Source of the DNA: an uncultured bacterium | Lineage (GTDB): Bacteria; Patescibacteriota; Minisyncoccia; Phycocordibacterales; UBA11359 | DNA length: 64,000 bases | Reading direction: 5' to 3' | Assembly: GCA_903831815.1 (NCBI GenBank) | Contig: CAIKZC010000001.1 | Location: forward strand, 85,037 to 149,036 | Part shown: one piece after another, positions 1 through 64,000 of the stretch | Layout of the letters: each line of letters opens with the position of its first letter | How positions within the stretch are numbered: position 1 is the stretch's first letter | Made by a program: the position numbers and the translations under genes | Notes under the pieces: generated by a model | Databases searched by the model: none | What the model saw: only the letters and a program-made list of their open reading frames with translations | What the model was told of the DNA's origin: nothing

Positions 1-1
1 T

Positions 2-328
2 TCTTCAACAAACGCAGCGACAATCGCTTCAACCACATCAGCGAATTCATCCAATCTAACTGTCACATTTAACGGAAAATCTTTTTCGCCGACTTCTCTA
101 ACTATCAAAAAAGGACAAACGGTAAAATTCGTAAATAACGGTTCGGAAAAAATGTGGGTAGCGTCCAACCCTTTTCCATCTAGCGCAGATTATCCAGCTT
201 TCAATGAAAAATCAGGCGCAGACGTCGGCTCGTCATGGAGTTTTACTTTTGACAAAACAGGAGTTTGGTTCTACCACAATCACTATCATCCGGCTCAAGG
301 TGCAAAAATCGTTGTGAACGCCAAGTAA
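2..328 (+). CDS. Cupredoxin-like domain protein, C-terminal fragment; the 5-prime end lies outside the window
   Basis: Open frame from the window edge to TAA at 326-328, with no start codon in the window. Translation ...GQTVKFVNNGSEKMWVASNPFP...GVWFYHNHYHPAQGAKIVVNAK resembles a cupredoxin-type beta sandwich. Confidence 0.4.
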   Translation, partial: SSTNAATIASTTSANSSNLTVTFNGKSFSPTSLTIKKGQTVKFVNNGSEKMWVASNPFPSSADYPAFNEKSGADVGSSWSFTFDKTGVWFYHNHYHPAQGAKIVVNAK

Positions 329-343
329 GAGTGCTAGCATAGG

Positions 344-2524
344 ATGATGGATCTCTCTTCATCGATCGAAAAAATACACCGCCTCGCACCGGAGCAAAAA
401 ACGGCGCTCAGTAAACTTGGTTTAGTGACTGTTCGCGATTTGCTTTTTCACTTCCCTGTTCGTTATGGTAATAGCGCCGAAGTCACCTACATCAGCAGTA
501 TTACCGAAGGTGCTGACGTCACGATATATGGTACGGTCAAGAAAATAAAAACCGGTAAAGCTTGGAAAAAGAAAACGCCGCTTTCAACTGCGACTATCGA
601 AGACAGCACCGGCAAAATAAATGCCACGTGGTTTCATCAGCCGTACATCGCCAAAATAATTCAGGATGGCATGATGGTCAAAGTTCATGGCAAAGCTAAA
701 AAATATAAGGATTCGTGGAGTTTTATCAATCCGGAAATTGAACCTGTACGTGATGTGCCGATTGCGGTCGGTGATAATCTATTTGCGGAAAATGGCGAGG
801 GAGAAATTGGTATGTCCGAGCCGGTCTATCGGGAGAGCAGTGGCATTTCATCGCGCTGGTTTCATCACATCATTCAGAAAATCATCGGCAGCGGTTTGGT
901 GGAAAAAATTCCAGATATGATTCCGACGGAAATTTTGGAGCAATATCACTTGCCTTCCCTTGCCACCGCGCTCGTGTGGATTCATTTACCCAAAACTAAA
1001 AATGACGCACTAGCGGCACGTAAACGTTTTGCTTTTCAAGAAGTTTTTCTGATCCAGATTTTGAATGAGCAAGAACGCCAGAAAAATATGGCTACTAAAG
1101 GATTAGTGATTGAGAAAAGCGCCGAGGATTTGGAAAAATTTACTCAACATTTTCCATTTACCGAAACAGCCGCACAAAAACGCGCGATTGCGCAGATTTT
1201 AAAAGATTTCACTTCCGGTTATCCGATGTCGCGATTACTCGAAGGTGATGTCGGATCCGGTAAGACAGCGGTGGCAGCCACAACGGCGTATGCGGCTGTG
1301 ACCACGAGACCGAAAGGCCAAAATTTCGGCACTTTGCAGATCGCTTATATGGCCCCGACCGAAATTTTGGCCAAACAACATTTTGATTCATTCATAAAAT
1401 ATTTCTCGCATTTTCCGCTTTCTATCGCACTCATTACCGGTAGTGGTTACAAAAAATTTCCGTCAAAAGTAGCTTCAAATTTCAATACCGGCAACGGCTC
1501 AACAAATATTTCTCGCGCACAACTTTTAAAATGGGTCGCCAACGGCGAGATTTCCATAGTCATCGGCACACATTCGCTGATTCAAAAAAGTGTGAAGTTT
1601 AAAAATCTTGCCTATGTAATCATTGATGAGCAGCATCGATTTGGTACCAAGCAACGCAAAAATTTACGACGCAAAGATGATGAAGTTGTGCCACATTTGC
1701 TTTCCATGACTGCCACCCCTATTCCCCGCACTTTGGCACTGACGATTTTTGGAAATTTGGATCTGACTTTGCTTGATGAGATGCCGGCCGGCCGAAAACC
1801 GATTATCACCAAGGTTATCACGCCGAGTGAGCGCAACGCGACGTACCAAGCTGTCCGCAAAGAATTGCAGGCCGGCCGGCAAGCTTACATCATTTGCCCA
1901 CGCATCAACGAACCTGATCCGGACAAAGAAATGTCCGTTATTGCCAAATCAGTTAAAGCCGAAGCTGAACGTTTGCAAAAATCCGTTTTTCCGGAATTCG
2001 ATATCGATATTTTGCACAGCAAAATGTCACCGGCCGCCAAAGAAAAAACCATGCAAGCTTTTGAAAAACATGAGACCGATATTCTTGTGGCCACATCCGT
2101 TGTGGAAGTCGGCGTCAACGTACCAAACGCAACCGTGATTATTATCGAAGGCGCCGAACGTTTTGGATTAGCCCAACTTCATCAACTGCGCGGTCGCGTC
2201 ATTCGCAGCAACCATCAAGCTTATTGTTATGTTTTCGCCGAAAGTGCCGGAGACAAAACGGTCGAGAGACTTCGCGCGCTTGTCACCGCCAAAAATGGTT
2301 TTGAATTGGCTGAGTTTGATTTGCAACAACGTGGCACCGGTGACTTGATGGGTCGCAAACAATGGGGCATCTCCGACTTGGCCATGGAAGCCATGAAAAA
2401 TCTCAAGATGGTTGAAGCAGCTCGAATCGAGGCACAGAAAATTGTCACTGCCGATTTAACTCTCGCCAATTATCCAACCTTGAACGCTGCGCTCACTTCT
2501 CGCGAAGTTGTCCATTTCGAGTAA
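344..2524 (+). CDS. recG: ATP-dependent DNA helicase RecG
   Basis: 726 aa. It has an N-terminal wedge/OB region, Walker A GDVGSGKT, DEQHRFG (DExH) and helicase C motifs (QLRGRV), which is the RecG architecture. Confidence 0.88.
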   Translation: MMDLSSSIEKIHRLAPEQKTALSKLGLVTVRDLLFHFPVRYGNSAEVTYISSITEGADVTIYGTVKKIKTGKAWKKKTPLSTATIEDSTGKINATWFHQPYIAKIIQDGMMVKVHGKAKKYKDSWSFINPEIEPVRDVPIAVGDNLFAENGEGEIGMSEPVYRESSGISSRWFHHIIQKIIGSGLVEKIPDMIPTEILEQYHLPSLATALVWIHLPKTKNDALAARKRFAFQEVFLIQILNEQERQKNMATKGLVIEKSAEDLEKFTQHFPFTETAAQKRAIAQILKDFTSGYPMSRLLEGDVGSGKTAVAATTAYAAVTTRPKGQNFGTLQIAYMAPTEILAKQHFDSFIKYFSHFPLSIALITGSGYKKFPSKVASNFNTGNGSTNISRAQLLKWVANGEISIVIGTHSLIQKSVKFKNLAYVIIDEQHRFGTKQRKNLRRKDDEVVPHLLSMTATPIPRTLALTIFGNLDLTLLDEMPAGRKPIITKVITPSERNATYQAVRKELQAGRQAYIICPRINEPDPDKEMSVIAKSVKAEAERLQKSVFPEFDIDILHSKMSPAAKEKTMQAFEKHETDILVATSVVEVGVNVPNATVIIIEGAERFGLAQLHQLRGRVIRSNHQAYCYVFAESAGDKTVERLRALVTAKNGFELAEFDLQQRGTGDLMGRKQWGISDLAMEAMKNLKMVEAARIEAQKIVTADLTLANYPTLNAALTSREVVHFE

Positions 2525-2573
2525 TCAAACCAGCATTGAAGTCACCGTCGTTTTAAGCTAGTATGAGTAAATT

Positions 2574-2647
2574 CCACCCTTAGCTCAGTTGGTTAGAGCA
2601 TCGAGCTTATACCTCGAGGGTCCTAGGTTCGAGTCCTAGAGGGTGGA
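2574..2647 (+). tRNA. tRNA with anticodon TAT (reads AUA), putatively tRNA-Ile(UAU); no CCA encoded
   Basis: Manual cloverleaf fold. Acceptor CCACCCT/AGGGTGG has 7 perfect pairs. D arm GCTC-AGTTGGTTA-GAGC. Anticodon stem TCGAG/CTCGA with loop CTTATAC. V loop GGGTC. T arm CTAGG-TTCGAGT-CCTAG. Discriminator A. Confidence 0.7.
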
Positions 2648-2651
2648 CAAC

Positions 2652-2680
2652 AAAAAAAACCGCGCTTGGCGGTTTTTTTG
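2652..2680. terminator. Bidirectional intrinsic terminator between the tRNA and ftsH
   Basis: aaaaaaaACCGCgcttgGCGGTttttttt: a GC stem flanked by an A-run and a T-run. Confidence 0.7.
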
Positions 2681-2688
2681 GTTTTAAT

Positions 2689-4605
2689 TTATACCTGGCT
2701 CACAAAATCCACTTTCTTTTTTGGGGTAACACCATTGGCAACAAGAATGCTTTCGAATTCGGCACGTTCGATTGTTTCTTTTTCAATCAATCGTTTCGCG
2801 ATCGCATCGAGAAGTTGTCTGTGTTTTTCGATTACACCTTCAGCTTTTTTGTAAGCTTCTTTCATAATGAGCGAAACTTCGGCGTCAATTTCACCGGAAA
2901 CTTTTTCTGAATATTCGCCATCTTCAATACCGGCACCAAACATCGTTCGACCGCCGGCACTTTCAAGTGCAAGAGCACCCAACTTGTCGGACATACCGTA
3001 CTTTGTCACCATATCTCGAGCTAATCCAGTAGAAACTTGAAGATCGTTTGACGGACCAGTCGTCACATCATCAAAAATTATTTTTTCAGTCACGAAACCA
3101 GAAAGAGCGACAGCGATATCATCCAAAAATTCTTTTTTGCTCTGCATTTTGCGATCTTCGAGTGGCAAATGCAAAGTGTAACCGGCTGCGCGTCCTCGTG
3201 AAATGATCGAGACTTTGTGGACAGGATCGGCATACGGCAAAACTGAAGCGACGAGCGCGTGTCCGGCTTCATGGAAAGCAGTTAACTCTTTTTCTCGCAC
3301 GGAAAGCAAATGACTTTTTCTCTCCGGTCCCATCATCACTTTTTCGATGGAACGCACGAGGTCAAATTGCGCAACTTTCAAACGATTTTCGCGAGCGGCC
3401 AAAATCGCCGCTTCGTTCATAAGTGAATAGAGATCGGCGCCGGAAAATCCCGGGGTTCTTTCGGCAATGACCATCAAATTTACATCCTCGGCAAATGGTT
3501 TTTTGCGAGCATGAATTTCCAAAATAGCTTCACGGTCGTGGCGGTCAGGCAGATCGATTGTGACACGTCGGTCAAAACGGCCTGGGCGGAGTAAGGCAGG
3601 ATCGAGCACATCCGGTCGGTTAGTTGCGGCCATAACAATCACTTTTTCGTTCGGCTCAAATCCATCCATCTCAACGAGAATTTGGTTCAAAGTTTGTTCA
3701 CGCTCGTCGTTACCACCACCGACACCGGTGCCGCGCACGCGCCCCACGGCGTCGATCTCGTCCACGAAAATAATCGCGGGCGCGGCGGCTTTAGCCATTT
3801 TAAATAAATCACGCACACGGCTTGCTCCAACACCAACAAACATTTCCACAAATTCCGAACCGGAAATTGAGAAGAAAGAAACACCGGCCTCCCCCGCTAC
3901 CGCACGAGCCAGCAAGGTCTTGCCAGTACCCGGCGCGCCCATCAGTATAATTCCTTTCGGTATCCGCGCGCCTATATCCAAAAACTTTTTCGGATTTTTC
4001 AAAAAGTCCACAATTTCACTCAGCTCTTCCTTAGCTTCCTTCGCTCCGGCAATATCTTTGAAAGTGACTTGCTGTTTCTTGTCGTGAGGCAATGTGATGC
4101 GCGCTTTGGATTGACCAAAAGTAAATGCTTGCATGCCCGCACCTTTAACTTGTCGCGTAATGAACCAAATAAATATGGCAATAAAAACAATCGGAATAAT
4201 AAACGGCGCAAGGTTTATGAGCCAATACATAAAACCGCTTTGGGATTGGATATTGATTTGCACTCCGGCCAATTTATCTTTCGTGACGCCATAATTAACC
4301 AACGACTCAGTCAGAGCTGTGCCAACTTCTTTTTCAGCTTGTTTCTTATCACCGTTAGTATAAACAATATTTAAAGTGTCATCGGTAACGGTAATGCTTG
4401 TAACTTTGCCGGCCGTGACATCACTGGCCAATTGCGAGATCGGAATATTCGGAACTTGATTGGTACTGCCAACAATTGAAGAATAGATAATTATTAAAAT
4501 TATAAAAATAGACAAACTGGTAATAAGGTTACGCCAAAACGACGACTTATTATCTTTTCCCTTCTTTTTGTTGCCTTTATTTTTTTGTTGTGAATTTGGA
4601 TTCAT
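2689..4605 (-). CDS. ftsH: ATP-dependent zinc metalloprotease FtsH
   Basis: 638 aa. N-terminal TM segments, AAA+ Walker A GAPGTGKT, second region of homology, and HEAGHA zinc-binding motif. Confidence 0.9.
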
Positions 4606-4707
4606 ATTATTTATATTATATCACAATGACACATCTCTCTATTAAGACAGACGCCGTAGGAAAAGCAAGTTTCTGACAAAAATATTCCTGACAAATAAAA
4701 ACGTGAA

Positions 4708-5033
4708 GCCCCCGACAAACCATAGGTTTGTCGGGGGCGCTCTGTGTCACTGTCTCAACGGATCGGCCCAGTCACGAACGATACCGCCGTAACCAGACTC
4801 ATCTTGTTCATCTTCATCTGGCCCGGACAACACCCGGGCTTCATGCTGATGAGCTCGAGACTCGTCGGAGGCATCCATCACCTGATCGGACGGATTTTGA
4901 TTTTCCGGTCCCATAGTCATGACTCCATTCTTTGACAAGACCTCTGGCAGAGCTGCCGGGAACATCCCGTAAACAGCTGACTTATCTGGCTACTATTATA
5001 CACCCCCTTGGACTATTTGTCAAGCGTCAAAAA
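4708..5033 (-). ncRNA. Orphan transcription unit: consensus sigma70 promoter, about 260 nt of GC-rich RNA (contains a 72-aa acidic ORF 4747..4965 lacking an SD), and a terminator hairpin
   Basis: Minus-strand TTGACA (5023..5018), 17-nt spacer, TATAAT (5000..4995). Terminator GCCCCCGACAAACC-tat-GGTTTGTCGGGGGC at 4708-4738. The region is far more GC-rich than its surroundings. Confidence 0.4.
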
Positions 5034-5070
5034 ACTCTCAAAAAATCCCCTATTCTGCTATGATTATGCC

Positions 5071-5517
5071 ATGGCCATATTGTTGGAAAACAAAAAAGCC
5101 CATTTCAACTACGAGATTCTCGAGCGTTTTCAAGCTGGAATTGAAGTTGTGGGACATGAAGTGAAAGCTTTGCGCCATAATCTCGGCTCTCTTGAAGGGG
5201 CCTATATAACGATACGAGGCGGCGAGGCGTATATCATGAATATGTTAATTTCGCCATATCAGGTAAATAACACCGACCCTACCTACGAGCCCCGCCGCAA
5301 TCGCCGCCTCCTCCTCACCAAAAAAGAAATAAAAAAACTTGAAGAAACCGAGCACCAAGCAGGTTTGACAATAGTGCCTATTTCGGTGTATAATAATAAA
5401 CGGTGGATTAAGATGGAAATTGCGATTGTCCGAGGCAAGAAACAATTCGACAAACGCGAGGTCATCAAAAAGCGCGAAACAGATCGCGAAATCCGCCGCG
5501 AATTTAAAGATCGTTGA
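5071..5517 (+). CDS. smpB: SsrA-binding protein SmpB (start 5071 preferred; the longer ORF starts at 5008)
   Basis: MAILLENKKAHFNYEILERFQAGIEVVGHEVKALR... matches the SmpB N-terminus. It lies immediately upstream of the tmRNA. Confidence 0.85.
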   Translation: MAILLENKKAHFNYEILERFQAGIEVVGHEVKALRHNLGSLEGAYITIRGGEAYIMNMLISPYQVNNTDPTYEPRRNRRLLLTKKEIKKLEETEHQAGLTIVPISVYNNKRWIKMEIAIVRGKKQFDKREVIKKRETDREIRREFKDR

Positions 5518-5547
5518 AAATCGAAAAGTAGATAAGCATTTTAATAC

Positions 5548-5959
5548 GGGGATGATCGGCCTAGACAACTGATTCCCTTCTTGATGTGCGCTATAAGGGT
5601 CCTTGATACCTTCCAATCACCATGGAAATCTAAGTGCTAAAACCTTAGTTGCAAGCGCAAAGTCAACCTTATCTCCATATTTTGGAGCTAAAGACTTCGC
5701 GTTCGCCTACGTTTCTTAACCTAGGCGACGTCTCTCATCCTAATGTTTGGTCAGGATGAAGGGGTGTAATAAATCCAAACTGGAACTTGCGGTTTCTCGG
5801 CGCAAGTTTAAGAACAAGAGGATCGGCGGTGCATGATTTTGTTGGTTTAACCCATGCATTGCCTAAACGCCCACCTACCGGCGGGCACTAAAATCTTCTA
5901 CATAGCGTAGAAACATCAGAAGCATCTTTTGCACGGCGGTTCGATTCCGCCCATCTCCA
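5548..5959 (+). ncRNA. ssrA: Transfer-messenger RNA (tmRNA, ssrA)
   Basis: 5-prime GGGGATG pairs with 3-prime CATCTCC, including the G3-U alanine-identity pair. tRNA-like T arm GGCGG-TTCGATT-CCGCC, discriminator A, no CCA encoded. Length 412 nt, adjacent to smpB. Candidate tag frame ...AKDFAFAYVS ends at TAA 5717-5719 (tentative). Confidence 0.85.
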
Positions 5960-6139
5960 CAGACAAAATAAAAACTGCCCGCTAGGGTGGTTTTTATTTT
6001 GTCTGTAATTGATGATTGCCGGAATCGAAAGCCGGACCGAAGCTGCGATGTGAGCGAAGCGAACCGCAGCGAGGGAGGCGGGGTCGCGCAAAAATTGCGT
6101 AGCAATTTTATGTGTGACCGATGGAGCCTGCCTCCATCA
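5960..6139 (+). repeat. Element A copy 1: AT-rich 15-bp-stem hairpin (5960-6005) plus a 115-nt GC-rich conserved core (6021-6139)
   Basis: About 90% identical to 7345-7517. Several internal hairpins (GCTGCG...CGCAGC; CGCAA-aaa-TTGCG; GATGGAG-n5-CTCCATC). The core begins with GGAATCGAA, part of an inverted copy of the tmRNA T-loop/acceptor. Confidence 0.6.
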
Positions 6140-6214
6140 CTATAAAAGAAAGCGTCACAAAAGTACGCTTTCTTTCTTTTCGACTCATATACATAATTCG
6201 TATATAATAATCAT

Positions 6215-7204
6215 ATGAATATTGAATCAGCACCACAACCCGACAATCCCCAACAAGAAGAGAAAGTTGATCAAGAGAAGAAGTTCTATGAAGCATACCT
6301 AGACTATTTACAAAAATACAAAGCAGAAGCACTAGAAGCCCTCATTGAAATACATAAATATAATCCAAAATATATTTTTCTCACCGAAACCTCAAGCATA
6401 GGGTCTGGTTACGTGATGAAGTCTGGTCTAAAAGCTGCGTACCCAGATACCGAACAGCCAGAGTTTTACAGAGTTAACCCAAGGGATATATTAAAAGTAA
6501 TGTTAATCGGGCAAACCCGATTACTTGGGCAAAATATTGAAGGAATAAGAAAAATTCACCCAACACATATTCCTCGTATAAAGAAAGATGTTAATGATTA
6601 CTTGCGTAATGCTGGAGGATATGACGAGAAATTATTTGAATCAAAGCGACAGGAACTGGAAACATTTTTCAGAAGCAGAATTAAAGATACTTCGGCAAAA
6701 ATTCTTGTTTTCGACTCAGACTGGTCTACAGGGAAAAGTCCGGGAAGTATTGTTTCCCTATTAAAAAACCCTGAACATTACGGTTTTAGTGCTGATATAA
6801 AATGTGAAAACGTGAAAATGAACTTGCCCGAAGTGCCAACTGCACATTGGAATCGATTAAAAACAGCTGATCTTGTTTATGGCGGCAAAGTTCAGTTGGA
6901 TTTAAATCTGGGACCAGAAGATATAATCGGTATTCCGGCAGTTATAGCGCCGCTATCCGGCGTAAGTAATAATATTCCAATAACAGCAAAAAACAAAGAA
7001 TTTACAGGAGCTGGAACTAGAAACTTCAGGGCAAAAATTGCTAAGCTAACAACCGACAATATAAAACAAGTTCACTCTCCCGTTCGAGGGACAGTACCTC
7101 TAAATGCACCTCTAATCACTATTAACGCTCTGGAACAATTCGGCATAAAAATCGGAAATGAGATTAGACAAGATTTAGAAAAGGAACAACAAACAACCCC
7201 ATAA
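6215..7204 (+). CDS. Hypothetical protein (329 aa) flanked by the two copies of element A
   Basis: Long ORF with a TTCGAC-16-TATATAAT promoter-like sequence upstream. No recognisable motifs. Confidence 0.45.
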   Translation: MNIESAPQPDNPQQEEKVDQEKKFYEAYLDYLQKYKAEALEALIEIHKYNPKYIFLTETSSIGSGYVMKSGLKAAYPDTEQPEFYRVNPRDILKVMLIGQTRLLGQNIEGIRKIHPTHIPRIKKDVNDYLRNAGGYDEKLFESKRQELETFFRSRIKDTSAKILVFDSDWSTGKSPGSIVSLLKNPEHYGFSADIKCENVKMNLPEVPTAHWNRLKTADLVYGGKVQLDLNLGPEDIIGIPAVIAPLSGVSNNIPITAKNKEFTGAGTRNFRAKIAKLTTDNIKQVHSPVRGTVPLNAPLITINALEQFGIKIGNEIRQDLEKEQQTTP

Positions 7205-7344
7205 CAAGCTATTCAATTCCTTCTTGTGACTTCTATGATGAAATCTGCCTAAACAAAGTTTTTTAAACCCGAGCTCCACAATCGCCTCCGCCGCTTCAAA
7301 AACCCAAGAATGTAGTTGGTTCCAACTTTGATGCACTGTGTCCA

Positions 7345-7517
7345 CAGACAAATAAAAAACTGCCTCTTAGGTAGTTTTTTATTTGTCTGAAAAAGATGGG
7401 CGGAATCGAAAGCCGGACCGAAGCTGCGATGTGAGCGAAGCGAACCGCAGCGAGGGAGGCGGGGTCGCGCAAAAATTGCGTAGCAATTTTATGCGTGACC
7501 GATGGAGCCCATCTCCA
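7345..7517 (+). repeat. Element A copy 2 (hairpin 7345-7389; GC core 7402-7517)
   Basis: Direct repeat of 5960-6139. 7393-7409 (AGATGGGCGGAATCGAA) is a 17-nt exact reverse complement of the tmRNA 3-prime end (TTCGATTCCGCCCATCT). The copy ends GCCCATCTCCA. Confidence 0.6.
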
Positions 7518-7530
7518 TACAACGCATCCA

Positions 7531-7559
7531 TTGACTATTATACACACTTATGATACTAT
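7531..7559 (+). promoter_or_regulatory. Sigma70-like promoter of cassette gene 1 (TTGACT-17-TACTAT)
   Basis: Same architecture as the promoters at 7997, 8615, 9255 and 9770. Confidence 0.55.
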
Positions 7560-7611
7560 ATTGATGGTGCATTTTCAGAAACCATGTTCATTTATCATGT
7601 AGGAGTAAACC

Positions 7612-7884
7612 ATGAAAGATCTTTTTGCTGAACTGGGCAAGAGATTGCCCAGTGGCATTAATAGTCCCGGTGAATTGGATTTGGCTTTCAGTTGTCTCGC
7701 TTCTTTGCTTCCTGAAGGACCGCTCATGCTTTCGGATCCGGCAGTCTCTATTATATGCGATGCCTTCGAGAAGTTGGGGAAAGCAAAAGAACTTGACATG
7801 GCGGCCGTGACTCAATTGGCCACCAATATCTGCATCCTTTGGGATCTAAGTCTGAAAGCCAAGGCTCAACGGGGACAAAGGTAA
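7612..7884 (+). CDS. Hypothetical small protein (90 aa), cassette 1
   Basis: AGGAGT RBS 8 nt upstream of ATG. Its own promoter and terminator. GC higher than the genome background. Confidence 0.5.
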   Translation: MKDLFAELGKRLPSGINSPGELDLAFSCLASLLPEGPLMLSDPAVSIICDAFEKLGKAKELDMAAVTQLATNICILWDLSLKAKAQRGQR

Positions 7885-7901
7885 ACGCAAACCCGCAGGA
7901 G

Positions 7902-7990
7902 AAGCCGCAAGCTTCCCTGCGGCTTTCTCCTTTCCAAATCACTCAAAACCCTCCAAATTGCGCGGTTCTTAAATCGTTCACTCAACTCCA
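7902..7990 (+). terminator. Terminator hairpin AAGCCGCAagcttcccTGCGGCTT plus a conserved 60-nt downstream module (copy 1 of 2)
   Basis: Near-identical to 8510-8598. Followed by a T-rich tract. Confidence 0.6.
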
Positions 7991-8102
7991 CAACTATTGA
8001 CGAATATTTATAATTATGCTATGATTTACATAGCATTATTTGGTTAACATCGTGTTGATCAAATAAAAAACAGTAAGTTCTATCAAAAAAGGAATCAGAT
8101 CA

Positions 8103-8477
8103 ATGACACAAGTTTATCGAGGAATCGGAAACTCCATCAGTTACCGAGCCGGACTCATGAACGAACTCGCAATGAAGATGGCTGAGCAGGACATCAGAGA
8201 CAAAGAGCTTCGAGGAGAACTTCTCAAACTCGCACCAGCGTTTTTGCACAAATGGCTCTCCGAAGATCTCGTTCTGACAAGCCTGTTCAAGTTTGGCCGG
8301 TATGACACGAAAATAGTCTTCGGCGATATGTACAACTTCAAGAATGTCGCCGACACGAGACAGAAAATCAAAATGCTCGCCGAAGCTTGGGATGGAGTGG
8401 TTCTTATACAGCTCGGCATACCGGATGGCACACCAAAGCCTCACAGGATTCCTATATGCCTCTCGGCAATCATGTAG
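8103..8477 (+). CDS. Hypothetical small protein (124 aa), cassette 2
   Basis: Promoter TTGACG(7997-8002)-17-TATGAT. RBS AAGGAA. Terminator module copy 2 downstream. Confidence 0.5.
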   Translation: MTQVYRGIGNSISYRAGLMNELAMKMAEQDIRDKELRGELLKLAPAFLHKWLSEDLVLTSLFKFGRYDTKIVFGDMYNFKNVADTRQKIKMLAEAWDGVVLIQLGIPDGTPKPHRIPICLSAIM

Positions 8478-8509
8478 GTCCGAGAATTACACGGCAACTA
8501 AGCCGCAGA

Positions 8510-8598
8510 GAAGCCGCAAGCTTCCCTGCGGCTTTTTCTTTTCCAAATCATTCAAGATCCTCCAAATTGTGCGGTTCTTAAATCGATCACTCATCTCC
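8510..8598 (+). terminator. Terminator hairpin plus conserved module (copy 2)
   Basis: AAGCCGCAagcttcccTGCGGCTTTTTC followed by ccaaatcattcaagatcctccaaattgtgcggttcttaaatcg. Confidence 0.6.
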
Positions 8599-8723
8599 AC
8601 CACAAAAATAAAATTTGACGTATCTAATCTATTATTGTAATGTCTATTTTGGATGACGACGTGTGTCGTCACGGTTCCATTTTACGGGTCATAGAGAACC
8701 CCATCCCGAAAGGATAAAATCTC

Positions 8724-9122
8724 ATGTTTCAGAAAGTAAATTTCTTCGTTGATAGTGCGCTTAAGAGAAGAATGTCTGCCAACACGGAAGATGGCCGCTG
8801 TCTCATGACAGAACCCGGAATTTGGGAGATTATGAGACTCATCCCAACACTGTTGGAATTGGGTTATGCCTGGAAACCCTACAATGGTCCACACGATCTA
8901 GGGGTACTTGAAGACCACGATAGCAAAGGGTTTTGCGAGTTCTGCGAGTACGTTAGGAATGCTCGACGTGTTGAAGCAACGATCAGGATGAACGGAAGCG
9001 GGGTAACATATTTCACCGAAGTGAGACTAATCCCCGACAAAAGGTCATCCTCGCAACACGGGTTACTAGCTTTCAGAACCTACCTCGTCGACGGCGCCAC
9101 AGAACTTATGGCTCTCGCATAA
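8724..9122 (+). CDS. Hypothetical small protein (132 aa, Cys-containing), cassette 3
   Basis: Promoter TTGACG(8615-8620)-17-TAATGT. RBS GAAAGGATAA. Terminator AAGCCGCatggttcacccaGCGGCTT at 9162-9195. Confidence 0.5.
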   Translation: MFQKVNFFVDSALKRRMSANTEDGRCLMTEPGIWEIMRLIPTLLELGYAWKPYNGPHDLGVLEDHDSKGFCEFCEYVRNARRVEATIRMNGSGVTYFTEVRLIPDKRSSSQHGLLAFRTYLVDGATELMALA

Positions 9123-9340
9123 CAGCGCCCAACAGACTCTGGTCTACACAGAAGTCAGATGAAGCCGCATGGTTCACCCAGCGGCTTCTTTTTTTAACAA
9201 AAATCAACGTATCTCGCGGCTTTTCCATTGCTTCATTTTTCAAAAAATTAATATTTGACGTCAATGTTGTTATGTGATACTATATTTTTGGCTCAACAGT
9301 TCCAAAACAACACAAACTCAAACAGAAGAAAGGCAAAGTT

Positions 9341-9676
9341 ATGAATAAAATCATCACTTGGGACAAGGTTCTCACACGGAACTTTGTCGGCGGATATGTT
9401 GAACTTGTGAATAAAGGGGTCCGATATTTCGGACCTATCAGCTCGATAATCGCTCATGAAGAAGAGATCAAGGTGTCGGTTTTGTGGCTAGCTCAAAGCG
9501 ACAAAACCATTTGGCGCAAGGTCGTCGACAGTCAGGTAATCACTTTTACGCGTGCCAATCAACCACAAGATATCGGAAGGAATCAAGTACATATCCCGAT
9601 TTCGGTCAAGGCTCAATACACCTTTCACCCAAAAGGCGGCGTACGTTTTGCCTCTTTAAGGGTCGAGGGAGTGTGA
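9341..9676 (+). CDS. Hypothetical small protein (111 aa), cassette 4
   Basis: Promoter TTGACG(9255-9260)-17-TACTAT. RBS AGAAAGG. Terminator at 9709-9741 is identical to the cassette 3 terminator. Confidence 0.5.
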   Translation: MNKIITWDKVLTRNFVGGYVELVNKGVRYFGPISSIIAHEEEIKVSVLWLAQSDKTIWRKVVDSQVITFTRANQPQDIGRNQVHIPISVKAQYTFHPKGGVRFASLRVEGV

Positions 9677-9871
9677 CTTGGATTCAACCCTCTCATGAAG
9701 CACAAGTTAGCCGCATGGTTCACCCAGCGGCTTCTTTTTTTGCCCAAAACCACACCACGAAATCACCGCTTGACAATATAAGTAGTATCTGATAGGATAT
9801 AGGAACAAAGAAGGGTTCGTGTCGAGACACATATTTGTATAATAGTTAAGTAAATAAAATCAAAAAACAAA

Positions 9872-10069
9872 ATGAAGGGAACAATCAAGAAGTTAACTCC
9901 AAAAGGTTTTGGTTTCATCTCCTCAGAAGGCATGGCGAAAGATCTTTTCTTTCACTCAAAGGGCCTTGTAGGCGTACAATTCGATGAATTGCGCGAAGGT
10001 GACGCTGTAACTTTTGATACCGAAGAGTCTCCAAAGGGACCTAACGCTGTCAACGTACAACGAGCATAA
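9872..10069 (+). CDS. cspA: Cold-shock protein, CspA family
   Basis: 65 aa. KGFGFI RNP1 motif. Promoter TTGACA(9770-9775)-17-TAGGAT with an 80-nt 5-prime UTR. Terminator AACTGCCGAGAGATCGGCAGTTTTTTT at 10081-10108. Confidence 0.9.
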   Translation: MKGTIKKLTPKGFGFISSEGMAKDLFFHSKGLVGVQFDELREGDAVTFDTEESPKGPNAVNVQRA

Positions 10070-10126
10070 TCAAACAAAAAAACTGCCGAGAGATCGGCAG
10101 TTTTTTTGTTGCTCATTTTTCCTTTT

Positions 10127-11215
10127 TTAATAAGTAACGTTGAAATAGATCGTACCTGTCTGACCCTTGGAATTGGAAACATAGATCGGATAAGATCCCG
10201 GAGTCACAAGCTGCTCATATGCTGCACAAGCATATCCGCCCGTCGTGATGTCGCAAGGACCAACGGAGGATGGAATGGTAAATCGTATCGAATCACCATT
10301 GGAAGATGAAACGTTACTCTTTCCCCCATTACCGAAATGCACCGTGTTGTCATATCGAGTAAATCCTGAACCGTATAGTGTCACCTGTCGACCAACATGT
10401 CCAGAACTTGGAGAAATGGAATTTAATTCCGGTTGATTTTGATAATAATATCCATTGTCGTAGCAATTATTATAATTGTTGTAATTATAGCTGCCACCCA
10501 ATACGGAGAAAGAAATTGGATTACTCGTGCCGCGAGATGTCATAACAGAAACGGAATATGACCCGGAATAATTATTATAATTATTCAGTTGCGGAACCGC
10601 AAAAGCCATCGCCTGGCCTTGATACGAAGGAATTCCATCTAGAGTAATTCCATCAAAAATGATGGTGTTGTTATAAAGATCAAAACCGGAACCATAGATC
10701 GTTATGGACTGACCCACATAACCGGAATTTGTCGAAAGCGAAGTTATAACCGGCGCTCCATAATAATTATTGTAGTTATTGTATCCATAATTATAGCCGC
10801 CGTTGTATCCGGCATTTCCACATGAAATATTTTGTATAGATTGACGAGTCGATACTCCAACTATTCCATCGGAAGGAAGACCATGAGCAATCTGATATTG
10901 CTTCACAGCCTGCACAGTCAAAGCTCCATAATATCCGCTCGGCGCAGCAATCGGCAAATAATTTTGCGAGATCATATAGGCTTGAAGCATCGAAACTTCT
11001 CCACCCGTGTTAGAGTCAAAGAGTCCTTTATAAAGATTGTTATTTAGATTAAGACAAGACACTGCATAATTCGCAACCGATGGAGTTATTGGCGGAATAA
11101 GATTGCTGTATGTAGGAATATAATTGCTATACTGAGCAAAAACAGAGATCGGTGATACGAGACATACTGAAAATGCTAGTGCCACAACAGTCGAAAACAT
11201 GAATATTTTTTTCAT
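10127..11215 (-). CDS. Secreted protein with a peptidoglycan-binding-like domain and two IPT/TIG-like repeats; Tyr/Asn-rich
   Basis: Signal peptide MKKIFMFSTVVALAFSVCLVSPISVFA. ...LPSDGIVGVSTRQSIQ... Repeats ...SGYVGQSITIYGSGF and ...SGHVGRQVTLYGSGF. Confidence 0.6.
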   Translation of the reverse strand: MKKIFMFSTVVALAFSVCLVSPISVFAQYSNYIPTYSNLIPPITPSVANYAVSCLNLNNNLYKGLFDSNTGGEVSMLQAYMISQNYLPIAAPSGYYGALTVQAVKQYQIAHGLPSDGIVGVSTRQSIQNISCGNAGYNGGYNYGYNNYNNYYGAPVITSLSTNSGYVGQSITIYGSGFDLYNNTIIFDGITLDGIPSYQGQAMAFAVPQLNNYNNYSGSYSVSVMTSRGTSNPISFSVLGGSYNYNNYNNCYDNGYYYQNQPELNSISPSSGHVGRQVTLYGSGFTRYDNTVHFGNGGKSNVSSSNGDSIRFTIPSSVGPCDITTGGYACAAYEQLVTPGSYPIYVSNSKGQTGTIYFNVTY

Positions 11216-11314
11216 AATAGTATTTTATTAGTTATCAACGTCACTATAACACCGAGGGAGCCACTTTTCAATAACATTGCCACAATAAACAAATAGTGCT
11301 ATAATTTCCCATTA

Positions 11315-11833
11315 ATGAATACCAGAGCCAGAATAAACCATCAGATCAGGGCCGCAGAGTTGCGTGTGATTGATTCTAATGGTGCAAATTTGGGTGTCAT
11401 CACTCTTACTGAAGCTTTGGGTAAAGCGCAGGAGCAAGGACTTGACCTTATCGAGATCTCCCCTAGCGCCGTACCTCCAATCGCCAAGATTATGGACTTT
11501 GGAAAGTATCAATACGAAGCGAACAAAAAACTTAAACAAGCTAAATCCAAGGCTAAAGTCGTTGAAATAAAGAATATTCAGGTTAAAATCGGTACAGGCG
11601 ATCACGATCTGACTCTCAAAGCTAAAAAGGCGTCGGAATGGCTAACAGAAGGAAATCGCATCAAAATAGACCTATTTCTCCCAGGACGCGCTAAATACCT
11701 CGATTTTAAGTTTCTTAAGGAAAGACTGGATAGACTACTTAAACTCATTACCATCGATTATACTGTTGCTGATAGCCCTAAAAAGAGCCTGAAAGGCATT
11801 ACCACAATCATCGAAAAGGCTAAAAAGCAGTAA
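11315..11833 (+). CDS. infC: Translation initiation factor IF-3
   Basis: 172 aa. IRAAELRVIDSNGANLGVIT...DLIEISP...PIAKIMDFGKYQY. Promoter TTGCCA(11277)-17-TATAAT(11300) lies only 9 nt from the ATG (near-leaderless). Confidence 0.85.
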   Translation: MNTRARINHQIRAAELRVIDSNGANLGVITLTEALGKAQEQGLDLIEISPSAVPPIAKIMDFGKYQYEANKKLKQAKSKAKVVEIKNIQVKIGTGDHDLTLKAKKASEWLTEGNRIKIDLFLPGRAKYLDFKFLKERLDRLLKLITIDYTVADSPKKSLKGITTIIEKAKKQ

Positions 11834-11886
11834 GACTGGACAAAAAATCAAAAACAAGTAGTATATAAGACTCAACGTTTAATATC

Positions 11887-12099
11887 ATGAAAACCAATAA
11901 ATCATACAGCAAGAGAATGAAAGTGACCCGAAACGGCAAGATCGTTTCTCGTGGAAAGGGACAAAATCACTTTAATTCAAAGGAAAGCCGACGCAGTCAG
12001 CTCAACAAGCGCCGAAGCGTGGCTATTGTTATGACGCAAAAATCAAGAAGTCGATACTTACCAGGATTCAAGGTCGCTAAAACCGCACCAGTAAAATAA
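11887..12099 (+). CDS. rpmI: 50S ribosomal protein L35
   Basis: 70 aa and basic. Sits between infC and rplT, the conserved operon position. Confidence 0.7.
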   Translation: MKTNKSYSKRMKVTRNGKIVSRGKGQNHFNSKESRRSQLNKRRSVAIVMTQKSRSRYLPGFKVAKTAPVK

Positions 12100-12105
12100 A
12101 CTAAC

Positions 12106-12450
12106 ATGGCACGAGTCAAAAAAGCTGTAAACGCATTAAAAGGACGACGAAATATCCTTAAACAAACCAAAGGATACCGTTTTGGTCGTAGCACCAAGAA
12201 AGCTCAAGCTATCGAAGCTCTTATGCACGCCGGAGCTTATGCTTTTGCTCACCGACGAGACAAGAAAGCCGACATGCGCGGTTTGTGGAATGTTAAAATT
12301 GGAACCGCCGCAAAAGCTAACGGTACTTCCTTCTCAGTTTTCATGGGTGCTCTCAAGAAAAATAAAATTGAATTAGATCGAAAGGTTCTCGCTGACATTG
12401 CGGAGAACAATCCGGAAACAATGAAGAGGATCCTCGCTGAAGTTAAATAA
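12106..12450 (+). CDS. rplT: 50S ribosomal protein L20
   Basis: MARVKKAVNALKGRRNILKQTKGYRFGRS...; terminator hairpin at 12466-12503. Confidence 0.9.
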   Translation: MARVKKAVNALKGRRNILKQTKGYRFGRSTKKAQAIEALMHAGAYAFAHRRDKKADMRGLWNVKIGTAAKANGTSFSVFMGALKKNKIELDRKVLADIAENNPETMKRILAEVK

Positions 12451-12623
12451 TTTAAATACATAAATAGAAGAGGCCCACGAACTACCGTTCGCGGGCCTTT
12501 TTGAACATCACTTCAACCTACTCGCCGGCTCAGTTGTTGGCATCGTCGTTGGGCGCGCATCCGAGAAATAAACATTCATAATCAGCGACGCGACGGCGAT
12601 CACTCCAATGTAAGTCAGCGGAA

Positions 12624-12857
12624 CTATCCACAAAGGTCTTCTCGCCATACAAACATTCCTTTCAAAAAGGGCCGGCTCGGTGGCAATGACTTAGTCACCT
12701 TCTCCACGTGCACGCGTCTTGCCGGCGCTGTTGTCGGCCGAGTTGTTGATTCGTCAACCGGTCGAACAAGCCTAATATCTGCGCTGATGGCCACCCACAG
12801 AATTATTATTATACTTACGCCGAGTAGCCAGACCCATATTCTGTTCTCTTTATTCAT
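12624..12857 (-). CDS. Hypothetical small membrane protein (start at ATG 12857 preferred)
   Basis: GGGAGG RBS 5 nt upstream of ATG. One TM helix (WVWLLGVSIIIILWV). Sits in a GC-rich patch. Confidence 0.35.
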   Translation of the reverse strand: MNKENRIWVWLLGVSIIIILWVAISADIRLVRPVDESTTRPTTAPARRVHVEKVTKSLPPSRPFLKGMFVWREDLCG

Positions 12858-12966
12858 GATCACCTCCCAATGTTCATTCTGCTTTATCCGGCAGTTACGG
12901 TTTTAGCACAAGCTAATCTGGGCAATATTATACACTTTATTGGTATTTATGTCAATGTATTTAAAA

Positions 12967-13079
12967 AGCAAGTAAAAAGAGCAGTTTTGAGGGACTAACG
13001 GAGGCCGACGGGCCGAGTTGGAAGGAAATTTCCAGCAGGAAATTTACCTGTGCCCTCAAAACTGCTCTTTTTACTTGCT
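12967..13079. repeat. Element C copy 1: 27-bp perfect-stem hairpin with a 59-nt loop containing GGAAATTTCC motifs; terminator for the MBL gene
   Basis: AGCAAGTAAAAAGAGCAGTTTTGAGGG...CCCTCAAAACTGCTCTTTTTACTTGCT. The 37-nt loop core gagggcacaggtaaatttcctgctggaaatttccttc is shared, inverted, with 58148-58253. Confidence 0.55.
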
Positions 13080-13086
13080 TCTTTTC

Positions 13087-14451
13087 TTACATATCCAAAA
13101 CTACTGTCTCCCCAACTTTCGGATACACCGCATTTACTCCCAAATAATCTCGCAATCTTTGTGTTAAGAATAATGAAGATTTTGGTTCGCCCATCGCCAC
13201 CCAAACGCATTTCAAAGTTTTGGCCGTATTGCCGACAAACTCAATCAAATGATCAGAATCTTTGTGGGAAGAATATCCTAAAATAGTTTCAATTTTAGCT
13301 TTGACCGAAATATCTTTTCCTTCAATTTGCACCGACTTGGCGCCGTCTTGCAATTCTCGCCCGAGACTTCCGGCGACTTGATAACCAACGATCAAAATCG
13401 TGCTTTGTGGATCATTCAAAAATTCCCGTTCATGGTGAATAACTCGCCCACCAGTCGACATGCCGGAACCCGCAATAATGATCTTTGATCCCGCGTGGCG
13501 CACGATACCTCTCGATTCTTCCGTGGTACGAACAAATTTGAGTCCCGGAAATTCAAAAATGTTATCGCCTTCAGATTGCTCTTGCTGAACTGCTTTATTG
13601 AAACTGGCCGAAAAAGATTTATAGACACTCGTTACTTTTATTGCCAAAGGCGAATCCAGGAAAACCGGAATCGATTGGATTTCTTTGTTCTCGATTAAAT
13701 TATTTAATTCATACAAAATAACTTGCGTGCGCTCGAGGGAAAATGCCGGTATGACAATCGTGCCACCGCGTTTGATAGTGTCGTTTATCACTCGTTTCAG
13801 TTTTTCGCGTCGTTCAGATTTTGGTTCATGATTGCGATCACCATAAACGCTTTCCATGACCATATAATCGGCATCGGTAATTGTTTCGGTATCGGGTAAA
13901 AGCGGTGTCGGTGAATTGCCGAGATCGCCGGTAAACACGATTTTCTTGCCGTTTTTTACAAACTCAAACATGGTTGAACCTAGAATGTGACCCGCATCGC
14001 GTAAAGTCACCACAAAATCTCCGATAGTCGTCGGCTCATGATATGGAATTTCTTTCCAAAGTTCCAGCGCTTTATCAATATCCTCATTGTTAAAAATCGG
14101 TTCAACTTTTTGACTCCCCGCTTCGCGACGAATCTGCACCAAAATATCCGAAAGCATGACCGCGGCTAAATGTTTGGTGGCCGGCGTGCTATAAATCGTG
14201 CCGCGAAATCCGGCTCGCACCAATTTTGGAATACGCCCAATGTGATCGGCGTGCGCATGTGTGACAAAAAGATTTTTTATTGACGAAGCATCGTACGGAA
14301 AATCATCTTTATTTATTTCTTCCGCAAATTGACTGCCTTGGACCAAACCACAATCGATCAGATTTTTCCCGGCTTCGGATTCCAATAAAAAGTTGGCACC
14401 GGTCGCCGTGCCGACACCGCTTTCAAAAGTCAGAGTTGTTTTTGTTGTCAT
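13087..14451 (-). CDS. MBL-fold metallo-hydrolase, beta-CASP RNA-metabolising family (RNase J/CPSF-like)
   Basis: 454 aa. VTHAHADHIG motif plus downstream beta-CASP-like region. Confidence 0.75.
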   Translation of the reverse strand: MTTKTTLTFESGVGTATGANFLLESEAGKNLIDCGLVQGSQFAEEINKDDFPYDASSIKNLFVTHAHADHIGRIPKLVRAGFRGTIYSTPATKHLAAVMLSDILVQIRREAGSQKVEPIFNNEDIDKALELWKEIPYHEPTTIGDFVVTLRDAGHILGSTMFEFVKNGKKIVFTGDLGNSPTPLLPDTETITDADYMVMESVYGDRNHEPKSERREKLKRVINDTIKRGGTIVIPAFSLERTQVILYELNNLIENKEIQSIPVFLDSPLAIKVTSVYKSFSASFNKAVQQEQSEGDNIFEFPGLKFVRTTEESRGIVRHAGSKIIIAGSGMSTGGRVIHHEREFLNDPQSTILIVGYQVAGSLGRELQDGAKSVQIEGKDISVKAKIETILGYSSHKDSDHLIEFVGNTAKTLKCVWVAMGEPKSSLFLTQRLRDYLGVNAVYPKVGETVVLDM

Positions 14452-14741
14452 TAAATAAGTATATCAGAGAAATAAAAAACACCTGCTTGAGGCAGACGTT
14501 CTTAATCGGATTACTTGTCAGATATCATTCCTAGTAAAAACTAGGTGGGTATCCTCAGCGGCAATTTGTCAGAAAAGTGATACCCGAAAGCATCGTTCTC
14601 ATCGAAATTACACTTGAGCAATATCGGATTCCCAGAAAATATTATTACTCTAAGATGATATCCCAAGTAATCCTGAACTAATTATACTCCACTCATTTAA
14701 AAGGGGTATATTTCCAGCCACTTTTTTCTGTGGTGCAATGA

Positions 14742-15338
14742 TTAACAGCCAAACTCTATATCATAAGTGATCTGTTCGGAGATAAGTTTATGATCAATTA
14801 TTTCTTTTTTGGTAAACCAATGTTTGATCTCGTCTTCCGCCTCTTTGACTGAACCCGATGCATGTACCAAGTTGCGGATTGCCCGTCCATCACTATCACT
14901 CATTTGATATGAATCCAAAACATAGTCACCTCTGATCGTCCCGACATCTGAAGTCAGAGGTTCGGTGCCACCGGTTAATTTTCGCACGATCTTTACCGCA
15001 TGCGCGCCTTGCCAAATCATAGCGATGACAGGACCGGCCGTCATATATTCTTTTAATTTTTCCAATAGAATTCGCGTAATTTCCAAAGGATCGGTAGATG
15101 GCGGTTTCAAACCTTTGTCCATGTATCCTTTAATTGTTTTCTCACCCGTTACCCTGCGCCACTGCGGATCCAAAGTGTAATGCTGTTCGATCATTTCGGC
15201 CGTCGGCACGAACATTTTCATTGTCACAAGTTTCAAACCGATTCTTTCATATCGCCCGATTATTTCTCCGATCAAAGTTCGCTGAATTGCATCCGGTTTA
15301 ATGATAACTAGAGTACGTTCGTCCTTGTAGTGTGCCAT
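14742..15338 (-). CDS. ndk: Nucleoside diphosphate kinase with a C-terminal extension
   Basis: ERTLVIIKPDAIQR...NLVHASGS (active-site His region). Confidence 0.8.
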   Translation of the reverse strand: MAHYKDERTLVIIKPDAIQRTLIGEIIGRYERIGLKLVTMKMFVPTAEMIEQHYTLDPQWRRVTGEKTIKGYMDKGLKPPSTDPLEITRILLEKLKEYMTAGPVIAMIWQGAHAVKIVRKLTGGTEPLTSDVGTIRGDYVLDSYQMSDSDGRAIRNLVHASGSVKEAEDEIKHWFTKKEIIDHKLISEQITYDIEFGC

Positions 15339-15420
15339 TTTAGTTTCTTTAATAATAATTAAGTGATTATAACATAAGAAAAAAGTCGCGACACGAGACT
15401 GCTTTTTAAATTATTTGTTT

Positions 15421-16188
15421 CTAACTTTTCGTCAAAATTTCCGGCGCACCGTCAGTGATCAAAATAGTGTGCTCGAAATGCGCGCTACGTGAGTTGTCTT
15501 TGGTTAAAATCGTCCAATCGTCGGCGCCGTGACGAATTTCCGAGCCACCTTCGTTGAACATCGGCTCAATAGCGATCACCATGCCCGGTTTCAAAATCGG
15601 ACCTTGCCCAGGCATTCCAAAGTTTGGCACAAAAGGATCTTCATGAACCTCATATCCAACGCCATGGCCGGCCAACTCATCTGCTACAGAATAACCGTTG
15701 CGATTCGCCACCGCTTCGACAGCGACACCAATATCGCCGATAAAAGCACCCACGTGCGCCGCCGTGATCCCCGCAAAAAGCGCTTCCTCCGTGACCGCCA
15801 AAATCTTCTTTGCTTTCGCATCTACCTTCCCCACCGGCACCGTGATGGCCGAATCAACAATCATTCCCTCATGAATCAAACCCATATCAAGCCCAACAAT
15901 GTCGCCTTCCGCCAATTCACGATTTTCACTTGGAATACCGTGCACGATTTCATTATTAATTGAAACACAAAGACTGGCCGGAAAAGCGCGCTTAGCGCCT
16001 TTGGGTTTGTAATTTAAAAACGCCGGCTTATCACCAAAATCCAAGGTCATTTTTTTTGCCAGCGCATCGAGGTCAGATGTTTTGACGCCAACTTTTGTCG
16101 CGTCTCGAAGCGCAGCCAAAACCAGAGCAAGGTGTTTGCCTCCCTCTCGCAACTTCTGTATATCCTCCGGTTTTTTTATCGTTATCAT
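15421..16188 (-). CDS. map: Methionine aminopeptidase type I (start at MITIKK preferred)
   Basis: Pita-bread fold motifs; metal ligands D...D...H...E...E. Confidence 0.85.
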   Translation of the reverse strand: MITIKKPEDIQKLREGGKHLALVLAALRDATKVGVKTSDLDALAKKMTLDFGDKPAFLNYKPKGAKRAFPASLCVSINNEIVHGIPSENRELAEGDIVGLDMGLIHEGMIVDSAITVPVGKVDAKAKKILAVTEEALFAGITAAHVGAFIGDIGVAVEAVANRNGYSVADELAGHGVGYEVHEDPFVPNFGMPGQGPILKPGMVIAIEPMFNEGGSEIRHGADDWTILTKDNSRSAHFEHTILITDGAPEILTKS

Positions 16189-16189
16189 A

Positions 16190-16777
16190 TTACGCAATCG
16201 CCGCCAAAATATCAGTTGCAACCTTTTCTATCGTTTGCTCGCCGTTTATGTCGATCACTTTGTAATAATTATTTTGTCGGAAATAATCGATTGTCGGCAT
16301 AACATTGGTGTCATACCATTCGAGACGCGAATCGATATCTTCTTTTTTGTCATCACCACGTCCGCGCGCCAACAAACGATTCTTTGACCATTCCTTAGAA
16401 ACATTTATGACAATCACAATTGGATTTTGTCGGTTATAAAACTTGAGAGCATCGTGCAAAATCGGCGCTTCATAAGCTCGTCGTGATAGACCATCCAGTA
16501 TCAAATGCTCTTTCCCACTCAAATTCCTAATGAACATATTTGTCCAGATCCAGATCGGCAAAAATGACGGCAACAAACCGCCTTCAGACATGGTTTTGGC
16601 CGTAAGATCTTGGGTCAAACCAACTTCTTTGGTGAACTCGCGTAATTTCGCGCCGGTTTCAATGTAAACAACACGATCGCCAGCGTGCAAATTTTCCAAA
16701 TGTTTTATCAGCAACTGCGCCTGCGTTCCCTTGCCACAACCGGACCGACCAAACAACATAAATGTTTTAGGATTCAT
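16190..16777 (-). CDS. adk: Adenylate kinase (start at MNPKTFML preferred)
   Basis: P-loop GRSGCGKGTQ. Conserved secY-adk-map neighbourhood. Confidence 0.85.
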   Translation of the reverse strand: MNPKTFMLFGRSGCGKGTQAQLLIKHLENLHAGDRVVYIETGAKLREFTKEVGLTQDLTAKTMSEGGLLPSFLPIWIWTNMFIRNLSGKEHLILDGLSRRAYEAPILHDALKFYNRQNPIVIVINVSKEWSKNRLLARGRGDDKKEDIDSRLEWYDTNVMPTIDYFRQNNYYKVIDINGEQTIEKVATDILAAIA

Positions 16778-16794
16778 AGGCGTATCGTAGCACA

Positions 16795-17208
16795 TTAAGA
16801 CTCAAAATCAATCTCAAATGGATACATACCCATGCCGCAAGAGCCTTGCAATTTACCGATATTTTGACTGCCAACTTCAACATCGGTCGTGCCTGTTTGC
16901 GGCAAAATTTTACTGATATTTAAACTTGGAATACGAATTGAAGACGAGCAATCAAAAGTTCCGCTCGTTTTGAAACGCAAGATTGTCGGAAGACCGGCTT
17001 TAGCCGTACTTCTTCTTGGTGAATATCCGCCTCGAGCATCAATTTCAATAATTTGTTTACCATCGACAACGGAAACATTTTGCCCAGCAGTGCCCGAGTC
17101 AACATTGCCAATTCCGATTCCGCCTGCCTGCGAATTATTGTTGGCAATCATAAGAGCGCCAAAAATAATTCCCCCAGCTACTATAATTGAAGCAACGATC
17201 ATTTTCAT
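16795..17208 (-). CDS. Membrane-anchored cupredoxin-like domain protein, copper-island accessory
   Basis: N-terminal TM helix. C-terminal beta-rich domain with CGMGM motif, similar in pattern to the fragment at 2-328. Confidence 0.45.
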   Translation of the reverse strand: MKMIVASIIVAGGIIFGALMIANNNSQAGGIGIGNVDSGTAGQNVSVVDGKQIIEIDARGGYSPRRSTAKAGLPTILRFKTSGTFDCSSSIRIPSLNISKILPQTGTTDVEVGSQNIGKLQGSCGMGMYPFEIDFES

Positions 17209-17231
17209 AAAGTATTTTGAATTATTTTTGA

Positions 17232-18269
17232 TTAAAAATTAAAAACCGGCGCGATGAGACCGATCACCACCAAAGAATTGATAAGGTTAAATATGGCGAA
17301 GGCGATCACGATAAGTCCGGCCGATTTGAAAAATATTCCGGCCTTGGAACTTTTCTGAATGCTGAATGAACTGAAGCTAATCAAGGCCAACACCGGCAAA
17401 GTGCCGAGAGCAAAAGAGAGCATAGTGAGCCCACCGGTAACGAAACTTCCGGTTGATAAAGTGAATATTTGCATTGATTGAGTAAATCCGCACGGTAAAA
17501 AGAACGTCGCAACACCGACAAGGAGCGGAGTGAAAGTATGATTAAATTTTGAAACACCGATAGCATGTTTCGAAAGGAATTTTGGCATACCAGGCTGCAA
17601 TTTTTTGACCCAAGGAAAAACGTCTAGTAAATTTATACCGAGAATGAGCATTACAATTCCGATAATGAGACCGATAATAAAAGTTCCGGAAGTATTGAGA
17701 GTAAAAGCTGAACCTAAAATACCGATAAGTCCACCGAGAACAAAGAATGAAACAATGCGTCCGGCGTGGAACATGACTTGCGGTTTCACTTTACTTCCCT
17801 CCCTGGCAAATGTAGCTGACATGGACAAGAGCAGACCGCCGACAACAGCCATACAAGTTGAAAGTGAGGCGATAATTCCGATAACAAAAGCCGTGCTGTA
17901 AGTGACTTTTCCGGCACCAACTAAATTTATGAGACCAATCTTTTGCAGAATTATAAAGAGAACAATGAAACCAATTGCAATCGGCAAAGCAAATTTAAAA
18001 TCTGACCATTTTTCGGACCAATTTTTTGTTTGCGTTTGTTTTTCGACTGACAAACTATACCCGTGTTTGATGAGGACTTGTGATAAGTCTGTGGCGATTT
18101 GATTGGGCGTTCTTGTCCCAAAATCGCCGGTCACCTCAACGCTCTGATTCTTGAGACTTGAAACCGCATTCACAACTCCTGAAACTTCCTTGAGTTCGCT
18201 TTCCGTCATCAGCTCACACGATTTGCAATGCATTCCATTTACGTGAAATTTGTATGTTTGATTTGTCAT
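17232..18269 (-). CDS. HMA-domain fused to a multi-TM DsbD/CcdA-like (or TauE-like) membrane protein
   Basis: N-terminal GMHCKSCE heavy-metal-associated motif, then 8 or more TM helices with an FLPCGF motif. Confidence 0.55.
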   Translation of the reverse strand: MTNQTYKFHVNGMHCKSCELMTESELKEVSGVVNAVSSLKNQSVEVTGDFGTRTPNQIATDLSQVLIKHGYSLSVEKQTQTKNWSEKWSDFKFALPIAIGFIVLFIILQKIGLINLVGAGKVTYSTAFVIGIIASLSTCMAVVGGLLLSMSATFAREGSKVKPQVMFHAGRIVSFFVLGGLIGILGSAFTLNTSGTFIIGLIIGIVMLILGINLLDVFPWVKKLQPGMPKFLSKHAIGVSKFNHTFTPLLVGVATFFLPCGFTQSMQIFTLSTGSFVTGGLTMLSFALGTLPVLALISFSSFSIQKSSKAGIFFKSAGLIVIAFAIFNLINSLVVIGLIAPVFNF

Positions 18270-18270
18270 T

Positions 18271-20535
18271 TTAGATTTTTTTTGTTTTTAAACGAAGCGA
18301 ATTCCCTACTACCGACACACTTGAAAACGCCATAGCCATGCCCGCAAAAACAGGGCTAAGTAGCAATCCAAAAATCGGATAAAATAATCCGCCAGCTAAA
18401 GGAATGCCAATAATATTGTAGAAGAAAGCCCAAAATAGATTTTGTTTGATACCTCGCATGGTGATCTTGGAAAGATTTATTGCTTTAACTAAGCGAGAAA
18501 TATCTCCATGAAGAAGAGTGATGCCGGCGCTCTCAATAGCCACGTCGGTGCCGGTCGCCATGGCAATACCAACGTCCGCTTGAGCGAGAGCCGGCGCATC
18601 ATTAACCCCATCACCCGCCATGGCCACAATTTTACCCTGTGCTTGCAATTCTTTTATTTTATTTAATTTATCTTCCGGCATAACTTCCGAAACCACTTCA
18701 TCAATGCCGACTTGGTGAGCGATATAATTTGCCGTATTTTTACTATCGCCAGTCAGCATGACAATTTTAATTCCCAATTTGTGAAGTTGCCTGACCGCTT
18801 CGATCGCTTCAGGTTTTACAGCATCAGCCACCATAAATATTCCTAGAACTTTTTGCGCTGTTGCCAAAATAATTGGGGTTTTGCCTTGCAATGTTTCCCC
18901 GTGAATCAATCCAGAATCAAGAGTCAATTTTAAATCTTCAATAAGTTTTGAATTTCCAACAAAATATTCAATACCATCAACAATACCTTTCAAACCTTTG
19001 CCTTTTATGGCCTCAAAATTATTGGTCGATAATAGATCAATATTTTTTTCTTTCGCATAAGAAACAATGGCATGTGCGATCGGATGCTCCGATCTATTTT
19101 CCAATGTTGCTAAAATTGCGATCAATTCATCATCACTAATACCACTAATTTCGCCTTCGCTTTTCTCTCCGGAAAGATTTTTAATTGAAATTAATTCCGG
19201 TTTACCTTTAGTAATCGTGCCGGTTTTATCCATCACCACCACATTTACTTTGTGAAGTTTTTCCAATGTCCCCGCATCCTTCACCAAAATACCTTCACGT
19301 GCACCCTTGCCAACGCCGACAATAATTGCAGTTGGAGTTGCAAGACCGAGTGCACATGGACAAGCGATGACAAGAACCCCCACAAATGAAACCAGGCCGA
19401 AAGAAAGAGCTTGTGAAAAACCAAGATAATGCGAACCGAGCAATATCCACAAACTGAGCGAAACAAAAGCCAAAATAAGGACGATTGGCACAAAAATTCC
19501 GGATATTTTATCAGCCAACGCTTGGATTGGTGCGCGACTACCCTGCGCGTCTTCCACCATTTTGATAATGCGTGCAAGAAGTGTTTCCGAGCCGATGCCG
19601 GTCGCTTTGAACGTAAATGTGCCACTCGTGTTTATCGTACCCGACACCACTTTGTCTCCCGCCTTCTTGCCCACCGGCATCGACTCTCCCGTCACCATCG
19701 ATTCATCTACATAAGAAGTACCTTCAGCGATCACGCCGTCAACCGGAATTTTCCCCGCCGGCTTTACCACGACCATATCTCCATGCACAACTTGGTCGAT
19801 TGGTATTTCAATTTCTTTACCAGAACGCACCACCAATGCCGTTTTAGATTGTAAATTAAGAAGTTTCTCTATAGCGTCTCCGGTTTTCAACTTTGACCGT
19901 GTTTCCAAATATTTTCCGAGAGCAATAAAAGCAATGACCACAATCGTCACATCGTAATATGTCTGACTTACATTAATATAAGCCGCCAATTGTTTCGCAA
20001 ATATCGTAATTGCCAAACTGTAAATAAATGCGGCCAACGTACCAATACCGATTAAAGTGTCCATATTGGCTTTGCCAAATCGCAAAAAGCGATACACGCC
20101 AAGCAAGTAAGGCTTCCCCACCATAAACAGCGCATAAGTCGCCATGATCGGCAAAATAATACTAAAAATAGTTTGGAACGTTTGCGACATTTCCGGAATA
20201 ATTTTCCAACCCACCAAAATATCCCACCCCATGAAAAAAATACTGATGACTGCCAGAGGTATTACAGAAAATATTTTATTCCTCATGCTTCGTAATTCTT
20301 CCAACTTTTCTTTTTTAGTTTGACCAAATTCCAACGAATACCCTAACGGTTCTATTTTTTTAGAAAGTGATTCAGCACTCGTTTTTGTTTTATCAAAAGA
20401 AACCTTGGCCGTTTCGGTGCCATAGTTTACTTGCACAGATTCAACACCAGCAGTTTTTTTGAAAGTTTTTTCAATAATGCTCGCGCATGAAGCACAATGC
20501 ATTCCTTTAATTCTATAAGTTTGCAAAGTATTCAT
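18271..20535 (-). CDS. copA: Copper-translocating P1B-type ATPase
   Basis: N-terminal HMA GMHCASCA; CPC motif IACPCALG; DKTGTIT phosphorylation site; GDGVNDAPAL. Confidence 0.9.
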   Translation of the reverse strand: MNTLQTYRIKGMHCASCASIIEKTFKKTAGVESVQVNYGTETAKVSFDKTKTSAESLSKKIEPLGYSLEFGQTKKEKLEELRSMRNKIFSVIPLAVISIFFMGWDILVGWKIIPEMSQTFQTIFSIILPIMATYALFMVGKPYLLGVYRFLRFGKANMDTLIGIGTLAAFIYSLAITIFAKQLAAYINVSQTYYDVTIVVIAFIALGKYLETRSKLKTGDAIEKLLNLQSKTALVVRSGKEIEIPIDQVVHGDMVVVKPAGKIPVDGVIAEGTSYVDESMVTGESMPVGKKAGDKVVSGTINTSGTFTFKATGIGSETLLARIIKMVEDAQGSRAPIQALADKISGIFVPIVLILAFVSLSLWILLGSHYLGFSQALSFGLVSFVGVLVIACPCALGLATPTAIIVGVGKGAREGILVKDAGTLEKLHKVNVVVMDKTGTITKGKPELISIKNLSGEKSEGEISGISDDELIAILATLENRSEHPIAHAIVSYAKEKNIDLLSTNNFEAIKGKGLKGIVDGIEYFVGNSKLIEDLKLTLDSGLIHGETLQGKTPIILATAQKVLGIFMVADAVKPEAIEAVRQLHKLGIKIVMLTGDSKNTANYIAHQVGIDEVVSEVMPEDKLNKIKELQAQGKIVAMAGDGVNDAPALAQADVGIAMATGTDVAIESAGITLLHGDISRLVKAINLSKITMRGIKQNLFWAFFYNIIGIPLAGGLFYPIFGLLLSPVFAGMAMAFSSVSVVGNSLRLKTKKI

Positions 20536-20538
20536 ATT

Positions 20539-20802
20539 TTATTTTCTTTTCAATTTATACACTTTCAAAACTTCATCGACAGCCTTTACGGTGTCCCCTC
20601 TTTTGATTTGCTCAACGACACAATGCGAAAGATGCCCTTCCATGAGCATATCCTCAACATTGGAAAGCCCTTGTTTAGCCGCCGAACTTTGAGTAATAAC
20701 ATCGATGCAATACGAGCCGTTTTCGATCATCTCCCGCAAACCCCGCACCTGTCCTTCAATAATTTTTAATCTTTGCACTATCTTTTGGTTTTTCATATTC
20801 AT
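20539..20802 (-). CDS. csoR: CsoR/RcnR-family copper-sensing transcriptional repressor
   Basis: 87 aa. ...GQVRGLREMIENGSYCIDVITQ...H...C signature. Overlaps the copA start by 4 nt. Confidence 0.85.
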   Translation of the reverse strand: MNMKNQKIVQRLKIIEGQVRGLREMIENGSYCIDVITQSSAAKQGLSNVEDMLMEGHLSHCVVEQIKRGDTVKAVDEVLKVYKLKRK

Positions 20803-20840
20803 GCACTATAGTGTATACCCCCTAGGGGGTACTGTCAACA
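20803..20840 (-). promoter_or_regulatory. csoR-copA promoter with a CsoR-type operator TACCCCCTAGGGGGTA (20816-20831) in the spacer
   Basis: Minus-strand TTGACA-gtaccccctagggggta-TACACT, then 7 nt to the ATG. The GC-tract palindrome is the canonical CsoR operator type. Confidence 0.65.
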
Positions 20841-20845
20841 GAAAT

Positions 20846-20955
20846 AAAAAAGCAAAAGGCACTTGCAGGGTGCCTTGCGCAGCGCGACTGGCGCGAGCAG
20901 AGCGGACGGCCAGCAGGCCGGAACGCGTGCATCCCCAAAGTGCCTTTTGCTTTTT
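20846..20955 (+). repeat. Element B copy 1: GC-rich about 75-nt conserved core closed by a 17-bp stem
   Basis: Closing stem AAAAAGCAAAAGGCACT...AGTGCCTTTTGCTTTTT. Core ttgcagggtgccttgcgcagcGCGCgactgGCGCgagcagagcggacGGCCagcaGGCCggaacgcgtgcatcc. Confidence 0.65.
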
Positions 20956-20965
20956 TATTCCCTTT

Positions 20966-22237
20966 TTAATACTCCCTCATCGAGATCTGCGCATCCACTT
21001 TTTTAGCAATATCAAGCACCACAGAAACCACGATTAGAAGGGCTGTACCGCCAATAGCGAGGTATGTGAGGCCGGTAACGGCTCGTAGCACAAGAGGCAA
21101 AACAGCGATAAGACCGAGGAAAATAGCGCCAACCATCGTAATACGTGTCAAAACAGTGGAAATATATTCTGCGGTTGGCTGTCCTGGTCGCACGCCCGGA
21201 ATGAAGGCGCCATTTTTCTGCAGGTTAGTTGAGAGCGTATGAGGATCAAAAGTTACGGCCGTGTAAAAATAAGTGAAAGCAAAAACGAGCAAGAAGTAAA
21301 CAGCAGCGTAAAACCATGGATTATTAAACAAAGCGAGTCCCATGCCGGCATATTGCGCAATCAAAGCATTAGAAAAATGAGAAAGCGCAGAGAATATCAT
21401 TTGTGGAAAAAGTAAAAGTGAAAGAGCGAAAATGATCGGAATGACTCCGGCTTGGTTAACGCGAAGTGGTAAGTAAGTTGAAGTACCACCATAAACTTTC
21501 ATGCCTCGCACTCGTTTAGCATACGTAACAGGAATTGGACGTTCTGCTTCGGTAACAATAACCACACCAAGAATTACGAGAACTGCGGCAACTACGAAAG
21601 CAATATAAAGCGGAAGTTGTGAAGGATCGTAAGCAAATAGAAATTGACTGATGGTACTTGGAATGTTAGCGATAATACCGGCGAAAATGATTAGAGACAG
21701 ACCGTTTCCAACACCAAATTCAGTAACTAGTTCACCAATCCACATCAGCAATACTGAACCGGCAATAATGACAACGAGGTTAATTAACATTGATCCGATA
21801 CCAAGAGTAGGTAAAACACCTTGTCGTTCAAGAAGGATCAAGAAACTGAAACCTTGAACTGCGGCGAGCGGCACTGTAAGCAAACGTGAATATTGGCTGA
21901 ACTTCTTGCGACCGGCTTCCCCTTCCTCCTGATACAACGCTTTGAGACGCGGTGAAAGAATAGTCAAAAGTTGCATTATGATAGAACCGGTAATGTAGGG
22001 ACCAACTCCAAGCATCACAATGGAAAGGTGTGACAATCCTCCTCCAGAAAAGACGTTAAAGAGACTTAACAATTGGTTGCTGTTAAGTAAGTTTTGCAAT
22101 TGAATAGTATCAATACCTGGTACCGGCACAGCGGCAAGTACTCGGAAAATCGCGAGGGCAATAACAGTAAAAATGATTCTTCGACGCAACGACGCATCCG
22201 CAAACATCATTTTTATTTTTTGGAAAGCGGTGTTCAT
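20966..22237 (-). CDS. secY: Preprotein translocase subunit SecY
   Basis: 423 aa with 10 TM segments and SecY N-terminal consensus. Confidence 0.9.
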   Translation of the reverse strand: MNTAFQKIKMMFADASLRRRIIFTVIALAIFRVLAAVPVPGIDTIQLQNLLNSNQLLSLFNVFSGGGLSHLSIVMLGVGPYITGSIIMQLLTILSPRLKALYQEEGEAGRKKFSQYSRLLTVPLAAVQGFSFLILLERQGVLPTLGIGSMLINLVVIIAGSVLLMWIGELVTEFGVGNGLSLIIFAGIIANIPSTISQFLFAYDPSQLPLYIAFVVAAVLVILGVVIVTEAERPIPVTYAKRVRGMKVYGGTSTYLPLRVNQAGVIPIIFALSLLLFPQMIFSALSHFSNALIAQYAGMGLALFNNPWFYAAVYFLLVFAFTYFYTAVTFDPHTLSTNLQKNGAFIPGVRPGQPTAEYISTVLTRITMVGAIFLGLIAVLPLVLRAVTGLTYLAIGGTALLIVVSVVLDIAKKVDAQISMREY

Positions 22238-22249
22238 TGTTGTTTTAAA

Positions 22250-22870
22250 TTATTTTGTTGAAGGCTTCTTGGTTTCTTTGGCAACATTAGCGGGGGCTTT
22301 TTCTTTCTTAACATCCTTTTTCACTTCCTTCTTCTCTTTTTTTGCCTCAGATTTTACTTCTGGTTTCTTTTCTGTTTTGACAGATGGAGTTGTGGCGACT
22401 TTCTTGGCTGGATTCACGCTAACTTTAGTCCAAAGTTTAATTGTACCACCAGCTTTTTCGATAGCAGCTTTTGCAGTTTCAGAAACTAAAACGTTTGAAA
22501 ATGTTAATTTTTTAGAAATTTCACCACCGAGAACTTTAATTGGCGCAACGGAAGATTCACGATATCGGATCAAATTAGCGAGTCGGAGTGTTGAAGGATT
22601 GACAGTATCCCCTGCTTTGAAAGCAGCCTCGATAGCAGTCAAATTAACAGCCATTGGTTTCTCCACAATTCCACGGTTGCTGTTTTTGCCACGACCGCGA
22701 AGTTTTGGGATACGCTTGATCATATCTCGAGCTTCCGGACGAATCTTGTGACCTGAACGAGCCTTTTGACCTTTGGTACCACGACCGGAAGTCTTGCCAC
22801 GTGTGCCTCCACGACCGACAGAAATGCTGCGTTTATTTTTGTGTATTCGTCTAAAAAGTATTGTATCCAT
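22250..22870 (-). CDS. rplO: 50S ribosomal protein L15 with a Lys-rich C-terminal extension
   Basis: GRGGTRGKTSGRGTKGQKARSGH... Confidence 0.85.
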   Translation of the reverse strand: MDTILFRRIHKNKRSISVGRGGTRGKTSGRGTKGQKARSGHKIRPEARDMIKRIPKLRGRGKNSNRGIVEKPMAVNLTAIEAAFKAGDTVNPSTLRLANLIRYRESSVAPIKVLGGEISKKLTFSNVLVSETAKAAIEKAGGTIKLWTKVSVNPAKKVATTPSVKTEKKPEVKSEAKKEKKEVKKDVKKEKAPANVAKETKKPSTK

Positions 22871-22876
22871 GATGGT

Positions 22877-23614
22877 TTATTTAGTCTTTGGGGCTACTTT
22901 TACTGGCGCGACTGGAGCAGCTTTCACTTCACTAGCTGGAGTAACTTTTATTTTTGAAGGCTTCAAAGTGGCGAGAGCCATGATTGTGGCGCGAGCAATG
23001 TTAAGTTTGTTCTTGCTTGGAGAAACAATTTTGGCTGAAACATCGGAAATACCGGCAAGTTCAAAAATATCTCGAATCGCAGAACCGGCGATCAAACCTC
23101 TGCCCTCTGCAGGACGGATCACGACACGAGCACTTGAATATTTCAAACCAACTTCGTGAGCAATTGAATTTCCTTTAACCAAATTGACTTTGATAACATT
23201 CTTGCGTGCATTTTTCAAAGCTTTGTCGATAGCAAGTGCGGTATCAAGACCTTTTCCAGTACCAACACCAACTGAACCTTTGTGATTTCCGATAATGATA
23301 GCGACAGAGAAACTGAATCGTCGTCCGCCGGTAACCACACGCACGACACGTCGAATATTTAAAATACGTTGATCGAATTCTGATTTAACTTTTTCTGGAC
23401 GAGGACTTCGGCGACCGGTATTTTTCTTGAATCCGCCTGAGCCACCATCACGTCCGCCACCAAAACCGCTTGGCATACGAGGACTATTTCCCGTACCACG
23501 AGATACTGGAGCAGTCGAAGCTGGAGCTGAAGTTGCAGGAGCAGCAGGAGTTGAAACTGGTGCTACTGGAGCAGCTGGTGCAGGTGTATTTGTTTTTGGT
23601 GTAGTATTTTCCAT
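22877..23614 (-). CDS. rpsE: 30S ribosomal protein S5 with an Ala/Pro-rich N-terminal extension
   Basis: ...RVVRVVTGGRRFSFSVAIIIGNHKGSVGVGTGK... Followed directly by rplO, with no L30 gene between. Confidence 0.85.
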   Translation of the reverse strand: MENTTPKTNTPAPAAPVAPVSTPAAPATSAPASTAPVSRGTGNSPRMPSGFGGGRDGGSGGFKKNTGRRSPRPEKVKSEFDQRILNIRRVVRVVTGGRRFSFSVAIIIGNHKGSVGVGTGKGLDTALAIDKALKNARKNVIKVNLVKGNSIAHEVGLKYSSARVVIRPAEGRGLIAGSAIRDIFELAGISDVSAKIVSPSKNKLNIARATIMALATLKPSKIKVTPASEVKAAPVAPVKVAPKTK

Positions 23615-23620
23615 AATGTA

Positions 23621-23971
23621 TTAAAACTTTAGTCCGCCTTCTCGAGCAGAATCGGCAAATAATTTGATCTTGCCGGTGTACTTGAAACCACCTCGGTCAA
23701 AACAAATTTTGGTAATCTTTTTAGCCACCGCAGCCTTGGCAATCATTTGACCGAGTGATTTTGATTTCTCAGTCATATTTTTTCCTTCAGCTTTCGCAGA
23801 ACTCAAGCCTACAATTGTCTCGCCTGTTGTATCATCAATAATCTGCGCAAACATATGGCGATTTGATTTGTAAATAGAAAGACGAGGCATTTCTTTGGTA
23901 CCAGAAACTCGAGCTCGGATGCGAGCGTGTCGGCGTTGTCTTGAATCTGCTTTGACGTTTAATTTTTTCAT
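23621..23971 (-). CDS. rplR: 50S ribosomal protein L18
   Basis: RLSIYKSNRHMFAQIID...GGFKYTGKIKLFADSAREGGLKF. Confidence 0.85.
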   Translation of the reverse strand: MKKLNVKADSRQRRHARIRARVSGTKEMPRLSIYKSNRHMFAQIIDDTTGETIVGLSSAKAEGKNMTEKSKSLGQMIAKAAVAKKITKICFDRGGFKYTGKIKLFADSAREGGLKF

Positions 23972-23974
23972 ATA

Positions 23975-24508
23975 TTATGCAGTTTTCTTGCCTTCCTTTC
24001 GGCGGATTACTTCTCCTTCATATCGAATTCCCTTGCCTTTGAAAGGTTCCGGCTTTCGGAAGTTTCGAACATAAGCGACGAATTGTCCAACAGCATCTTT
24101 GTCGATACTTGTAGCAACCAAAACTCCTTTTTCAATCACAACTTTAACTTCTGCGGGAATTTTTACGGCGACTGGATGTGAAAAGCCGAGGTTCAAATGT
24201 AATGTGTCCCCTTTTACTTCCCATTTGTATCCAACACCTTCAACCAAAAGTCTTTTGACAAAAGGCGTGTTAACTCCTTCGATCATATTTGAAATGTGAG
24301 AAGTGATTGTGCCCCAAAGTACGGCAGCTTCTGGAGTTTCTGATTTGAGAGTGACTACAACTTGTTTGTCGGCAACTTTTACATCAAGAGAAGGTGCAAT
24401 GGTACGAGTCAAAGTTCCAGCTGGGCCTTTCACAGTCAAAACATTACCGGAAATTGTAACTTCGGTTTTCTCTGGAATTGTAACTGGTTTTTTTCCGATT
24501 CGTGACAT
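23975..24508 (-). CDS. rplF: 50S ribosomal protein L6
   Basis: MSRIGKKPVTIPEKTEVTISGNVLTVKGPAG... Confidence 0.88.
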   Translation of the reverse strand: MSRIGKKPVTIPEKTEVTISGNVLTVKGPAGTLTRTIAPSLDVKVADKQVVVTLKSETPEAAVLWGTITSHISNMIEGVNTPFVKRLLVEGVGYKWEVKGDTLHLNLGFSHPVAVKIPAEVKVVIEKGVLVATSIDKDAVGQFVAYVRNFRKPEPFKGKGIRYEGEVIRRKEGKKTA

Positions 24509-24517
24509 ATATATGAA

Positions 24518-24910
24518 TTACCAAATTTTAAATAGAGCTTCGCCGCCGATCTTGGCTTTGCGAGCTTCTTTGTCGGTCATAATACCTTTTGAAGTTGAAA
24601 GAATGAGTGAACCAAAACCGTTTCGGACAGAAGCAATTTCCGTAGCGCCTTTGTAAATTCTTCGTGAAGATTTTGAAACACGTTGAACGTCGTTGACGCG
24701 AGGCTTGGTACCATCGTAAGCAATTCCGATTTCGAGAGTTGATTCGATCCCCTTCCCTTTAACTTCGACAGAAGAAATGAATTTGTGATTTTTTAAAACT
24801 TCAGCAATAGCGTGCTTAAGTTTTGAGTATGACAAAGAAATGGTTTCTTTGCGGACAGGACCGGCATTCTTGATACGAATTATTAAATCTGAAATTGGGT
24901 CTGTTACCAT
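24518..24910 (-). CDS. rpsH: 30S ribosomal protein S8
   Basis: DPISDLIIRIKNAG... Confidence 0.88.
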   Translation of the reverse strand: MVTDPISDLIIRIKNAGPVRKETISLSYSKLKHAIAEVLKNHKFISSVEVKGKGIESTLEIGIAYDGTKPRVNDVQRVSKSSRRIYKGATEIASVRNGFGSLILSTSKGIMTDKEARKAKIGGEALFKIW

Positions 24911-25089
24911 GATGATTTTGTAATACCTGGAATAATTCCTTCGTTAGCTAATTCTCGGAAACAGATACGGCATAGTCCAAAATCGCGCATGAAACCGTTT
25001 TTACGTGAACAACGGAAACAACGTCGAACGACCCTTGATTTAAATTTAGGGGCTCGAGCGGCTCGTGCTTTAACTGATGTTTTAGCCAT
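24904..25089 (-). CDS. rpsZ: 30S ribosomal protein S14 type Z (zinc-binding)
   Basis: 61 aa with CxxC...CxxC. Confidence 0.85.
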   Translation of the reverse strand: MAKTSVKARAARAPKFKSRVVRRCFRCSRKNGFMRDFGLCRICFRELANEGIIPGITKSSW

Positions 25090-25149
25090 AAAAAAAGCCT
25101 GAAAAAAGCTTGGGTTTCATCCTAACAAGAAGCAGGTTTAAAGTCAACA

Positions 25150-25262
25150 GAAAGCGCTGCCAAGAGCACCCTTTACAGGGTACGCGTAATTTTCTGCTGA
25201 AAATTCGCTCCGACTCGGCGCCAGTCGCGCCTCGTAGCCCCTGTAAAGGGCGCTCTTGTCCG
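25150..25262 (-). repeat. Element B copy 4, inverted orientation and diverged
   Basis: Closing stem GAGCACCCTTTACAGGG...CCCTGTAAAGGGCGCTC. Reverse complement carries GGCGCgactgGCGCC and ATTTTCagcaGAAAAT hairpins with the same loops (gactg, agca) as copies 1-3 but different stems, and ACGCGT is shared. Confidence 0.55.
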
Positions 25263-25297
25263 CTCAATCAATAGACCTTAAAATCCAGGTAAAAGAA

Positions 25298-25335
25298 AAG
25301 CCCGGGCGGTGTGGGACACCGCCCGGGCGACTATT
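25298..25335 (-). terminator. Intrinsic terminator of dapB
   Basis: GCCCGGGCGGTGTgggaCACCGCCCGGGC followed by a T-run on the minus strand. Confidence 0.6.
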
Positions 25336-25361
25336 TCACGACTTCAAACACTGACCGGTAA

Positions 25362-26222
25362 TCAGCCCGCCTTGAGGACATCGAGCATATCGAAGGCTTG
25401 ACCACGGATACCAAGCTCGATCTTCTTGGACAAGAACCTCAATGCTTTTAGCGCACCTGCAACATAAGGAGCGCGCCCATTGATGTTGTGGAACAAGCCA
25501 ACTCTCACACTTCCATCAGGCGCGCAGAGAGTATACTCGTGCCAACCGTGACCGCCAAGATATTCCGGCGGAACGCCCAGCAAATGTTGCTGTACGACTG
25601 GATCACGAATCATCCCGATATCTTCCACTGTGAACGGAGCTCCAAGACGAGCAAAAGAATCCATAAAGGAAATGGCTGTACCACTCGGATCTTTTTTGCC
25701 TTTCTGATGGCTTTCAACCACGGCCGCCTCGAAACCGGCAAAAACGCCGGGAAACATCTTGGCCGCCATCTGAAAAGTCGCGTGAAGTGCCACGACCTCG
25801 GCTGCCATATTAGGAGCAATGACAGCACAGGTCCGCGAACACTCAACTGCCCGTCGCAACTGAATTCGATCTCCTCCAGTCGTCCCCATGATGAATGGGA
25901 TCCAGTTTTCACAGAAGAACTCTACGTTGCCGTTGACCGCGTCTGGCTGGGAAAAATCGGCGACCACAACCGTACTTTTTTGTTCCGTCCGCATATAACT
26001 AATATCGGCTAGTGCAAGTTTCCGGTTTTCGGGGCGCACCAAGGAAATGCCAGACGCCGCGTCTTGATCTTCGGTTATCTCCGGACCAGTGAAGGCGAAA
26101 TTCGCCAATTCAAAATCATCCGGACACCGAAGAATCGCTTCGCGAAGCAAACGAGACATCTTGCCGGGAAAACCGCTGAGGATAACCACCGTCGGCTTCT
26201 TGGTCGTACTCGTACCACTCAT
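25362..26222 (-). CDS. dapB: 4-hydroxy-tetrahydrodipicolinate reductase (start at MSGTST preferred; the ORF extends to 26273)
   Basis: VVILSGFPGKMSR (NAD(P) binding); ESHQKGKKDPSGTA (DapB E-HH-K-D-PSGTA signature); GTTG. GC about 55%, against about 38% for the flanks. Confidence 0.8.
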   Translation of the reverse strand: MSGTSTTKKPTVVILSGFPGKMSRLLREAILRCPDDFELANFAFTGPEITEDQDAASGISLVRPENRKLALADISYMRTEQKSTVVVADFSQPDAVNGNVEFFCENWIPFIMGTTGGDRIQLRRAVECSRTCAVIAPNMAAEVVALHATFQMAAKMFPGVFAGFEAAVVESHQKGKKDPSGTAISFMDSFARLGAPFTVEDIGMIRDPVVQQHLLGVPPEYLGGHGWHEYTLCAPDGSVRVGLFHNINGRAPYVAGALKALRFLSKKIELGIRGQAFDMLDVLKAG

Positions 26223-26372
26223 ATCGCACCTCTTCCTGTAAAAGTTCTGTGAAAGGACATTGAAACTAAACAATTTCTAGCAGAGAAATGCGACGAAGTC
26301 AATACTCGTCGTTTTGTATAAAAAAAGAAAGGACCCTTGCGCTTCGCGCAAGGGTCCATGAAATCTCTGCTA

Positions 26373-27665
26373 TCAAGTCTGCAACATCTCATGGCTAGCT
26401 TCACGAAGCGTTCGCCACAAGTCTTCCGTCGTTTCGGCCCGACGGATCTGTTCGACCATACCATCCTCATGACGCAGAAGCTCCTGCGGAGCGGTGCGTC
26501 CATTGTAATTGGACCTCATCGCAATACTATGTGCTCCGGCTTCATGAACGACGATAATGTCACCAAGCTCGATGAATGGCAGAAGTCGCCGAGTGGCAAA
26601 CCGATCGGTGTTTTCACACGCTGGTCCAACAACATTCACTCGGTACAGCTGACCTCCCTTCACTCTTCCGGATGGATCCAAAACATCAATATGATGATAC
26701 GCACCATAAATGAATGGTCGTGGAATCGAAGCCATCGGACAGGCGTCGACGCCGATATGCGTCTCATAAGTATCCTTGCGATTGATGACCTTGGTCACCA
26801 AGGCGCCGTGAGGACCGGCCATGAATCGCCCGTTCTCCATAAATAAAGACGGGGCCCATCCATGAGCAGTATTGAAATCCATCAGAAGTCGTCTGGTTGC
26901 CGACGTCAATCTCTGGGTATCGAGCGGCTGCTGACTGGGTCTGTAATTCACTCCCCAACCACCACCGACGTTTATGTACCTGCAGCGCTTACCAGTAGCC
27001 TTCTCCAACACTTCGCAACGCTCAAGAAGCATCTTGGTTGTCGCGGCGTGGTATCGCCAGTTGCGCTGATTGGAGCAAATCATCGAGTGGATGCCGGAAG
27101 TTGTGGCACCCGCATTGAACGCTCTCTTGTATGCCGGAACGAATTGCTTGTCAGTCACACCATATTTGGCTTCCTGAGGTTTGCCAATAATGGAGGTACC
27201 TTTTCGTGCCCGACCGGGGTTGAAGCGGAAACAGATGTGGTCGGGGAAATTTTTCCCCATGGACTTACAAATACGCTTTACGGGTTCGACCATGGAAATA
27301 TCATCCAGATTCAGAATGACACCCATGTCGAGTGCTGTCTTAAATTCCTCGGTCGAGGTGTTGTTGGAAGTGAACATAACATCACAACCGGTTGCACCAA
27401 CGGAAGCTGCAAGCTGCAACTCGTGAACAGAACTGCAGTCAAAGCCGAAACCCATACTCCGCATTACTTTCATAATCGAATCGTTGGGCAAAGCCTTGAC
27501 AGCAAAGAATTCCTTGAAGTTAAAGCCCTCAAAGGCTGTATTCAGACAGAGACCGGTTGATTTGATTCCCGCCTCATCATAGATGAAAGCCGGTGAACCA
27601 AACTTGGCGATGATTGTCGGAACATGCGGATAAAGACGACGCTTGAATGACTGCGACAGTGGCAT
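26373..27665 (-). CDS. lysA: Fold-type III PLP-dependent decarboxylase, probable diaminopimelate decarboxylase (ORF extends to 27710)
   Basis: FAVKALPN (PLP-Lys region); ...GPACENTDRF... Flanked by GC-rich terminators (GGACCCTTGCGCttcgCGCAAGGGTCC at 26328-26356). Confidence 0.6.
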   Translation of the reverse strand: MPLSQSFKRRLYPHVPTIIAKFGSPAFIYDEAGIKSTGLCLNTAFEGFNFKEFFAVKALPNDSIMKVMRSMGFGFDCSSVHELQLAASVGATGCDVMFTSNNTSTEEFKTALDMGVILNLDDISMVEPVKRICKSMGKNFPDHICFRFNPGRARKGTSIIGKPQEAKYGVTDKQFVPAYKRAFNAGATTSGIHSMICSNQRNWRYHAATTKMLLERCEVLEKATGKRCRYINVGGGWGVNYRPSQQPLDTQRLTSATRRLLMDFNTAHGWAPSLFMENGRFMAGPHGALVTKVINRKDTYETHIGVDACPMASIPRPFIYGAYHHIDVLDPSGRVKGGQLYRVNVVGPACENTDRFATRRLLPFIELGDIIVVHEAGAHSIAMRSNYNGRTAPQELLRHEDGMVEQIRRAETTEDLWRTLREASHEMLQT

Positions 27666-27857
27666 GAATGCCTCCTTATGATTCTCTGAAAAAGACCTTT
27701 GACAGAACATCTGCCAATTTAATCTGTCCGAATACTACATTTTGAATTAAGGTGTGTCAATAAATAAAAATGCAAAGAAAAACCCGCCGTTTCCTCGGAG
27801 GAAACGGCGGGACTATTCATGAAAGAACCGATCACAAAACGAACGTAGGCCCAGCGA

Positions 27858-29072
27858 TTAGTACGCGACGCTGGCCTTATCGAACGCCTCAGCGATCCCG
27901 TTCGCGTTCGCGAGCACATCGTTAACGACGGCATAGCGAATATATGGATTGAACGGCACACCAAGCACACCAGTGTTCTCAAGCATAAGCCGATTGAAGT
28001 GCTCGGCATCTGTAATCACCTGGCCGAACGCCATCTTCGGCGTCTGCCAGAGAGTGAAGAAACCAGCCTGCGGGGTGACCGCGAGCTTCATTCCTCGCGG
28101 ACGCAAGATGCTGATCAAGGCACGGATGCGCTGATGATACAGCACCTGGGTCGCCTTGACCTCATCCATCCCATTTTCGAGTTGCTCGAGAATACCGATG
28201 GCGGCGAACGCGGCGAACCCGCTGTCTGCATCACCCTTGATGCGGGCGATGTCGTCAATGAAATCCGCGCTACCCACCATGGCACCAATTCGCCAACCAG
28301 TGAAGTTGCCGGCCTTGGAGGCCGAGAATGCTTCCGCCCAGGAAAGACCTGGGAATTGGCATGCGATTTGAGCAAGAGTCGGGTGACCAGATTCGTGAGT
28401 CACCAATGTGTAGGCCGCATCATTGACAAGCCTGATATCACGCTGTTGGCAATAACCGCACACGTGCCTGACCCAATCCTCATCCATCGCCCTCCCCGAA
28501 GGGTTGTGTGGAAAATTCATCATGACCAGACAGCGACCAACCTCCCGCTCCGTCGTGATTTGATCGAGCGTAAAAAGGAAACCGTTGTCTGGGCTCAACT
28601 TCAGAGCAACATGAGAAATATCGGAACCATACACCTCAGACCAATACGCCGGGGTAGGATAGCCGGGGTCGGTGCATGTGAACACTGTGAGATAAGGTGT
28701 GTCACGCGCCACCGCCCCACACGCGAGCGGAATGAGACCGAGCATCGGCTTGATGCCCGGAATCGGCAAATACCCCAAACCCTCAACATCGTCGAGGCAG
28801 TCGCCAACGTGGCAACGCACAAAACGCTTCGCGAAATCAGGAATCGGCAAACAGCCGTTGTCCTGGTATTCATGCATGTTCTGATCGCGCGACATCACCG
28901 CTTTCGCCGTGGCCTTGCAGGCCAGTTCGAGAGCCGGGCCACTTGGCTGACCGATCGAGAGATTGATGACCTTGACACCTTTCTCTTCGGCCGCTCTCCT
29001 TATGGCCTTGTTACGTTGAAACACGTTGCCCGGCGCAGCCGGCAACCACGATGTGAGAGTTGACTTCGCCAC
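27858..29072 (-). CDS. Class I/II aminotransferase, probable LL-diaminopimelate aminotransferase (DapL-like)
   Basis: PLP-Lys motif SASKAGNFTGWRIG; N-terminal NLSIGQP; adjacent to dapB and lysA. Terminator CCCGCCGTTTCCtcggAGGAAACGGCGGG at 27783-27812. Confidence 0.55.
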   Translation of the reverse strand: MAKSTLTSWLPAAPGNVFQRNKAIRRAAEEKGVKVINLSIGQPSGPALELACKATAKAVMSRDQNMHEYQDNGCLPIPDFAKRFVRCHVGDCLDDVEGLGYLPIPGIKPMLGLIPLACGAVARDTPYLTVFTCTDPGYPTPAYWSEVYGSDISHVALKLSPDNGFLFTLDQITTEREVGRCLVMMNFPHNPSGRAMDEDWVRHVCGYCQQRDIRLVNDAAYTLVTHESGHPTLAQIACQFPGLSWAEAFSASKAGNFTGWRIGAMVGSADFIDDIARIKGDADSGFAAFAAIGILEQLENGMDEVKATQVLYHQRIRALISILRPRGMKLAVTPQAGFFTLWQTPKMAFGQVITDAEHFNRLMLENTGVLGVPFNPYIRYAVVNDVLANANGIAEAFDKASVAY

Positions 29073-29199
29073 TGTGAGATCTCCTTAATTTGCAACGAAC
29101 CTTAACAGAGAAAAAGCCCTGTCAGCTTTATGGACAAAGTGTCCTACTTCCGGTTCAGAAACTAACATTTTAAGTGCAATGAGTCAATGTCTAACAAAA

Positions 29200-29232
29200 A
29201 ACCACCTTCGGCAGGTGGTTTTTTGTTTTTTA
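29200..29232. terminator. Bidirectional terminator downstream of rplE (AAAAAACCACCTtcggcAGGTGGTTTTTT)
   Basis: Same AAAAAACCACC...GGTGG form recurs at 43986-44012 and 56165-56200, each at an island junction. Confidence 0.6.
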
Positions 29233-29241
29233 AATTTTAAA

Positions 29242-29889
29242 TTATTTAGCAGGAGCTTCAGCGGTAAGAGGTTTTGCAGCTGCGCGAACTCGTTTACGTT
29301 TGGTGACTTCTCGTTTGTCGGCAACTTTCTTGAGAGGCATGCCAATGTGTCGGAGGAGTGCAATTGATTCTTCTTTAGTCTTTGCACTTGTGACAATCGT
29401 AACTGACATTCCAAAAACGTCTTTTAATTCTTCATCAGAAGTTTCCGGAAAAATAACGTGTTCACGAATCCCAACACTAAAGTTACCCATTTCATCAACA
29501 GAACCCGGATTAATTCCGCGGAAGTCTTTAGTTCGAGGAAAAGCGATGTGAATAAGTCGAGTTAGAAAATCTTCCATTCGTTTACCGCGGAGAGTTACTT
29601 GATATCCAACTGGGTCCCCTGCTCGAAGCTTGAAAGAAGCAATAGACTTTTTAGCGCTTCGTAGAGAGGCTTTTTGACCGGTAATTTGAGCGATACGATC
29701 TTCAACTAATTGGCTTTTCTTTTTATCCTTAAATGATCCGGTGCCAACAGAAACAATCACCTTAGTCACTTTAGGTGCTTGCATGACATTTTTGTAACCA
29801 AAAACTGGTTGTAATGCTTTGAAGGCGCTCTGTTGTTTTGCGTGTACGAGTTCCATGGTATTTAAATTACTTATCAGCTCGCTTCTCAA
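29242..29889 (-). CDS. rplE: 50S ribosomal protein L5 with a basic C-terminal extension
   Basis: Ribosomal L5 N-terminal and central consensus. Confidence 0.85.
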   Translation of the reverse strand: MRSELISNLNTMELVHAKQQSAFKALQPVFGYKNVMQAPKVTKVIVSVGTGSFKDKKKSQLVEDRIAQITGQKASLRSAKKSIASFKLRAGDPVGYQVTLRGKRMEDFLTRLIHIAFPRTKDFRGINPGSVDEMGNFSVGIREHVIFPETSDEELKDVFGMSVTIVTSAKTKEESIALLRHIGMPLKKVADKREVTKRKRVRAAAKPLTAEAPAK

Positions 29890-30118
29890 CGAGTTTTACA
29901 TTTGAAGCTGACATCGGGAAAGATTTGTCGATAACTTGTCCTTTTTTACCCTCTTGTCGTGCCTTAACATGTTTCTTGTGGACATTCATGCCTTCAACCA
30001 AAACTTTACCCATTTTAGGAAAAGCCCTAAGAACCTTGCCGGTCTTCCCCGCATCGGCTCCAATCATTATTTTTACTGTATCGTTTTTTCGAATATGCAT
30101 AAATGTAATATTAGACAA
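29867..30118 (-). CDS. rplX: 50S ribosomal protein L24
   Basis: KIMIGADAGKTGKVL...KMGKVLVEGMNV (KOW motif). Confidence 0.85.
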   Translation of the reverse strand: MSNITFMHIRKNDTVKIMIGADAGKTGKVLRAFPKMGKVLVEGMNVHKKHVKARQEGKKGQVIDKSFPMSASNVKLVEKRADK

Positions 30119-30482
30119 CTTCAGGCGCTAAAGATGCAATCTTTTGGAAACCCATTTCAGCGAGCTCACGTGGAAGAGGTCCGAAAACACGTCCAGCGAG
30201 TGGATCGGTCTTACCTTTTTCCAAAATCACCACTGCGTTCTCATCAAAACGAATATATGAACCGTCTTTTCGACGAAATTGTTTTTTCTGGCGAACGACA
30301 ACGGCATTTAAAACATCTTTCTTCTTTACGGCCTTGCGAGGATCAGCTTTTTGAACAGACAAAACAACCATTTCACCGATTTCGGCGTATCGTTTCTTGC
30401 TTGATCCGAGCACTTTAAAAATACGGCCAATTTTGGCTCCGGAGTTATCTGCAATTTTAACGATTGAACGTGGTTGGATCAT
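30111..30482 (-). CDS. rplN: 50S ribosomal protein L14
   Basis: MIQPRSIVKIADNSGAK... Confidence 0.9.
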   Translation of the reverse strand: MIQPRSIVKIADNSGAKIGRIFKVLGSSKKRYAEIGEMVVLSVQKADPRKAVKKKDVLNAVVVRQKKQFRRKDGSYIRFDENAVVILEKGKTDPLAGRVFGPLPRELAEMGFQKIASLAPEVV

Positions 30483-30487
30483 AAAAT

Positions 30488-30760
30488 TTATTTAACAATT
30501 TGAAAATGTTTGTCTTTTGAAATTGGTCGACATTCAACAATGGTGACCTTGTCCCCTATCTTTTTGGTATTGCCGACATCATGCGCTTTAAACTTTTTTC
30601 GCAAGTTGATGTACTTTTGATATTTTGGATGTTTAACATATCGCTCCACCAAAACCACACAAGTGTCTTTCATTTTGTCAGATGTGACAACACCATTCAA
30701 AGTTTTTGGCATACTTATTTTTGCGACTGGTGTATTTTTTTGTGAAGCAGTTTCTTTCAT
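30488..30760 (-). CDS. rpsQ: 30S ribosomal protein S17
   Basis: KTLNGVVTSDKMKDTCVVLVER... Confidence 0.85.
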   Translation of the reverse strand: MKETASQKNTPVAKISMPKTLNGVVTSDKMKDTCVVLVERYVKHPKYQKYINLRKKFKAHDVGNTKKIGDKVTIVECRPISKDKHFQIVK

Positions 30761-30765
30761 ATGAT

Positions 30766-30963
30766 TTATTTTGAAGCGTCCATCTTATTTTGCATTGAAA
30801 TTGCGGTCAAAACTCGAGCGATGTCTTTGCGAGCAGCCTTTCCTTCTTTAACATTCTTGACCTTGCCACCGGCAAAAGCGAATCGAAAATCGTGCAAAGC
30901 CTTTCGTTTCTCAACGAGAAGTCTCTTTAATTCATCTCTGGTTTTGCCCTTAATTTCGTTCAT
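30766..30963 (-). CDS. rpmC: 50S ribosomal protein L29
   Basis: 65 aa; ...RDELKRLLVEKRKALHDFRF... Confidence 0.8.
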   Translation of the reverse strand: MNEIKGKTRDELKRLLVEKRKALHDFRFAFAGGKVKNVKEGKAARKDIARVLTAISMQNKMDASK

Positions 30964-30984
30964 GGTCTATGGTTTATACTACTT

Positions 30985-31407
30985 TTAACCGATTCGCGCA
31001 ACAATCTTGGTTTTGACTGGCATTTTGGTGCCGGCCTTTCGAAGTGCTTCGTGGGCGGTCTTTTCGTCTACACCGTCAACTTCGTACATAACTCGGCCTG
31101 GGCGAACCTCAAATTCATAGCCCTGAACATCTCCTTTTCCTTTACCCATTTTCACTTCGGCCGGTTTTTGAGTGTAAGGACGATCCGGGAAAATGCGAAC
31201 CCAAACTTTACCGGTTTTGCCGGCGAAGTGAGTAAGCGCCTTTCGGCCAGCTTCGATTTGCTGTGAAGAAACTCGGCAGTGAGTGATAGCTTTTAGACCA
31301 TAAGATCCGAAGGCTACAGTTGTGCCTCGTGTCTCAGCAGTACGTCGAGTTTCATGTCGACGACCGGTCTGCCATTTTCGAAATTTTACTTTTTTAGGGG
31401 TAAGCAT
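30985..31407 (-). CDS. rplP: 50S ribosomal protein L16
   Basis: MLTPKKVKFRKWQTGR... Confidence 0.9.
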   Translation of the reverse strand: MLTPKKVKFRKWQTGRRHETRRTAETRGTTVAFGSYGLKAITHCRVSSQQIEAGRKALTHFAGKTGKVWVRIFPDRPYTQKPAEVKMGKGKGDVQGYEFEVRPGRVMYEVDGVDEKTAHEALRKAGTKMPVKTKIVARIG

Positions 31408-31416
31408 GATAGTATT

Positions 31417-32076
31417 TTATTTCTTTTCAAAAACTTCACCGCGGTAAATCCAAACCTTGATACCGATTTGACCATAAGTCATATGGGCTTTCTCTCGAGC
31501 GAAATCAATGTCAGCGCGAAGTGTCTGTAAAGGCACTTGTCCTTTCTTTAACTCCTCTGTGCGGGCCATTTCAGCTCCACCAAGTCGGCCACCCAAGTAA
31601 ATCTTGATTCCTTTAACCTCGCGGTTAGCCATAACTTTTTCAAGCATTTGTTTAACGACACGTCGGAAAGGCAAACGTTTTTCAAGTCCTTCAGCTACCA
31701 TTTGGGCAACAATTGCAGCGTTAGCTTCTGGGTTTTTAACTTCCTCAACATCAATTTTCAATTCTTCTTTAACCACAATCTTTTGTCGTTTGATGAAAGT
31801 TTCAATATCAGCTCGAAGTTTAGTCATGCCCTCACCTGATCGGCCAATGATCATACCTGGACGAGAAGATTTGATGATGATGCGCAAAGTTTTCTGACCG
31901 CGTTCCATTTCGACAGCGGCTACGTAGTTGCCGCGAAGTTTTTTCACAATAAATTCGCGAAGCAAAACGTCACACTTCAAAAATTGCTGGTACTTGCCGT
32001 TAGGAGCAAACCATCGGCTTTTCCAACCTCGCAAGATTCCAATTCTATGTGAATATGGGTGTACGGTGTGTGACAT
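31417..32076 (-). CDS. rpsC: 30S ribosomal protein S3
   Basis: KH domain and S3 C-terminal domain; HPYSHRIGI... Confidence 0.9.
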   Translation of the reverse strand: MSHTVHPYSHRIGILRGWKSRWFAPNGKYQQFLKCDVLLREFIVKKLRGNYVAAVEMERGQKTLRIIIKSSRPGMIIGRSGEGMTKLRADIETFIKRQKIVVKEELKIDVEEVKNPEANAAIVAQMVAEGLEKRLPFRRVVKQMLEKVMANREVKGIKIYLGGRLGGAEMARTEELKKGQVPLQTLRADIDFAREKAHMTYGQIGIKVWIYRGEVFEKK

Positions 32077-32077
32077 G

Positions 32078-32545
32078 TTATTTTTTTGCGGCTTTAGCCG
32101 GTGCTTTGGTAACTTTTGGCGCTTTTACAGCCTTCACTTCAGCCTTATTCTCAGCCATTTTAGCGACTTTGGCGTTTTTCTTAACTTTTGGAGCCTTAAC
32201 ATCCAAAGTAATGGTAACAGTAGAAGTATGTTTGTGAATAGGAAAACCACGTCCGCGGGCCATAGGCATCATGCGTTTTAGAATTGGTCCTTTATCAACA
32301 GTAATCCCCTTTACGATTAGATTGGTCTCGTCAACGCTCAAACTTTTGGCATTTGCGATGGCAGATTTCAAAAGTTTAAGAATTGGGTCAGCTGCGTCTT
32401 TAGGGGTAAACATCAAGGTAGAAACCGCAGTCATAATTGGCTTACCTTTAATAAGATTCGCAACACGGCGAACTTTTCGAGGAGATTGTCGATAATTTGT
32501 AAGGGTAGCGGTAACCATAATATTATGCGGCTTTCTTTTCTTCAA
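32078..32545 (-). CDS. rplV: 50S ribosomal protein L22 with an Ala/Lys-rich C-terminal tail
   Basis: ...[22 protein letters not shown]... Confidence 0.85.
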
Positions 32546-32870
32546 CCGAGGCTTTAGCGGCCTGAGCTGCGGCCATCTCGGACTCTTTCTTCTTCATTTC
32601 AAGCTCCTTCTGCATACGACCTCCGTGTCTTAAGAAGACTTTAGTAGGAGAAAATTCACCAAGTCGGTGACCTACCATTTCTTCTGATACAAGGACATCG
32701 ATATGTTTCTTGCCATTGTACACACCAAAGGTAAAACCAACCATTTCTGGAGAGATTTGACTGCGTCGGTACCATGTCTTAATAACGCCAGTTTCAATTG
32801 GGCGTTTTCCCGCAATCTTCTTGAGAAGCTTGGGTTCGACGAATGGTCCTTTCTTTAGTGATCGTGCCAT
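32523..32870 (-). CDS. rpsS: 30S ribosomal protein S19
   Basis: [18 protein letters not shown]... Confidence 0.9.
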
Positions 32871-33008
32871 GGTGAAAATAAAAAGCCCCTAAGGCCTTGA
32901 TGTAGAATACTATACAAAAGGAGAAAATAAGTCAATACGGCAAACAATATAAAAGCTACAGGCAAAGACTTTGCCTTTCGCCTTATATAAGCTGAGATAA
33001 AATCTTTT

Positions 33009-35552
33009 TTATAGAGGAGAAATTCCGAAGCCGGCGCCGAGGTAGTTGACGATATTTCGAGCTTCAAGTTCCGGGCGCCACGTAGCTTGCGATTGCAATC
33101 TCTCGGCGCCGATAAGTGAACTTAAAGTAGCTGATCCACCAATTGAAGCGCTGTAACTTTCGACGGTGCGAGAAACATCAGGGAAAGTAACCGCTTGTGA
33201 CACCGCACCAGTTTCTTTAGAAAGAGTCAGCCAATTGGTAAATGATTTTGGTGCATCCTGAATCATGAACCAATTTGATGCTGCGGCATTAGTGTAATAT
33301 GTGTTGTTGCTGAATGTTGCTCTAGCGGTTGACAATACTCCTTCAGAAGATACGGATGGAGATTGATAAAGCTTATCCTGGAATTTATTTCCAATAACTT
33401 GAATGTTTGTGAGTGGTCCGGCACTCAGCCCCACGAAACCTTGATTCCAATTGTAGAGAACGTTGTTTGAAATGGTGACATTCTGACTGGCCACAATACT
33501 TTCCAATCTGATACCGAAACTTGTTCCATTATTTGGTTTGTTTAGAAGCAAGTTGTTTGTAATGAGACCGCCATTGATACTTCCTAGATCAATTCCATAA
33601 CTTTGATCGGCTCCACCCAGCACTCTTCCTGTTTCAGTTAGCACATTATTCCGAATTGTGGCATCAATTGCACCATACTGAACCGAGGCTCCTTCTCCGG
33701 TTTTTGCGCCAACCGACATACTATTGCCGTTTGCGGCGAGAAGATTATTTTCGATCAGAACATGATTGGTTAGATTAGCGCCATTTTCGCTTCGCACCAA
33801 TATACCCTCACTTGAGGCATTAGAAATAATGTTATTTCTAATCGTGAGGTTCGTCATGTCATCCAGATACATATTGTGACTACGATCATCAGGCACTTGG
33901 AAACCGGTTTTCCAACCATTATGATCGATCACGTTAAATTCAATCAACATACCGTCAGCCGTTGAAGCAAAAATACCTTGCGATTTTGGTCCTCCAGCAT
34001 TGTAAGCATCAAGAATTCTGGAGCCGCGAATTGTGACGTGACTTGGACCTTTAGATGCATTTAGAGATGTGTCAGGTTCAGCTACAAAGTTATCAATAAA
34101 TCCTTCAATCGTACAATTTTCAACTAAGAAATTATTGCCCGAACCGTAAATGAAGATTCCTGTACCGTTTCCTTGACCTACGAGATGAAGTCCGACCATC
34201 GCAACGTTACTGGTGTTAAGTCCGTAAAAGTTTATGCCATTGTTATCCGCCGTTTCCGAAATAATCGGCTGTGCTCCGGTGCCGTAACTTGAAATTAACA
34301 TTTGCGCTGTAGCCAGTCCGGATTTTCGCCAACTGAAACTTTCATTTGTCCATGTGTCCCCTGCTTTGAGAAGCAACCAGTCCGGATAACCGTCACGAAT
34401 TAAAGAATATCCTTTGGCCAGTGTTTTTACCGGATGAGCTGAATCAAGGCCGGTATTGCTATCATTTCCTCCCGAACTACTGACATAGATTTTCTGAGTA
34501 TTGGCAGCGGCAGTGAAAGTTGTCCAGGTTACAGCGCCAGTTGAAGTTGGTGGCGGAACAACTGGTGGCGGAACAACCGGAGGAGCATACGTGCAAGATT
34601 GAGAGGTGACAGGTGTTCCTGTGCAACCAGCTGGAGCTGAAGTATATGTTCTGGTCTGTGTGTTATTTGACTGACAATCACTCCAAGCACCGTAAGTGTA
34701 TGTGCAAGCCTGTACCGGCGGAACATAAGTACAAGATTGTGACGTCACCGGAGTGCCCGTGCAACCCGTTGGAGTTGACGAAGCGACCGTACGAGTTTGA
34801 GTACTGTTTGATGCACAAGTTCCCCATGCACTGTAAGTATAAGTACAAGCTGAAGGAGGAGTAGTTGTCGAAGATTGATAATCAAAAACCACATCAACCC
34901 AATAATTTCGATTATTCCAAGTACTGGTCGGGAAAGTGTTTATATTGTAAACATAAACTCCGTTAGGTCCATTTTTTGTATTACTTGCCAGAGCGCGAAT
35001 AACTCCATTTTTATGAACAGTGCTGAAATAATTAGAATTTACGGCATAGAAACCGTTTGATGTAGAATACGAAGCGATATAAGGAGTATTGGCGGCAATT
35101 GCTATAGGCGTAGAGAAATTGGCGCTTTGCCATCCGGAAGCAGTTTCATTGATAAAAGTTACTGATCCAAGGAGAGCTCCTGTTGTTGTCCAAAGATGAC
35201 CGACGTGAGTGCCGGTATCACCCGGAATTTTATAAAATTGAATTTGTCTGATGTTTCCCGGGACATCGGTGCGAATTCTGACACCCAACTCAACCGGTTT
35301 ACCTGAACCAGTCTCGGAAGGTTTAACCGTATTGTCCCAAAGCTCAGCGGTACTTATCACAGGAGCAGGCGCGCTCTGTGTATTTGTGACCAAAGTCTCC
35401 GTTTGAGGAGTAACTCCATAGAACAAAGCGGCTGTCTGTTCTTGTAAGGCCGGAATTCCGGTATACAGTACATATGCAGCTATAGATATTACGAGCAAAA
35501 CGAAAACCCAGAGAAGAAGACGTTTCATATATTTATTTAAAAAAACGAGCAT
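33009..35552 (-). CDS. Large cell-surface protein: N-terminal TM anchor, two tandem Cys-rich 47-aa repeats, PPVVPPP linker, and right-handed parallel beta-helix (pectin-lyase-fold) repeats
   Basis: 847 aa. Repeated (I/V)xNN(L/V/I) beta-helix rungs (IRNNIISNA, IENNLLAANG, IRNNVLTETG, ITNNLLLNK, ISNNVLYNW). Two 141-nt tandem DNA repeats at about 34570-34850. Confidence 0.65.
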   Translation of the reverse strand: MLVFLNKYMKRLLLWVFVLLVISIAAYVLYTGIPALQEQTAALFYGVTPQTETLVTNTQSAPAPVISTAELWDNTVKPSETGSGKPVELGVRIRTDVPGNIRQIQFYKIPGDTGTHVGHLWTTTGALLGSVTFINETASGWQSANFSTPIAIAANTPYIASYSTSNGFYAVNSNYFSTVHKNGVIRALASNTKNGPNGVYVYNINTFPTSTWNNRNYWVDVVFDYQSSTTTPPSACTYTYSAWGTCASNSTQTRTVASSTPTGCTGTPVTSQSCTYVPPVQACTYTYGAWSDCQSNNTQTRTYTSAPAGCTGTPVTSQSCTYAPPVVPPPVVPPPTSTGAVTWTTFTAAANTQKIYVSSSGGNDSNTGLDSAHPVKTLAKGYSLIRDGYPDWLLLKAGDTWTNESFSWRKSGLATAQMLISSYGTGAQPIISETADNNGINFYGLNTSNVAMVGLHLVGQGNGTGIFIYGSGNNFLVENCTIEGFIDNFVAEPDTSLNASKGPSHVTIRGSRILDAYNAGGPKSQGIFASTADGMLIEFNVIDHNGWKTGFQVPDDRSHNMYLDDMTNLTIRNNIISNASSEGILVRSENGANLTNHVLIENNLLAANGNSMSVGAKTGEGASVQYGAIDATIRNNVLTETGRVLGGADQSYGIDLGSINGGLITNNLLLNKPNNGTSFGIRLESIVASQNVTISNNVLYNWNQGFVGLSAGPLTNIQVIGNKFQDKLYQSPSVSSEGVLSTARATFSNNTYYTNAAASNWFMIQDAPKSFTNWLTLSKETGAVSQAVTFPDVSRTVESYSASIGGSATLSSLIGAERLQSQATWRPELEARNIVNYLGAGFGISPL

Positions 35553-35700
35553 TAAACACTATTAATACTTTAATTGTATACTTGTCAAATATTTAGGCTA
35601 CGCAAGTTATCCACAGGGGGGATAAAATGTTTTATTTAAAAAAACTCCGCATAATCGTCTTTTGGACTTTTACACGGAGACCTTTCCTTCCAGCGAACGA

Positions 35701-36315
35701 TCATGTTCTGACAACGGTGCCCAAAAATTCATCCAGCTCAGCTTGTTCTTCAGGACCGATTTTTGACCCCTCATCGATCATGAGCAACAAATTCCCCTCT
35801 TGGAACGCGATTCTCCTCTGCGGTTTCTGTTCGATAGAACCGATGAGAATGATCTTTACGTTCGGCACAGGCGCATCATAACGACGGCAATGAGAAAGAC
35901 AGAAAGTTGTCGAAAGTAGGATACCCCCAAGCTCCTCCAATTGAGGCTCTGCAAGTTGTACCCACCGGTTTTCGTCACGCTCTTGCTGTTCGGGTCTCGC
36001 GAATTCGAGCCTGACCACGTAACCAAAACCCATCCCACGATGCTTCTCGGGATAGACGTGCGCCAAAACAAAACCTGCCTGCTCCATCTCACGCAAGATC
36101 CCCGAAGCAGTGACCCGCCTCTGCATTCCCCATATCTGCTGAGGTGCAGGATAGAGGATGACCTTCTCCGATCGTGGAACCGGTATGCCGTTTACGATGG
36201 CATACTGAAAAGTCTTCAGGGCGCCAACTGTTTCTTCCCCGCCCATAAAATAGACGGAGACGGCGCCAATATCGGCCAAACTCACACCATTGAGACACAT
36301 CATGACTAACCTCAT
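35701..36315 (-). CDS. Hypothetical protein (204 aa) in a GC-rich patch
   Basis: Continuous ORF spanning a region with GC well above background. No confident motif. Confidence 0.4.
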   Translation of the reverse strand: MRLVMMCLNGVSLADIGAVSVYFMGGEETVGALKTFQYAIVNGIPVPRSEKVILYPAPQQIWGMQRRVTASGILREMEQAGFVLAHVYPEKHRGMGFGYVVRLEFARPEQQERDENRWVQLAEPQLEELGGILLSTTFCLSHCRRYDAPVPNVKIILIGSIEQKPQRRIAFQEGNLLLMIDEGSKIGPEEQAELDEFLGTVVRT

Positions 36316-36390
36316 ATGAAAAGACCTTAATTAGAACTCTTTCGAGAAATTATCACTAAATATCAAATTCGTCAAACGGAAACACAAAAC

Positions 36391-37038
36391 CTATTCATGA
36401 AATCCAATTTTTTCTTTTTTCGGTTCTTCCGGTTCCTCCAGTACCGGTTTCTTCAGCCGTTCTAATGATTCCACGGATTCCGCCAGTTTCTCTATAACAC
36501 CAAACACGATTTGAAAATTTTCGCCATATTTTTTCTCCAAATCATCCAGGCGATGAGCGAGTTCGCTATTCAGAGACAAAATCTGGCGCAATTTCACAAA
36601 AGTTTTAATGATGGCAATGCTCATGGCCACTGCCCGCGGGCTATTAAGCACCGTAGCGGCCATAAGCGCACCGTGTTCGGTAAAGGCGTAGGGTAAGAAA
36701 CGACGTTTGCTAAAATTTGCGGTTCCAAATTGGAACCGCAAATTTTGACCCTTTTTCAAGGTCGCAATTTGCGACCTTGAAACCTGATCTTCGTTCAAGG
36801 TTCCAATTTGGAACCTTGAACGAAGATACTCTGCTTCACTTTTTGTAAGCTGAAACATAAATTCTGCAGGAAAACGATCAATATTACGTTGTACCGCCTT
36901 ATTTAAATTCTTTGTCTTTACTCCATACAAACTCGCCAAATCACTGTCCAAAATCACCTTTTGATTACGAATAATTAAAATTATCTGCTCCACCCTCTCC
37001 TCCGGCGCAAGACCCACGCCATTGATATTTTTGTTCAT
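36391..37038 (-). CDS. ORF6N-domain (KilA-N-like) protein, paralog 1, with an in-frame roughly 120-nt palindromic expansion
   Basis: ...IRNQKVILDSDLASLYGVKTKNLNKAVQRNIDRFPAEFMFQLT...RFLPYAFTEHGALMAA... is the ORF6N signature. It carries an extra segment QIGTLNEDQVSRSQIATLKKGQNLRFQFGTANFSK relative to paralog 2 (55468-55974). Confidence 0.75.
   Translation of the reverse strand: MNKNINGVGLAPEERVEQIILIIRNQKVILDSDLASLYGVKTKNLNKAVQRNIDRFPAEFMFQLTKSEAEYLRSRFQIGTLNEDQVSRSQIATLKKGQNLRFQFGTANFSKRRFLPYAFTEHGALMAATVLNSPRAVAMSIAIIKTFVKLRQILSLNSELAHRLDDLEKKYGENFQIVFGVIEKLAESVESLERLKKPVLEEPEEPKKEKIGFHE
36710..36827. repeat. Three consecutive long palindromes (35, 29 and 41 nt) inside the ORF6N paralog-1 CDS
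   Basis: aaaatttgcGGTTCCaaattGGAACCgcaaatttt; tttcaaGGTCGCAAtttGCGACCttgaaa; atcttcgttcaaGGTTCCAAtttGGAACCttgaacgaagat. Confidence 0.8.
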
Positions 37039-37085
37039 GCCAAAAGCCTAACAAATGGAGATAAAATATTAATAAAATCCAGCTA

Positions 37086-37384
37086 TTGACAAAATCTTGG
37101 CTTATGCTAAGATACAAGAGGAAAATTTCAGAAAGTCTCTTGGCACTAACTGACCCGTTCTTGGAACTGATCATTCTAAAGGGCGCACTCAGAAGGCCGG
37201 TGATAGTCATGCACCTTAGCTGAAACTCTTCGTGAGATTCGAGGTTTCAGTGACAAAAGAGCGGAATCCTCACTAAGGGAAGCGTATGCACATGTCGCGA
37301 CCCCTGATTTTTTTAAAAATGTGCCGGTCATTGGACCGAGAACGAACAAACCCCTCAGCTACGCTTGATGAGGGGTATTTTCTT
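37086..37384 (+). ncRNA. Candidate small RNA: orphan promoter (TTGACA-16-TAAGAT) to an intrinsic terminator, with no ORF
   Basis: -35 at 37086-37091 and -10 at 37108-37113. Terminator CCCCTCAgctacgcttgaTGAGGGGtattttctt at 37351-37384. No ORF over 30 aa on this strand. Convergent with the downstream gene. Confidence 0.4.
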
Positions 37385-37405
37385 GGCCAAAAAACTAAAA
37401 ACTAC

Positions 37406-38029
37406 TTAAACACTGAGTATTTCAAACCTCTCACCCTCGACAAAAACGGCTTGGTCGTCGTTTAGGAAAATGAGCGGAGTTTTGTTTTCCGCGAGGTGCT
37501 CCATAACTTTCTTATTATCCGCTACAATATCGGGATTATTGGTATGCGGCAAGATCATGAAGTTGACCAATCCCAAAGCTCTATAATCGGATATCAAGTT
37601 GAGGTATTCCGTTTCCCCACCATCGTACTGCGCCAAGGTCACATCTTTTGCCGCTATCATGGAACCCGCGCTCGTGCCGGTGTATATAATTTCACCCTTC
37701 CGCACAGCGTCAACCACCACCCCTGCGAGACCGCTCTTCTGCAACACCGACAAAAGAAGCAACACACTGCCCCCGCAAAAATGAATAACCTCTGACCTCC
37801 CCAAAAGCTCCCTCATCTCCTCTTTTGTCGTCTTCCTCAAATCAACATCAACAATTTCACAACCCAAAGACGTAAACGCTTCCCTGTCGCTCCGCACCCA
37901 CCACGGCTCTTCAACCTCATCCGCCGCGTTCCTAATAAACATCACCTGGCAGCCCTTCCCCACCTTCGGTGCTTTCATCGCGAGAATCGAAATCGTATTT
38001 TGCAAACTTGAGGCGAGGAAGAGGGTCAT
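37406..38029 (-). CDS. Peptidase S51 family (dipeptidase E-like)
   Basis: GTSAGS nucleophile motif; IHFCGG; 207 aa. Confidence 0.7.
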   Translation of the reverse strand: MTLFLASSLQNTISILAMKAPKVGKGCQVMFIRNAADEVEEPWWVRSDREAFTSLGCEIVDVDLRKTTKEEMRELLGRSEVIHFCGGSVLLLLSVLQKSGLAGVVVDAVRKGEIIYTGTSAGSMIAAKDVTLAQYDGGETEYLNLISDYRALGLVNFMILPHTNNPDIVADNKKVMEHLAENKTPLIFLNDDQAVFVEGERFEILSV

Positions 38030-38034
38030 GGTTA

Positions 38035-38574
38035 TTATTTTATACCTCCAAAATTATACTTCCATCCCGGCTGCCATTTGAAGTGAGTCGATGTTAATTG
38101 CTCAAGCGTTACACCATTGATTAAATTTTCCAAACCAAACTGTGTTGCTCTATGACCGATTATCATAACTCGCTTGCCATCATAATTTTTAAACAAGTCT
38201 TCTAAAAAAGATTTCATTCGTACAGTTGTTTGAGTATAACTTTCACCATTAGGAAAAGGCGTTGAAATTCTTTGTGGTTTTTCCTTATCAACAATCTCGC
38301 TGGGTTTTTGAGTAAAATCACCATAGTTACATTCTCGTAACCGAGCGTCTTTTACAATCGGCCATTTATTACCAAAACCAATTTCTGCACTATTGTATGC
38401 ACGTTGAAGATCAGAGCAAAAGATTGCATCAAAATGATCATTTTTATATCGCTCTCCCATTTCTTTTGATTGTTGAATACCTAAAGGAGACAAAGCCACG
38501 TCATTGTGTCCGGACGCTAAATGAGCTTCGTTATCAAATGTAGTTCCGTGTGCTTCAAATATTATTTCAATCAT
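38035..38574 (-). CDS. Histidine phosphatase family protein (phosphoglycerate-mutase-like)
   Basis: N-terminal EAHGTT catalytic His motif, a variant of RHG; 179 aa. Confidence 0.65.
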   Translation of the reverse strand: MIEIIFEAHGTTFDNEAHLASGHNDVALSPLGIQQSKEMGERYKNDHFDAIFCSDLQRAYNSAEIGFGNKWPIVKDARLRECNYGDFTQKPSEIVDKEKPQRISTPFPNGESYTQTTVRMKSFLEDLFKNYDGKRVMIIGHRATQFGLENLINGVTLEQLTSTHFKWQPGWKYNFGGIK

Positions 38575-38668
38575 AAAATTATTCTAATATTTTTGATTTA
38601 TCACCAACTGTAATTGTACCAAAAAGAAAGGCCGGCGGAAAACTAATCTTTACTTTTTTAATATTATA

Positions 38669-39883
38669 TTGTATTTTAGTAAGATGTTATTCGAAGAACT
38701 GATAAAAAAACATCTGGCCGGAATAGATCTCGACCTTAGAAAAAAACCTGATGGATATTCTCGTTACATGGATCAAAAGGTCACACCGGATGTTTTAACT
38801 TTTATCGCCGACTGCATTGTAAATTTTTTAGGCGGAAAAAAATCTGACACAATTTTCACAACTAAAGATATTTGGGATTTTCAATATTTCCAGAAAAACA
38901 TCGTTGCTATATTTGGTAAACCATCTCCTACAAACGAAAGTGCAAATGCAGAATACGATAAGTTTATTGCTCAACCACTTAAAACTTTAGCATTTGCAAA
39001 GATATTGGAAGAAAAGAAAGTGGGGGTACGAAATACATACCAAGTCATTCAGCCAGAATTGTTGGAGTACATTTCACAAAACGAACGAAATGCTTGGGTA
39101 TTCCTTGTTGTGTATGTTGAAAAAGTTCTAACTGATAGCGGTTTTATTAAAGAGTTAAATTCTTTTAAGACTAAGTCACTTTCTGGAACGGTGACTCAAG
39201 AAGATTTTGAACTCCTCAAAGCAAAATTTGAATCTTTCATGCTTGGATATACAAACATAACAACTGATGTTGAAATTAGACGTATTTTTCCTAAAGTCTT
39301 AAATCCTTACGCAGCTTACAACATGATTAACGGCTCAGAAGATGGGCATATGACAGAAAGTAGATTCGTTTATTCTGACTTAATGTATAACCGATCAAAT
39401 TTTCGAGATTTAGGAAAAGACAAAGCCCTGACAAGAAGTGAGGCTGAAGAAATTTTTATTGGTAAACCAGAATTTTCTGATTACAGAACACAAAAAGCAA
39501 AAAATATTGTAAGAAGAAATCATTCAACCAGCGAGATTCGTGACAAATTGGCTGTCGGAGATGCTACTCAGGTTCACCACATATTCCCCGAACATCAGTT
39601 TCCTAAAATCTCGGCTTTTGTTGAAAATTTAATCCTGTTAACACCACAACAACACAACACAAGAGCTCATCCGAATAACCACACTCAATCTATTGATCGA
39701 GATTATCAACGTGAGTGTATTTTGTCTAAAATTACTTCAATTGAATCTTCAATCAGACAAGGGAAAGACATTTATTCAAAAGAGTCGTTGATCCATGTTC
39801 TAAACACAGGGCTCTCGTTGGACATGTCAACAAACACAACATTCAACGAATTAAGGGAAGTTGTAAAAAAAACGTACGCTTAA
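38669..39883 (+). CDS. Putative HNH-motif (beta-beta-alpha-Me) nuclease, candidate restriction endonuclease
   Basis: C-terminal ...VHHIFPEHQFPKISAFVENLILLTPQQHNTRAH (H-H...N...H). Convergent and overlapping with the MTase stop. AT-rich island. Confidence 0.45.
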   Translation: MYFSKMLFEELIKKHLAGIDLDLRKKPDGYSRYMDQKVTPDVLTFIADCIVNFLGGKKSDTIFTTKDIWDFQYFQKNIVAIFGKPSPTNESANAEYDKFIAQPLKTLAFAKILEEKKVGVRNTYQVIQPELLEYISQNERNAWVFLVVYVEKVLTDSGFIKELNSFKTKSLSGTVTQEDFELLKAKFESFMLGYTNITTDVEIRRIFPKVLNPYAAYNMINGSEDGHMTESRFVYSDLMYNRSNFRDLGKDKALTRSEAEEIFIGKPEFSDYRTQKAKNIVRRNHSTSEIRDKLAVGDATQVHHIFPEHQFPKISAFVENLILLTPQQHNTRAHPNNHTQSIDRDYQRECILSKITSIESSIRQGKDIYSKESLIHVLNTGLSLDMSTNTTFNELREVVKKTYA

Positions 39884-42405
39884 TTTTTCACTTGTACTCC
39901 AAAAAAGAATACCGAGTTGTTATCAATATTTAATGACCTTGTACCATGGTTTCGGGCTACTCGATAGAACTCAGTAAATTCTTCGGTTCCAAAATAAGCT
40001 AGATCTTTTTCGGTTATTTTAACGTCAGTTCCTTTTTGAGTAAGAATCGCCACAGATCCATCTACAAGCGTGTTTTCAGGTAAGAATGATGCTCTGGGAG
40101 CATATGTTAGATTCGGTACCAAAACACTTTTATCTTTATTCCAAAATTTTGATATTGATAAACCCTCTAACGAATCGACGTAGGAATCATAATTTGGAAT
40201 ATTTATTATTTCATTTCGCCCAATATTTCTTGATTTCAATATTCGTATTTTCCCTTTGTTTTTTGTTATCTTTTTAGTAATTTGTCGATCTCTATAGGAG
40301 GTAAATATATTGAATCTAAGTTTTCTTGCAACAAAGTCAAAGAAACTATTTCTATACACCAGCCAATACGGAAAATCTTTTGAACATATATATGACTGAT
40401 CCTTGTAACCAATTTCATTTTTTACATAAGATTCAATAAGAGTTCGTGTACCTTTGTTTCTAGTATTAACAATTAAACTTATCGTCTCAATCTTTACCCC
40501 CTTGAATCCTTTCTCGCCATAATCTGTAATTTTTTCTACAGCAAAGGACGATACAAGTTCTCTTGTTTTGTTGAATTCTGGTGCAGACAGAAAGCTTTTA
40601 GGAATAATCAGACCGACCGTATCTCCCAACTGAATTGCTTTTTCAAGAAAATATGAGAAAAGGTTATTTGTTTCTGTATTGTATTTGTCTTTTTTATAAA
40701 CACTCAGAAGTTGTTTATTTTCTGATATATCTCCAAATGGAGGGTTCCCGACAACAATATCATAGTGCTTAGATTGTTTAAATAGATTAGTTTCACCATA
40801 CAGTAGAAAGTCGGCGTTTATCAAATTGATTTTTACATTTTTAGGTATATCAATTTTTTTAAGTAAAATCCTTAGAATCTCAATTGCGTTTTTATCTATA
40901 TCAATAACGTCGATTTCTACATCACTAACTATTTTGTATTTTTCAATAAGTAATGGAAGAAAATTTCCAGCCCCAACAGATGGCTCTAATATAGAGACTT
41001 TTTCAAATTTAGATGCATCTGGTAAATCTTTTATAATAGTGAAACAAATATCTTGTCTTGTGTAATAAGCGGCATGTTGAAAGCGTTGAGCATTTGAATG
41101 TTCAACCATCTTTGCCAATTCAGGGTAATTTAGATCTTTTATGTTTTCTTTAAGAAATATTTTTAGATTTTCTTCTATGTAAAGTCTCTTCTCCTTAATA
41201 AGTTTTTTTATTTGGGTTTCATTCTTCTCTATATTCTTGAATTTTAAATTTATATTTTTAGCTATTCCATTGAATATGACAGTAGGTACCGCTTCACCAA
41301 GAGATTGTCTAATATTAATCTCTTCTTTTTTAAGGATCTTCCTTTTCTCTTCGTCAGACAGTTTATTTAGGTCGTTTAGTGAGATAGACACCCAATTAAA
41401 AGAATTCGGAACAGACATCATTCGCATTAATTCTCTAATACTGAAAACTCTATTGTCTTTCGGATGAATTGTAGCTTGACTGGCTAATATATCGTTTCTT
41501 GTATGAACACAGGGGGCAACCTTATCCCAATAACATCGAGAATACTTGTCTCCATTTTTATTTTCATTACTTACAATTTTTCCATTTACAATTTGATGGG
41601 GTCGTCTCTTAGGATCAACGTTATCAAACGCGGATTGACCTTCCTTAGTATTCTCTATCCAAGGAAGCATGTGTTCAGAATATGGTCGAAAATTGTGGTA
41701 AATATCTTTTTTATCAATCTCACCCATTTTCCTCAGAGGAGCAAGGTCTCCAATCGCGCCTCGCAAAGTGCTGCCATTTTTTAAGGGAGGCATTAAATCT
41801 AACGGTGTGACTTCATGAATATCTTTTCTTACGCCAATTACTAGTGTTCTTGTTCTACTAGATGGGTTACCGTAATCTTTGAAATTAATTATTTGATAGT
41901 GAATGTTATATTTGCCACCCAAGTTCAATTCTATTGCCTCACGAATTTTTTTCTGATTTTTATCAGTATCAGTACAAAGGCTAGAAAGAAAGGCTCGTAC
42001 ATTTTCAAAAATAAATACCTTTGGTCTAATTTTATCCACAAGTTTGATTGATTCAACAACAAGTGAATTTCGTGCCAACTCATCTCCTTTCTTATGGTTT
42101 GCAACCGACATCCCCTGACATGGAGGTGTTGCTAACAGAACGTCGATTTCTTTTAATCCTTGCTTTGATTTCCAAAGATCAATCTCTGAAAAGATTTTGT
42201 TTTGCGTACTTTTTTTTGTAATATCATCATTTATATATCCACTAGAATATGTGCATGTGTTATTATGTTTTTGAACATCTAAACGTCTGCTAATCAGTTC
42301 GACAGTTGCAACACAATCAAAACCCTCTTTCGAGAAGCCGTAGCATCCAACGCCAGCACTACTAAATAGGCTTATGTATGTTAATTTTTTACGCTGATTA
42401 TTCAT
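39880..42405 (-). CDS. Fused DNA methyltransferase: N-terminal C5-cytosine MTase plus C-terminal amino-MTase (NPPF, N6-adenine/N4-cytosine type)
   Basis: m5C motifs I LFSSAGVGCYGF, IV PPCQGMS, VI FIFENV. C-terminal motif I EPSVGAGNF and motif IV VVGNPPFG. 841 aa, GC about 30%. Confidence 0.8.
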   Translation of the reverse strand: MNNQRKKLTYISLFSSAGVGCYGFSKEGFDCVATVELISRRLDVQKHNNTCTYSSGYINDDITKKSTQNKIFSEIDLWKSKQGLKEIDVLLATPPCQGMSVANHKKGDELARNSLVVESIKLVDKIRPKVFIFENVRAFLSSLCTDTDKNQKKIREAIELNLGGKYNIHYQIINFKDYGNPSSRTRTLVIGVRKDIHEVTPLDLMPPLKNGSTLRGAIGDLAPLRKMGEIDKKDIYHNFRPYSEHMLPWIENTKEGQSAFDNVDPKRRPHQIVNGKIVSNENKNGDKYSRCYWDKVAPCVHTRNDILASQATIHPKDNRVFSIRELMRMMSVPNSFNWVSISLNDLNKLSDEEKRKILKKEEINIRQSLGEAVPTVIFNGIAKNINLKFKNIEKNETQIKKLIKEKRLYIEENLKIFLKENIKDLNYPELAKMVEHSNAQRFQHAAYYTRQDICFTIIKDLPDASKFEKVSILEPSVGAGNFLPLLIEKYKIVSDVEIDVIDIDKNAIEILRILLKKIDIPKNVKINLINADFLLYGETNLFKQSKHYDIVVGNPPFGDISENKQLLSVYKKDKYNTETNNLFSYFLEKAIQLGDTVGLIIPKSFLSAPEFNKTRELVSSFAVEKITDYGEKGFKGVKIETISLIVNTRNKGTRTLIESYVKNEIGYKDQSYICSKDFPYWLVYRNSFFDFVARKLRFNIFTSYRDRQITKKITKNKGKIRILKSRNIGRNEIINIPNYDSYVDSLEGLSISKFWNKDKSVLVPNLTYAPRASFLPENTLVDGSVAILTQKGTDVKITEKDLAYFGTEEFTEFYRVARNHGTRSLNIDNNSVFFFGVQVKN

Positions 42406-42557
42406 CCCTTACATTATAACTTTTATAAGTTTTTCTGGGAAGGGCTATTTTCAATATTAACTAATGATAAGGTCTTTTGGAAAAATATTTTTTAATCAAC
42501 ATGGCTAAAGAAATATTTATACAATCAACAACATTTTTTATTTTCTTTGTAAATTCA

Positions 42558-43244
42558 TTAAAATGGCTTTGGATACGACTTCATTGGTCCAATAATTTCA
42601 TAAAACTTCTTTAAGTTAACGATAACAGATCCATTATTTGAAAAAATTTTCTTTTTGTGTAATACAGATAAGTCGATGTCGTCTTGGGAAAAATTATCAT
42701 TTGCGACTACATAAAAAAGTTTACCAGAAAAGTTTTTATACTTATCAATTTTTATATTTATATTGTTTTGTAAATTAAGCATTGTATCAGTATTAAAAAT
42801 ATCAACACCAAAATTACCGTCTGGAGAATAAACATAAAAATCTACCCTATTTCTTGAATCATCAAAAATTTTCTCAGTATGTACGAAGACCTCACCAAAT
42901 TTATTTTTTAAAATTCTCTCTAAAGCCAACTCACTGGCACGCCCCCTTTTATTAACACGGAGAGCTATCTCACTCCTAAATTTACCTTTTCCAAAATGAA
43001 CATCTTCATAACCTAAAACCGAGCGCAATTGTTGCAAACCTCCAAATCTTCTTTCAATCATTTTCCGATTCGGCAAGAATTCAAATGAATCTAATTCTAT
43101 AGAACCTGGATACCTTCCGTTTAGTTCTTTAAAATATTCAAATCCGTCTTTAAGATTTTCAAGACTCCATTTCTCTCCAACAACATTTTTAATATTCTTT
43201 TTTAAATTTTTATATTTTTCCATTAGATTTAAATACGTAGCCAA
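42558..43244 (-). CDS. Hypothetical protein (228 aa) in the R-M island; possible nuclease partner
   Basis: Co-directional with the MTase. Weak PD-(D/E)xK-like pattern (VDFYVY...GVDIFNTD). Speculative. Confidence 0.4.
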   Translation of the reverse strand: MATYLNLMEKYKNLKKNIKNVVGEKWSLENLKDGFEYFKELNGRYPGSIELDSFEFLPNRKMIERRFGGLQQLRSVLGYEDVHFGKGKFRSEIALRVNKRGRASELALERILKNKFGEVFVHTEKIFDDSRNRVDFYVYSPDGNFGVDIFNTDTMLNLQNNINIKIDKYKNFSGKLFYVVANDNFSQDDIDLSVLHKKKIFSNNGSVIVNLKKFYEIIGPMKSYPKPF

Positions 43245-43270
43245 GCAATACTATATTTGAACTATTTTAA

Positions 43271-43780
43271 TTAGTAAAAACAGTTAAATATAGGAGTTTT
43301 TGTTAGTAGTGAACTTAAAATTGCTGTTGCTACAGCTGAACCGATACCAACAAGAATAGCTAACCAAAAATTCCTTTGTTCTTTGCGCTGTTCGTTTGTT
43401 TTATACCCATTATTTCTAAAAGCCAAAAGACCGGACTGCATTTCAACCTGCCAACTCATTGCATAATCTTTTGTTCCAAGCTTATTAAGATAAAATATTG
43501 GACCAAAAATAGCTTCATCCTCTTTTCCAAGATTAAATTTAGTAAATCCATTGAAAATATTCACACTCTCACTTCTACGGTTTCTGGTTATTGAAATAAG
43601 TTTTTCTCTTTCTAAAAAATCTAAGGTATAGAAAATACCATCAAGTTCCTTTAGTAATTCCAACAAATTTGGTTTCAAATGTTCAAAATTATTGAATCCT
43701 TTTTTCTCAGTTAAAAGCTGACCAAGAAACGGTTCTCTTCTCGTTAGAATTAAATCTACAAGTTTCGTATGAATTTCCAT
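43271..43780 (-). CDS. Hypothetical protein (169 aa) with a C-terminal TM helix
   Basis: ORF with C-terminal hydrophobic segment LAILVGIGSAVATAILSSLL. Confidence 0.4.
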   Translation of the reverse strand: MEIHTKLVDLILTRREPFLGQLLTEKKGFNNFEHLKPNLLELLKELDGIFYTLDFLEREKLISITRNRRSESVNIFNGFTKFNLGKEDEAIFGPIFYLNKLGTKDYAMSWQVEMQSGLLAFRNNGYKTNEQRKEQRNFWLAILVGIGSAVATAILSSLLTKTPIFNCFY

Positions 43781-43864
43781 GTGTTTTAAATTATTTTAAC
43801 TCTACTACTTTTACAGTGAACTACAAGTATCTAATGGGATATGATTTTGATTTTACACAAGCGC

Positions 43865-43966
43865 GAAAGACCGTGCCTTGCAGGGTGCCTCGCACAGGCC
43901 GACTGGGCCGAGCGGAGCGGACGGCCAGCAGGCCGGAACGCGTGCATCCCTAAAGGCATGGTCTGT
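43865..43966 (+). repeat. Element B copy 2
   Basis: Closing stem AGACCGTGCC...GGCATGGTCT. The core has GGCCgactgGGCC where copy 1 has GCGCgactgGCGC, a compensatory change. Followed by the terminator AAAAAACCACCtttcGGTGG at 43986-44012. Confidence 0.65.
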
Positions 43967-44011
43967 AGCGCTTTTGTGACAACAAAAAACCACCTTTCGG
44001 TGGCTCTTTGT

Positions 44012-44863
44012 TTACTTCCCACTCTTTGCCTTCCCCACTCTCCTTCTCGTCACAATCAAATGATTTGAATATCTCTTTGCTCGTCGTGACTTCTGTCCCT
44101 TGCCCGTTGGCTTGCCGTAAACAGACTTTGCGCGTCGAGTTCCTCGTCCCTGTCGTCCTTCACCTCCTCCGTATGGATGGTCAACTGGGTTTTGAGCAGT
44201 ACCTCGAACGGTTGGGCGAATACCTAACCATCGACTTCGTCCTGCTTTACCAATATTGATCAATCGGTTTTCCTCGTTGGAAACAACACCGATAGTTGCG
44301 AAACAGGTATCGATAACTCGTCGTACTTCAGTTGAAGGCAACTTTAGGTGCACATATCCGGCATCGTGAGCAATAACTTCAACGAAGTTACCGGCAGACT
44401 TTGCAAGTCGTGCGCCACCATTAGCATTTACTTCAACGTTGTAAACGAAAGTACCGACTGGAATGTTCTTGAGCATCATTGAATTTCCAACTTTGATCTC
44501 GGCTTTTGGCGAAACAATGAACTCACTGCCAACTTTCATACCTTGTGGAAGTACAACGTATCGTTTCTCGCCATCTTTGTATTGAGCGAGAGCGATGAAG
44601 GCTGTACGGTTTGGATCGTATTCAACAGTCATGAGAGTGGCAGGAATATCTCGTTTGTTATATGTAAAATCAACTTCTCGATAGAGTCGTTTGTGTCCTG
44701 ATCCCTTATGACGTGTGGTGATAATACCTCGGTTGTTGCGTCCTACAGCACGTTTGAAGCCATGAGTAAGTGATTTCTCAGGGTCGTTCGTAGTCACGAT
44801 CTTGTTAAATTCGATCGTGGTCATCGCTCGTCGAGGGATACTGGTTGGTTTATATGATTTCAT
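44012..44863 (-). CDS. rplB: 50S ribosomal protein L2
   Basis: ...GRNNRGIITTRHKGSGHKRLYR... Confidence 0.9.
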   Translation of the reverse strand: MKSYKPTSIPRRAMTTIEFNKIVTTNDPEKSLTHGFKRAVGRNNRGIITTRHKGSGHKRLYREVDFTYNKRDIPATLMTVEYDPNRTAFIALAQYKDGEKRYVVLPQGMKVGSEFIVSPKAEIKVGNSMMLKNIPVGTFVYNVEVNANGGARLAKSAGNFVEVIAHDAGYVHLKLPSTEVRRVIDTCFATIGVVSNEENRLINIGKAGRSRWLGIRPTVRGTAQNPVDHPYGGGEGRQGRGTRRAKSVYGKPTGKGQKSRRAKRYSNHLIVTRRRVGKAKSGK

Positions 44864-44869
44864 GGTCGT

Positions 44870-45316
44870 TTATATAATTTCAATCTTATCCCCTTTCTTG
44901 AGATAGACGTAAGCTTTTTTAACACCCGACTTTTCACCCCACTTGCCTCGAACGAAAACGCTCTTAGCAGGAAGACTGACAACTCGCACTTTCTCCGGAG
45001 TCACTTTGTACATAACTGAAACCGCCTTGGCGATCTTTGTTTTTGTCGCGTCTTTGGAAACTTCAAAAACGTAAACACCAATCTCGGCTGCAGCAGTTGC
45101 CTTCTCGGTCACTCGTGGTCGGACGATAACGGAAGCTAGGTCATGCGAGAAATCAACACCGGCAGTTGGAAGAACTACTCCACCCTTTCGTGAAGCGACA
45201 GTTTTAGGTGTTTTCACCTTTTCTGAAGCCACAACTTTCACATCTGCCTTTGCGCTCTTGGCAATAGACTTGGCAGCGACAGTATCTTTTGCTTTTTTTG
45301 CTGAAAAGAAGGCCAT
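44870..45316 (-). CDS. rplW: 50S ribosomal protein L23 with an N-terminal Ala/Lys-rich extension
   Basis: L23 core ...VIVRPRVTEKATAAAE... Confidence 0.8.
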   Translation of the reverse strand: MAFFSAKKAKDTVAAKSIAKSAKADVKVVASEKVKTPKTVASRKGGVVLPTAGVDFSHDLASVIVRPRVTEKATAAAEIGVYVFEVSKDATKTKIAKAVSVMYKVTPEKVRVVSLPAKSVFVRGKWGEKSGVKKAYVYLKKGDKIEII

Positions 45317-45319
45317 GGA

Positions 45320-45979
45320 TTATTTCTTAGGAGTTAAGGCCATCAACGAATCGGCCGGGCTGGTAATAACCACGTACTTATATTGTGCAAGAACCAACGG
45401 ATTGATATTTCGCAATTCCTCAACGGTAACGCTACCAATGTTGTTGAAACTCTTCTCCACATTTTTATTCTTGGCTGGAAGAGCGAGATACAACGCATTA
45501 ACTTTCTTGGTCGCAAGCTTTTCATACCCCTTGATCCCCGCTAGCGAAACCAAAACTTTTTTGGCTTCAACTGTCTTTGGAGCATCAAAAGACATTTTCT
45601 CGACGAACAAGACTTCACCGTTCTTGAACTTCTTTGAAAGCATCATGTTTACTGCCTTTGCCTTCATTTTTTTGTTCACTTTGCGATCGGTATTCTTGTC
45701 ATTTCGAGGTCCGAGTGATACACCTCCCTTCACCCAGATAGGTGAACGTGAAGATCCGTGACGCGCCTTACCAAGACCTTTTTGTTGCCATGGTTTCTTG
45801 CCTCCTCCGCTTACTTCTGATCGATTTTTTGTATGTTGAGTGTGACCACGAGCAGACATTCTCAAAGAATTGATGACTTGGTTGACCACGTCACTATTCC
45901 AAGAAACGCCAAATATTTCTTCTGGAAGTTTGAAACTGCCAGCTGACTTACCATCTTGTTTGTAAATTGTTGTTTCCAT
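45320..45979 (-). CDS. rplD: 50S ribosomal protein L4
   Basis: L4 consensus; 219 aa. Confidence 0.85.
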   Translation of the reverse strand: METTIYKQDGKSAGSFKLPEEIFGVSWNSDVVNQVINSLRMSARGHTQHTKNRSEVSGGGKKPWQQKGLGKARHGSSRSPIWVKGGVSLGPRNDKNTDRKVNKKMKAKAVNMMLSKKFKNGEVLFVEKMSFDAPKTVEAKKVLVSLAGIKGYEKLATKKVNALYLALPAKNKNVEKSFNNIGSVTVEELRNINPLVLAQYKYVVITSPADSLMALTPKK

Positions 45980-45984
45980 AAAGA

Positions 45985-46599
45985 TTATTTAGTACTCGTT
46001 ATCTCCACTAGAGTGCCGCGTCGACCAGGAATCGCGCCACTGATAAAAATTTCATTTTTTGCTGAGTCAATCTGAACCACTTTGAGGTTTTTGACCGTAA
46101 CTCTGTCCCCGCCCATGCGTCCACCCATTCTCTTACCTTTTCGTGGACCTGTTCGAAGACCGCCTCCGATAGAACCCGGCTCTCGTTCAGAGTGTTTCTG
46201 ACCGTGTGATCGTGGACCACCGTGGAAACCATGGCGTTTGACCACACCTTGGAAACCTTTTCCTTTTGAAACACCGGAAACAGTTACAACGTCGCCTTCA
46301 GCGAAAGCGGACACGTCGATCTTGTCACCGATTTTCATTTCAGTCGCATTTTCGAGAGGAAATTCTCGCAAAAAACGGAAGTTGCCGAGACCTTTCAAAT
46401 GGCCGCGCACAGCTTTAGAAATATTTTTTTCGTTGCGAGTACCAAAACCAACCTGCACGGCTTGGTAGCCGTCAGTTTCGTTCGTTTTGAGCTGTGTCAC
46501 AGTGACCGGACCGGCTGAAATAACCGTTACAGGATGCACCGCGCCATCAGTGTCAAATATTTGGCTCATCGCCACCTTTGTTCCCAGAATTAATTTCAT
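45985..46599 (-). CDS. rplC: 50S ribosomal protein L3
   Basis: MKLILGTKVAMSQIFD... Confidence 0.9.
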   Translation of the reverse strand: MKLILGTKVAMSQIFDTDGAVHPVTVISAGPVTVTQLKTNETDGYQAVQVGFGTRNEKNISKAVRGHLKGLGNFRFLREFPLENATEMKIGDKIDVSAFAEGDVVTVSGVSKGKGFQGVVKRHGFHGGPRSHGQKHSEREPGSIGGGLRTGPRKGKRMGGRMGGDRVTVKNLKVVQIDSAKNEIFISGAIPGRRGTLVEITSTK

Positions 46600-46619
46600 G
46601 GCAGTAGATTAACAGAATA

Positions 46620-46988
46620 TTAGACGCTCTTTACATCAATACTAACTCCTGATGGTAGAGATAAACTGCTCAAAGCTTCGACGACTTTAGCTGTTGGGTT
46701 GATAATATCGATGATTCTCTTGTGAATTCTCATTTCAAATTGTTCTCGTGCATTTTTGAAAATGAAAGTAGAACGATTCACAGTGTATTTTTTGATTTCC
46801 GTAGGAAGTGGAATTGGTCCTTGAACTTCTACGTCATATCGCATCGCGGTATCCATGATTTGCTTTACCGAAACATCCAAGAGTTTGTATTCGTAAGCTT
46901 GAACACGAAGTCGCAATTTTGATACAGCATCTTTTTTAGAAGCTGACGCTACTTTTGTCGTTTTCTTGGGTGTTGATGTTGCAGTCAT
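46620..46988 (-). CDS. rpsJ: 30S ribosomal protein S10 with an N-terminal extension
   Basis: ...LRLRVQAYEYKLLDVSVKQIMD... Confidence 0.85.
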   Translation of the reverse strand: MTATSTPKKTTKVASASKKDAVSKLRLRVQAYEYKLLDVSVKQIMDTAMRYDVEVQGPIPLPTEIKKYTVNRSTFIFKNAREQFEMRIHKRIIDIINPTAKVVEALSSLSLPSGVSIDVKSV

Positions 46989-47006
46989 GGTGTTTGGATT
47001 AGAGTA

Positions 47007-48209
47007 TTAGGCGATGATCTTGGTTACAACACCGGCACCAACAGTCTTACCTCCCTCTCGGATGGCAAAACGCATGTTAGCTTCGAGAGCAACTGGAGCA
47101 ACAAGTTTAACCTTGAAACTTACGTTGTCTCCTGGCATAACCATTTCAGTTCCTTCATTCAAGATAACATCACCAGTTACGTCTGTAGTTCGGATGTAGA
47201 ATTGTGGCTTGTATCCAGCAAAGAATGGAGTATGTCGTCCACCTTCCTCTTTCTTCAAAATCAAAGCTTCTGCTTCGAATTCTGTATGAGGAGTGGTTGT
47301 ACCTGGCTTGCAGAGCACCTGACCTCGAGTTACGTCTTCTTTCTTAAGACCTCGGAGGAGTACGCCGGCATTGTCGCCTGCCATACCTTTATCAAGTTGC
47401 TTGTTGAAAGCTTCGATACCGGTAACGGTTGATTTCTGAGTTGGTTTAAGTCCAACAATTTCAACATCATCACCAATATTGATAACACCTCGTTCGATAC
47501 GACCGGTTACAACTGTACCTCGACCTTCAATTGAGAAGATGTCTTCGATTGGCATCAAGAATGGTTTATCGATATCTCGAACAGGCATTGGAATGTAAGT
47601 ATCCAAAGCGTTTAGAAGATTTTCGATTCCGGCGATTCCTTCTGGAGTACCAGCAAGAGCTTGAGTAGCTGAACCGCGGATAATTGGAGCGGTTTTGCCA
47701 TCAAATCCATATTTGGTCAAAAGTTCACGAACTTCTTCCTCGATAAGATCCAAAAGATCTTTATCAGGCACCAAGTCAACTTTGTTTAGGAAAACAACGA
47801 TCTTAGGTACACCGACTTGTTTAGCCAAGAGAATGTGCTCTCGAGTTTGAGGCATAGGACCGTCAACTGCGGAAACAACAAGAATAGCACCGTCCATTTG
47901 AGCGGCACCAGTAATCATGTTCTTTACATAGTCAGCGTGACCTGGGCAGTCAACGTGAGCATAGTGACGAGTCGCGGTTGAATACTCAACGTGCGAAATC
48001 GCGATAGTAACGATTTTGGTAGGATCACGTCGGCCGTCCTTTTCAGAAGCCTTAGCAACTTGATCATACGCAATAGCTTTAGCAAGACCCTTACCTGCCT
48101 GAACAGCTGTAATAGCTGCAGTCAAAGTAGTCTTACCGTGGTCAACGTGACCGATGGTGCCAACGTTTACGTGTGGCTTTGATCGATCAAAAACAGCTGC
48201 ATCTGCCAT
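47007..48209 (-). CDS. tuf: Elongation factor Tu
   Basis: [22 protein letters not shown]. Confidence 0.95.
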
Positions 48210-48592
48210 ATATTTATTGGTGAGTTGGTTCGCTATTAAGCAGGATGCACGAGATGTTTACCCTGTCCGATAGCTAACGCTCAAATTTACTTCTAGTTAA
48301 TAATGATGCTTTCAATTACTGCAAAAACCGGCCAATGGCCAGCGCCGTAAAATGAAAACAGCGCATAAAATGCGTATTTGATATAGTAGCAGATACGAAA
48401 TAATAGTCAATGGGAGCAGGTTTCGGCTGTACCCTAATAGTGCACAGGTTACGCACTTCCAGCTTAAATTTGCTTTTATGCTATTGACTTCCCTATTTTA
48501 CACTGTATTATCCAAGCAGAAATCTCGACCGTCAATGTGATGGTTGTGATTGCACACAAATAACTCTTTGTAATGAATGGAAGGAGCCAGCT

Positions 48593-49054
48593 ATGGCAAG
48601 TCACAAGGAAATCGCGGCGATTAAGAGCTACATCGTTAACGCCCCGAAATCAAAGTTTGATACCGATGCTGCCGCCGTCGCCTTGGGCATGCAGATTATG
48701 TTTTACCTGATCGCCCAATCTGAAGAGTTTGAGACGAGCGTTCGTATCAACCTCCAAGGAAATACCAAGACCAAGGAACGATTAGACGGGGCTTGCAATT
48801 TTATGACTCGCGTCGGCAAATTCAACCACGGCCTCAACGCAATGCTGCGGGCCGCCGGCACCAATCGTCGCTTTGAAGGAATTTCTGTTGAACGGGGTCA
48901 GTACATATTCTCTTTCAAGCCATTTGATGTTTCCCCTTTCGAGGTGGACAACATCCCCCGCGTCAACTTCGATGAACTTACAACGATCGTCCTCCCCACA
49001 ACTGGGCTCAATCCTGTGACAGAACAGGAGCGAGTCACGGTTGCTCAGGTTTGA
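48593..49054 (+). CDS. Hypothetical protein (153 aa), an opposite-strand insertion between fusA and tuf
   Basis: Consensus-like promoter TTGACT-16-TATTAT at about 48486-48514. RBS AAGGAG. Terminator CCCACCGaaactctCGGTGGGcttttttt at 49088-49125. GC above background. Confidence 0.5.
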   Translation: MASHKEIAAIKSYIVNAPKSKFDTDAAAVALGMQIMFYLIAQSEEFETSVRINLQGNTKTKERLDGACNFMTRVGKFNHGLNAMLRAAGTNRRFEGISVERGQYIFSFKPFDVSPFEVDNIPRVNFDELTTIVLPTTGLNPVTEQERVTVAQV

Positions 49055-49147
49055 GAATGCATCGAGCTCAAACTGCCGCGCACCAAAACGCAAAACCCAC
49101 CGAAACTCTCGGTGGGCTTTTTTTATTTGCTTTTTTTGTTTTACTTT

Positions 49148-51292
49148 CTACTTTCTACTTTCGACAATCGTTTTCTCTACGTTTGCAGGCACCACTTCAT
49201 AGTGATCAAATTCCATGTTTGCATTTCCTCGTCCTTCAGTCATCGAACGTAATTGTGTCGTATACCCAAACATTTCAGATAGAGGCACTTTTGATTTTAC
49301 CACTTTGATATTGGCTGGACGATCTTCGAACCCTTCTATTGTACCTCGTTTTGAGTTAAGAGAGCCAACGATATCACCGAGGAATTTCTCCGGAACAGTA
49401 ACATCAACTTTCATTATAGGTTCAAGAATAACCGGTTTTGCGCGTTTTGCGGCTTCTTGGAAGGCCATAGAACCGGCGATTTTGTAAGCGATTTCGGAAG
49501 AGTCGACGTCATGATATGAACCGAACGTGAGTTCGCAAGAAATGTTGACCATTTTAAAGCCAGCTACGACACCGCGTTCCATTGCTTCTTTCACACCTTT
49601 TTCAACAGCTGGAATAAATTCAATTGGAATGACACCTCCTTTAATTGAATCAATAAATTCAAAGCCATCGGAAATTTTGACGTTCTTTGGCACTTTAGCT
49701 GTTGGATCACGCTTCTCAAGTGGCTTGATGGTAATTTTTACGTGACCATATTGTCCCTTTCCTCCTGACTGCTTGATGTATTTGTGTTCAGCTTCTGCTT
49801 CGGCCATAATTGTTTCTTTGTAGGCAACTTGTGGCTTACCGACATTAGCTTCAACGCCGAATTCTCGTTTCATACGATCAACCATGATTTCAAGGTGAAG
49901 TTCACCCATACCGGAAATAATAGTTTCGCCGGTTTCCTGATCGGAATTTATTTTGAAGGTTGGATCTTCATCGGAAAGTTTCTTCATAGCCATACCCATT
50001 TTCTCCTGGTCGGCTTTGGTCTTTGGTTCGATACGCAAAGATACGACTGGATCCACGAATTTAATTGGGTCGAGAATGATTGGATTGTTTTCGTCGCAGA
50101 AAGTGTGCGAAGTTCGCGCGCTTTTCACGCCGACAGCTGCCGCAATTTCTCCGGCATAAACTTTTTTAACTTCTTCACGTTTGTCAGCTTGCAATCGCAC
50201 GATACGACCGAGCCTCTCTCGATCCCCCGTCGTTGAATTGTAAATATATGTGCCAGCTTCGATCGTTCCTGAATAAACACGGAAGAAAGTTAATTGACCA
50301 ACGAACGGATCATTCTGAAGTTTGAAAGCAAGAGCGGCAAAAGGTTCCTCATCGGAAGCATGACGATAAATTGTCTCACCTGTATCAGGATTGATGCCGT
50401 GAACCGGTGGAATATCGAGAGGAGATGGAAGATAATCGACAACGGCGTCCAAAATGAGTTGCACGCCTTTGTTTTTGAGAGCCGAGCCGGTGAAGACAGG
50501 CACGAGCTTGACGGACAATGTTCCTTTGCGAATACATTTTTTAAGTTCGTCGATGCTCGGCTCTTTGCCATCCAAGTATGCAGCCAAAATCGTATCATCA
50601 AATTCCACAACTTTTTCCACGAGTTCAGCGCGATACTTTTTAGCATCAGCTAGCATATTCTCAGGAATTTCAGCAACACGAATCGTCCCACCCATTTCGC
50701 CTTCGAAATAGTAGGCTTTCATGGTTAGCAAATCGACAATGCCTTCAAAATGTTCTTCCAAACCGATTGGCAATTGAAAACGCACGGCATTTTTGGTCAA
50801 ACGATCCAAAATAGATTGATATGATCGTTCAAAACTTGCGCCCATACGATCGAGTTTGTTAATAAAACAAATTCGAGGCACGTTTCCATCATCGGCATAT
50901 CGCCAGTTAGTTTCAGATTGAGGTTCAACGCCTGCAACACCGTCAAAAACGACAACAGCACCGTCGAGCACGCGAAGAGATCGTTTTACTTCTGCGGTAA
51001 AGTCAATGTGCCCCGGAGTGTCAATAATATTGAAGCGAACTTTCTTGGAGATATCCTTACCCATGTAACTTGGATTCCAGAAACAAGTAATAGCGGCGGC
51101 GGTAATAGTGATACCTCGCTCTCTTTCCTGCTCCATCCAGTCGGTGGTTGTGTTACCGTCGTGCACCTCACCAATTTTGTGAGATTCACCCGTGTAATAC
51201 AAAACACGCTCTGATGTCGTGGTTTTACCGGCATCGATATGGGCAATAATACCGAAATTTCTGACCTTCTCTAATGGATAATCGCGTTGCAT
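49148..51292 (-). CDS. fusA: Elongation factor G
   Basis: AHIDAGKTTT, DTPGHIDF, full five-domain length (714 aa). Confidence 0.95.
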   Translation of the reverse strand: MQRDYPLEKVRNFGIIAHIDAGKTTTSERVLYYTGESHKIGEVHDGNTTTDWMEQERERGITITAAAITCFWNPSYMGKDISKKVRFNIIDTPGHIDFTAEVKRSLRVLDGAVVVFDGVAGVEPQSETNWRYADDGNVPRICFINKLDRMGASFERSYQSILDRLTKNAVRFQLPIGLEEHFEGIVDLLTMKAYYFEGEMGGTIRVAEIPENMLADAKKYRAELVEKVVEFDDTILAAYLDGKEPSIDELKKCIRKGTLSVKLVPVFTGSALKNKGVQLILDAVVDYLPSPLDIPPVHGINPDTGETIYRHASDEEPFAALAFKLQNDPFVGQLTFFRVYSGTIEAGTYIYNSTTGDRERLGRIVRLQADKREEVKKVYAGEIAAAVGVKSARTSHTFCDENNPIILDPIKFVDPVVSLRIEPKTKADQEKMGMAMKKLSDEDPTFKINSDQETGETIISGMGELHLEIMVDRMKREFGVEANVGKPQVAYKETIMAEAEAEHKYIKQSGGKGQYGHVKITIKPLEKRDPTAKVPKNVKISDGFEFIDSIKGGVIPIEFIPAVEKGVKEAMERGVVAGFKMVNISCELTFGSYHDVDSSEIAYKIAGSMAFQEAAKRAKPVILEPIMKVDVTVPEKFLGDIVGSLNSKRGTIEGFEDRPANIKVVKSKVPLSEMFGYTTQLRSMTEGRGNANMEFDHYEVVPANVEKTIVESRK

Positions 51293-51721
51293 ATAATAAT
51301 AATTAATAAGCTAAAGCTTTTTTTGACGTCACTCGGACGGATATGAGAATAAGACTCTCATATCCGTCCTCATTAGTCAAAATAAAAAAGGGCGTTGACC
51401 CTACTAATAAGTACCCGTGATTGTAGCGTAAAAGGTTGAAAGTGTAAAGAAAACGGATCCCCGAATCAATTACCTGCTATAATAATCCCAGATTGGTTAT
51501 ATTGAACGGTTACGGCTTTTCAAGACCTTTTGGACTCATGCATATTGAGAGCGCGGACGGTTACGGCTTTCCACGGAGGATATGCATGGTAGTCAACAAA
51601 AAAGAAAATACTTGGTGCGACGTGTTGGTTGATTTTTGATCACATATAAAATACAGTCCGGTCTCTTCCATTTTTTTTGGACTAGATGGACAGTGGAATA
51701 GATGACACGTCGCACAACACC

Positions 51722-51846
51722 GACTCTAACGGCAACCCGAACGTTTTCAATCTCGAACACAACGATGATGGTTTGTGGCTGAACAACAATTGGGCGAAAC
51801 CCGACAATGAGTGGAATCCGAACAACAAGTTCGCGTTCCGTCTCCG
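51722..51846 (+). repeat. DGR template repeat (TR), 125 nt
   Basis: Aligns with VR 53314-53438 (minus strand) with about 27 mismatches, all at TR adenines, plus one synonymous G/A. Followed by hairpin CCGCGAttttacaagTCGCGG at 51862-51882. Confidence 0.85.
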
Positions 51847-51868
51847 AAACTGTTTTCTTTCCGCGATT

Positions 51869-52216
51869 TTACAAGTCGCGGTTTTTCTTTTCTGGATTTA
51901 CCAGACTTTTCTTCCAACCACCAAGCATTTTGCCAACATCTTCAAGTTTCAGGGCAACATCTTCATATTGTTTGTCAGAAATGAGCTTACCCTCCCACGC
52001 AACCGAAATCAGAAACTTCAAGGTATCCAGAATCAAAATACATTTTGAAATCTTTTCCAATTTCTTTTCTTTTTCTGTAAAATAAGCAATATAAGCCCAA
52101 TCGAGCAAATCAAGAAATTTATTTTCAATTCGAGAGCCAATAGTATAACGAGACCCTTTAGCAATATGAGGAACAATGTTAACCCAAACCAAATACCCCT
52201 CTTTGATTCTATTCAA
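51869..52216 (-). CDS. avd: DGR accessory variability determinant (Avd, four-helix-bundle family)
   Basis: 115 aa. C-terminal ...LKLEDVGKMLGGWKKSL and N-terminal YLVWVNIVPHIAKGSRYTIG match the bAvd/four-helix-bundle family pattern. On the strand opposite to the RT, overlapping the RT ORF 5-prime end. Confidence 0.65.
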   Translation of the reverse strand: MNRIKEGYLVWVNIVPHIAKGSRYTIGSRIENKFLDLLDWAYIAYFTEKEKKLEKISKCILILDTLKFLISVAWEGKLISDKQYEDVALKLEDVGKMLGGWKKSLVNPEKKNRDL

Positions 52217-53285
52217 AATCGAGGCGTTATCGAGAGAGAGAGAGAGAGAGAGTAAACTGCGGTTTGGTCATATCTATGATGATATCATTTCTATTAAAAA
52301 CTTGCTCATAGCATGGCGCGAATTTTTGCGCAACAAACGCGACCGAAAAGATGTCGAAAGATTTTCACTTCATTTAATGGATAACGTGTTAGCGCTTCAC
52401 CGTGAACTTATAAACAAAACTTACCATCACGGACACTATAAAGCTTTCAAAATCAATGATCCAAAACCCCGTGACATTCACAAAGCGAGTGTTCGGGATC
52501 GACTTTTACACCACGCAATTTACCGAATTTTATATCCATATTTTGATCCTAAATTTATTTTTGATTCGTACTCCTGTCGAAATGTTAAAGGCACGCATCG
52601 TGCCGTAAATCGTTTTCGTAAATATGCTCGCAAAGTTTCAAAAAACCACACCCGAACTGTTTGGATTTTAAAATGTGATATCAGAAAATTTTTTGCCAAT
52701 ATTGATCACAAAATTTTACTAGATATTTTAAAACGACGCATGAGTAATAAAGACACTGTTTGGTTACTAAATGAAGTTATTAAAAGTTTTAACACTAAAA
52801 ATAAATCGGATGTTGGTTTGCCGCTAGGCAATCTTACCAGCCAACTTCTTGTGAATATATACATGAATGAATTTGATCATTTTATCAAACGAAATTTGAA
52901 AATTGCTTATTATGCCAGATATGCAGATGATTTTATTGTTTTGCACGAAAACAAAGAATATCTCAAGGGTATTCTGCCAACAATATCAGAATTTCTAGAA
53001 ACACACCTAAAATTATCACTCCATCCAAACAAAGTTTCCATAAAAACAATTTCTTCTGGAGTCGATTTTTTAGGCTGGGTCAGTTTTCCACACCACAGAG
53101 TTTTACGCAACTCTACAAAAAAGAGGATGTTCAGAAACTTAAATCGAGATCCGAAAAAAGAATCTTTGGCCTCTTATCAAGGACTCTTAAGTCGCGGCGA
53201 TACACATAAATTGAAACAAATGATATCAGAAAAATATTTCGAAAAGAATCAAAGAAACCAAGAGCCAAAGGTTCAGAAAAATTAA
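52176..53285 (+). CDS. DGR reverse transcriptase; true start uncertain (may lie downstream of the (GA)10 tract)
   Basis: RT motifs: LKCDIRKFFANIDHKIL (motif 2), GLPLGNLTSQLLVNIYMNEFD (motif 4/B), YARYADDFIV (YxDD catalytic), LHPNK...GWV. Confidence 0.85.
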   Translation: MLTQTKYPSLILFKIEALSRERERESKLRFGHIYDDIISIKNLLIAWREFLRNKRDRKDVERFSLHLMDNVLALHRELINKTYHHGHYKAFKINDPKPRDIHKASVRDRLLHHAIYRILYPYFDPKFIFDSYSCRNVKGTHRAVNRFRKYARKVSKNHTRTVWILKCDIRKFFANIDHKILLDILKRRMSNKDTVWLLNEVIKSFNTKNKSDVGLPLGNLTSQLLVNIYMNEFDHFIKRNLKIAYYARYADDFIVLHENKEYLKGILPTISEFLETHLKLSLHPNKVSIKTISSGVDFLGWVSFPHHRVLRNSTKKRMFRNLNRDPKKESLASYQGLLSRGDTHKLKQMISEKYFEKNQRNQEPKVQKN

Positions 53286-53297
53286 GAGTAAAAGACT

Positions 53298-55142
53298 CTA
53301 AGTTTTAGACTTGCGGAGACGGAACGCGAACTCGTAGCCCGGATCCCACCCAAAGCCGGGCATCGCCCAAGCGCTGTACAGCCATAAACCAACACCGCGG
53401 CGTTCGAGATTGAAAACGCACGGGCTGCCGTCAGAGTCGGAGATTTGTTTCATACCAACAACAAACCAGTCACCTAAAGGCTGATTTTTATATTGCAGAC
53501 GATAATTAGGTCCTGTATCGGCGGGACACAATTCCAACCCAAGGGCTTGTGCTCGTTCATAAATTTGATCAGTTGTGGCGTTTGTTTTGAAACCAAGATC
53601 AGCAACCGTTAAACGAATCAGTGTGGCAGTTTCAATATTTTTGCCAGTCACAAATTCACGACTTTTGAGCATAAATTCGACATTATCAGAAATTTTTATG
53701 CCATCTTTTTTCAATTCACTTAATAAGTGTTCACCAGTTTTGCCTCCTATCTCAACACTTTCTCGGCTAATTTTCTTTTCCGGAAAGGAAGTGTAAACGT
53801 GTTCAAGATTGTCTGGTAGTTTTTGGAAAATACCGGGTTCGAGTTGTCCGACATATACCTTGGTGTTTTCATTTATTTGACTTGGAACGTGTGCAATCTG
53901 TTCTTTTGTGCACTCAAAGATAACCAACACGTCTTCTTCAACATTTCTATTGGTTCGTAATTCGACAATACGTGGGTCACGTTCGTAACCAAAACCTTCA
54001 ATCGGTGTGTTAATTTCGTAGAGAAAAATCAAATCATCTTTGGTAAAGGCTTCGCCTTTTTCGTGTTTTTGATCCAAAGCAGTAAGCTTTTTCATGTCCT
54101 CACTTTTTTTGCGATACGCATCGGCTTCCGTGCCAAATTCTGCAAGCTTAGTATCCAATACCTCCTGAAAAATTGGTTCAACATCTTGATGGGGTAGAAG
54201 CCCGCGGATTTGACCGATTTGGTTGCCAGTCATTTGGATTGCGAGGCGTGGCTGAGTGGGATTGCCGTCATTGTCGTAAGTATAATAAACATAAAAATCT
54301 CCTTGCTTGTTGTAGCTGTGCGCAGTTGCCTTGCCTTCAATACACCAACCAGCTCCACCTGTCTTCCCTTCCACAGATTGCCATAGTCTATCAGCATCAT
54401 TAGAATTGTTAGCTTCATATTTTATCCACGTTCCTTGTATTTCTTCCTTATTTTCGATTTTGGAAGCCAGAGAGCCGGCAATAAAATCGGCATATAGAGC
54501 TGGAAATTTCTTGGAAAAATTTTCTCGTATTTCCAGGTCTTTCAGATTTTTGTTGTCATTTTTAACTTTTTCGTAAATATCAAGTATTTTTGCCAACGCA
54601 GCTCGGTTGATATCAGGGAAACGACCCACGGTTGATTCGGTACGAGACTTGAACTTACCTAGTTCTTTGTCGAATTGCGAAAGCTTAATTACCTGATTCC
54701 AAACGTAGTATTTAAACCAAGCAGGGTAAGCAACGTCTTCTTTAGTGAGATAATCCATCCATGTATCGAGAGAGTGCTTCTGATCTTCAATTGCTACATC
54801 CATCATCTGCTCGCGCACGTTTTCAGGAATTACTTCTACAGGTTGCCCACGTTCTCGTGCGATACGTTGCTGAAGTTCAAAATAGCTTTCGGGGAAATTA
54901 TCACGCTTGATTAGCAACGCGTCATATATTTTGTCGCGAAACATTTCAATGTTACGTTCACGTTTTTCTGTATCCGGATTGAGAAAAATATTTTCCAGTC
55001 TATCCATATATGCTTCTATTCTTGCGGTTGGATCATTAGGAACACTTTCACCGGTTCGTTGTTCCTGACGTTCTACTGCACGTTGCACCTCAGGTGAGGT
55101 TTGCAATTCTGGGTTTTTGATATGAAGCGGAAATTTTTCCAT
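53298..55142 (-). CDS. DGR target protein (614 aa) with the variable repeat in its C-terminal 40 aa
   Basis: C-terminus ...SPCVFNLERRGVGLWLYSAWAMPGFGWDPGYEFAFRLRKS is the diversified counterpart of TR-encoded ...NVFNLEHNDDGLWLNNNWAKPDNEWNPNNKFAFRLRN (Asn AAC codons in TR). VR 53314-53438. Confidence 0.8.
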   Translation of the reverse strand: MEKFPLHIKNPELQTSPEVQRAVERQEQRTGESVPNDPTARIEAYMDRLENIFLNPDTEKRERNIEMFRDKIYDALLIKRDNFPESYFELQQRIARERGQPVEVIPENVREQMMDVAIEDQKHSLDTWMDYLTKEDVAYPAWFKYYVWNQVIKLSQFDKELGKFKSRTESTVGRFPDINRAALAKILDIYEKVKNDNKNLKDLEIRENFSKKFPALYADFIAGSLASKIENKEEIQGTWIKYEANNSNDADRLWQSVEGKTGGAGWCIEGKATAHSYNKQGDFYVYYTYDNDGNPTQPRLAIQMTGNQIGQIRGLLPHQDVEPIFQEVLDTKLAEFGTEADAYRKKSEDMKKLTALDQKHEKGEAFTKDDLIFLYEINTPIEGFGYERDPRIVELRTNRNVEEDVLVIFECTKEQIAHVPSQINENTKVYVGQLEPGIFQKLPDNLEHVYTSFPEKKISRESVEIGGKTGEHLLSELKKDGIKISDNVEFMLKSREFVTGKNIETATLIRLTVADLGFKTNATTDQIYERAQALGLELCPADTGPNYRLQYKNQPLGDWFVVGMKQISDSDGSPCVFNLERRGVGLWLYSAWAMPGFGWDPGYEFAFRLRKSKT

Positions 55143-55143
55143 A

Positions 55144-55365
55144 TTATTTTATTTTCTTAGCAAGCTCACGCAAGTCACCATAAAGAACTTTTCCTTCTCC
55201 TAACTCGCTTTCGGCTTGGAGAACAGCATTAACCGCCTCGTCCTCAGCAAAATGATCGAGAGCTTTGTGTACAACTTCAACTTTGTTATTTGCATTTCCA
55301 GCTTTTATATAGGCCGCAATAAAGGCTTCTTGTTTTGCGGTAATTGATATTGATAACGTAGTCAT
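55144..55365 (-). CDS. Ribbon-helix-helix (ParD/CopG-like) small protein, translationally coupled (TAAtATG) to the DGR target
   Basis: 73 aa. TLSISITAKQEAFIAAYIKAGNANNKVEVVHKALDHF aligns with ParD-family antitoxin ...[33 protein letters not shown]. Confidence 0.5.
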   Translation of the reverse strand: MTTLSISITAKQEAFIAAYIKAGNANNKVEVVHKALDHFAEDEAVNAVLQAESELGEGKVLYGDLRELAKKIK

Positions 55366-55414
55366 ATATTTTTATAGTATTGCCACATTATACTATAATA
55401 CGCCGTAAATAATA

Positions 55415-55445
55415 CAGGAAATCTTGAGGTCGCAATTTGCGACCT
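55415..55445. promoter_or_regulatory. 30-nt perfect palindrome ATCTTGAGGTCGCAATTTGCGACCTCAAGAT between ORF6N-2 and the RHH gene (terminator and/or operator)
   Basis: Core GGTCGCAATTTGCGACC is identical to the core of the 36752-36780 palindrome. TATAAT at about 55388 (minus strand) lies downstream of it. Confidence 0.5.
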
Positions 55446-55467
55446 CAAGATTTACTAACAAGCTATT

Positions 55468-55974
55468 TTACCCATGAAAACCAATTCTCGGTTTTTCCTT
55501 CTCTTTTGGTTGAATTGGAGGTTCCATAAGTTGTTTTATAGCTCGAAAAACAACTTGAAAATGTTGATCGTATTTTTTCTCCAACTCATCCAATCGACGA
55601 ACCAAGTCTTTGTTAACAGAAAGAATTTGGCGCAATTTTATAAAAGTCCTTACTATTGCCACACTCATAACAATAGCTTGTGGACTGTTTAATACGTTAG
55701 CCGCCATCAATGCACCATGCTCAGTAAATGCATATGGCAAGTAACGACGCCCGCCATAACTTGAGGTCACAAATTGTGACCTCAAGTTTTGCACTTCTTC
55801 CAAACTCAACTGAAACATAAAATCTTCAGGAAAACGATCAGGATTCCTTTTAACTGCCTGATTTAAAACCTTTGTCTCCACACCATACAAATTTGCCAAA
55901 TCCCTGTCCAAAATCACCTTTTGATTACGAATAATTAAAATTGCCTGTTCTACCCTCTCCAGTTTTTTATTCAT
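55468..55974 (-). CDS. ORF6N-domain (KilA-N-like) protein, paralog 2
   Basis: ...IRNQKVILDRDLANLYGVETKVLNQAVKRNPDRFPEDFMFQLS...LRSQFVTSSYGGRRYLPYAFTEHGALMAANVL. The LRSQFVTSS motif is encoded by the 27-nt perfect palindrome CTTGAGGTCACAAATTGTGACCTCAAG (55769-55795). Confidence 0.8.
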   Translation of the reverse strand: MNKKLERVEQAILIIRNQKVILDRDLANLYGVETKVLNQAVKRNPDRFPEDFMFQLSLEEVQNLRSQFVTSSYGGRRYLPYAFTEHGALMAANVLNSPQAIVMSVAIVRTFIKLRQILSVNKDLVRRLDELEKKYDQHFQVVFRAIKQLMEPPIQPKEKEKPRIGFHG

Positions 55975-56048
55975 CCCAAAACCGTAGCATTTTGGAGATA
56001 AAATATTTATAAAATCTATTTGATATTTTTTATATTTTATTTAATGCG

Positions 56049-56149
56049 GAAGACTATGCCTTGAAGGGTGCCTTGCGCAGCGCGACTGGCGCGAGCGGAG
56101 CGGACGGCCAGTAGGCCGGAACGCGTGCATCCCAAAAGACATAGTCTGC
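56049..56149 (+). repeat. Element B copy 3
   Basis: Closing stem AGACTATGCC...GACATAGTCT. Core near-identical to copy 1, with GGCCagtaGGCC. Followed by terminator AAAAAACCACCgagcGGTGGTTTTTT at 56165-56200. A TTGATA-17-AATGCG promoter-like sequence sits upstream at about 56009-56040. Confidence 0.65.
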
Positions 56150-56221
56150 AGCATTTACATACAAAACAAAAAACCACCGAGCGGTGGTTTTTTGTTTTGT
56201 ATTTATGTTTTTGCTTTCAGA

Positions 56222-56692
56222 CTACCACGCAAAGTGAGCAAACGCCTTGTTGGCTTCGGCCATCTTGTGCACGTTCTCGCGTTTCTTGACTGCTTCCCCT
56301 TCTCCCTTGGCTGCAGCAATAAGTTCGTCAGCGAGTTTCAAATGCATTGGTTGTCCTTTCTTGCTTCGAGCGGCGTCAATGATCCATTTCATCGAGAGAG
56401 CTTGTCGTCTTTCAGGTCGAACTTCGCGAGGCACTTGGTAGTTAGCTCCACCAACTCGACGAGATCGCACTTCCATAATAGGACCGGTATTCTTCATGGC
56501 TGTATCAAAAACTTCAATAGGATTTTCAACTTTAGCTTTTTCCTTAATTACATCAAAAGCGCCGTAAACTATTTCACGAGCCGTTTGTTTCTTGCCGCAA
56601 ACCATGACACGGTTGATAAATTTCTCAACTTTCTCAGAACTGAATTTAATGTCAGGCTTTACGATATTTCGATTTTTTACTTTACGTCGCAT
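56222..56692 (-). CDS. rpsG: 30S ribosomal protein S7
   Basis: 156 aa; S7 consensus ...KFINRVMVCGKKQTAREIVYGAFD... Confidence 0.9.
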   Translation of the reverse strand: MRRKVKNRNIVKPDIKFSSEKVEKFINRVMVCGKKQTAREIVYGAFDVIKEKAKVENPIEVFDTAMKNTGPIMEVRSRRVGGANYQVPREVRPERRQALSMKWIIDAARSKKGQPMHLKLADELIAAAKGEGEAVKKRENVHKMAEANKAFAHFAW

Positions 56693-56717
56693 TTTGGTTT
56701 ATGAAAAAATATTAAAA

Positions 56718-57134
56718 TTATTTAGCTGCTTTTGGACGCTTTGCTCCGTACTGGCTTCGTGATTGTCGGCGAGTTTCAACACCGGCGGCATCGAACTTTC
56801 CTCGAACAACTTTGTATCTCAAACCGACGTCTTTGGTACGACCACCTGAAAGTAAAACGACAGCGTGCTCTTGCAAGTTGTGTCCAATACCCGGAATGTA
56901 AGCGGTAACCTCTAGACCATTTGAAAGTCGAACACGAGCAATTTTTCGAACAGCTGAGTTAGGTTTCTTTGGAGTCTTGGTGGTAACTTTAGTGCAAACA
57001 CCACGCTTTAAAGGTGAAGGGTAAAATTTTGGTCGGTTTTGAATCGAGTTGAAAGAGCGGAGGAGGGCCACCGACTTTGGTTTTCGTTTCGTGTTCTTGC
57101 GACCACGTTTTATGAGTTGATTTATTGTTGACAT
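56718..57134 (-). CDS. rpsL: 30S ribosomal protein S12
   Basis: [12 protein letters not shown]...; PKKPNSA region. Confidence 0.9.
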
Positions 57135-57221
57135 TGAAACACTGCGTTTTTAAACGAAGTAGAGACTACATTACTATATTGCCTTAAAAAACGCAAGCTT
57201 TGTAGCTTTGCTCTGGCAACC

Positions 57222-57842
57222 TTACACAAGAGGCAAACCGGTGATCCAAGAAAAGACGATGGATATAATTGGAAAAATGTAATTCCAGAGCACCAAAATA
57301 AAGAACAATATAAGGAACGTTGAATATTGTCCCATAATACGGCGTACGCGCAAAGCGTTTTCCGGCAGGAGAGCGAAAAGAACTTTTGAGCCATCAAGCG
57401 GCGGTATCGGCATGAGGTTGAAAATAGCCAACATTATATTGATGAAAACAATCATTTCCACGATAAAAATGGCCGTTGTTGGAATAAATGGAAAACTGAA
57501 ACGCAAAAAAAGACCGAAAACTAAAGCAATGACAATGTTAATTGCCGGACCTGCCCCGGCCACAATCGCTTCTCCCCACTTACGGTTTCGCAAATTATAT
57601 GGATTAAAAGGCACCGGCTTAGCCCAACCAAACAATACTGGTGAGTGAAAAACAAAAAGTAGCAGCGGCAAGATGATAGTACCGAACGGATCAATGTGTC
57701 TAATAGGGTTCAAAGTCAGGCGATTTTCGTATTTGGCCGTGGTATCGCCCTGAAAAAGAGCGGCATATCCGTGCGCAACTTCATGAATGATAGCCGAAAA
57801 CAGCAGAACGATCAGTTGGAAAATAATGTCGATTGTTTGCAT
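57222..57842 (-). CDS. Site-2 protease family (peptidase M50) membrane metalloprotease
   Basis: HEVAHGYAA (HExxH) inside a TM helix; NPIRHIDPFG; 206 aa. Confidence 0.75.
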   Translation of the reverse strand: MQTIDIIFQLIVLLFSAIIHEVAHGYAALFQGDTTAKYENRLTLNPIRHIDPFGTIILPLLLFVFHSPVLFGWAKPVPFNPYNLRNRKWGEAIVAGAGPAINIVIALVFGLFLRFSFPFIPTTAIFIVEMIVFINIMLAIFNLMPIPPLDGSKVLFALLPENALRVRRIMGQYSTFLILFFILVLWNYIFPIISIVFSWITGLPLV

Positions 57843-57885
57843 AAAGCTTTGCTCTATGATAGCATAGTCGAACTAGATAAAAAAT

Positions 57886-58128
57886 ATGGCCAAAGTCTGC
57901 GCAATTACAAAACGAAGTTCACTCCTTGCTGGCGGGTACTCAAACCGTACGCGTGCTACCCAATACAACCCTACCGGAATGATTCGCAAGTATGTCAACC
58001 TCAAGAAAAAGAAAATTTACGTTCCTGAGCTCAAAAAATTCATTACTTTGACTCTTTCAACTCGTGCCATTAAAACTATCAACAAAAACGGCGCCTATGC
58101 TGTCTTGAAGAAAGCTGGGATTATTTAA
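57886..58128 (+). CDS. rpmB: 50S ribosomal protein L28
   Basis: MAKVCAITKRSSLLAGGYSNRTRATQ... Confidence 0.85.
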   Translation: MAKVCAITKRSSLLAGGYSNRTRATQYNPTGMIRKYVNLKKKKIYVPELKKFITLTLSTRAIKTINKNGAYAVLKKAGII

Positions 58129-58147
58129 AAGAAAAAGCACTCGCATA

Positions 58148-58253
58148 GCAGTAAAAAGATGCCTCGAGGGCACAGGTAAATTTCCTGCTGGAAATTTCCT
58201 TCACACTCGCGCCGTCGCGCTCCGTGAGTTCCTCTCGGTCACCTTTTTACTGC
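58148..58253. repeat. Element C copy 2: hairpin GCAGTAAAAAG...CTTTTTACTGC with a loop carrying GGTAAATTTCCTGCTGGAAATTTCC; bidirectional terminator between rpmB and the NUDIX gene
   Basis: Loop core is the reverse complement of the copy-1 core at 13021-13060. Stems differ but both contain GTAAAAAG. Confidence 0.55.
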
Positions 58254-58723
58254 TATAAAACACCTATACTCTGTTTAATAATTTGAGAACCGTCTTGATT
58301 GAAGGTAAATGTGGCTTTTAGTTTTTCGCCTTTTATAACTTTCGGCAACCAGTGTACGTCGTTGATCCACATATTTTTAAATGGTAATTCTGAGTATGAA
58401 TACCACTGCGGTTTCATTTCTTCGCTTTCAGTTGGTTCGCCTTGCCACTTCTCGGTAAAGAAAATATGAACCTGCTGATCAAACTCTTTTTTATTTTCAA
58501 AAAAGAAATCTATAGTGGCGACATTTTGTAAATCTTCCTCATTTATTTTTACAGAAATCTCCTCGCCAGTTTCGCGAATCGCCGCTTGCTGTATCGTTTC
58601 GTCATCGTGCAACTTACCACCGACGCCATTCCATTTACCTATACCAAAGCCTCGCTTCTTCATAGCGAGTAAAATTTTCTGTTCCGTCGGTTTATTAAGA
58701 AAAACGAGAGTGCATTGTCGCAT
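58253..58723 (-). CDS. NUDIX hydrolase
   Basis: Nudix box GGKLHDDETIQQAAIRETGEEISV (Gx5Ex7REUxEExGU). Confidence 0.8.
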   Translation of the reverse strand: MRQCTLVFLNKPTEQKILLAMKKRGFGIGKWNGVGGKLHDDETIQQAAIRETGEEISVKINEEDLQNVATIDFFFENKKEFDQQVHIFFTEKWQGEPTESEEMKPQWYSYSELPFKNMWINDVHWLPKVIKGEKLKATFTFNQDGSQIIKQSIGVL

Positions 58724-58836
58724 GTATTAATGATACCTCTATGTTTTACAAAAACAAGAAGTAAAATTATAGAAAATCCGCGTAGCTCTGAAGCACACGC
58801 GGGTTATCATTCAACTAAATACGGGGCATCTGTAGG

Positions 58837-59493
58837 TTATATATCGAGTAACTTCTTGCGAACGAGAAGGAAACAGGCATCAACCATCCAATACTGATGT
58901 GTATAAGACAGACCTAAATTCCGTCTATGCCCTTTCTCATCAAATAACATTGGACAACGACCACGTTTTGGTTCCGTCGAACCCAACGCAACAACAACTA
59001 AACCTCGAGGACACTGCTGAGTTAAAGCGCTATAGGCAAGTAAATGGGAAAGACCGCCAGGTTGCCACGAATTCACGGGATCAATCTCAGTGATTCGCTT
59101 CAATTCCGCACTGGTTGAAATCACACATTCGGGATAATCAATGGCATATTCATAATCAACTCCAATCTCTTGTCCATCATGCCAATCTGGAAAGAGGTCA
59201 TCATCGATTATTTCTTTGTTTACATAACTACAATTGCTGAATTCATGCATGCGCTGTAAATTAAGATCGCAGAACATGAAGGTGCCGAGAACTTTCACTA
59301 TCGCGGCACCAAGTGCCGGGAGATTGCAGAAGGCACGAAATTTGGCCCGATCGATATTGCCAATAATTCCAATATCAAAGAGATCAGCCAAAAGACCGCT
59401 ATCGATAAGCTGCTGGGTCCAACCAACAGATCTTTGCTTATCAACAACAAGACGACCAATCGTAACAATCTGTCCTGCAGTCGTGGTTTCCAT
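58837..59493 (-). CDS. Hypothetical protein (218 aa)
   Basis: ORF with no confident motif. Confidence 0.4.
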   Translation of the reverse strand: METTTAGQIVTIGRLVVDKQRSVGWTQQLIDSGLLADLFDIGIIGNIDRAKFRAFCNLPALGAAIVKVLGTFMFCDLNLQRMHEFSNCSYVNKEIIDDDLFPDWHDGQEIGVDYEYAIDYPECVISTSAELKRITEIDPVNSWQPGGLSHLLAYSALTQQCPRGLVVVALGSTEPKRGRCPMLFDEKGHRRNLGLSYTHQYWMVDACFLLVRKKLLDI

Positions 59494-59631
59494 AACCAGA
59501 CTCCTTATAATAGGCTACCATCCGCCTTAGCAACAAGCCGAGGTTTCAAGCGTGCCTGTAATTGTCCAGAATTCGTAGAGATTTGAAAGTTCAGACTATC
59601 TGCTACAACATTAATCTATTTACGATAGCTG

Positions 59632-60486
59632 TCAACGTTTCCATACCATACCGTCACTTTTGAAAATTATTGTGCCAAGGTTGAATGTAATGAGCGGAAT
59701 AATATTTAGTTTTTTAAAAAGATCCAGAGTTTCTTGATGAGGGTGACCGTATTTATTATTTAACCCGGCAGAGATGACGGCGCATTTTGGGGTGACGGTG
59801 GAGATAAAAGATTCGGAGGCGGAGGTGCGCGAACCATGATGCCCGGCTTTTAAAATATCGCTTTTGGTTCGCGCACCATCGAGTAAAGTCACGTATTCCT
59901 CGGTTGCGCTTGGTGCATCGCCGGTAAACATGACTGTGCTACTACCGTAAACAAGCTGTCCGATAATAGAACTGGTATTAGTTTCAAGTTTTGCCACATC
60001 TCGATCAGGAAAAAGCACATCAAAATGTGCTCCCCCGCCAATTTCAATTGATTGTCCGCGCCGAGCGATTACTTTTTTGATATTTTTTTGCTTAATCAGA
60101 TCTTCCAAAACTTTGTAACTCGGCGAACCGCCATTTGTACCCGGCTCAATTATCAAACCAACATCATATCTTTTTAAGAGATCGATGAAACCACCATAAT
60201 GGTCAACATCAGGACTACTTATCATTAACACATCAATGTAACGGTCGTACCAGGGCATAAGTTTTGCTATTTCCGATAAAATTGCGGCATTTGGCCCACC
60301 GTCAATGATCATTTGATGATGAGTTGGCGATTCTATGAAAATACTGTCACCTTGTCCGACGTTAAGAAAAGCTGTGGTCAATATATTTGTAGGAATTTGC
60401 CGGTAAACAGCCTGCCAGACTGTTATCGAAGCGAGCAGCAAAATACCGAGAATAAGTAGCCGATAATATATTTTGAAATGAAACAT
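59632..60486 (-). CDS. ComEC/Rec2-type MBL-fold domain protein (competence DNA-internalisation nuclease domain), TM-anchored
   Basis: N-terminal TM helix; VGQGDSIFI...DGG; SSPDVDHYGG; KAGHHGSRTS, as in the ComEC C-terminal beta-lactamase-like domain. Confidence 0.7.
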   Translation of the reverse strand: MFHFKIYYRLLILGILLLASITVWQAVYRQIPTNILTTAFLNVGQGDSIFIESPTHHQMIIDGGPNAAILSEIAKLMPWYDRYIDVLMISSPDVDHYGGFIDLLKRYDVGLIIEPGTNGGSPSYKVLEDLIKQKNIKKVIARRGQSIEIGGGAHFDVLFPDRDVAKLETNTSSIIGQLVYGSSTVMFTGDAPSATEEYVTLLDGARTKSDILKAGHHGSRTSASESFISTVTPKCAVISAGLNNKYGHPHQETLDLFKKLNIIPLITFNLGTIIFKSDGMVWKR

Positions 60487-60601
60487 TCGATCATCCTATC
60501 AGAGCGAGATAAAATAAAAATAAAATCTTTTTGTCATAAAATGATTTTAAATACGGCTAAGAAAAAGCTTTAAAATTTATTAATTTAAAAAAACAACAAA
60601 C

Positions 60602-61192
60602 ATGTACCCAACTCAAACATTTAATCTTCCGGAACTAAAAGGCATTTCAAAGCGCACGGTCGAAGAACATCTGAAACTTTTCGCCAGCTATGTAAAATTT
60701 ACGAACATTATTATGGATGTTTTGAAGCAGCACTCAAATAACAACGACACGGATTTATATATTCTGACCGAACTTAAGCGTCGATTTAGTTTTGAATGGA
60801 ACGGAATGCGCAATCACGAATATTATTTCAAAAGTCTGGAATACGGCGCAAAAACACTTGCTCCAGATAGCGCCTTGCGACAAAAAATTGAAGATCAATA
60901 CGGAAGTGTTGAGGCATGGCTCACGGCATCCACTTCACTCGCTCAAACACGCGGAGTCGGTTGGGCGATGGTGTACTACGATCCGCACACTGGCCGATTA
61001 ACCCTTGCATGGGTCGATGAACACCACAATGGACAATTGGGAAGTTTGCCGTTAGTACTTGCGTTAGATATGTGGGAGCACGCATTCCTTATCGACTATT
61101 CGCCCGCAGAAAAGAAAAAATATATTACCGCTTTTTTTGGAAATTTGAATTGGAATGTGATAGAAAAAAATTATCTAACCGCTCGAGGTTAA
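60602..61192 (+). CDS. sod: Fe/Mn superoxide dismutase
   Basis: DMWEHAFLIDY signature; N-terminal helical and C-terminal alpha/beta domains; 196 aa. Confidence 0.85.
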   Translation: MYPTQTFNLPELKGISKRTVEEHLKLFASYVKFTNIIMDVLKQHSNNNDTDLYILTELKRRFSFEWNGMRNHEYYFKSLEYGAKTLAPDSALRQKIEDQYGSVEAWLTASTSLAQTRGVGWAMVYYDPHTGRLTLAWVDEHHNGQLGSLPLVLALDMWEHAFLIDYSPAEKKKYITAFFGNLNWNVIEKNYLTARG

Positions 61193-62756
61193 CCAAGGTC
61201 AAAGGACTATCTGTTGACCGTGAATTTTTCGATTGAAATTTCTGCAGTCTCCACAACCAAAATCCGAGAACAATATATATGACTGCGACGCCCCACTCAG
61301 GAATTTGGAATTGTAAAACACCAAAAGGAATATTGGAAAAAAAGTTCGCGACAAGCAAAATATATTCGAGCATCAAATTTGAAATGACGACAAGCGGTAA
61401 CGCAAGCAGACTGTGAACATATCCGACCAGAGTGGCGGCAAAACCAAAACTCATAACCACAGGTAAAGTTGGCAAAATCAGTAAATTGGTAACCACTGTT
61501 ACTAAAGAAATCTGGCCCGAAGTCGAAAGCAAAATCGGCAAAAGATATAACTCGATTATAAAAGTGCTCAGCATTATTTCGCGAATTTTAAAGGTCTCCG
61601 GTAAAAATTTTAAATGCGAACCATATTTCAAAACAACCGAAGGAGCCGAAAATATTACCGCAAAAGTTGCGATACAAGAAAGTTGAAATGAAACATCAAA
61701 CACCACCATCGGATTCCAAAGTGCCATGAAAAGAACTGTCATAAATAATGCGCGACCAACGTGGTAAGTGCGATATATAAGTGCGGCAAAAATTACCAAA
61801 AGCGCCATAATTCCGGCGCGCACGACGGTTGCACTGAAACCTGTCATGATCACAAAAGCTAATATTCCCACGGCGCCAATTATAAGACGAAGTTTTTTCG
61901 GTAAAAAAATTAAAAGTGTCATCAGACCTTGTGCAATAATCGTGACATTAAAACCGGAAAGGGCGACGATGTGAATCAGTCCGGCTTGCGTGAACATTGC
62001 CTGCTCCACCTTTGAAAGAGACGATCGCCCACTGACAAGTAGGCCGGCTAAAAGTCCGCTTTTTGGCGCCACAAAAAGTTCGTCAATTTTGCGTAGAAAA
62101 TTATTTTTTATTTTTATTAAATACTCACGAAAAATATTTTCTTGATGATGAGACACGATACTGATGTTAGGAAAAACCATTATGTAGAATATTCCCTGTC
62201 GGGCAAGATACACATCATATGCGAAATTTCCTTCATCGCTTTTGATTGGTTTTGGTTTTACGATTTTGCCAAATAATTTTATTTCATCACCATACTCGAC
62301 CGTCGAATATCTATCGGCTGTTATCAACATTTTCGTCGGCGAAGTACCGCTGGCAATATTTGGAAGTGTTTTCACAATTATTTTTGATGAGCCATCGGAC
62401 ATTTGTGGCTCTTCAATTACGGTCGCCAAAATAGAAATCTTTTTATTTAAAGTCTGCTCAGGGACATTTGAATAGTTAAATGACATCCACAATCCCACAC
62501 GCCCTGCACCAAGAGCTATGCCAATTAAAAATATAATAAATATTTTTTCGTTTTGGACACTAAGACTGAAACTTTTATCGGTTTTTTTTAATAATTTTGT
62601 TTTTTGATAACGCAACACAAAAAAAGAAACAATTCCTAAATCTACAAACCCAAGACACACAATAACTGCCGAACACCAATCGTGTGCTATAGAGGAGGTG
62701 ATGCATGTTCCAATAAGCACGCCTCCGACGAGCGAGTATAATCGTGCATTTTGCAC
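61125..62756 (-). CDS. comEC: ComEC/Rec2 family competence protein, polytopic membrane channel part
   Basis: 543 aa with more than 10 TM helices. DUF4131-like N-terminal region and competence-domain hydrophobic core. 3-prime end overlaps the sod 3-prime end by 68 nt (convergent). Confidence 0.65.
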   Translation of the reverse strand: MQNARLYSLVGGVLIGTCITSSIAHDWCSAVIVCLGFVDLGIVSFFVLRYQKTKLLKKTDKSFSLSVQNEKIFIIFLIGIALGAGRVGLWMSFNYSNVPEQTLNKKISILATVIEEPQMSDGSSKIIVKTLPNIASGTSPTKMLITADRYSTVEYGDEIKLFGKIVKPKPIKSDEGNFAYDVYLARQGIFYIMVFPNISIVSHHQENIFREYLIKIKNNFLRKIDELFVAPKSGLLAGLLVSGRSSLSKVEQAMFTQAGLIHIVALSGFNVTIIAQGLMTLLIFLPKKLRLIIGAVGILAFVIMTGFSATVVRAGIMALLVIFAALIYRTYHVGRALFMTVLFMALWNPMVVFDVSFQLSCIATFAVIFSAPSVVLKYGSHLKFLPETFKIREIMLSTFIIELYLLPILLSTSGQISLVTVVTNLLILPTLPVVMSFGFAATLVGYVHSLLALPLVVISNLMLEYILLVANFFSNIPFGVLQFQIPEWGVAVIYIVLGFWLWRLQKFQSKNSRSTDSPLTLVNLERLDNFFLSHSNSNFQKKR

Positions 62757-62880
62757 TCTTACATGTTACACAATAGAGATAAAATATTTATAAAAAAGTT
62801 CTAAAGAAATTCTAAAATCCGTGAAACAAATTCTACGGCTACTAATATGACTGTTCTAAGCAGATCACAATTTTTCGTTG

Positions 62881-63612
62881 TTATTTCGAGAACTCTTCGA
62901 TGATAGAAATTTCTTCGGATTTATTTAAAGCTTTTTTGTAGCGAACACCGGAAACCCCCTTAACACGTTTTTCACATTCTTGCCACGACTTATCCACATG
63001 GATTTTGCCGCCAACTTTACTTACATATGAGTATGCTTTTGCTGTCGAACGTTTTTTGGAAGCACTGCGCGCGAAACTTTTTTCACTATTATGCGCAATA
63101 TTTTTAATATCAATTTTATATTCTGAAATAGGGCCGTCATAAAGTTTGATAGTTTTTTTGTCCGCAAAAGCTGTCGCAATTTCATCACATCTTTCGTTGC
63201 CCGGGACACCAACATGTCCTTTTAAAACTTTCCATTGAATCTTTTCATCACCCGGCATGTCTTCCAAAAGATATGAAAGTTTTTCCCAAAGATCACGATT
63301 CAAAACTTGTTCTTTTTGCAAAGTTAACCAACCGCGAGCTTTCCATCCCGCTACCCATTTTGTAATTCCATTGACGACATAGGCCGAGTCGGTATAAACA
63401 ATGCACTTAAAATTAAGTGTCAGTAATTCATATTCTATTAAAAAATCGACAGCCGAAATAACTGCCTGCATTTCCATGCGATTATTTGTCGTGTGTGCTT
63501 CACCGCCACCAAGTTCCACCACTCGATCGTTTGCAACCACCACCGCTCCCCAACCGCCCGGACCGGGATTACCGCGCGATGAACCGTCCGTAAAAATTAA
63601 AATGTTTTCCAT
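62881..63612 (-). CDS. rnhA: Ribonuclease HI with a C-terminal basic extension
   Basis: IFTDGSSRGNPGPGGWGAVVV; D...E...D...D catalytic residues; 243 aa. Confidence 0.8.
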   Translation of the reverse strand: MENILIFTDGSSRGNPGPGGWGAVVVANDRVVELGGGEAHTTNNRMEMQAVISAVDFLIEYELLTLNFKCIVYTDSAYVVNGITKWVAGWKARGWLTLQKEQVLNRDLWEKLSYLLEDMPGDEKIQWKVLKGHVGVPGNERCDEIATAFADKKTIKLYDGPISEYKIDIKNIAHNSEKSFARSASKKRSTAKAYSYVSKVGGKIHVDKSWQECEKRVKGVSGVRYKKALNKSEEISIIEEFSK

Positions 63613-63614
63613 AT

Positions 63615-63944
63615 TTAAATTATATCAGAAATACGAAGTCGAAGTTCGGTGCGGCCGCCAAAAACGGACTTTTCGAGCGACGCGACGAGGTTAATTTTTT
63701 TGGCGGCCGCCGGAACATTCGCAAAATCTTCCGGCTTAGCGAAAAATCCGATAGCCGAAATTTTCTCGCCAGCAATATTTCTAAACACTAATTCCAAATG
63801 ATCATTTTTCTTGCCGAACTGACGCACACTTTCCACACCGACATTTTCAAAAAGAAAAATTGGCTTCTCGTTATCCAAACCAAACGGCATCATCTTTTCT
63901 AGACTCTTAAAATTATTCCAAGTTATATCATCAAGAGTAAGCAC
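63615..63944 (-). CDS. Probable C-terminal part of a RecJ-like exonuclease; the gene likely continues beyond the window end
   Basis: ...LELVFRNIAGEKISAIGFF...GGRTELRLRISDI resembles the RecJ C-terminal OB region. Upstream sequence is cut by the window edge. Confidence 0.35.
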   Translation of the reverse strand: MLTLDDITWNNFKSLEKMMPFGLDNEKPIFLFENVGVESVRQFGKKNDHLELVFRNIAGEKISAIGFFAKPEDFANVPAAAKKINLVASLEKSVFGGRTELRLRISDII

Positions 63945-64000
63945 AGCATCAATAAAAATTTGCTCCGGATCTTTTATTTTTTTCTTTTTTAAATATGCCG

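Follow-up and report, generated by a model that had tools for sequence, protein, structure and literature searches.

A branched, structured intergenic element of Paceibacteria at gene 3′ ends and at cargo-bearing seams of the ribosomal cluster

The GC-rich repeat (element B) that adjoins foreign blocks in the ribosomal cluster of the window (the whole 64-kb stretch of DNA analyzed here) belongs to a family of structured elements that occur in many dispersed copies, strictly between genes, in Paceibacteria, and forms one lineage-specific subfamily of it; the family is absent from Rfam 15 and from the literature searched. Its copies mark the 3′ ends of genes and the boundaries of units, and the element does not appear to be what inserts the islands; in this clade the ribosomal-cluster seams are hot spots for variable cargo in general. 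The overall explanation that we favor, with moderate confidence, is a structured 3′-end element that is independent of the islands and shares seams with their cargo.

The ribosomal cluster of the window and its element copies

Pfam annotation of the window's open reading frames (ORFs) bears out the original prediction, in which a canonical str/S10/spc gene order is interrupted at four points. The four blocks and one further gap are as follows:

16795–20802, minus strand: copper block (csoR, P-type ATPase copA, DsbD_2-HMA, cupredoxin) between secY and adk (Pfam).
25362–29072, minus strand: aminotransferase, lysA-like decarboxylase and dapB between rplE and rpsN (Pfam).
33009–43780, unstranded: ~11-kb cargo between rplB and rpsS (Pfam).
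51686–55974, unstranded: ORF6N and diversity-generating retroelement (DGR) between rpsG and fusA (Pfam).
48210–49147, unstranded: fusA/tuf gap, with a plain terminator directly after fusA and one unannotated ORF (48593–49054, plus strand).

The aminotransferase–lysA–dapB block (25362–29072) is of higher GC, at 0.48–0.57. Within 33009–43780 lie a DUF4082/beta-helix protein, ORF6N, an S51 peptidase, a His phosphatase, a fused C5+N6 methylase and unannotated ORFs, and the DGR of the rpsG/fusA block comprises an RT (52176–53285) and a TR/VR inverted repeat (51713–51849 and 53311–53447). A NUDIX block beside rpmB is missing from the closest relative. Pfam analysis of window ORFs detected no integrase or transposase in or near the islands. 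The copper island had been taken for a foreign insertion; the interruption is real, but it is not a fresh insertion, because the final gene of the block and the start of adk share 1 nt and the GC of the block is native. No relative scored has this secY/adk interruption.

A covariance model run over the 64-kb window with filters off identifies six family members, in the orientations +,+,−,+,+,−:

12963–13083, plus strand: extra member, absent from the original prediction, between the convergent genes rplT (12106–12450) and RNase J (13087–14451); 79.1 bits.
20843–20959, plus strand: B-type copy with GC-rich apex; 76.3 bits.
25137–25282, minus strand: divergent member in opposite orientation, between the dapB terminator and rpsN; 68.6 bits.
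43859–43973, plus strand: B-type copy downstream of rplB and the rplB terminator, with cargo on its 5′ side; 67.7 bits.
56043–56155, plus strand: B-type copy downstream of rpsG and its terminator, with ORF6N/DGR on its 5′ side; 70.2 bits.
58144–58250, minus strand: extra member, likewise absent from the original prediction, beside rpmB (57886–58128, plus strand); 71.7 bits.

A copy of element B had been assigned to each island. A family member does lie on one flank of all four, but only three share one sequence: 20852–20958, 43867–43973 and 56050–56156, and these alone, carry a 34-mer that is identical or has 1 mismatch (the 56043–56155 copy is 86% identical to the copy at 43863–43969). The fourth, assigned to 25150, is inverted and divergent: its P1 and P3 are not those of the other three, so it shares the family and not the element (25137–25282, or 25152–25259 in narrower bounds; AT-rich P3, 5-bp P2b, folding −74.8 vs −60.1 kcal/mol). 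The 48593–49054 insertion between fusA and tuf, predicted to be without an element, is so: the model with filters off finds none in the gap.

All four islands and the NUDIX block sit on the 5′ side of their element. The 20843–20959 copy lies 8 nt from the secY stop codon, its 3′ side toward secY and its stem flanked by A- and T-runs. At an ordinary site, rplT/RNase J, the 12963–13083 member, which in narrower bounds spans 12973–13081, has its 3′ side 4–6 nt from the RNase J stop, and the 58144–58250 member (83% complementary to 12989–13070) has its 3′ side 16 nt from the rpmB stop and the NUDIX block on its 5′ side, placing it at the block edge.

Fold, polarity and placement of the element

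Each copy spans about 110–150 nt (median 121 nt) and consists of a long stem, P1 (median 28 bp, sequence varying by site), capped by a conserved three-way junction. P2 carries a G-N-A / G-A internal loop and a C-GAC(U)G-G loop; P3 carries a bulged A and an AGCA tetraloop. Taking a structure line hand-drawn from window copies, 86.8% of cells pair in a sequence-only MAFFT alignment (60.9% when shuffled, 38–52% when slid) and both sides change in 24/27 pairs; in the model-fitted alignment, all 27 of 27 pairs change on both sides and 89.4% of cells pair. The loops are retained in copies outside the search-pattern selection, and the closing pair of the AGCA loop covaries from C-G to U-A. The sense strand is the better folder in 117 of 122 copies, with a mean advantage of 7 kcal/mol, and G-U pairs number 86 vs 42 for A-C (G-T wobble in DNA being also possible). 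Judged from these sequences, the element would act in single-stranded form, folded and with a set polarity, and RNA is the likeliest form.

A genome scan recovers at least ~105 true copies from many lineages of Paceibacteria (Parcubacteria, CPR), and the covariance model returns 116 copies in 99 loci, most of them flanking unrelated housekeeping genes. The window has 6 copies in 64 kb, and the ribosomal loci of relatives have 10 in 828 kb. One full-length subfamily is found in 7 species, at loci that are not syntenic, and the B-type core is confined to the window and relatives L315/L316, at differing seams in each. A search of 2.9 million viral contigs gave zero copies, and a Pfam scan of 145 neighbors revealed no enriched family and no recombinase (Phage_integrase in 2/145 only). 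Rfam 15 at gathering thresholds returned only tmRNA and tRNA across the whole window, and at E ≤ 10 three copies drew only sub-threshold generic long-hairpin (miRNA precursor) models; there was no near-threshold match to Rfam 15 families including hammerhead, twister, twister-sister, pistol, hatchet, HDV-like, Y RNA, 6S, SRP and 5S.

The 134 copies have 73 stop codons no more than 30 nt away, and the median distance from the element to a convergent stop is 13 nt; orientation relative to the neighboring genes is almost free. The terminators predicted at the junctions are present, with CCACC…GGTGG hairpins at two of them, and the same type occurs at a third site that no element adjoins:

20810–20838, minus strand: csoR promoter TTGACA-17-TACACT, with a TACCCCCTAGGGGGTA palindrome between the hexamers; abuts the element 5′ end.
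29193–29232, unstranded: CCACC…GGTGG-type terminator after rplE, element-free.
43981–44013, unstranded: rplB terminator hairpin CCACC-TTTC-GGTGG, conserved in relative L235.
56165–56197, unstranded: bidirectional terminator hairpin after rpsG.

Its retention in L235 indicates that the rplB terminator belongs to the conserved flank. At two window copies a separate canonical terminator stands between gene and element. Across the family, a T-run occurs in the 3′ arm of 43% of copies and an A-run (antisense T-run) in the 5′ arm of 41%, against a background of 23%, and a T-run beyond the full stem in only 17/106. The element is unlikely to be a standard terminator, with a terminator-like U-tract in only about 40% of copies. 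Promoter scores upstream of the element are equal on the sense and antisense sides, and a consensus promoter scan detected no sense-specific promoter for it.

We observe that the apex acts as a module that can be swapped or inverted, on outer arms specific to each site. After fusA, L128 and L315 have common outer arms, but their apices differ in subtype and orientation; the orthologous site in the window is a plain terminator. Outer arms also differ among B-type copies, and adjacent inverted pairs of the element are found in L153, L145, L172, L139 and L127.

Element and islands across relatives

The relationship between element and island was scored in 80 unbiased rplB loci, in which the element is present at only 3 of 70 scored interruptions. 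The rplB/rpsS seam is interrupted in 36/59 loci (element in 2/36 of those) and fusA/tuf in 19/20. Conversely, L190 has the element at both rplE/rpsN and secY/adk with the island absent at each, and the element likewise stands without an island in L294 (secY/adk), L237 (adk/map) and L166 (rpmC/rpsQ).

The closest relatives have seams in common with the window, and often the element too, but different cargo. The element follows both fusA and rplB in L315/L316 (EF-G 94% identical to that of the window) and follows rplB in L235 (rplB 91%); the fusA/tuf seam, element-free in the window, holds one in L128, L315, L294 and L295. The window copy at 43859–43973 is orthologous to L235:933–1038, where the cargo is entirely different, so at the rplB seam the element predates the cargo. 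Cargo on the 5′ side of the element recurs in L315/L316, L235, L294, L295 and L234, with L297 and L128 as exceptions to this geometry. By tally, the element is found at roughly 9–10 of 12 cargo seams in the window's genus-level clade, an association stronger than the seams alone predict and one that counts against the explanation we favor.

These comparisons redraw the original prediction that the element marks, or mediates, insertion. In the window and its closest relatives it does lie on the conserved-gene side of variable blocks, but elsewhere islands occur without it; the same seams are interrupted without an element in relatives, copies lie mostly off junctions, and we found no support for mediation. 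All four islands are indeed flanked, but the argument that four of four is unlikely by chance depends on the null model; the island seams are the only roomy intergenic sites of the cluster.

Possible roles and likeness to known systems

The element lies at transcription-unit 3′ ends, usually a few bases from the stop codon, often replacing or adjoining an ordinary terminator hairpin, and subfamilies spread to new sites within a lineage. In the explanation we favor, islands and elements would coincide by both using the few cluster seams, the islands not being inserted by the element. The stem would serve as a terminator, 3′-end hairpin or boundary hairpin whose cap a host factor would read, and cargo would be replaced, once DNA has been taken up, when the conserved genes on either side recombine homologously; Saccharibacteria have been shown to be naturally competent (PMC10633639). 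A simple bidirectional hairpin does not account for a one-polarity cap with near-free orientation, which counts against this explanation, and the search for a means of spread yielded neither a transposase nor a target duplication nor a binding protein. Like intrinsic terminators, the element lies right after stop codons with A/U tracts enriched at the stem base; it differs in its 60-nt branched, sequence-conserved, one-polarity cap and in having a U-tract in under half of copies.

Strong covariation and one-strand folding would also suit free-standing small RNA genes, an unlikely reading: each copy would have its own promoter and yield a stable RNA of roughly 120 nt with a protein-binding cap, terminated either by the stem of the copy itself or by a terminator common to the convergent gene, and co-location with islands would be incidental. 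Orientation to neighbors follows no rule, the 3′ side faces convergent stops (as in sRNA genes with common bidirectional terminators), two window copies have a terminator-like site after the element on the sense strand, and the conserved tandem G-A motifs are of a kind typical of protein-binding RNAs. A sense-side-specific promoter signal was not found, however; dozens of paralogues per small genome are unusual, and a near-perfect stem (median 28 bp) atypical, for a protein-binding RNA, and apex inversion on fixed arms suits a repeat better than a gene. It is improbable, in turn, that the element does nothing for the host and is simply a selfish, MITE-like repeat, surviving only where harmless and keeping its structure for its own propagation. 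Full-length-conserved subfamilies at non-syntenic loci of different species, the B-type burst at different seams in close relatives and the widely varying copy density (6 per 64 kb vs 10 per 828 kb) argue for such a repeat; conservation of apex and not termini, a core conserved over many family-level lineages (unusual for a MITE), tight packing against stop codons and the lack of common terminal inverted repeats, target duplication or parent IS argue against it.

Quite improbable, in our assessment, is a recombination structure (integron attC-like or a transposon end) that inserts cargo beside conserved genes, in line with the mediated insertion originally suggested. attC sites carry conserved R boxes at the base of the stem, are arrayed in one orientation and require the IntI integrase. 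The element shares with them a single-strand fold of conserved structure and variable sequence, variable terminal structure and a place at the borders of variable genes; moreover, the 5′-side placement of the four islands and NUDIX block recurs in relatives, and the element stays while cargo changes between close relatives. Set against this are its presence in only 3/70 interrupted seams of relatives, solo elements without cargo at the same seams, the position of most copies beside housekeeping genes and the broken geometry of L297 and L128. The stem base, the place of attC-type crossover, is not conserved, orientations are mixed (+,+,−,+,+,−), the islands have no integrase or transposase, and cargo exchange is already seen in distant relatives without the element.

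Among other repeats, REPs are simple hairpins of 20–40 bp with a GTAG or CGTC head, species-specific in sequence and tied to RAYT transposases; roles in termination and mRNA 3′-end protection have been proposed for REP, BIME and REPIN. The REP/BIME and REPIN elements of Proteobacteria (reviewed in PMC3733652 and PMC3337134) and our element are alike as high-copy extragenic palindromes just after stops or between operon genes, in both orientations and frequently with two inverted copies side by side. The element differs in length (about 120 nt), in a three-way-junction cap common to many lineages and in its variable stems; a median of 121 nt, a 28-bp stem, a branched cap and stem bases unconserved between copies place it outside the REP/REPIN class, and no RAYT (IS200/IS605-like Y1) transposase was present among the 25 commonest Pfam families of the 145 neighbors or the scanned window ORFs. 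MITEs have conserved terminal inverted repeats and target duplications and derive from IS, and the Correia, ERIC and IRU types can have terminator or promoter activity. These hairpin-forming MITEs (Neisseria Correia, enterobacterial ERIC/IRU; reviewed in PMC10969869) resemble the element as 100–150 nt intergenic repeats with long RNA hairpins and lineage-specific bursts. In the element, the apex instead of the termini is conserved, B-type outer arms differ, no parent IS was found, no transposase occurs among neighbors, and visual inspection of the flanks in one 7-member subfamily showed no clear target duplication; these features set it apart from MITEs. The adeno-associated virus ITR, from which a virus with linear single-stranded DNA starts its replication, is alike in architecture only (a long stem tipped by two short hairpin arms), with no sequence relation and the element absent from viral contigs.

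CPR/Patescibacteria make up a very large, mostly uncultured share of bacterial diversity, and few non-coding RNAs are known from them; the element, abundant and strongly covarying, is a concrete candidate for either a novel class of RNA or a novel kind of genomic repeat. Although we think it unlikely, the three-way-junction apex might be a new small mobile module that inserts copies of itself, facing either way, into terminator-type hairpin loops just after stop codons, possibly via an RNA intermediate or an unrecognized host or element enzyme; the resulting long palindromes would be fragile sites or landing pads, seeding defense-rich cargo slots in the Paceibacteria ribosomal cluster. That cluster is usually regarded as the most stable marker locus. 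In Paceibacteria its seams fusA/tuf, rplB/rpsS, rpsJ/rplC and rplE/rpsN are fixed, with fast-changing cargo that includes restriction-modification, DGR, toxin–antitoxin and Schlafen-like genes. Both the element family and the cargo-slot pattern are of interest, and the slots matter for binning, for phylogenomics on syntenic ribosomal blocks and for accessory-gene gain in genomes of ~1 Mb.

The interrupted ribosomal cluster and its element copies

Pfam scans place the ribosomal genes of the window on the minus strand, reading from high to low coordinates, and the resulting gene order bears out the four foreign blocks of the original prediction (at the rpsG/fusA, rplB/rpsS, rplE/rpsN and secY/adk junctions, or seams).

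Order of genes and interruptions in the cluster (Pfam)
51686–55974: ORF6N and diversity-generating retroelement (DGR) block, after rpsL and rpsG, before fusA
0.9-kb gap with a single ORF: after fusA, followed by tuf, rpsJ ... rplB
33009–43780: 11-kb block, after rplB, followed by rpsS ... rplE
25362–29072: aminotransferase–lysA–dapB, GC reaching 0.57, after rplE, followed by rpsN ... secY
16795–20802: csoR–copA–DsbD/HMA–cupredoxin, after secY, followed by adk, map, ndk and RNase J

Promoter-like sites lie ahead of rpsS (TTGACT-17-TATAGT) and rpsN (TTGACT-17-TAGGAT) and, since each downstream block thereby has its own, the ribosomal blocks can be regarded as separate units; the island promoters adjoin the element, a family of ~120-nt intergenic hairpins. 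The csoR promoter (TTGACA-17-TACACT, 20810–20841) holds a perfect palindrome, TACCCCCTAGGGGGTA, between its hexamers, which is probably a CsoR operator. An exact look-up of SecY matched no recorded sequence.

A 34-mer of the element core occurs three times in the window with at most one mismatch, where none is expected, and a repeat finder joins 20848–20954, 43863–43969 and 56046–56152 in one group. Two further hairpins of this design lie at 12963–13083 and 58144–58250, and a covariance model run over the 64 kb with filters off recovers exactly six elements. All four interruptions do carry a copy, as had been claimed; the one at 25137–25282 is a hairpin of like design but on the opposite strand and with different stems. 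The same model finds no element in the fusA/tuf gap, in agreement with the first reading of the sequence.

Other features of the window

The ORF6N and DGR block includes a complete DGR, whose variable copy lies at the 3′ end of a 614-aa minus-strand gene with no Pfam match. The 5′ ends of the ORF6N paralogues at 36391–37038 and 55468–55974 are 85% identical, and an AT-rich motif, GAGATAAAATA(T/A)T.ATAAAATC, lies upstream of several minus-strand genes, for which it may be a common promoter or leader. At 2574–2648 ARAGORN predicts a tRNA-Ile whose anticodon, TAT, marks an isoacceptor uncommon in bacteria.

DGR, tmRNA and repeat features
51686–55142: complete DGR
52176–53285, plus strand: DGR reverse transcriptase
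51713–51849 and 53311–53447: DGR template/variable repeat pair, 137 nt, 79% complementary
36850–37079, 55810–56038, 60484–60527 and 62754–62797: ORF6N 5′ end/AT-rich motif sites
5548–5962: tmRNA, beside smpB (5008–5517)
7341–7384: second copy of the tmRNA 3′ end and terminator (82%)
6014–6137 and 7395–7518: 124-nt segment present twice near the tmRNA (95%)

The stretch 5548–7518 resembles a small islet inserted at ssrA, but no integrase domain was found in the 329-aa ORF that it encloses (6215–7204). Beyond it, 7600–9760 is an array of small unannotated ORFs (7612–7884, 8103–8477, 8724–9122 and 9341–9676) with no Pfam matches, separated by repeats at 7899–7994/8508–8603 (91%) and 9163–9206/9709–9752 (91%), the latter with a terminator-like hairpin AGCCGC...GCGGCT.

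Structure and covariation of the element

In all six window copies the fold consists of a long outer stem (P1) that ends in a three-way junction, and pairing is preserved between them despite differing stem sequences. Of the two junction arms, P2 contains the internal loop G-N-A/G-A and the loop C-GAC(U)G-G with GAG after it, and P3 a bulged A together with an AGCA loop. A structure line was drawn by hand on the copies of the window; under it, 86.8% of cells pair in a sequence-only alignment of 111 copies, versus 60.9% when shuffled and 38–52% when the partner is slid; 24 of 27 pairs vary on both sides in this alignment, and all 27 do so in 122 model-aligned copies. Covariation of the element is strong. 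Invariance of the loops in pattern-found copies means little, since the search pattern itself fixed many loop positions; the 18 copies found by the model alone retain C33, GAC, GAG, GA and A-N-N-A, and the pair that closes AGCA goes from C-G to U-A. The fold is strand-specific: in fixed windows the sense strand is the stabler of the two in 117 of 122 copies, and there are 86 G-U pairs as against 42 A-C. Median lengths are 28 bp for P1 and 121 nt for the whole element.

No Rfam family matches the element; three copies searched at relaxed thresholds gave only generic hairpin models. Compared informally, by eye, hammerhead, group II intron domain 5, SRP Alu/S domain, 5S rRNA and K-turn were set aside because of their junction and loop sequences. 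In the element flanks of nine loci (L121, L141, L162, L166, L169, L192, L217, L231 and L132), a subset of copies from different genomes has a longer outer stem with a common GAATTACGAAA ... TTTCGTAATTC and an internal loop CGAAGG/CCGAG, and another subfamily carries a tandem G-A loop, CUCGAGCGAACC/GGUGAGUCCGAG; these look like conserved non-Watson–Crick motifs within P1. Two low-scoring members (L294:4784–4905 and L294:19205–19317) have a longer insert in place of the short P2b hairpin and a CACCAG loop in P3, suggestive of further, more distant subfamilies to which the present model is poorly sensitive.

Distribution of the element and proposed turnover at ribosomal seams

A scan of one genome per species, using a degenerate pattern from the conserved loops, gave at least 114 loci. 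Among the matches listed, about eight are chance matches in high-GC genomes and about 105 are true copies, from Paceibacteria/Parcubacteria lineages: Nomura-, Kaiser-, Yanofsky-, Zambryski-, Giovannoni-, Taylor-, Niyogi- and Yonathbacteria, Minisyncoccia, and MAGs labelled Saccharibacteria. Since this specific pattern finds nothing in 2.9 million viral contigs, the element is not carried by phages; a loose DNA pattern yielded only noise among the viral matches listed.

With the covariance model, 116 copies are located in 99 loci; two or three copies share a locus in several cases, often as adjacent inverted pairs. No partner gene is enriched (no Pfam family exceeds 3 of 145 flanking proteins), the neighbours being unrelated housekeeping genes, and a link to tRNA genes was discarded (1 of 116 copies). 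Flanking genes are convergent in 32 cases, tandem with the element sense in 27, tandem antisense in 22 and divergent in 17. Conservation of the cap (the junction part, or apex) follows a single polarity, with orientation to neighbours almost free. Around 134 copies, 73 stop codons lie within 30 nt (45 facing the 3′ side of the element, 28 the 5′ side), at a median distance of 13 nt for convergent stops. A/U tracts occur at the stem base at ~2× background frequency on both sides; a T-run beyond the stem, in 17 of 106 copies, is weak as a terminator sign. A sense-specific promoter was found neither by a scoring test, equal for both sides of the element, nor by consensus scans around three copies. 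Flank GC skew gives a weak replication-strand bias (75 versus 47, p = 0.012), and the AT-rich flanks, inspected by eye in one 7-member subfamily, hold no convincing target-site duplications.

Among loci chosen for carrying the element, L190 reads rplE/element/rpsN ... secY/element/adk-map-ndk-RNase J, with both seams island-free; L166 has an element between rpmC and rpsQ, and in L163, L180 and L186 it adjoins RNase J, where the window has one too, with its orientation varying. An unbiased set of 80 metagenome loci centred on rplB (L235–L314, 62–91% identity), chosen regardless of the element, contains 10 copies in 828 kb; operons here are often interrupted, at particular seams only.

Interrupted/scored junctions in the 80 rplB-centred loci
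fusA/tuf: 19/20
rplB/rpsS: 36/59
rpsJ/rplC: 14/49
rplE/rpsH: 5/19
rpsG/fusA: 3/9
tuf/rpsJ: 3/40
rplC/rplD: 3/57
map/ndk: 1/2
secY/adk: 0/8
every other junction: 0

Of the 70 interruptions scored (those with a flanking gene on both sides), only 3 contain the element; at rplB/rpsS the figure is 2 of 36. Most interrupted seams thus lack an element, and elements stand alone, as in L190, or, for the most part, at other sites, so that for the family at large the proposal that the element marks or mediates insertion, and is tied to the junctions that hold islands, is contradicted from both directions. Variable genes usually occupy fixed seams of the Paceibacteria ribosomal cluster (fusA/tuf, rplB/rpsS and rpsJ/rplC). 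Pfam on 126 ORFs from such interruptions in relatives shows heterogeneous cargo, and its 25 commonest families include no recombinase; the seams resemble defence or cargo slots set between highly conserved genes.

The closest relatives, L315/L316 (EF-G 94% identical to that of the window), have the same seams with different occupants.

Seam occupants in L315/L316
rpsG/fusA: 946-aa ORF
fusA/tuf: Gp49 and HTH toxin–antitoxin pair
after rplB: Schlafen-like ATPase, MazG-like, helicase, RadC

Their elements lie 8 nt after fusA and 2 nt after rplB, each in antisense orientation relative to the operon and with its 5′ side toward the cargo; none follows rpsG. In L235 (rplB 91%), the order rplB–terminator–element matches the window and the P1 arms are homologous, with compensatory changes; the apex is of another type, with an AT-rich P3, and the DNA further downstream shows no relationship. 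The rplB-seam element is therefore older than the present cargo. Among 316 loci, the B-type core (GC-rich apex) is confined to the window and L315/L316, at the secY, rplB and rpsG seams in the former versus fusA in the latter. After fusA, L128 and L315 have the same outer arms but apices of different subtype in opposite orientation; a plain terminator occupies this site in the window. The full length, P1 included, is retained by one other subfamily at non-syntenic loci in seven species. These comparisons indicate that copy number and apex content are dynamic and that the sites are gene ends.

Many copies in the window's lineage do sit at cargo seams, and an attC-like or landing-pad role there strikes us as quite improbable. 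The best-supported reading is a dispersed structured element at transcription-unit ends, often in or beside terminator hairpins, whose conserved cap is read in one polarity; it is found beside islands because islands gather at the same few unit boundaries. P1 might act as a terminator, boundary or 3′-end hairpin, and cargo, once DNA has been taken up, would turn over by homologous recombination through the conserved genes on either side. Saccharibacteria have been reported to be competent (PMC10633639). In the literature covered, which is incomplete and so no proof of novelty, neither the element nor the seam pattern is described. Extragenic structured repeats are a known kind; what is not otherwise known is a cap conserved over many family-level Paceibacteria lineages, with variable stems and a module-like apex.

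Follow-up and report, generated by a model that had tools for sequence, protein, structure and literature searches.

Hairpin repeats of CPR bacteria with a conserved three-way-junction core and covarying, terminator-like outer stems

The 64,000-nucleotide stretch of DNA analysed here (the window) corresponds to the str-S10-spc region of a CPR genome, with all of the ribosomal-protein genes encoded by the minus strand and with accessory islands in between. An initial annotation noticed in it a segment, element B, whose copies share a core closed by stems that differ in sequence and remain complementary, and proposed that it represents a structured RNA or a recombination hairpin. The locus thus raises the question of what kind of object keeps such a fold and in which molecule, RNA or DNA, the fold matters. 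The evidence presented below identifies element B as one copy of a hairpin repeat family of CPR bacteria, ~110-150 bases long, which behaves more like a DNA repeat of the REP/RPE type than like an RNA gene.

Probe and pattern searches located the four copies of element B where the initial annotation had placed them. A 36-nt core probe matched three of them with at most three mismatches and had no match in 100 dinucleotide shuffles of the window, and a looser spaced core pattern found all four and nothing in dinucleotide shuffles. These copies share one architecture, in which a copy-specific outer stem leads to an inner helix (GGGTGC/GCATCC) and then to a three-way-junction cap; their folding z-scores range from -3.4 to -8.5 and none of 200 shuffles folded equally well. 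The complementarity reported for the outer stems was confirmed at 20846, 43867 and 56051 as well as in the inverted copy, where the arm at 25162 pairs with that at 25238, and the internal hairpins have the composition described for them, hairpin 1 with GCGC, GGCC or GGCGC around GACTG and hairpin 2 with GGCC or ATTTTC around AGCA or AGTA. The size of the element had been underestimated, its real extent in the window being ~110-120 nt. In B1 the outer arms AAAAAGCAAAAGGCACT and AGTGCCTTTTGCTTTTT are complementary and the helix reaches 20843-20873/20929-20959, and B2, B3 and B4 possess an extra outer helix past a 3x3 purine loop. Read from the outside in, B2 consists of an outermost helix AGCGC/GCGCT, a 3x3 loop GAA/GTA and the stem AGACCGTGCC/GGCATGGTCT, and B3 of an outermost helix AATGC/GCATT, a loop GGA/GCA and the stem AGACTATGCC, complementary to GACATAGTCT. 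Hairpin 2 of B4 is the AT-rich AATTTTC-AGCA-GAAAATT, the form that is typical of the family in other genomes.

The number of copies had been underestimated as well. With a covariance model, six were found in the 64 kb (~1 per 10 kb), including a pair designated 'element A' (Table 1). Of this pair, A1 has a 31-bp outer stem, a hairpin 1 of the form GGCC-GACG-GGCC and a hairpin 2 of the form AAATTTCC-AGCA-GGAAATTT. As A1 and A2 were absent from the training set of the model, which nevertheless recovers both, elements A and B constitute a single family.

Table 1. Repeat copies, parts of copy B1 and adjoining plain terminators in the window (terminators are listed as context only and are not part of the element).
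Feature	Position	Strand	Location or sequence	Folding	Model match
A1 ('element A')	12963..13083	+	just past the stop (13087) of a beta-CASP RNase J-like gene		12980-13067, 58.6 bits, E 1.3e-14
B1	20843..20959	+	between the secY stop (20966) and the csoR promoter	MFE -66.1, z -8.2	68.7 bits, E 1.5e-17
B1 outer stem	20843-20863 / 20939-20959
B1 core three-way junction	20868-20935
B1 hairpin 1	20882-20894		GCGC-GACTG-GCGC
B1 hairpin 2	20907-20920		CGGCC-AGCA-GGCCG
B4	25154..25265	- (inverted)	flanked by the high-GC dapB/lysA island and the S8 portion of the ribosomal operon	z -8.5	68.2 bits, E 2.1e-17
B2	43860..43972	+	downstream of rplB (stop 44012) and its plain terminator		67.6 bits, E 3.2e-17
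Plain hairpin terminator	43981..44013	.	between the rplB stop and B2
B3	56043..56155	+	downstream of rpsG (stop 56222) and its plain terminator		62.9 bits, E 7.4e-16
Plain bidirectional terminator	56159..56202	.	between the rpsG stop and B3
A2 ('element A')	58146..58256	-	just past the NUDIX gene stop (58253)		58157-58243, 45.5 bits, E 8.5e-11

Outside the window, a genome scan with the spaced core pattern, restricted to one genome per species, returned 37 loci, 30 of which belong to metagenome-assembled genomes of Patescibacteria/CPR labelled Paceibacterota, Nomurabacteria, Parcubacteria or Saccharibacteria; the seven pattern matches from other organisms were attributed to chance, none of them having a match to the covariance model. 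This model, built from 32 copies with the structure checked by hand, detected 38 copies in the 30 CPR loci, and a metagenome scan based on the G+C-rich subtype of the window provided four more (a lone match on a viral contig had no model match and was taken as chance). The covariance-model scan suggested in the initial annotation therefore recovered the family in the window and in CPR loci, and its known extent comprises at least 30 Patescibacteria/CPR genome loci and four metagenome contigs. When the whole window was compared with Rfam 15, only a tmRNA and a tRNA exceeded the gathering score, and at permissive thresholds B1 and the typical copy of L033 gave chance matches only, with E above 3. 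Hammerhead, twister and other ribozymes, retron ncRNAs and domain V of group II introns, as well as SRP, 6S and Y RNAs and the K-turn, were rejected by eye on the grounds of junction layout, copy number or absence of an Rfam match. No description of the element was found in the literature searched on CPR repeats or RNA motifs. The general kind is already known, namely structured palindromic repeats that lie downstream of genes, enter ORFs and retain their hairpins. What is not known from Rfam or from this literature is the layout, which combines a three-way-junction tip under deep conservation with free, terminator-like stems that covary, with conserved G.A steps and with orthologs in flipped orientation.

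The consensus fold begins with an outermost helix of 3-10 bp that varies from copy to copy, followed inwards by a 3x3 internal loop with G-N-A over G-N-A, replaced by Watson-Crick pairs in some copies, and by the variable stem of 15-18 bp. Under this stem there is either a tandem G.A step (UUGA/GAAA) or a run of plain pairs (UUUU/AAAA), and then the inner helix, GCCGUC/GACGGC in the consensus. Arm 1 of the junction comprises UUUC/GAAG, an internal loop GCA/GA, a 4-bp stem and the loop GACUG (GAC(T)G in the family), and arm 2, which comes after a GA linker, contains GCG plus a 6-7-bp A/U stem, the loop AGCA and a bulged A. The unpaired nucleotides of the loops and of the junction are conserved.

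That selection acts on this fold and not on the primary sequence had been proposed from the window copies, and it was sustained by the larger sample, in which the covariation survives both shuffling and the sliding of pairing partners. In the alignment of 32 copies 86.2% of the cells pair, compared with 69.7% in column shuffles and 42-50% when partners were slid by 1-3 columns, and the covariation score of 0.443 compares with 0.162 after shuffling and 0.10-0.15 after sliding. For the 38 model-aligned copies, an alignment that was fitted to the model and therefore leans towards structure, 91.7% of the cells pair vs 69.2% in shuffles (slid controls over both alignments, 42-61%), with a covariation score of 0.593 vs 0.176 shuffled and at most 0.151 slid and with changes on both sides in 29 of 34 pairs. 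Here hairpin 1 is 99.3% paired, with covariation in all four of its pairs, and hairpin 2 is 100% paired. The same helices were obtained by RNAalifold on an independent MAFFT alignment. Orthologous copies, identified by their syntenic flanking genes, permitted the outer stems, which are almost all Watson-Crick with few G.U pairs, to be compared position by position. Among the cleanly alignable pairs double compensatory changes predominate, with 36 of them alongside nine single changes to a wobble pair and seven changes that break a pair. The B1 ortholog found after secY on the metagenome contig L045 (80% identity over 1.4 kb) illustrates the point, since its stem differs from that of B1 at several positions (by eye) and both are still perfect palindromes. 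The SecY protein of the window itself had no identical entry on record. The unity of the family and the covariation of its conserved fold are thus direct observations.

The two strands of the element are not equivalent. With RNA energy parameters, 30 of 35 copies give a more stable fold for the sense strand than for the antisense strand, the mean difference being 5.3 kcal/mol. Mismatches at model pairs are of the type G.A/A.G in 59 cases vs four of the type C.T/T.C, and G.U pairs outnumber A.C by 39 to 11. Moreover, the tandem G.A step swaps with Watson-Crick pairs at the identical two positions, an alternation that makes sense only if this strand folds. The stabilising G.A and G.U features are confined to one strand and the conserved object is therefore a single strand, RNA or ssDNA, so that neither a symmetric cruciform nor a duplex binding site describes it. 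Concerning the proposal of a structured RNA, the fold and its covariation stand, but the step from covariation to RNA does not, as REPIN DNA hairpins display the same behaviour (PMC3116915).

Comparison of orthologous sites evidenced that the unit is gained, lost and inverted as a whole. Upstream of rpsL, the loci L006 and L010 carry copies with homologous outer stems (GGAARCCGGGTGCYRTTTT) in opposite orientation relative to rpsL, and the inverted segment takes in the stem-base loops and motif, beyond the tip, which rules out a flip of the core alone by recombination between the stem arms. Inversion of the whole element was also found between L001 and L033 and, after prfA, between L031 and L037. 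The ftsZ-trxB spacer holds zero, one and two copies in L027, L025 and L004, respectively (ftsZ ~80% identical); in L027 a plain terminator, CCAAAAACACCCC-CTGAGTGA-GGGTGTTTTTG, is found instead, and the site after prfA in L007 contains neither the element nor a hairpin. The copies are old, being syntenic across genomes whose flanking genes are 65-80% identical. No near-identical dispersed copies were found except for the pair that flanks prfA in L031, and with this exception there is no sign of recent transposition. Filled and empty sites showed no consistent target duplication, the ends differ between copies without conserved terminal inverted repeats, and the foot of the stem bears no conserved tag. 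Of the two original proposals, the recombination hairpin comes closer in view of these gains, losses and inversions, although neither a recombinase nor the logic of a cassette system was found.

Copies also occur in frame within genes encoding an M1 aminopeptidase (L017) and an Lnt-like protein (L008). Eighteen close homologs of the aminopeptidase (70-81% identity) divide at one site, eight reading PITFK-KN-KVNFGE and the remaining ten carrying an insert of 40-60 residues, in differing reading frames. At the DNA level this site is empty in L039, occupied in sense orientation in L017 (78.5 bits) and L041 (50.8 bits) and in antisense orientation in L040 (24.8 bits, E 2.4e-5), and the L017 insert is the entire unit, including the stem-base motif (GGCGAAG...CGAAGCG). 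The notion of stem arms derived from the target by copying was unsupported at the aminopeptidase site; a suggestive case is provided by L031, in which the outermost 3' arm equals the flank of the empty site of L007. In the orthologous in-ORF copies L017, L046 and L047, the third codon positions of identical amino acids have an identity of 0.77-0.88 inside the element and of 0.49-0.51 over the remainder of the gene, and the outer stem has been rebuilt by compensatory changes at the cost of amino-acid changes. Hence, a nucleotide-level constraint on the fold operates within a translated region, in either orientation, which is hard to square with a function in mRNA and fits an element that acts at the level of DNA.

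Altogether, we are inclined, with confidence that is about evenly balanced, to regard the family as an ancient palindromic DNA element of the REP/REPIN/RPE kind, the folded single strand of which would be recognised by a putative enzyme and which would double as a terminator or a stabiliser of mRNA 3' ends. Besides the fold and its strand asymmetry, this reading draws on the gains, losses and inversions of the unit, the adjacent inverted and tandem doublets, the mixed orientation relative to genes and the constraint on in-ORF copies, with REPINs and RPEs as precedents, and for the terminator role on the polarity of the outer stems and the position just past stop codons, often between cistrons of housekeeping operons (details below). 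What the enzyme recognises would be the sense strand in its folded, single-stranded state, most likely ssDNA at the replication fork or an extruded hairpin; the enzyme would be structure-specific, with a HUH enzyme of the RAYT/IS200 type as the obvious candidate. Such recognition, acting along with either hairpin-templated correction or selection for pairing, could keep the core and the stems intact, and the outer stem, transcribed either way, may act as a terminator or 3' end stabiliser, a role that would explain the persistence of copies at conserved positions. Several observations count against this reading. Conserved ends, target duplication and a foot tag are absent from the sites compared, so the family fits no known mobilisation scheme, signs of recent transposition are lacking apart from the L031 pair, and its long-lived syntenic positions look more like a host function than like selfish spread. 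The asymmetry of the purine mismatches would suit RNA equally well. The ssDNA-at-fork form would predict a bias with respect to replication, such as the coupling of orientation to replication direction in IS200/IS605-derived 'peel and paste' elements, and none is seen when orientation is compared with local GC skew (23 to 21), a measure that over 8 kb is a noisy and weak proxy for replication direction. Finally, no RAYT, IS200, Y1 or other transposase, and no other partner enzyme, is found among the annotated neighbours in the window and the 8-kb loci; nor was a common neighbouring partner protein found, the small ORFs beside B2 and the L003 copy being unrelated and the other neighbours housekeeping genes.

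The REP, BIME and REPIN sequences of Enterobacteria and Pseudomonas, which are associated with RAYT, resemble the CPR family in being extragenic hairpins of high copy number that are found past stop codons and between cistrons, in both orientations and as inverted or tandem doublets; in the CPR, adjacent doublets were found at L004, L009, L020, L024, L026 and L030. In REPINs, too, the hairpin is maintained by compensatory changes, which are common, and movement through a single-stranded intermediate has been proposed (PMC3116915). Roles in termination and mRNA 3' protection have been proposed for these repeats in the literature, and REPINs are reported to persist vertically over long times. 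They differ in layout, since in REPINs the stems, formed by REPs of 20-40 nt with a GTAG or CGTC tag, are conserved and the spacer or tip is variable, whereas in the CPR family the tip is a conserved three-way junction, the stems vary and CGTC occurs only inside the inner helix GCCGTC. They also differ in that REPINs are accompanied by a cognate single-copy RAYT gene in the same genome and none is linked to the CPR family among the annotated neighbours in the window and the 8-kb loci, and in the host, which here is CPR.

Rickettsia palindromic elements (RPEs) are likewise palindromic repeats of ~100-150 bp in a reduced genome, located between genes and also inserted in frame within protein-coding genes, where they give rise to peptide inserts (PMC10969869). 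The copies in the M1 aminopeptidase and Lnt-like genes correspond to this behaviour; the clade is unrelated and the likeness is one of described behaviour. RPEs are not known to have a core with a conserved three-way junction, orthologs in flipped orientation or a stem that resembles a terminator. Repeats with conserved folds also include bcr1 of B. cereus and ERIC. SPRITE and other terminator-like MITEs of S. pneumoniae are intergenic repeats with a structure that either imitates a rho-independent terminator or gives a stable RNA fold (PMC10969869). SPRITE, ERIC and bcr1 are defined by conserved ends or by their full-length sequence, in contrast to the CPR family, which is defined by a conserved centre with free stems. 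Nor does the family resemble classical MITEs driven by DDE transposases, as it has no conserved terminal inverted repeats and no target-site duplication of fixed length.

A related and more tentative proposal, which we consider doubtful, is that the T-shaped junction is the cis-site of a new, CPR-specific machinery, either an ssDNA nick-and-copy enzyme or a dedicated protein for operon punctuation that would read the junction in RNA or in DNA. In the first form, an enzyme that nicks and copies the hairpin could produce flip/flop inversion, slow copy-and-paste and a conserved tip with free stems. The terminal hairpin of parvoviruses (ITR) is a T-shaped structure of ~110-145 nt in which a long stem is capped by two small arms and which undergoes flip/flop inversion. 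The CPR element shares the long stem with two small arms, and its orthologous copies in two orientations recall flip/flop; on the other hand, it lies inside the chromosome instead of at the ends of a DNA molecule, no gene for a Rep/HUH protein was found, and the inversion involves the whole unit, including the stem-base loops, and not the tip alone.

It also seems unlikely that the family is a functional structured RNA, that is, either a multicopy small RNA or a module that acts in cis from a 3'-UTR or an intercistronic spacer, with a core that would bind a conserved CPR protein (for example in operon punctuation, processing or stabilisation) and a variable stem that would only close the fold. 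The strong covariation in every helix and the conserved unpaired nucleotides of loops and junction speak for such an RNA, as do the strand-specific G.A and G.U features, typical of RNA motifs, the greater stability of the sense fold calculated with RNA energy parameters, and the conservation of positions and core sequence over long evolutionary distances. Copies are furthermore found at intercistronic spots of classical operons, among them the transcribed spacers of the highly expressed rpsB-tsf, secE-nusG, rpsP-khpA and adk-map and also ftsZ-trxB. The element starts 10-30 nt past stop codons, including those of adk, ftsZ, recA, rpsB, parB, prfA, rnc, secY, rpsG and rplB, and in the window copies follow the RNase J, secY, rplB, rpsG and NUDIX genes, one more being situated between the lysine-biosynthesis island and S8. 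Orientation, in turn, is difficult to reconcile with an RNA. With respect to the abutting gene, ~13 copies are sense and 10 antisense, so that about half are antisense to the preceding gene, and many are antisense to both neighbours; in the window, four copies out of six run antisense to the surrounding genes. A sigma-70 scan of the sense strand upstream of B2 and B3 found no promoter-like site, and the upstream flanks of 35 aligned copies contain no common motif. This context, together with the in-ORF copies that keep their fold, argues against a conventional RNA gene or cis-RNA. The in-ORF copies do so in both orientations and under nucleotide-level constraint, orthologous copies are flipped, G.U pairs are scarce in the outer stems, which are Watson-Crick almost throughout, and no Rfam family matches.

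The outer stems, described in the initial annotation as completely different from each other, vary indeed in sequence but are not arbitrary, having an A-rich 5' arm and a T-rich 3' arm. A run of at least four A in the 5' arm and one of at least four T in the 3' arm were counted in 29 of 49 copies, with the reverse polarity in one, and the 5' arms contain in total 447 A vs 206 T. This layout of an A-tract, a G+C-rich stem and a T-tract is that of a bidirectional intrinsic terminator and reads identically on both strands. The T-tract behind a G+C-rich stem and the location directly past a gene agree with an intrinsic terminator; the short apical loop of such a terminator is not present, the 'loop' being here a structured core of 65-75 nt. 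Plain terminators of like style (AAAAC, C-run, G-run, GTTTT) occur after rpsG in L006 and L010 and at the ftsZ site of L027.

These features can be accommodated by an immobile host terminator module, in which intrinsic CPR terminators had their loop elaborated into a protein-binding junction and are inherited vertically under host selection, presence and absence reflecting core loss and ordinary terminator turnover. In agreement with it are the 29 to 1 polarity, the location directly past stop codons, the syntenic positions across genomes, the plain terminators of similar style after rpsG, and the stem CAAAAACACCCC at the ftsZ site of L027, which resembles outer stems elsewhere (AAAACACCCC in L033, L031 and L007) and could be a core-deleted copy. 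We nonetheless judge it quite improbable, considering that copies reside within the aminopeptidase and Lnt-like ORFs, where termination would be harmful, that many others lie between normally co-transcribed cistrons, and that B2 and B3 stand beside a plain terminator of their own, so they are not needed for termination. In addition, the core is strand-specific yet random in orientation to transcription, and insertions of the whole unit bring their own outer stem (L020 vs L034, L004 vs L025). Termination is thus not the whole story, given the separate plain terminators that adjoin B2 and B3 and the copies within ORFs and operons, and termination by the element is probably leaky.

The surroundings of the window copies bring to mind a folded recombination site, attC-like or Xer-like, marking points of integration of accessory DNA. 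Five of the six window copies are located where conserved operon genes meet accessory DNA: B3 after rpsG is followed by ORF6N and a DGR, B2 after rplB by a low-GC restriction-modification island, and B1 after secY by csoR-copA, and B4 borders the high-GC island for lysine biosynthesis. The homology that L045 shares with the window begins exactly at the outer edge of B1, and in L003 compared with L016 an ORF of 520 bp is inserted between recA and the element. Like the bottom strands of integron attC sites, the element folds as a single strand whose mismatches are specific to that strand, and it further shares with attC a dependence on structure over sequence and a location at the 3' end of genes. 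The layout, as the initial annotation aptly stated, is the opposite: in attC the base (R''/R' boxes) is conserved, the tip is variable and orientation is uniform, whereas here the stem base is variable and without R-box-like sequence, the centre is conserved and orientation is mixed. Since, besides, annotation of the window genes revealed no integrase, neither an integrase nor a recombinase was found adjoining the copies, no cassette arrays are present, most copies elsewhere lie between ordinary housekeeping genes without an island, and L010 has ~4.7 kb between rpsG and fusA with no element there, this explanation is very improbable.

Returning to the ancient DNA repeat that we favour, the family is of interest in that CPR/Patescibacteria genomes are very small and streamlined, and still about one copy per 10 kb is kept in the window. 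Its core is better conserved than the surrounding ribosomal-protein genes, which indicates that something reads the structure. In-frame copies enlarge and alter proteins, and flipped or absent copies mark the plasticity of these genomes. Covariation does not single out RNA in this case, a useful caution for pipelines aimed at the discovery of structured RNAs, and the covariance model offers a seed for the annotation of CPR genomes. A partner enzyme, if found, could become a new structure-guided DNA or RNA tool. If a machinery acting on the T-shaped junction were to exist, in either form, the family would represent a new class of element and not another REP, and in its ssDNA form a new scheme of mobilisation.

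The rpsG/fusA interval is occupied by a cassette that looks like a diversity-generating retroelement (51713-55142). On both sides of its reverse transcriptase gene lies a 137-nt inverted repeat whose arms (51713-51849 and 53311-53447) are 79% complementary, and the 3' end of the 614-aa ORF contains one of these arms, an arrangement that fits a TR/VR pair. The stretch 5548-7520 looks like a small island with the tmRNA gene as its integration point. The 3' end of the tmRNA gene and the terminator are duplicated downstream (5956-5999 vs 7341-7384), and beyond this duplicate a second repeat was found (6014-6137 vs 7395-7518, 95% identical); both repeat pairs enclose a 329-aa ORF. Two modules with hairpin terminators are also repeated, 7899-7994 as 8508-8603 and 9163-9206 as 9709-9752, each pair being 91% identical, which suggests a tandem duplication of small genes within 7899-9752. 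The anticodon of the tRNA-Ile gene is unusual in bacteria.

Features annotated in the window
Feature	Coordinates	Strand	Remarks
tRNA-Ile gene	2574-2648		anticodon TAT
tmRNA gene	5548-5962
329-aa ORF	6215-7204		no Pfam match
csoR-like repressor gene	20539-20802	-
ORF6N-domain gene, first	36391-37038
Reverse transcriptase gene	52176-53285	+	RVT_1, E 2e-25
614-aa ORF	53298-55142	-	no Pfam match
ORF6N-domain gene, second	55468-55974

The ribosomal-protein superoperon is interrupted by two islands (25300-29100 and 38000-44000), both of which are foreign in composition, with a G+C content of 51-57% in one and 30-35% in the other vs a window mean of ~43%. Genes for an aminotransferase, a DAP decarboxylase-like protein and a DapB-like protein are present in the G+C-rich island, and in the G+C-poor one a fused C5/N6 DNA methylase gene (39880-42405) occurs alongside a 404-aa ORF that lacks annotation. 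The csoR-like repressor gene is followed by a putative copA-type ATPase gene and a DsbD/HMA gene, and immediately upstream of it lies the palindrome TATACCCCCTAGGGGGTA (20812-20835), which resembles a CsoR operator and is a candidate for this role.

The two ORF6N genes have in common a 151-nt stretch that is 85% identical (36850-37000 vs 55810-55960). Within the reading frame of the first gene there is a 47+47-nt palindrome (36721-36815), and the Pfam match of this gene spans 111 residues vs an 86-position profile; the palindrome may be another in-frame palindromic insert, of a family other than that of the element. In the homologs of the M1 aminopeptidase, the family that hosts in-frame copies of the element (alignment A6, P0001-P0090), several further short lineage-specific inserts were observed outside the element site. 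These are R/G/S/P-rich and 7-19 residues long (for example PRHGGAS, RSREGSQRPS and TPTTSSFRHSPSGRGRS). They may be what is left of further small palindromic insertions with a high G+C content.

Regarding the element itself, the core consensus of the inner helix and junction is GCCGTCT(TTC), as at 2390-2400 in locus L033. Of its bases, 7 also occur in GCCGTCTGAA, the DNA uptake sequence of Neisseria, a likeness that is probably coincidental. Compared with L016, locus L003 contains ~520 bp extra (1342-1863), placed precisely after the recA stop and before the element, and this insertion encodes a 174-aa ORF without a Pfam match. Divergent subtypes are represented by L040 (1820-1902) and by second copies in L009, L024 and L030; in one such subtype hairpin 2, an arm of the core junction, is CUCCCAAAGCUUUGGGAG. 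The second copies after recA reach only 44-58 bits. Given these divergent subtypes and low-scoring copies, the element family is therefore wider than the strict scan pattern.

Follow-up and report, generated by a model that had tools for sequence, protein, structure and literature searches.

How did three genes resembling those of diaminopimelate and lysine biosynthesis come to lie inside the spc ribosomal operon of a bacterium from a group with little amino-acid biosynthesis, and what might they do there? Parcubacteria are reported to be missing most amino-acid biosynthesis but to have kept peptidoglycan synthesis, and most possess a glycine-bridge-forming enzyme (PMC4508563). Judged by its sequence, the host, recognized as CPR-like already in the initial annotation, is a tiny symbiotic bacterium of the Paceibacteria/Parcubacteria type within the CPR: the best-scoring matches of its ribosomal protein L5, ranked by E-value, are all from Patescibacteria, and no GTDB species representative has an L5 more than 71% identical to it. 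In the window (the whole stretch of 64,000 nucleotides analysed here), no L30 gene is present between rpsE and rplO.

Three co-oriented minus-strand genes occupy the gap between rplE (L5; 29242..29856, minus strand), the last gene before the insertion, and rpsN (zinc-type S14, 61 aa; 24904..25089, minus strand), the first gene past it. Both flanking genes were identified from their open reading frames and from identical contigs, with a Ribosomal_L5 call in the case of rplE. The inserted stretch covers 4.1 kb, from about 25110 to 29241, and its GC content per kb is 0.48–0.57 against about 0.40–0.43 in the flanks. No integrase, transposase or flanking repeat was found at the insertion. Contig L001, 8 kb long and derived from a different sample, spans the trio together with the genes from L14 to S5 at 99.99% identity, and each junction is also covered by other contigs. 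Because independent contigs reproduce its junctions, an artefact can be dismissed, and the insertion, placed between rpsN and rplE from the outset, is confirmed as real. One short contig (L002) is clearly chimeric: its 70%-GC head is unrelated and meets the rest within the decarboxylase gene, which lends some colour to the suspicion of chimeric assembly or contamination. Yet several assemblies made from different samples contain both junctions at 99.99–100% identity, some of their contigs running all the way from rplN to rpsE, so that such an origin is extremely improbable.

At the family level, sequence comparison finds no better assignment for the three products than DapB, LysA and a DapL-like aminotransferase. 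The gene next to rplE (27858..29072, minus strand; 404 aa, GTG start) encodes a class I aminotransferase (Pfam Aminotran_1_2 above the gathering score), whose best NCBIfam matches are three LL-diaminopimelate aminotransferase models (1e-36 to 7e-39), with the next family weaker by 7–10 orders of magnitude. Its score is 134 against a curated NCBI equivalog cut-off of 507, and the entire Patescibacteria-wide family to which it belongs reaches just 125–155 bits against DapL models with cut-offs of about 500–590. In sequence it is nearer to generic class I aminotransferases (2X5D, 6L1L, 1O4S) than to the solved DapL structures, which the family profile matches remotely (E of about 1e-9 to 1e-10). 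Residues N190, D218, Y221, S250/S252, K253, R261 and R379 are invariant across this family; the nearest relatives are Patescibacteria proteins with 50–62% identity, and among the best 120 matches, those that carry names are from Patescibacteria without exception.

The middle gene (26373..27665, minus strand; 430 aa) encodes a LysA-type, fold-type III PLP decarboxylase of the diaminopimelate decarboxylase subfamily, with CEN-D and GAH motifs and with the Pfam domains Orn_Arg_deC_N and Orn_DAP_Arg_deC above the gathering score. Its best NCBIfam model is lysA (1e-80; 271 against a curated equivalog cut-off of 297.9), and it retains all the invariants of a 158-member subfamily (K57, H193, E277, R280, C350, E351, H379 and Y387), which one source names ‘TabA-related’. 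The Pfam domains and best NCBIfam matches thus bear out the first identification of these two enzymes as a class I aminotransferase and a fold-type III decarboxylase. The nearest clade of the decarboxylase (61–63% identity) takes in a contig carrying the same trio beside the dcw cell-wall cluster, and many other matches (51–53%) come from Desulfobacterota, Geobacter relatives and other free-living bacteria; in Desulfobulbus and Citrifermentans, the subfamily is found behind an AsnC/Lrp regulator and not with dap genes.

The third gene (25362..26222, minus strand; 286 aa) encodes a plant-type DapB, resembling 4-hydroxy-tetrahydrodipicolinate reductase, with DapB_N and DapB_C above the Pfam gathering score. 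Its best NCBIfam model is dapB_plant (TIGR02130; 2e-65, 220 bits against a cut-off of 294.55), and it aligns with plant HTPA reductases (5U5N/5U5I, 7T34, 5UA0) at 1e-51 to 1e-54. The DapB family had been correctly named from the letters, but not its motif, given as E-HH-K-D-PSGTA, where the alignment shows the plant-type E-S-H-Q-K-G-K-K-D-P-S-G-T-A. Its best named matches (47–50%) come from free-living bacteria, among them Desulfobacterota and Geobacter relatives; its branch is long (tip length 0.265), with a median distance of 0.54 versus 0.37 among the others, and its neighbour-joining sister is the sole other plant-type DapB adjacent to an aminotransferase. Among 5.8 billion proteins, neither DapB (best about 50%) nor the decarboxylase has a relative more than 63% identical. 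The window contains no detectable dapA, dapF, asd or lysC, in keeping with the early caveat of a partial pathway, and dapF was not found beside any homologous cluster. Because all three proteins fall below curated cut-offs and neither dapA nor dapF accompanies them, the pathway assignment rests on best family matches and gene neighbourhood.

Each of the three genes has a promoter-like site, a Shine–Dalgarno sequence and, at its end, a perfect 12–13 bp GC-rich hairpin followed by a T-run. The putative promoters, found by pattern search or read from the sequence, lie on the minus strand upstream of the aminotransferase (TTGACT-N17-TAGTTT, 29159..29187), the decarboxylase (TTGACA-N17-TAGTAT, 27732..27760) and dapB (TTGACT-N17-TAGAAA, 26274..26302), and a further site (TTGACT-N17-TAGGAT, 25119..25147, minus strand) is a candidate transcription restart for rpsN and the genes downstream. 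The pattern is matched five times in the window, where chance would give 0.14 matches, and the cassette sites resemble those at the host’s own rpsN and rpsS restarts. The aminotransferase GTG start is preceded by the Shine–Dalgarno sequence AAGGAG, and that of the decarboxylase is TAAGGAGG. The minus-strand hairpins at 27783..27811 (aminotransferase; stem of 13–14 pairs, 9 of them G-C), 26331..26357 (decarboxylase) and 25300..25328 (dapB; 13 bp, 11 GC) agree with the initial annotation of a strong GC-rich terminator per gene. Right after the rplE stop codon lies a perfect 15-bp hairpin (AACAAAAAACCACCT/AGGTGGTTTTTTGTT; 29193..29227) that is terminator-like on either strand; hairpins almost identical to it stand behind rplB (about 43984–44010) and behind the rpsG region (about 56162–56195).

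The interval between the dapB cassette and rpsN also holds a structured three-way-junction element (25155..25260, minus strand; core 25173–25246). The window holds six instances of this covarying element, which is without an Rfam match; four of them lie at junctions where inserted DNA breaks ribosomal operons. The dapB cassette (window 26332–25177), whose left edge is the decarboxylase terminator, is 100% identical in two other contigs (L003 and L004), placed there upstream of an rpsB gene that differs between the two; these alternative contexts are short metagenomic contigs, a class of which one member, L002, is the chimera described above. The identity to L003 and L004 stops inside a copy of the three-way-junction element, at about 25177, where the cassette switches context.

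The GC contents of the three genes are 0.56, 0.50 and 0.52; hence, the early figure of about 55% for all three was right as to high GC, but not as to uniformity. Their respective GC3 values (0.65, 0.54 and 0.53) deviate from those of 38 host genes (mean 0.38, sd 0.054) with z-scores of 5.1, 3.0 and 2.8, which supports the trio as compositional outliers in this host. However, across CPR-like loci two of these genes, those for the aminotransferase and the decarboxylase, show a systematic GC3 excess (mean +0.13; z > 2 in 14 of 29), and composition is therefore a weaker sign of recent transfer and cannot alone date one. In a non-CPR-looking lineage with the same aminotransferase family, GC3 equals that of the neighbouring genes.

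The neighbourhood is conserved elsewhere. A LysA-type gene adjoins the aminotransferase homolog in about 50 of 84 loci; four loci (L135, L161, L171 and L173) have the arrangement dapA-dapB <> lysA-aminotransferase-murJ, with dapA confirmed by Pfam (2e-101), and in six others (L095, L106, L115, L117, L165 and L176) the aminotransferase and LysA genes lie between rplB and rpsS. A plant-type DapB is added at one locus (L148), and a 71.6-kb contig (ENA ERZ1426827) has DapB-aminotransferase-decarboxylase between greA and mraZ-rsmH-ftsI-murE. None of the trio genes was found at any position, whether at the rplE/rpsN site or elsewhere, in 80 related Paceibacteria loci. This junction belongs to a small number of positions in the ribosomal operons of Paceibacteria that are hot spots for insertion: gaps of more than 500 nt occur at L2|S19 in 33 of 44 cases and at L5|S14 in 37 of 65, as well as at S10|L3, secY|adk, adk|map and, rarely, L24|L5, whereas 14 other ribosomal junctions have none, bar a single L15|secY case.

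We consider it probable, if far from certain, that the trio is an accessory aminotransferase-route diaminopimelate/lysine module acquired within the radiation at a hot spot. The rplE|rpsN position would tolerate or attract inserted DNA in Paceibacteria. The plant-type DapB is predicted to convert HTPA to tetrahydrodipicolinate, the Patescibacteria-specific DapL-like aminotransferase to turn this into LL-diaminopimelate, and the LysA-type decarboxylase to produce L-lysine from meso-diaminopimelate, although without a DapF LysA would lack a substrate from this route. Each gene may form a separate expression unit, with a TTGACW-N17-TAGNNN promoter-like site, strong Shine–Dalgarno sequence and perfect terminator, while the split spc operon would be served by a terminator for rplE and a restart promoter for rpsN. 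Exchange inside the radiation is suggested because the aminotransferase family is Patescibacteria-wide and often lies beside a LysA-type gene and, in a few loci, with dapA and dapB or between rplB and rpsS; the donor was most likely a GC-richer member of the same radiation and not an outsider, and the dapB cassette, at least, appears to be still exchanged among co-occurring relatives. The module would likely serve to provide diaminopimelate and lysine for cell wall and proteins, starting from a precursor produced elsewhere in the genome or obtained from a host.

Were the trio instead native and vertically inherited, its high GC3 would reflect gene-specific constraint and its position two natural places of operon splitting. 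The systematic GC3 excess among proteins just about 50% identical to each other, the recurrence of the aminotransferase-decarboxylase pair within the ribosomal cluster in the six rplB|rpsS loci, the host-like promoters and the want of close relatives for DapB and the decarboxylase all fit such a history, but it is unlikely given the absence of the genes from the 80 related loci and the identical dapB cassette in at least two other contexts with mutually different rpsB genes, and the unremarkable GC3 in the non-CPR-looking lineage argues against intrinsic constraint. The opposite extreme, proposed in the initial annotation, is capture from outside the radiation, for instance from a Desulfobacterota-like donor with the DapL route and a plant-type DapB. 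The DapB and decarboxylase matches in Desulfobacterota, Geobacter relatives and other free-living bacteria point that way, as does the DapL pathway of Desulfuromonadales (review PMC4176475); it is nonetheless quite improbable, since the named aminotransferase matches are uniformly Patescibacterial, the nearest decarboxylase clade contains another trio contig, DapB, on its long branch, is equally far (about 50%) from everything, no recent outside donor is visible, and the promoter pattern is host-like. What survives of that proposal is horizontal acquisition, in view of the compositional outliers and the 80 loci, but not an exotic capture by a group devoid of such genes, given the relatives of the aminotransferase and decarboxylase and the neighbour-joining sister of DapB. 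Clustering with CPR homologs, which it had set against transfer, is largely present, while the genome-like GC3 named alongside is absent.

A different doubt concerns function: the aminotransferase-decarboxylase pair might not make lysine de novo but catalyse another or a salvage reaction, such as lysine from host meso-diaminopimelate released by cell-wall turnover with the aminotransferase acting on another keto acid, or might directly provide LL-diaminopimelate for an LL-type cell wall. No DapF turned up in any neighbourhood, dapA occurs in just four loci, every score is under its cut-off, the decarboxylase subfamily is unlinked to dap genes in Desulfobulbus and Citrifermentans, and Parcubacteria are reported to combine mostly missing amino-acid biosynthesis with retained peptidoglycan synthesis and, in most of them, a glycine-bridge-forming enzyme (PMC4508563). 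Still, linkage to dapA and dapB (with two DapB types) and to murJ or the dcw cluster speaks for the diaminopimelate pathway proper, and DapL-type and LysA models consistently head the family matches, making this alternative rather unlikely. Acquisition within the radiation remains our preferred reading, and the finding is genuine yet fairly ordinary: the genes seem to have been taken over from other members of the same radiation.

Among known systems, one of the closest parallels is the DapL variant of plants, Chlamydiae, cyanobacteria, Desulfuromonadales, Bacteroidetes, Spirochaetes, Chloroflexi and Firmicutes (PMC4176475). The trio shares with it DapB, LysA and a single aminotransferase replacing DapD/DapC/DapE, the LL-diaminopimelate aminotransferase models as best HMMs, and related loci linking dapA, dapB and lysA; it differs in that the predicted aminotransferase forms a separate family and neither DapF nor DapA accompanies it. 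The DapB likewise matches the plant type in full-length alignment, the ESHQ..K.D.SGTA motif and two domains, but falls short of the family cut-off, reaches about 50% identity at best with any known sequence and lies on its long branch. Compared with other Patescibacteria-like gene sets, the families are the same (aminotransferase 47–62%, decarboxylase 39–61% identical), as are the tight linkage and, often, the embedding in a ribosomal-protein cluster, whereas the order aminotransferase-decarboxylase-DapB, the rplE|rpsN site, the promoter-like site and terminator per gene, and a composition further from that of the host set the present locus apart. Finally, variable cargo at a fixed position in many relatives, atypical composition, modular units and a folded element at a cassette boundary recall tRNA/tmRNA-linked hot-spot genomic islands and integron cassettes; unlike these, the locus shows no integrase, att-type direct repeats or attC-like conserved ends, its units carry their own promoter-like sites and terminators, and its hot spots are the junctions of ribosomal-protein operons.

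The three genes that the initial annotation placed between rplE (29242-29856, minus strand) and rpsN (24904-25089, minus) are present as described, each GC-rich and each with its own terminator. They lie on the minus strand and encode a class I aminotransferase of 404 aa with a GTG start (27858-29072), a PLP decarboxylase of 430 aa (26373-27665) and a DapB homolog of 286 aa (25362-26222). In a 1-kb profile, GC is 0.48-0.57 across the trio and ~0.40-0.43 on both flanks, and GC3 reaches 0.65, 0.54 and 0.53, respectively (z = 5.1, 3.0 and 2.8 relative to 38 host genes with a mean of 0.38 and sd of 0.054). The insertion is no assembly artefact: the exact trio proteins recur on several contigs that stem from different samples, an 8-kb contig (L001) is 99.99% identical from rplN to rpsE including the trio, and an 11-kb contig covers rpsS to dapB. 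Another contig matching the trio DNA, L002, is chimeric, with an unrelated stretch of ~70% GC (L002:1-378) fused inside the decarboxylase gene, which calls for caution with short contigs from these data. The L5 protein of the host is at most 71% identical to that of any of 185,579 species representatives, and its best matches by E-value are all Patescibacteria, mostly of Paceibacteria/Parcubacteria lineages. No gene for L30 was found between rpsE and rplO of the window. The tmRNA (5548-5962, plus strand), beside smpB (5008-5517), and a single tRNA (2574-2647, plus) are both ordinary.

Ahead of every trio gene stand a strong Shine-Dalgarno sequence and a TTGACW-N17-TAGNNN site, and on its 3' side a perfect 12-13-bp GC-rich hairpin with a T-run. 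The window has five matches to the related pattern TTGACW-N17-TAGNWT, where chance predicts 0.14; two of the five front island genes, and two stand where the ribosomal operon restarts past an insertion, before rpsN and before rpsS. Since rplE, too, is directly followed by a hairpin of its own (29193-29227), and each trio gene has its own promoter-like site and terminator, the insertion would cut the spc operon into separate transcription units, judging from these consensus matches. Nearly the same hairpin, AAAAAACCACC-loop-GGTGGTTTTTT, is seen at 29193-29227, ~43984-44010 and ~56162-56195, after rplE, rplB and the rpsG region, which is to say at each operon break, and it looks like a repeated terminator module.

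The DapB homolog contains both the NAD(P)H-binding DapB_N domain (PF01113, 44.2 bits; cut-off 25.6) and DapB_C (PF05173, 40.6 bits; cut-off 27). It fits the plant-type dapB model TIGR02130 best, at 220.4 bits, under the equivalog cut-off of 294.55, a threshold cleared by its relatives P0055 and P0007 (343 and 296 bits). The catalytic and substrate-binding motif E-S-H-Q-x-x-K-x-D-x-S-G-T-A is kept, with VVESHQKGKKDPSGTA aligned to VTESHQSTKADVSGTA of 5U5N, and plant HTPA reductases align at 1e-51 to 1e-54. Among 5.8 billion proteins, none besides itself exceeds 50% identity. Its branch is long, and in the neighbour-joining tree it pairs with the DapB of L148, the only other aminotransferase-adjacent plant-type DapB found.

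The decarboxylase shows the fold-type III architecture of a PLP barrel with a C-terminal sheet domain (PF02784, 105.6 bits; PF00278, 53.6 bits), and its best PDB relatives are all LysA (3e-41 to 1e-27). Against the LysA model TIGR01048 it scores 271.1 bits, below the equivalog cut-off of 297.9; members of its subfamily fall on either side of that line (Citrifermentans 299.5, Paceibacterota 305.7, Desulfobulbus 286.5, a trio contig 277.7). The subfamily spans Desulfobacterota, Geobacter relatives and Paceibacterota, and K57, H193, G234-236, E277, R280, C350, E351, H379 and Y387 are invariant in 158 members, including that of the window; it has CEN-D and GAH where textbook LysA has CESGD and GAY. 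The closest relatives of the decarboxylase are 61-63% identical to it and make up a clade of four, one of them from another trio-bearing contig. In Citrifermentans bemidjiensis (L182:6487-8266) and Desulfobulbus propionicus (L183:6526-8257), a gene of this subfamily stands directly behind an AsnC/Lrp-type regulator instead of among dap genes, and this linkage keeps open a role other than that of a housekeeping LysA. One source labels the subfamily TabA-related; the literature on the name 'TabA' was uninformative for it.

The aminotransferase (PF00155, 70.8 bits) retains the PLP-lysine and the cofactor-binding residues, with N190, D218, Y221, S250/S252, K253, R261 and R379 invariant in the family alignment. 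Its top three NCBIfam models are all LL-diaminopimelate aminotransferases, each scored under its cut-off (PRK09276, 133.8 vs 507 bits; PRK06290, 125.1 vs 585; TIGR03540, 123.5 vs 593), and four of its relatives likewise fall below the DapL-model cut-offs. Class I aminotransferase folds would not separate DapL from its relatives. The family profile fits the generic class I enzymes 2X5D, 6L1L and 1O4S better than the solved DapL structures and, given also the sub-cut-off DapL scores, the protein belongs to a distinct family that is DapL-like at best by sequence. The named top matches, at 50-62% identity, are all from Patescibacteria.

The gene neighbourhoods of this family were compared across 84 loci, 80 of them from a scan of JGI metagenomes. 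A LysA-type gene adjoins the aminotransferase in ~50 of the 84, and the aminotransferase-LysA pair sits between rplB and rpsS in six. Four loci have the arrangement dapA-dapB <> lysA-aminotransferase-murJ, with dapA confirmed at 2e-101, while plant-type DapB adjoins the aminotransferase in L148, in the window and on the 71.6-kb contig ERZ1426827. The latter carries the best aminotransferase match (62%) in the order greA / DapB-aminotransferase-decarboxylase / mraZ rsmH ftsI murE; on one Paceibacterota contig the order is rplB / decarboxylase-aminotransferase / ... rplJ rplL. In 13 of the 84 loci (L111, L113, L123, L131, L134, L139, L141, L145, L149, L150, L160, L163 and L174), which come from a non-CPR-looking lineage, the aminotransferase occurs without LysA in the conserved order TldD-TldD-PAC2-HEAT-GNAT-aminotransferase-PurF-trehalose phosphatase, pointing to a role of the family that does not require an adjacent LysA. 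With linkage to LysA, dapA and dapB genes as the main evidence, we predict a role for the family in the diaminopimelate pathway.

The lysine-pathway function proposed in the initial annotation is plausible but unproven: all three proteins score under the curated cut-offs, and dapA and dapF are missing from the window. Inspection of the ORFs, Pfam searches of those left unassigned and a search for DapF motifs recovered no dapA, dapF, asd or lysC within these 64 kb, and a crude motif scan of the window and the 84 aminotransferase loci found no DapF beside any cluster. CPR bacteria, or Patescibacteria, are usually portrayed as being without amino-acid biosynthesis. Literature searches for diaminopimelate/lysine genes of Patescibacteria, Parcubacteria or CPR, and for the sample accessions, gave nothing specific. 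The trio and its many relatives show a compact DapB/DapL-like/LysA set to be widespread across the radiation, often inside the ribosomal-protein cluster or beside cell-wall genes, and they bear on how these episymbionts obtain diaminopimelate and lysine for peptidoglycan.

As to provenance, the initial annotation had proposed horizontal acquisition, and several observations favour movement of the genes. They are present at none of 80 related Paceibacteria loci around rplE. Moreover, the dapB cassette (26332-25177), which runs from the promoter through the gene and its terminator and takes in most of the downstream element described below, is identical in two further contigs (L003:138-1293 and L004:1-1111). 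On each of them it stands upstream of an rpsB gene; the two rpsB genes are distinct (~88% protein identity) and have a host-like GC of 41-43%. The left flank of L003 also differs from the window, starting exactly at the T-run of the preceding terminator. The comparison of GC3 with host genes agrees with the compositional part of the proposal (z 2.8-5.1 for the trio), with the caveat that the excess is systematic for the aminotransferase-decarboxylase pair: in 29 CPR-like loci, GC3 of the aminotransferase gene averages 0.13 above that of its neighbours (z > 2 in 14 of 29, up to z = 9), and the decarboxylase is likewise raised. In the non-CPR-looking lineage, whose aminotransferase is of the same family, the excess is 0.01. 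The GC3 of the pair, ~0.5-0.6 in hosts with values of 0.2-0.45, may reflect either repeated transfer from GC-richer members of the radiation or a constraint holding GC3 near 0.5-0.6.

Capture from a donor outside the radiation is not probable: the phylogenetic affinities of the trio proteins and the host-type promoters both speak against it. The usual marks of a genomic island divide in the same locus: atypical composition, qualified by the systematic GC3 excess of the pair, and absence at the site in relatives are found, whereas neither integrase or transposase ORFs nor direct repeats or target-site duplications flanking the island were detected. The 4.1-kb island had no blastn match in plasmid and phage collections, and no relative of the aminotransferase family turned up in viral contigs. 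The evolutionary side of the original proposal calls for revision, in that the trio was probably exchanged among relatives and not captured from outside. It is a further instance of a gene set common within the radiation, located at a lineage-wide hot spot.

The extent of this hot-spot phenomenon emerged from a survey of gaps >500 nt between neighbouring genes of the S10-spc cluster in the 80 Paceibacteria loci (L014-L093). Such gaps were present at the L2-S19 junction in 33 of 44 loci and at L5-S14 in 37 of 65, where 25 exceed 1 kb and the largest is 5.9 kb; they were seen at secY-adk in 13 of 40, at S10-L3 in 9 of 31, at adk-map in 8 of 35, at L24-L5 in 4 of 78 and at L15-secY in 1 of 51, and in no locus at 14 other junctions. 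The cargo at L5-S14 is unrelated between genomes and includes a Cas1-like gene, toxin-antitoxin-like pairs, and secreted and membrane proteins. Paceibacteria ribosomal operons possess a handful of sharply defined hot spots with defence, metal-resistance and metabolic cargo that varies between genomes.

In the window itself, rplB and rpsS are separated by 11 kb (33009-43780). This stretch encodes an 847-aa beta-helix/DUF4082 protein, ORF6N-like, peptidase S51 (GC3 0.60) and histidine-phosphatase-like genes, and, at 30-35% GC, a type II restriction enzyme (38669-39883) and a double-domain C5 methyltransferase (39880-42405). The ~4-kb insertion between secY and adk (16795-20535) codes for a copper-type P-type ATPase, an HMA-DsbD fusion protein and a small membrane protein. 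A ~5-kb low-GC insertion from the rpsG region to fusA has a reverse transcriptase of 369 aa (RVT_1; 52176-53285, plus strand), which matches the PADLOC RT model at 3e-53, followed by the RT part of a Cas1-RT model and UG17; no DGR-type template/variable repeats were found near it.

The stretch from the dapB terminator to the rpsN promoter contains a very stable predicted fold (-83 kcal/mol, z = -5.4), with a three-way junction at its core. A covariance model built on six copies places this element in the window at 12987-13060 (plus), 20866-20937 (plus; directly after secY), 25173-25246 (minus; before rpsN), 43881-43952 (plus; just after rplB), 56064-56135 (plus; after the rpsG region) and 58163-58236 (minus). 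Four of the six, at 20.9, 25.2, 43.9 and 56.1 kb, are at ribosomal-operon junctions with inserted DNA, in either orientation. Among the related Paceibacteria loci, copies occur just after secY (L037:8363-8433), just after rplB (L043:4177-4246 and L056:4417-4487), upstream of rpsS on a contig that ends short of rplB (L055:640-712), between adk and map (L077:11141-11212) and before rplC (L086:204-274). The element is ~73 nt long, its closing stem often lengthened to 20-30 bp, and conserves an AGCA hairpin loop and GCGCAG/GAG motifs. Paired positions covary strongly across copies: 88.5% of cells in the alignment are paired, a share that drops to 47-50% once partners are shifted by one or two columns; double changes are seen in 16 of 19 pairs, and 0 of 500 shuffles reach the observed score.

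No Rfam 15 family was matched at the element, either in the island at E up to 1 or in the whole window at the gathering score, where just the tmRNA and one tRNA were returned. An informal check by hand against the layouts of the hammerhead, signal-recognition-particle RNA, retron and integron attC likewise produced no fit. The covariance model found no copy in 848 kb of aminotransferase loci; in viral contigs the pattern of the element core hit 99 stretches, about the chance number, and the model rejected all 80 of 80 among the matches listed.

The 100% identity between the window and the contigs L003 and L004 stops inside the element, at ~25177, after which the sequences remain alignable at lower identity for ~35 nt. 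To us this breakpoint has the look of a recombination crossover inside a dispersed element. A broader reading, which we put forward tentatively and consider unlikely as it stands, is that these copies form a novel class of folded nucleic-acid elements. Such elements would mark, and might also mediate, the exchange of cassettes at a small number of fixed junctions in Paceibacteria ribosomal operons, the diaminopimelate/lysine module being one cargo circulating among these episymbiotic bacteria. The more unusual results are the hot-spot pattern and the unclassified element, not the lysine genes themselves. The structured element at these ribosomal junctions is undescribed and, if functional, would offer a handle on gene flow in organisms with almost no recognisable mobile-element machinery.
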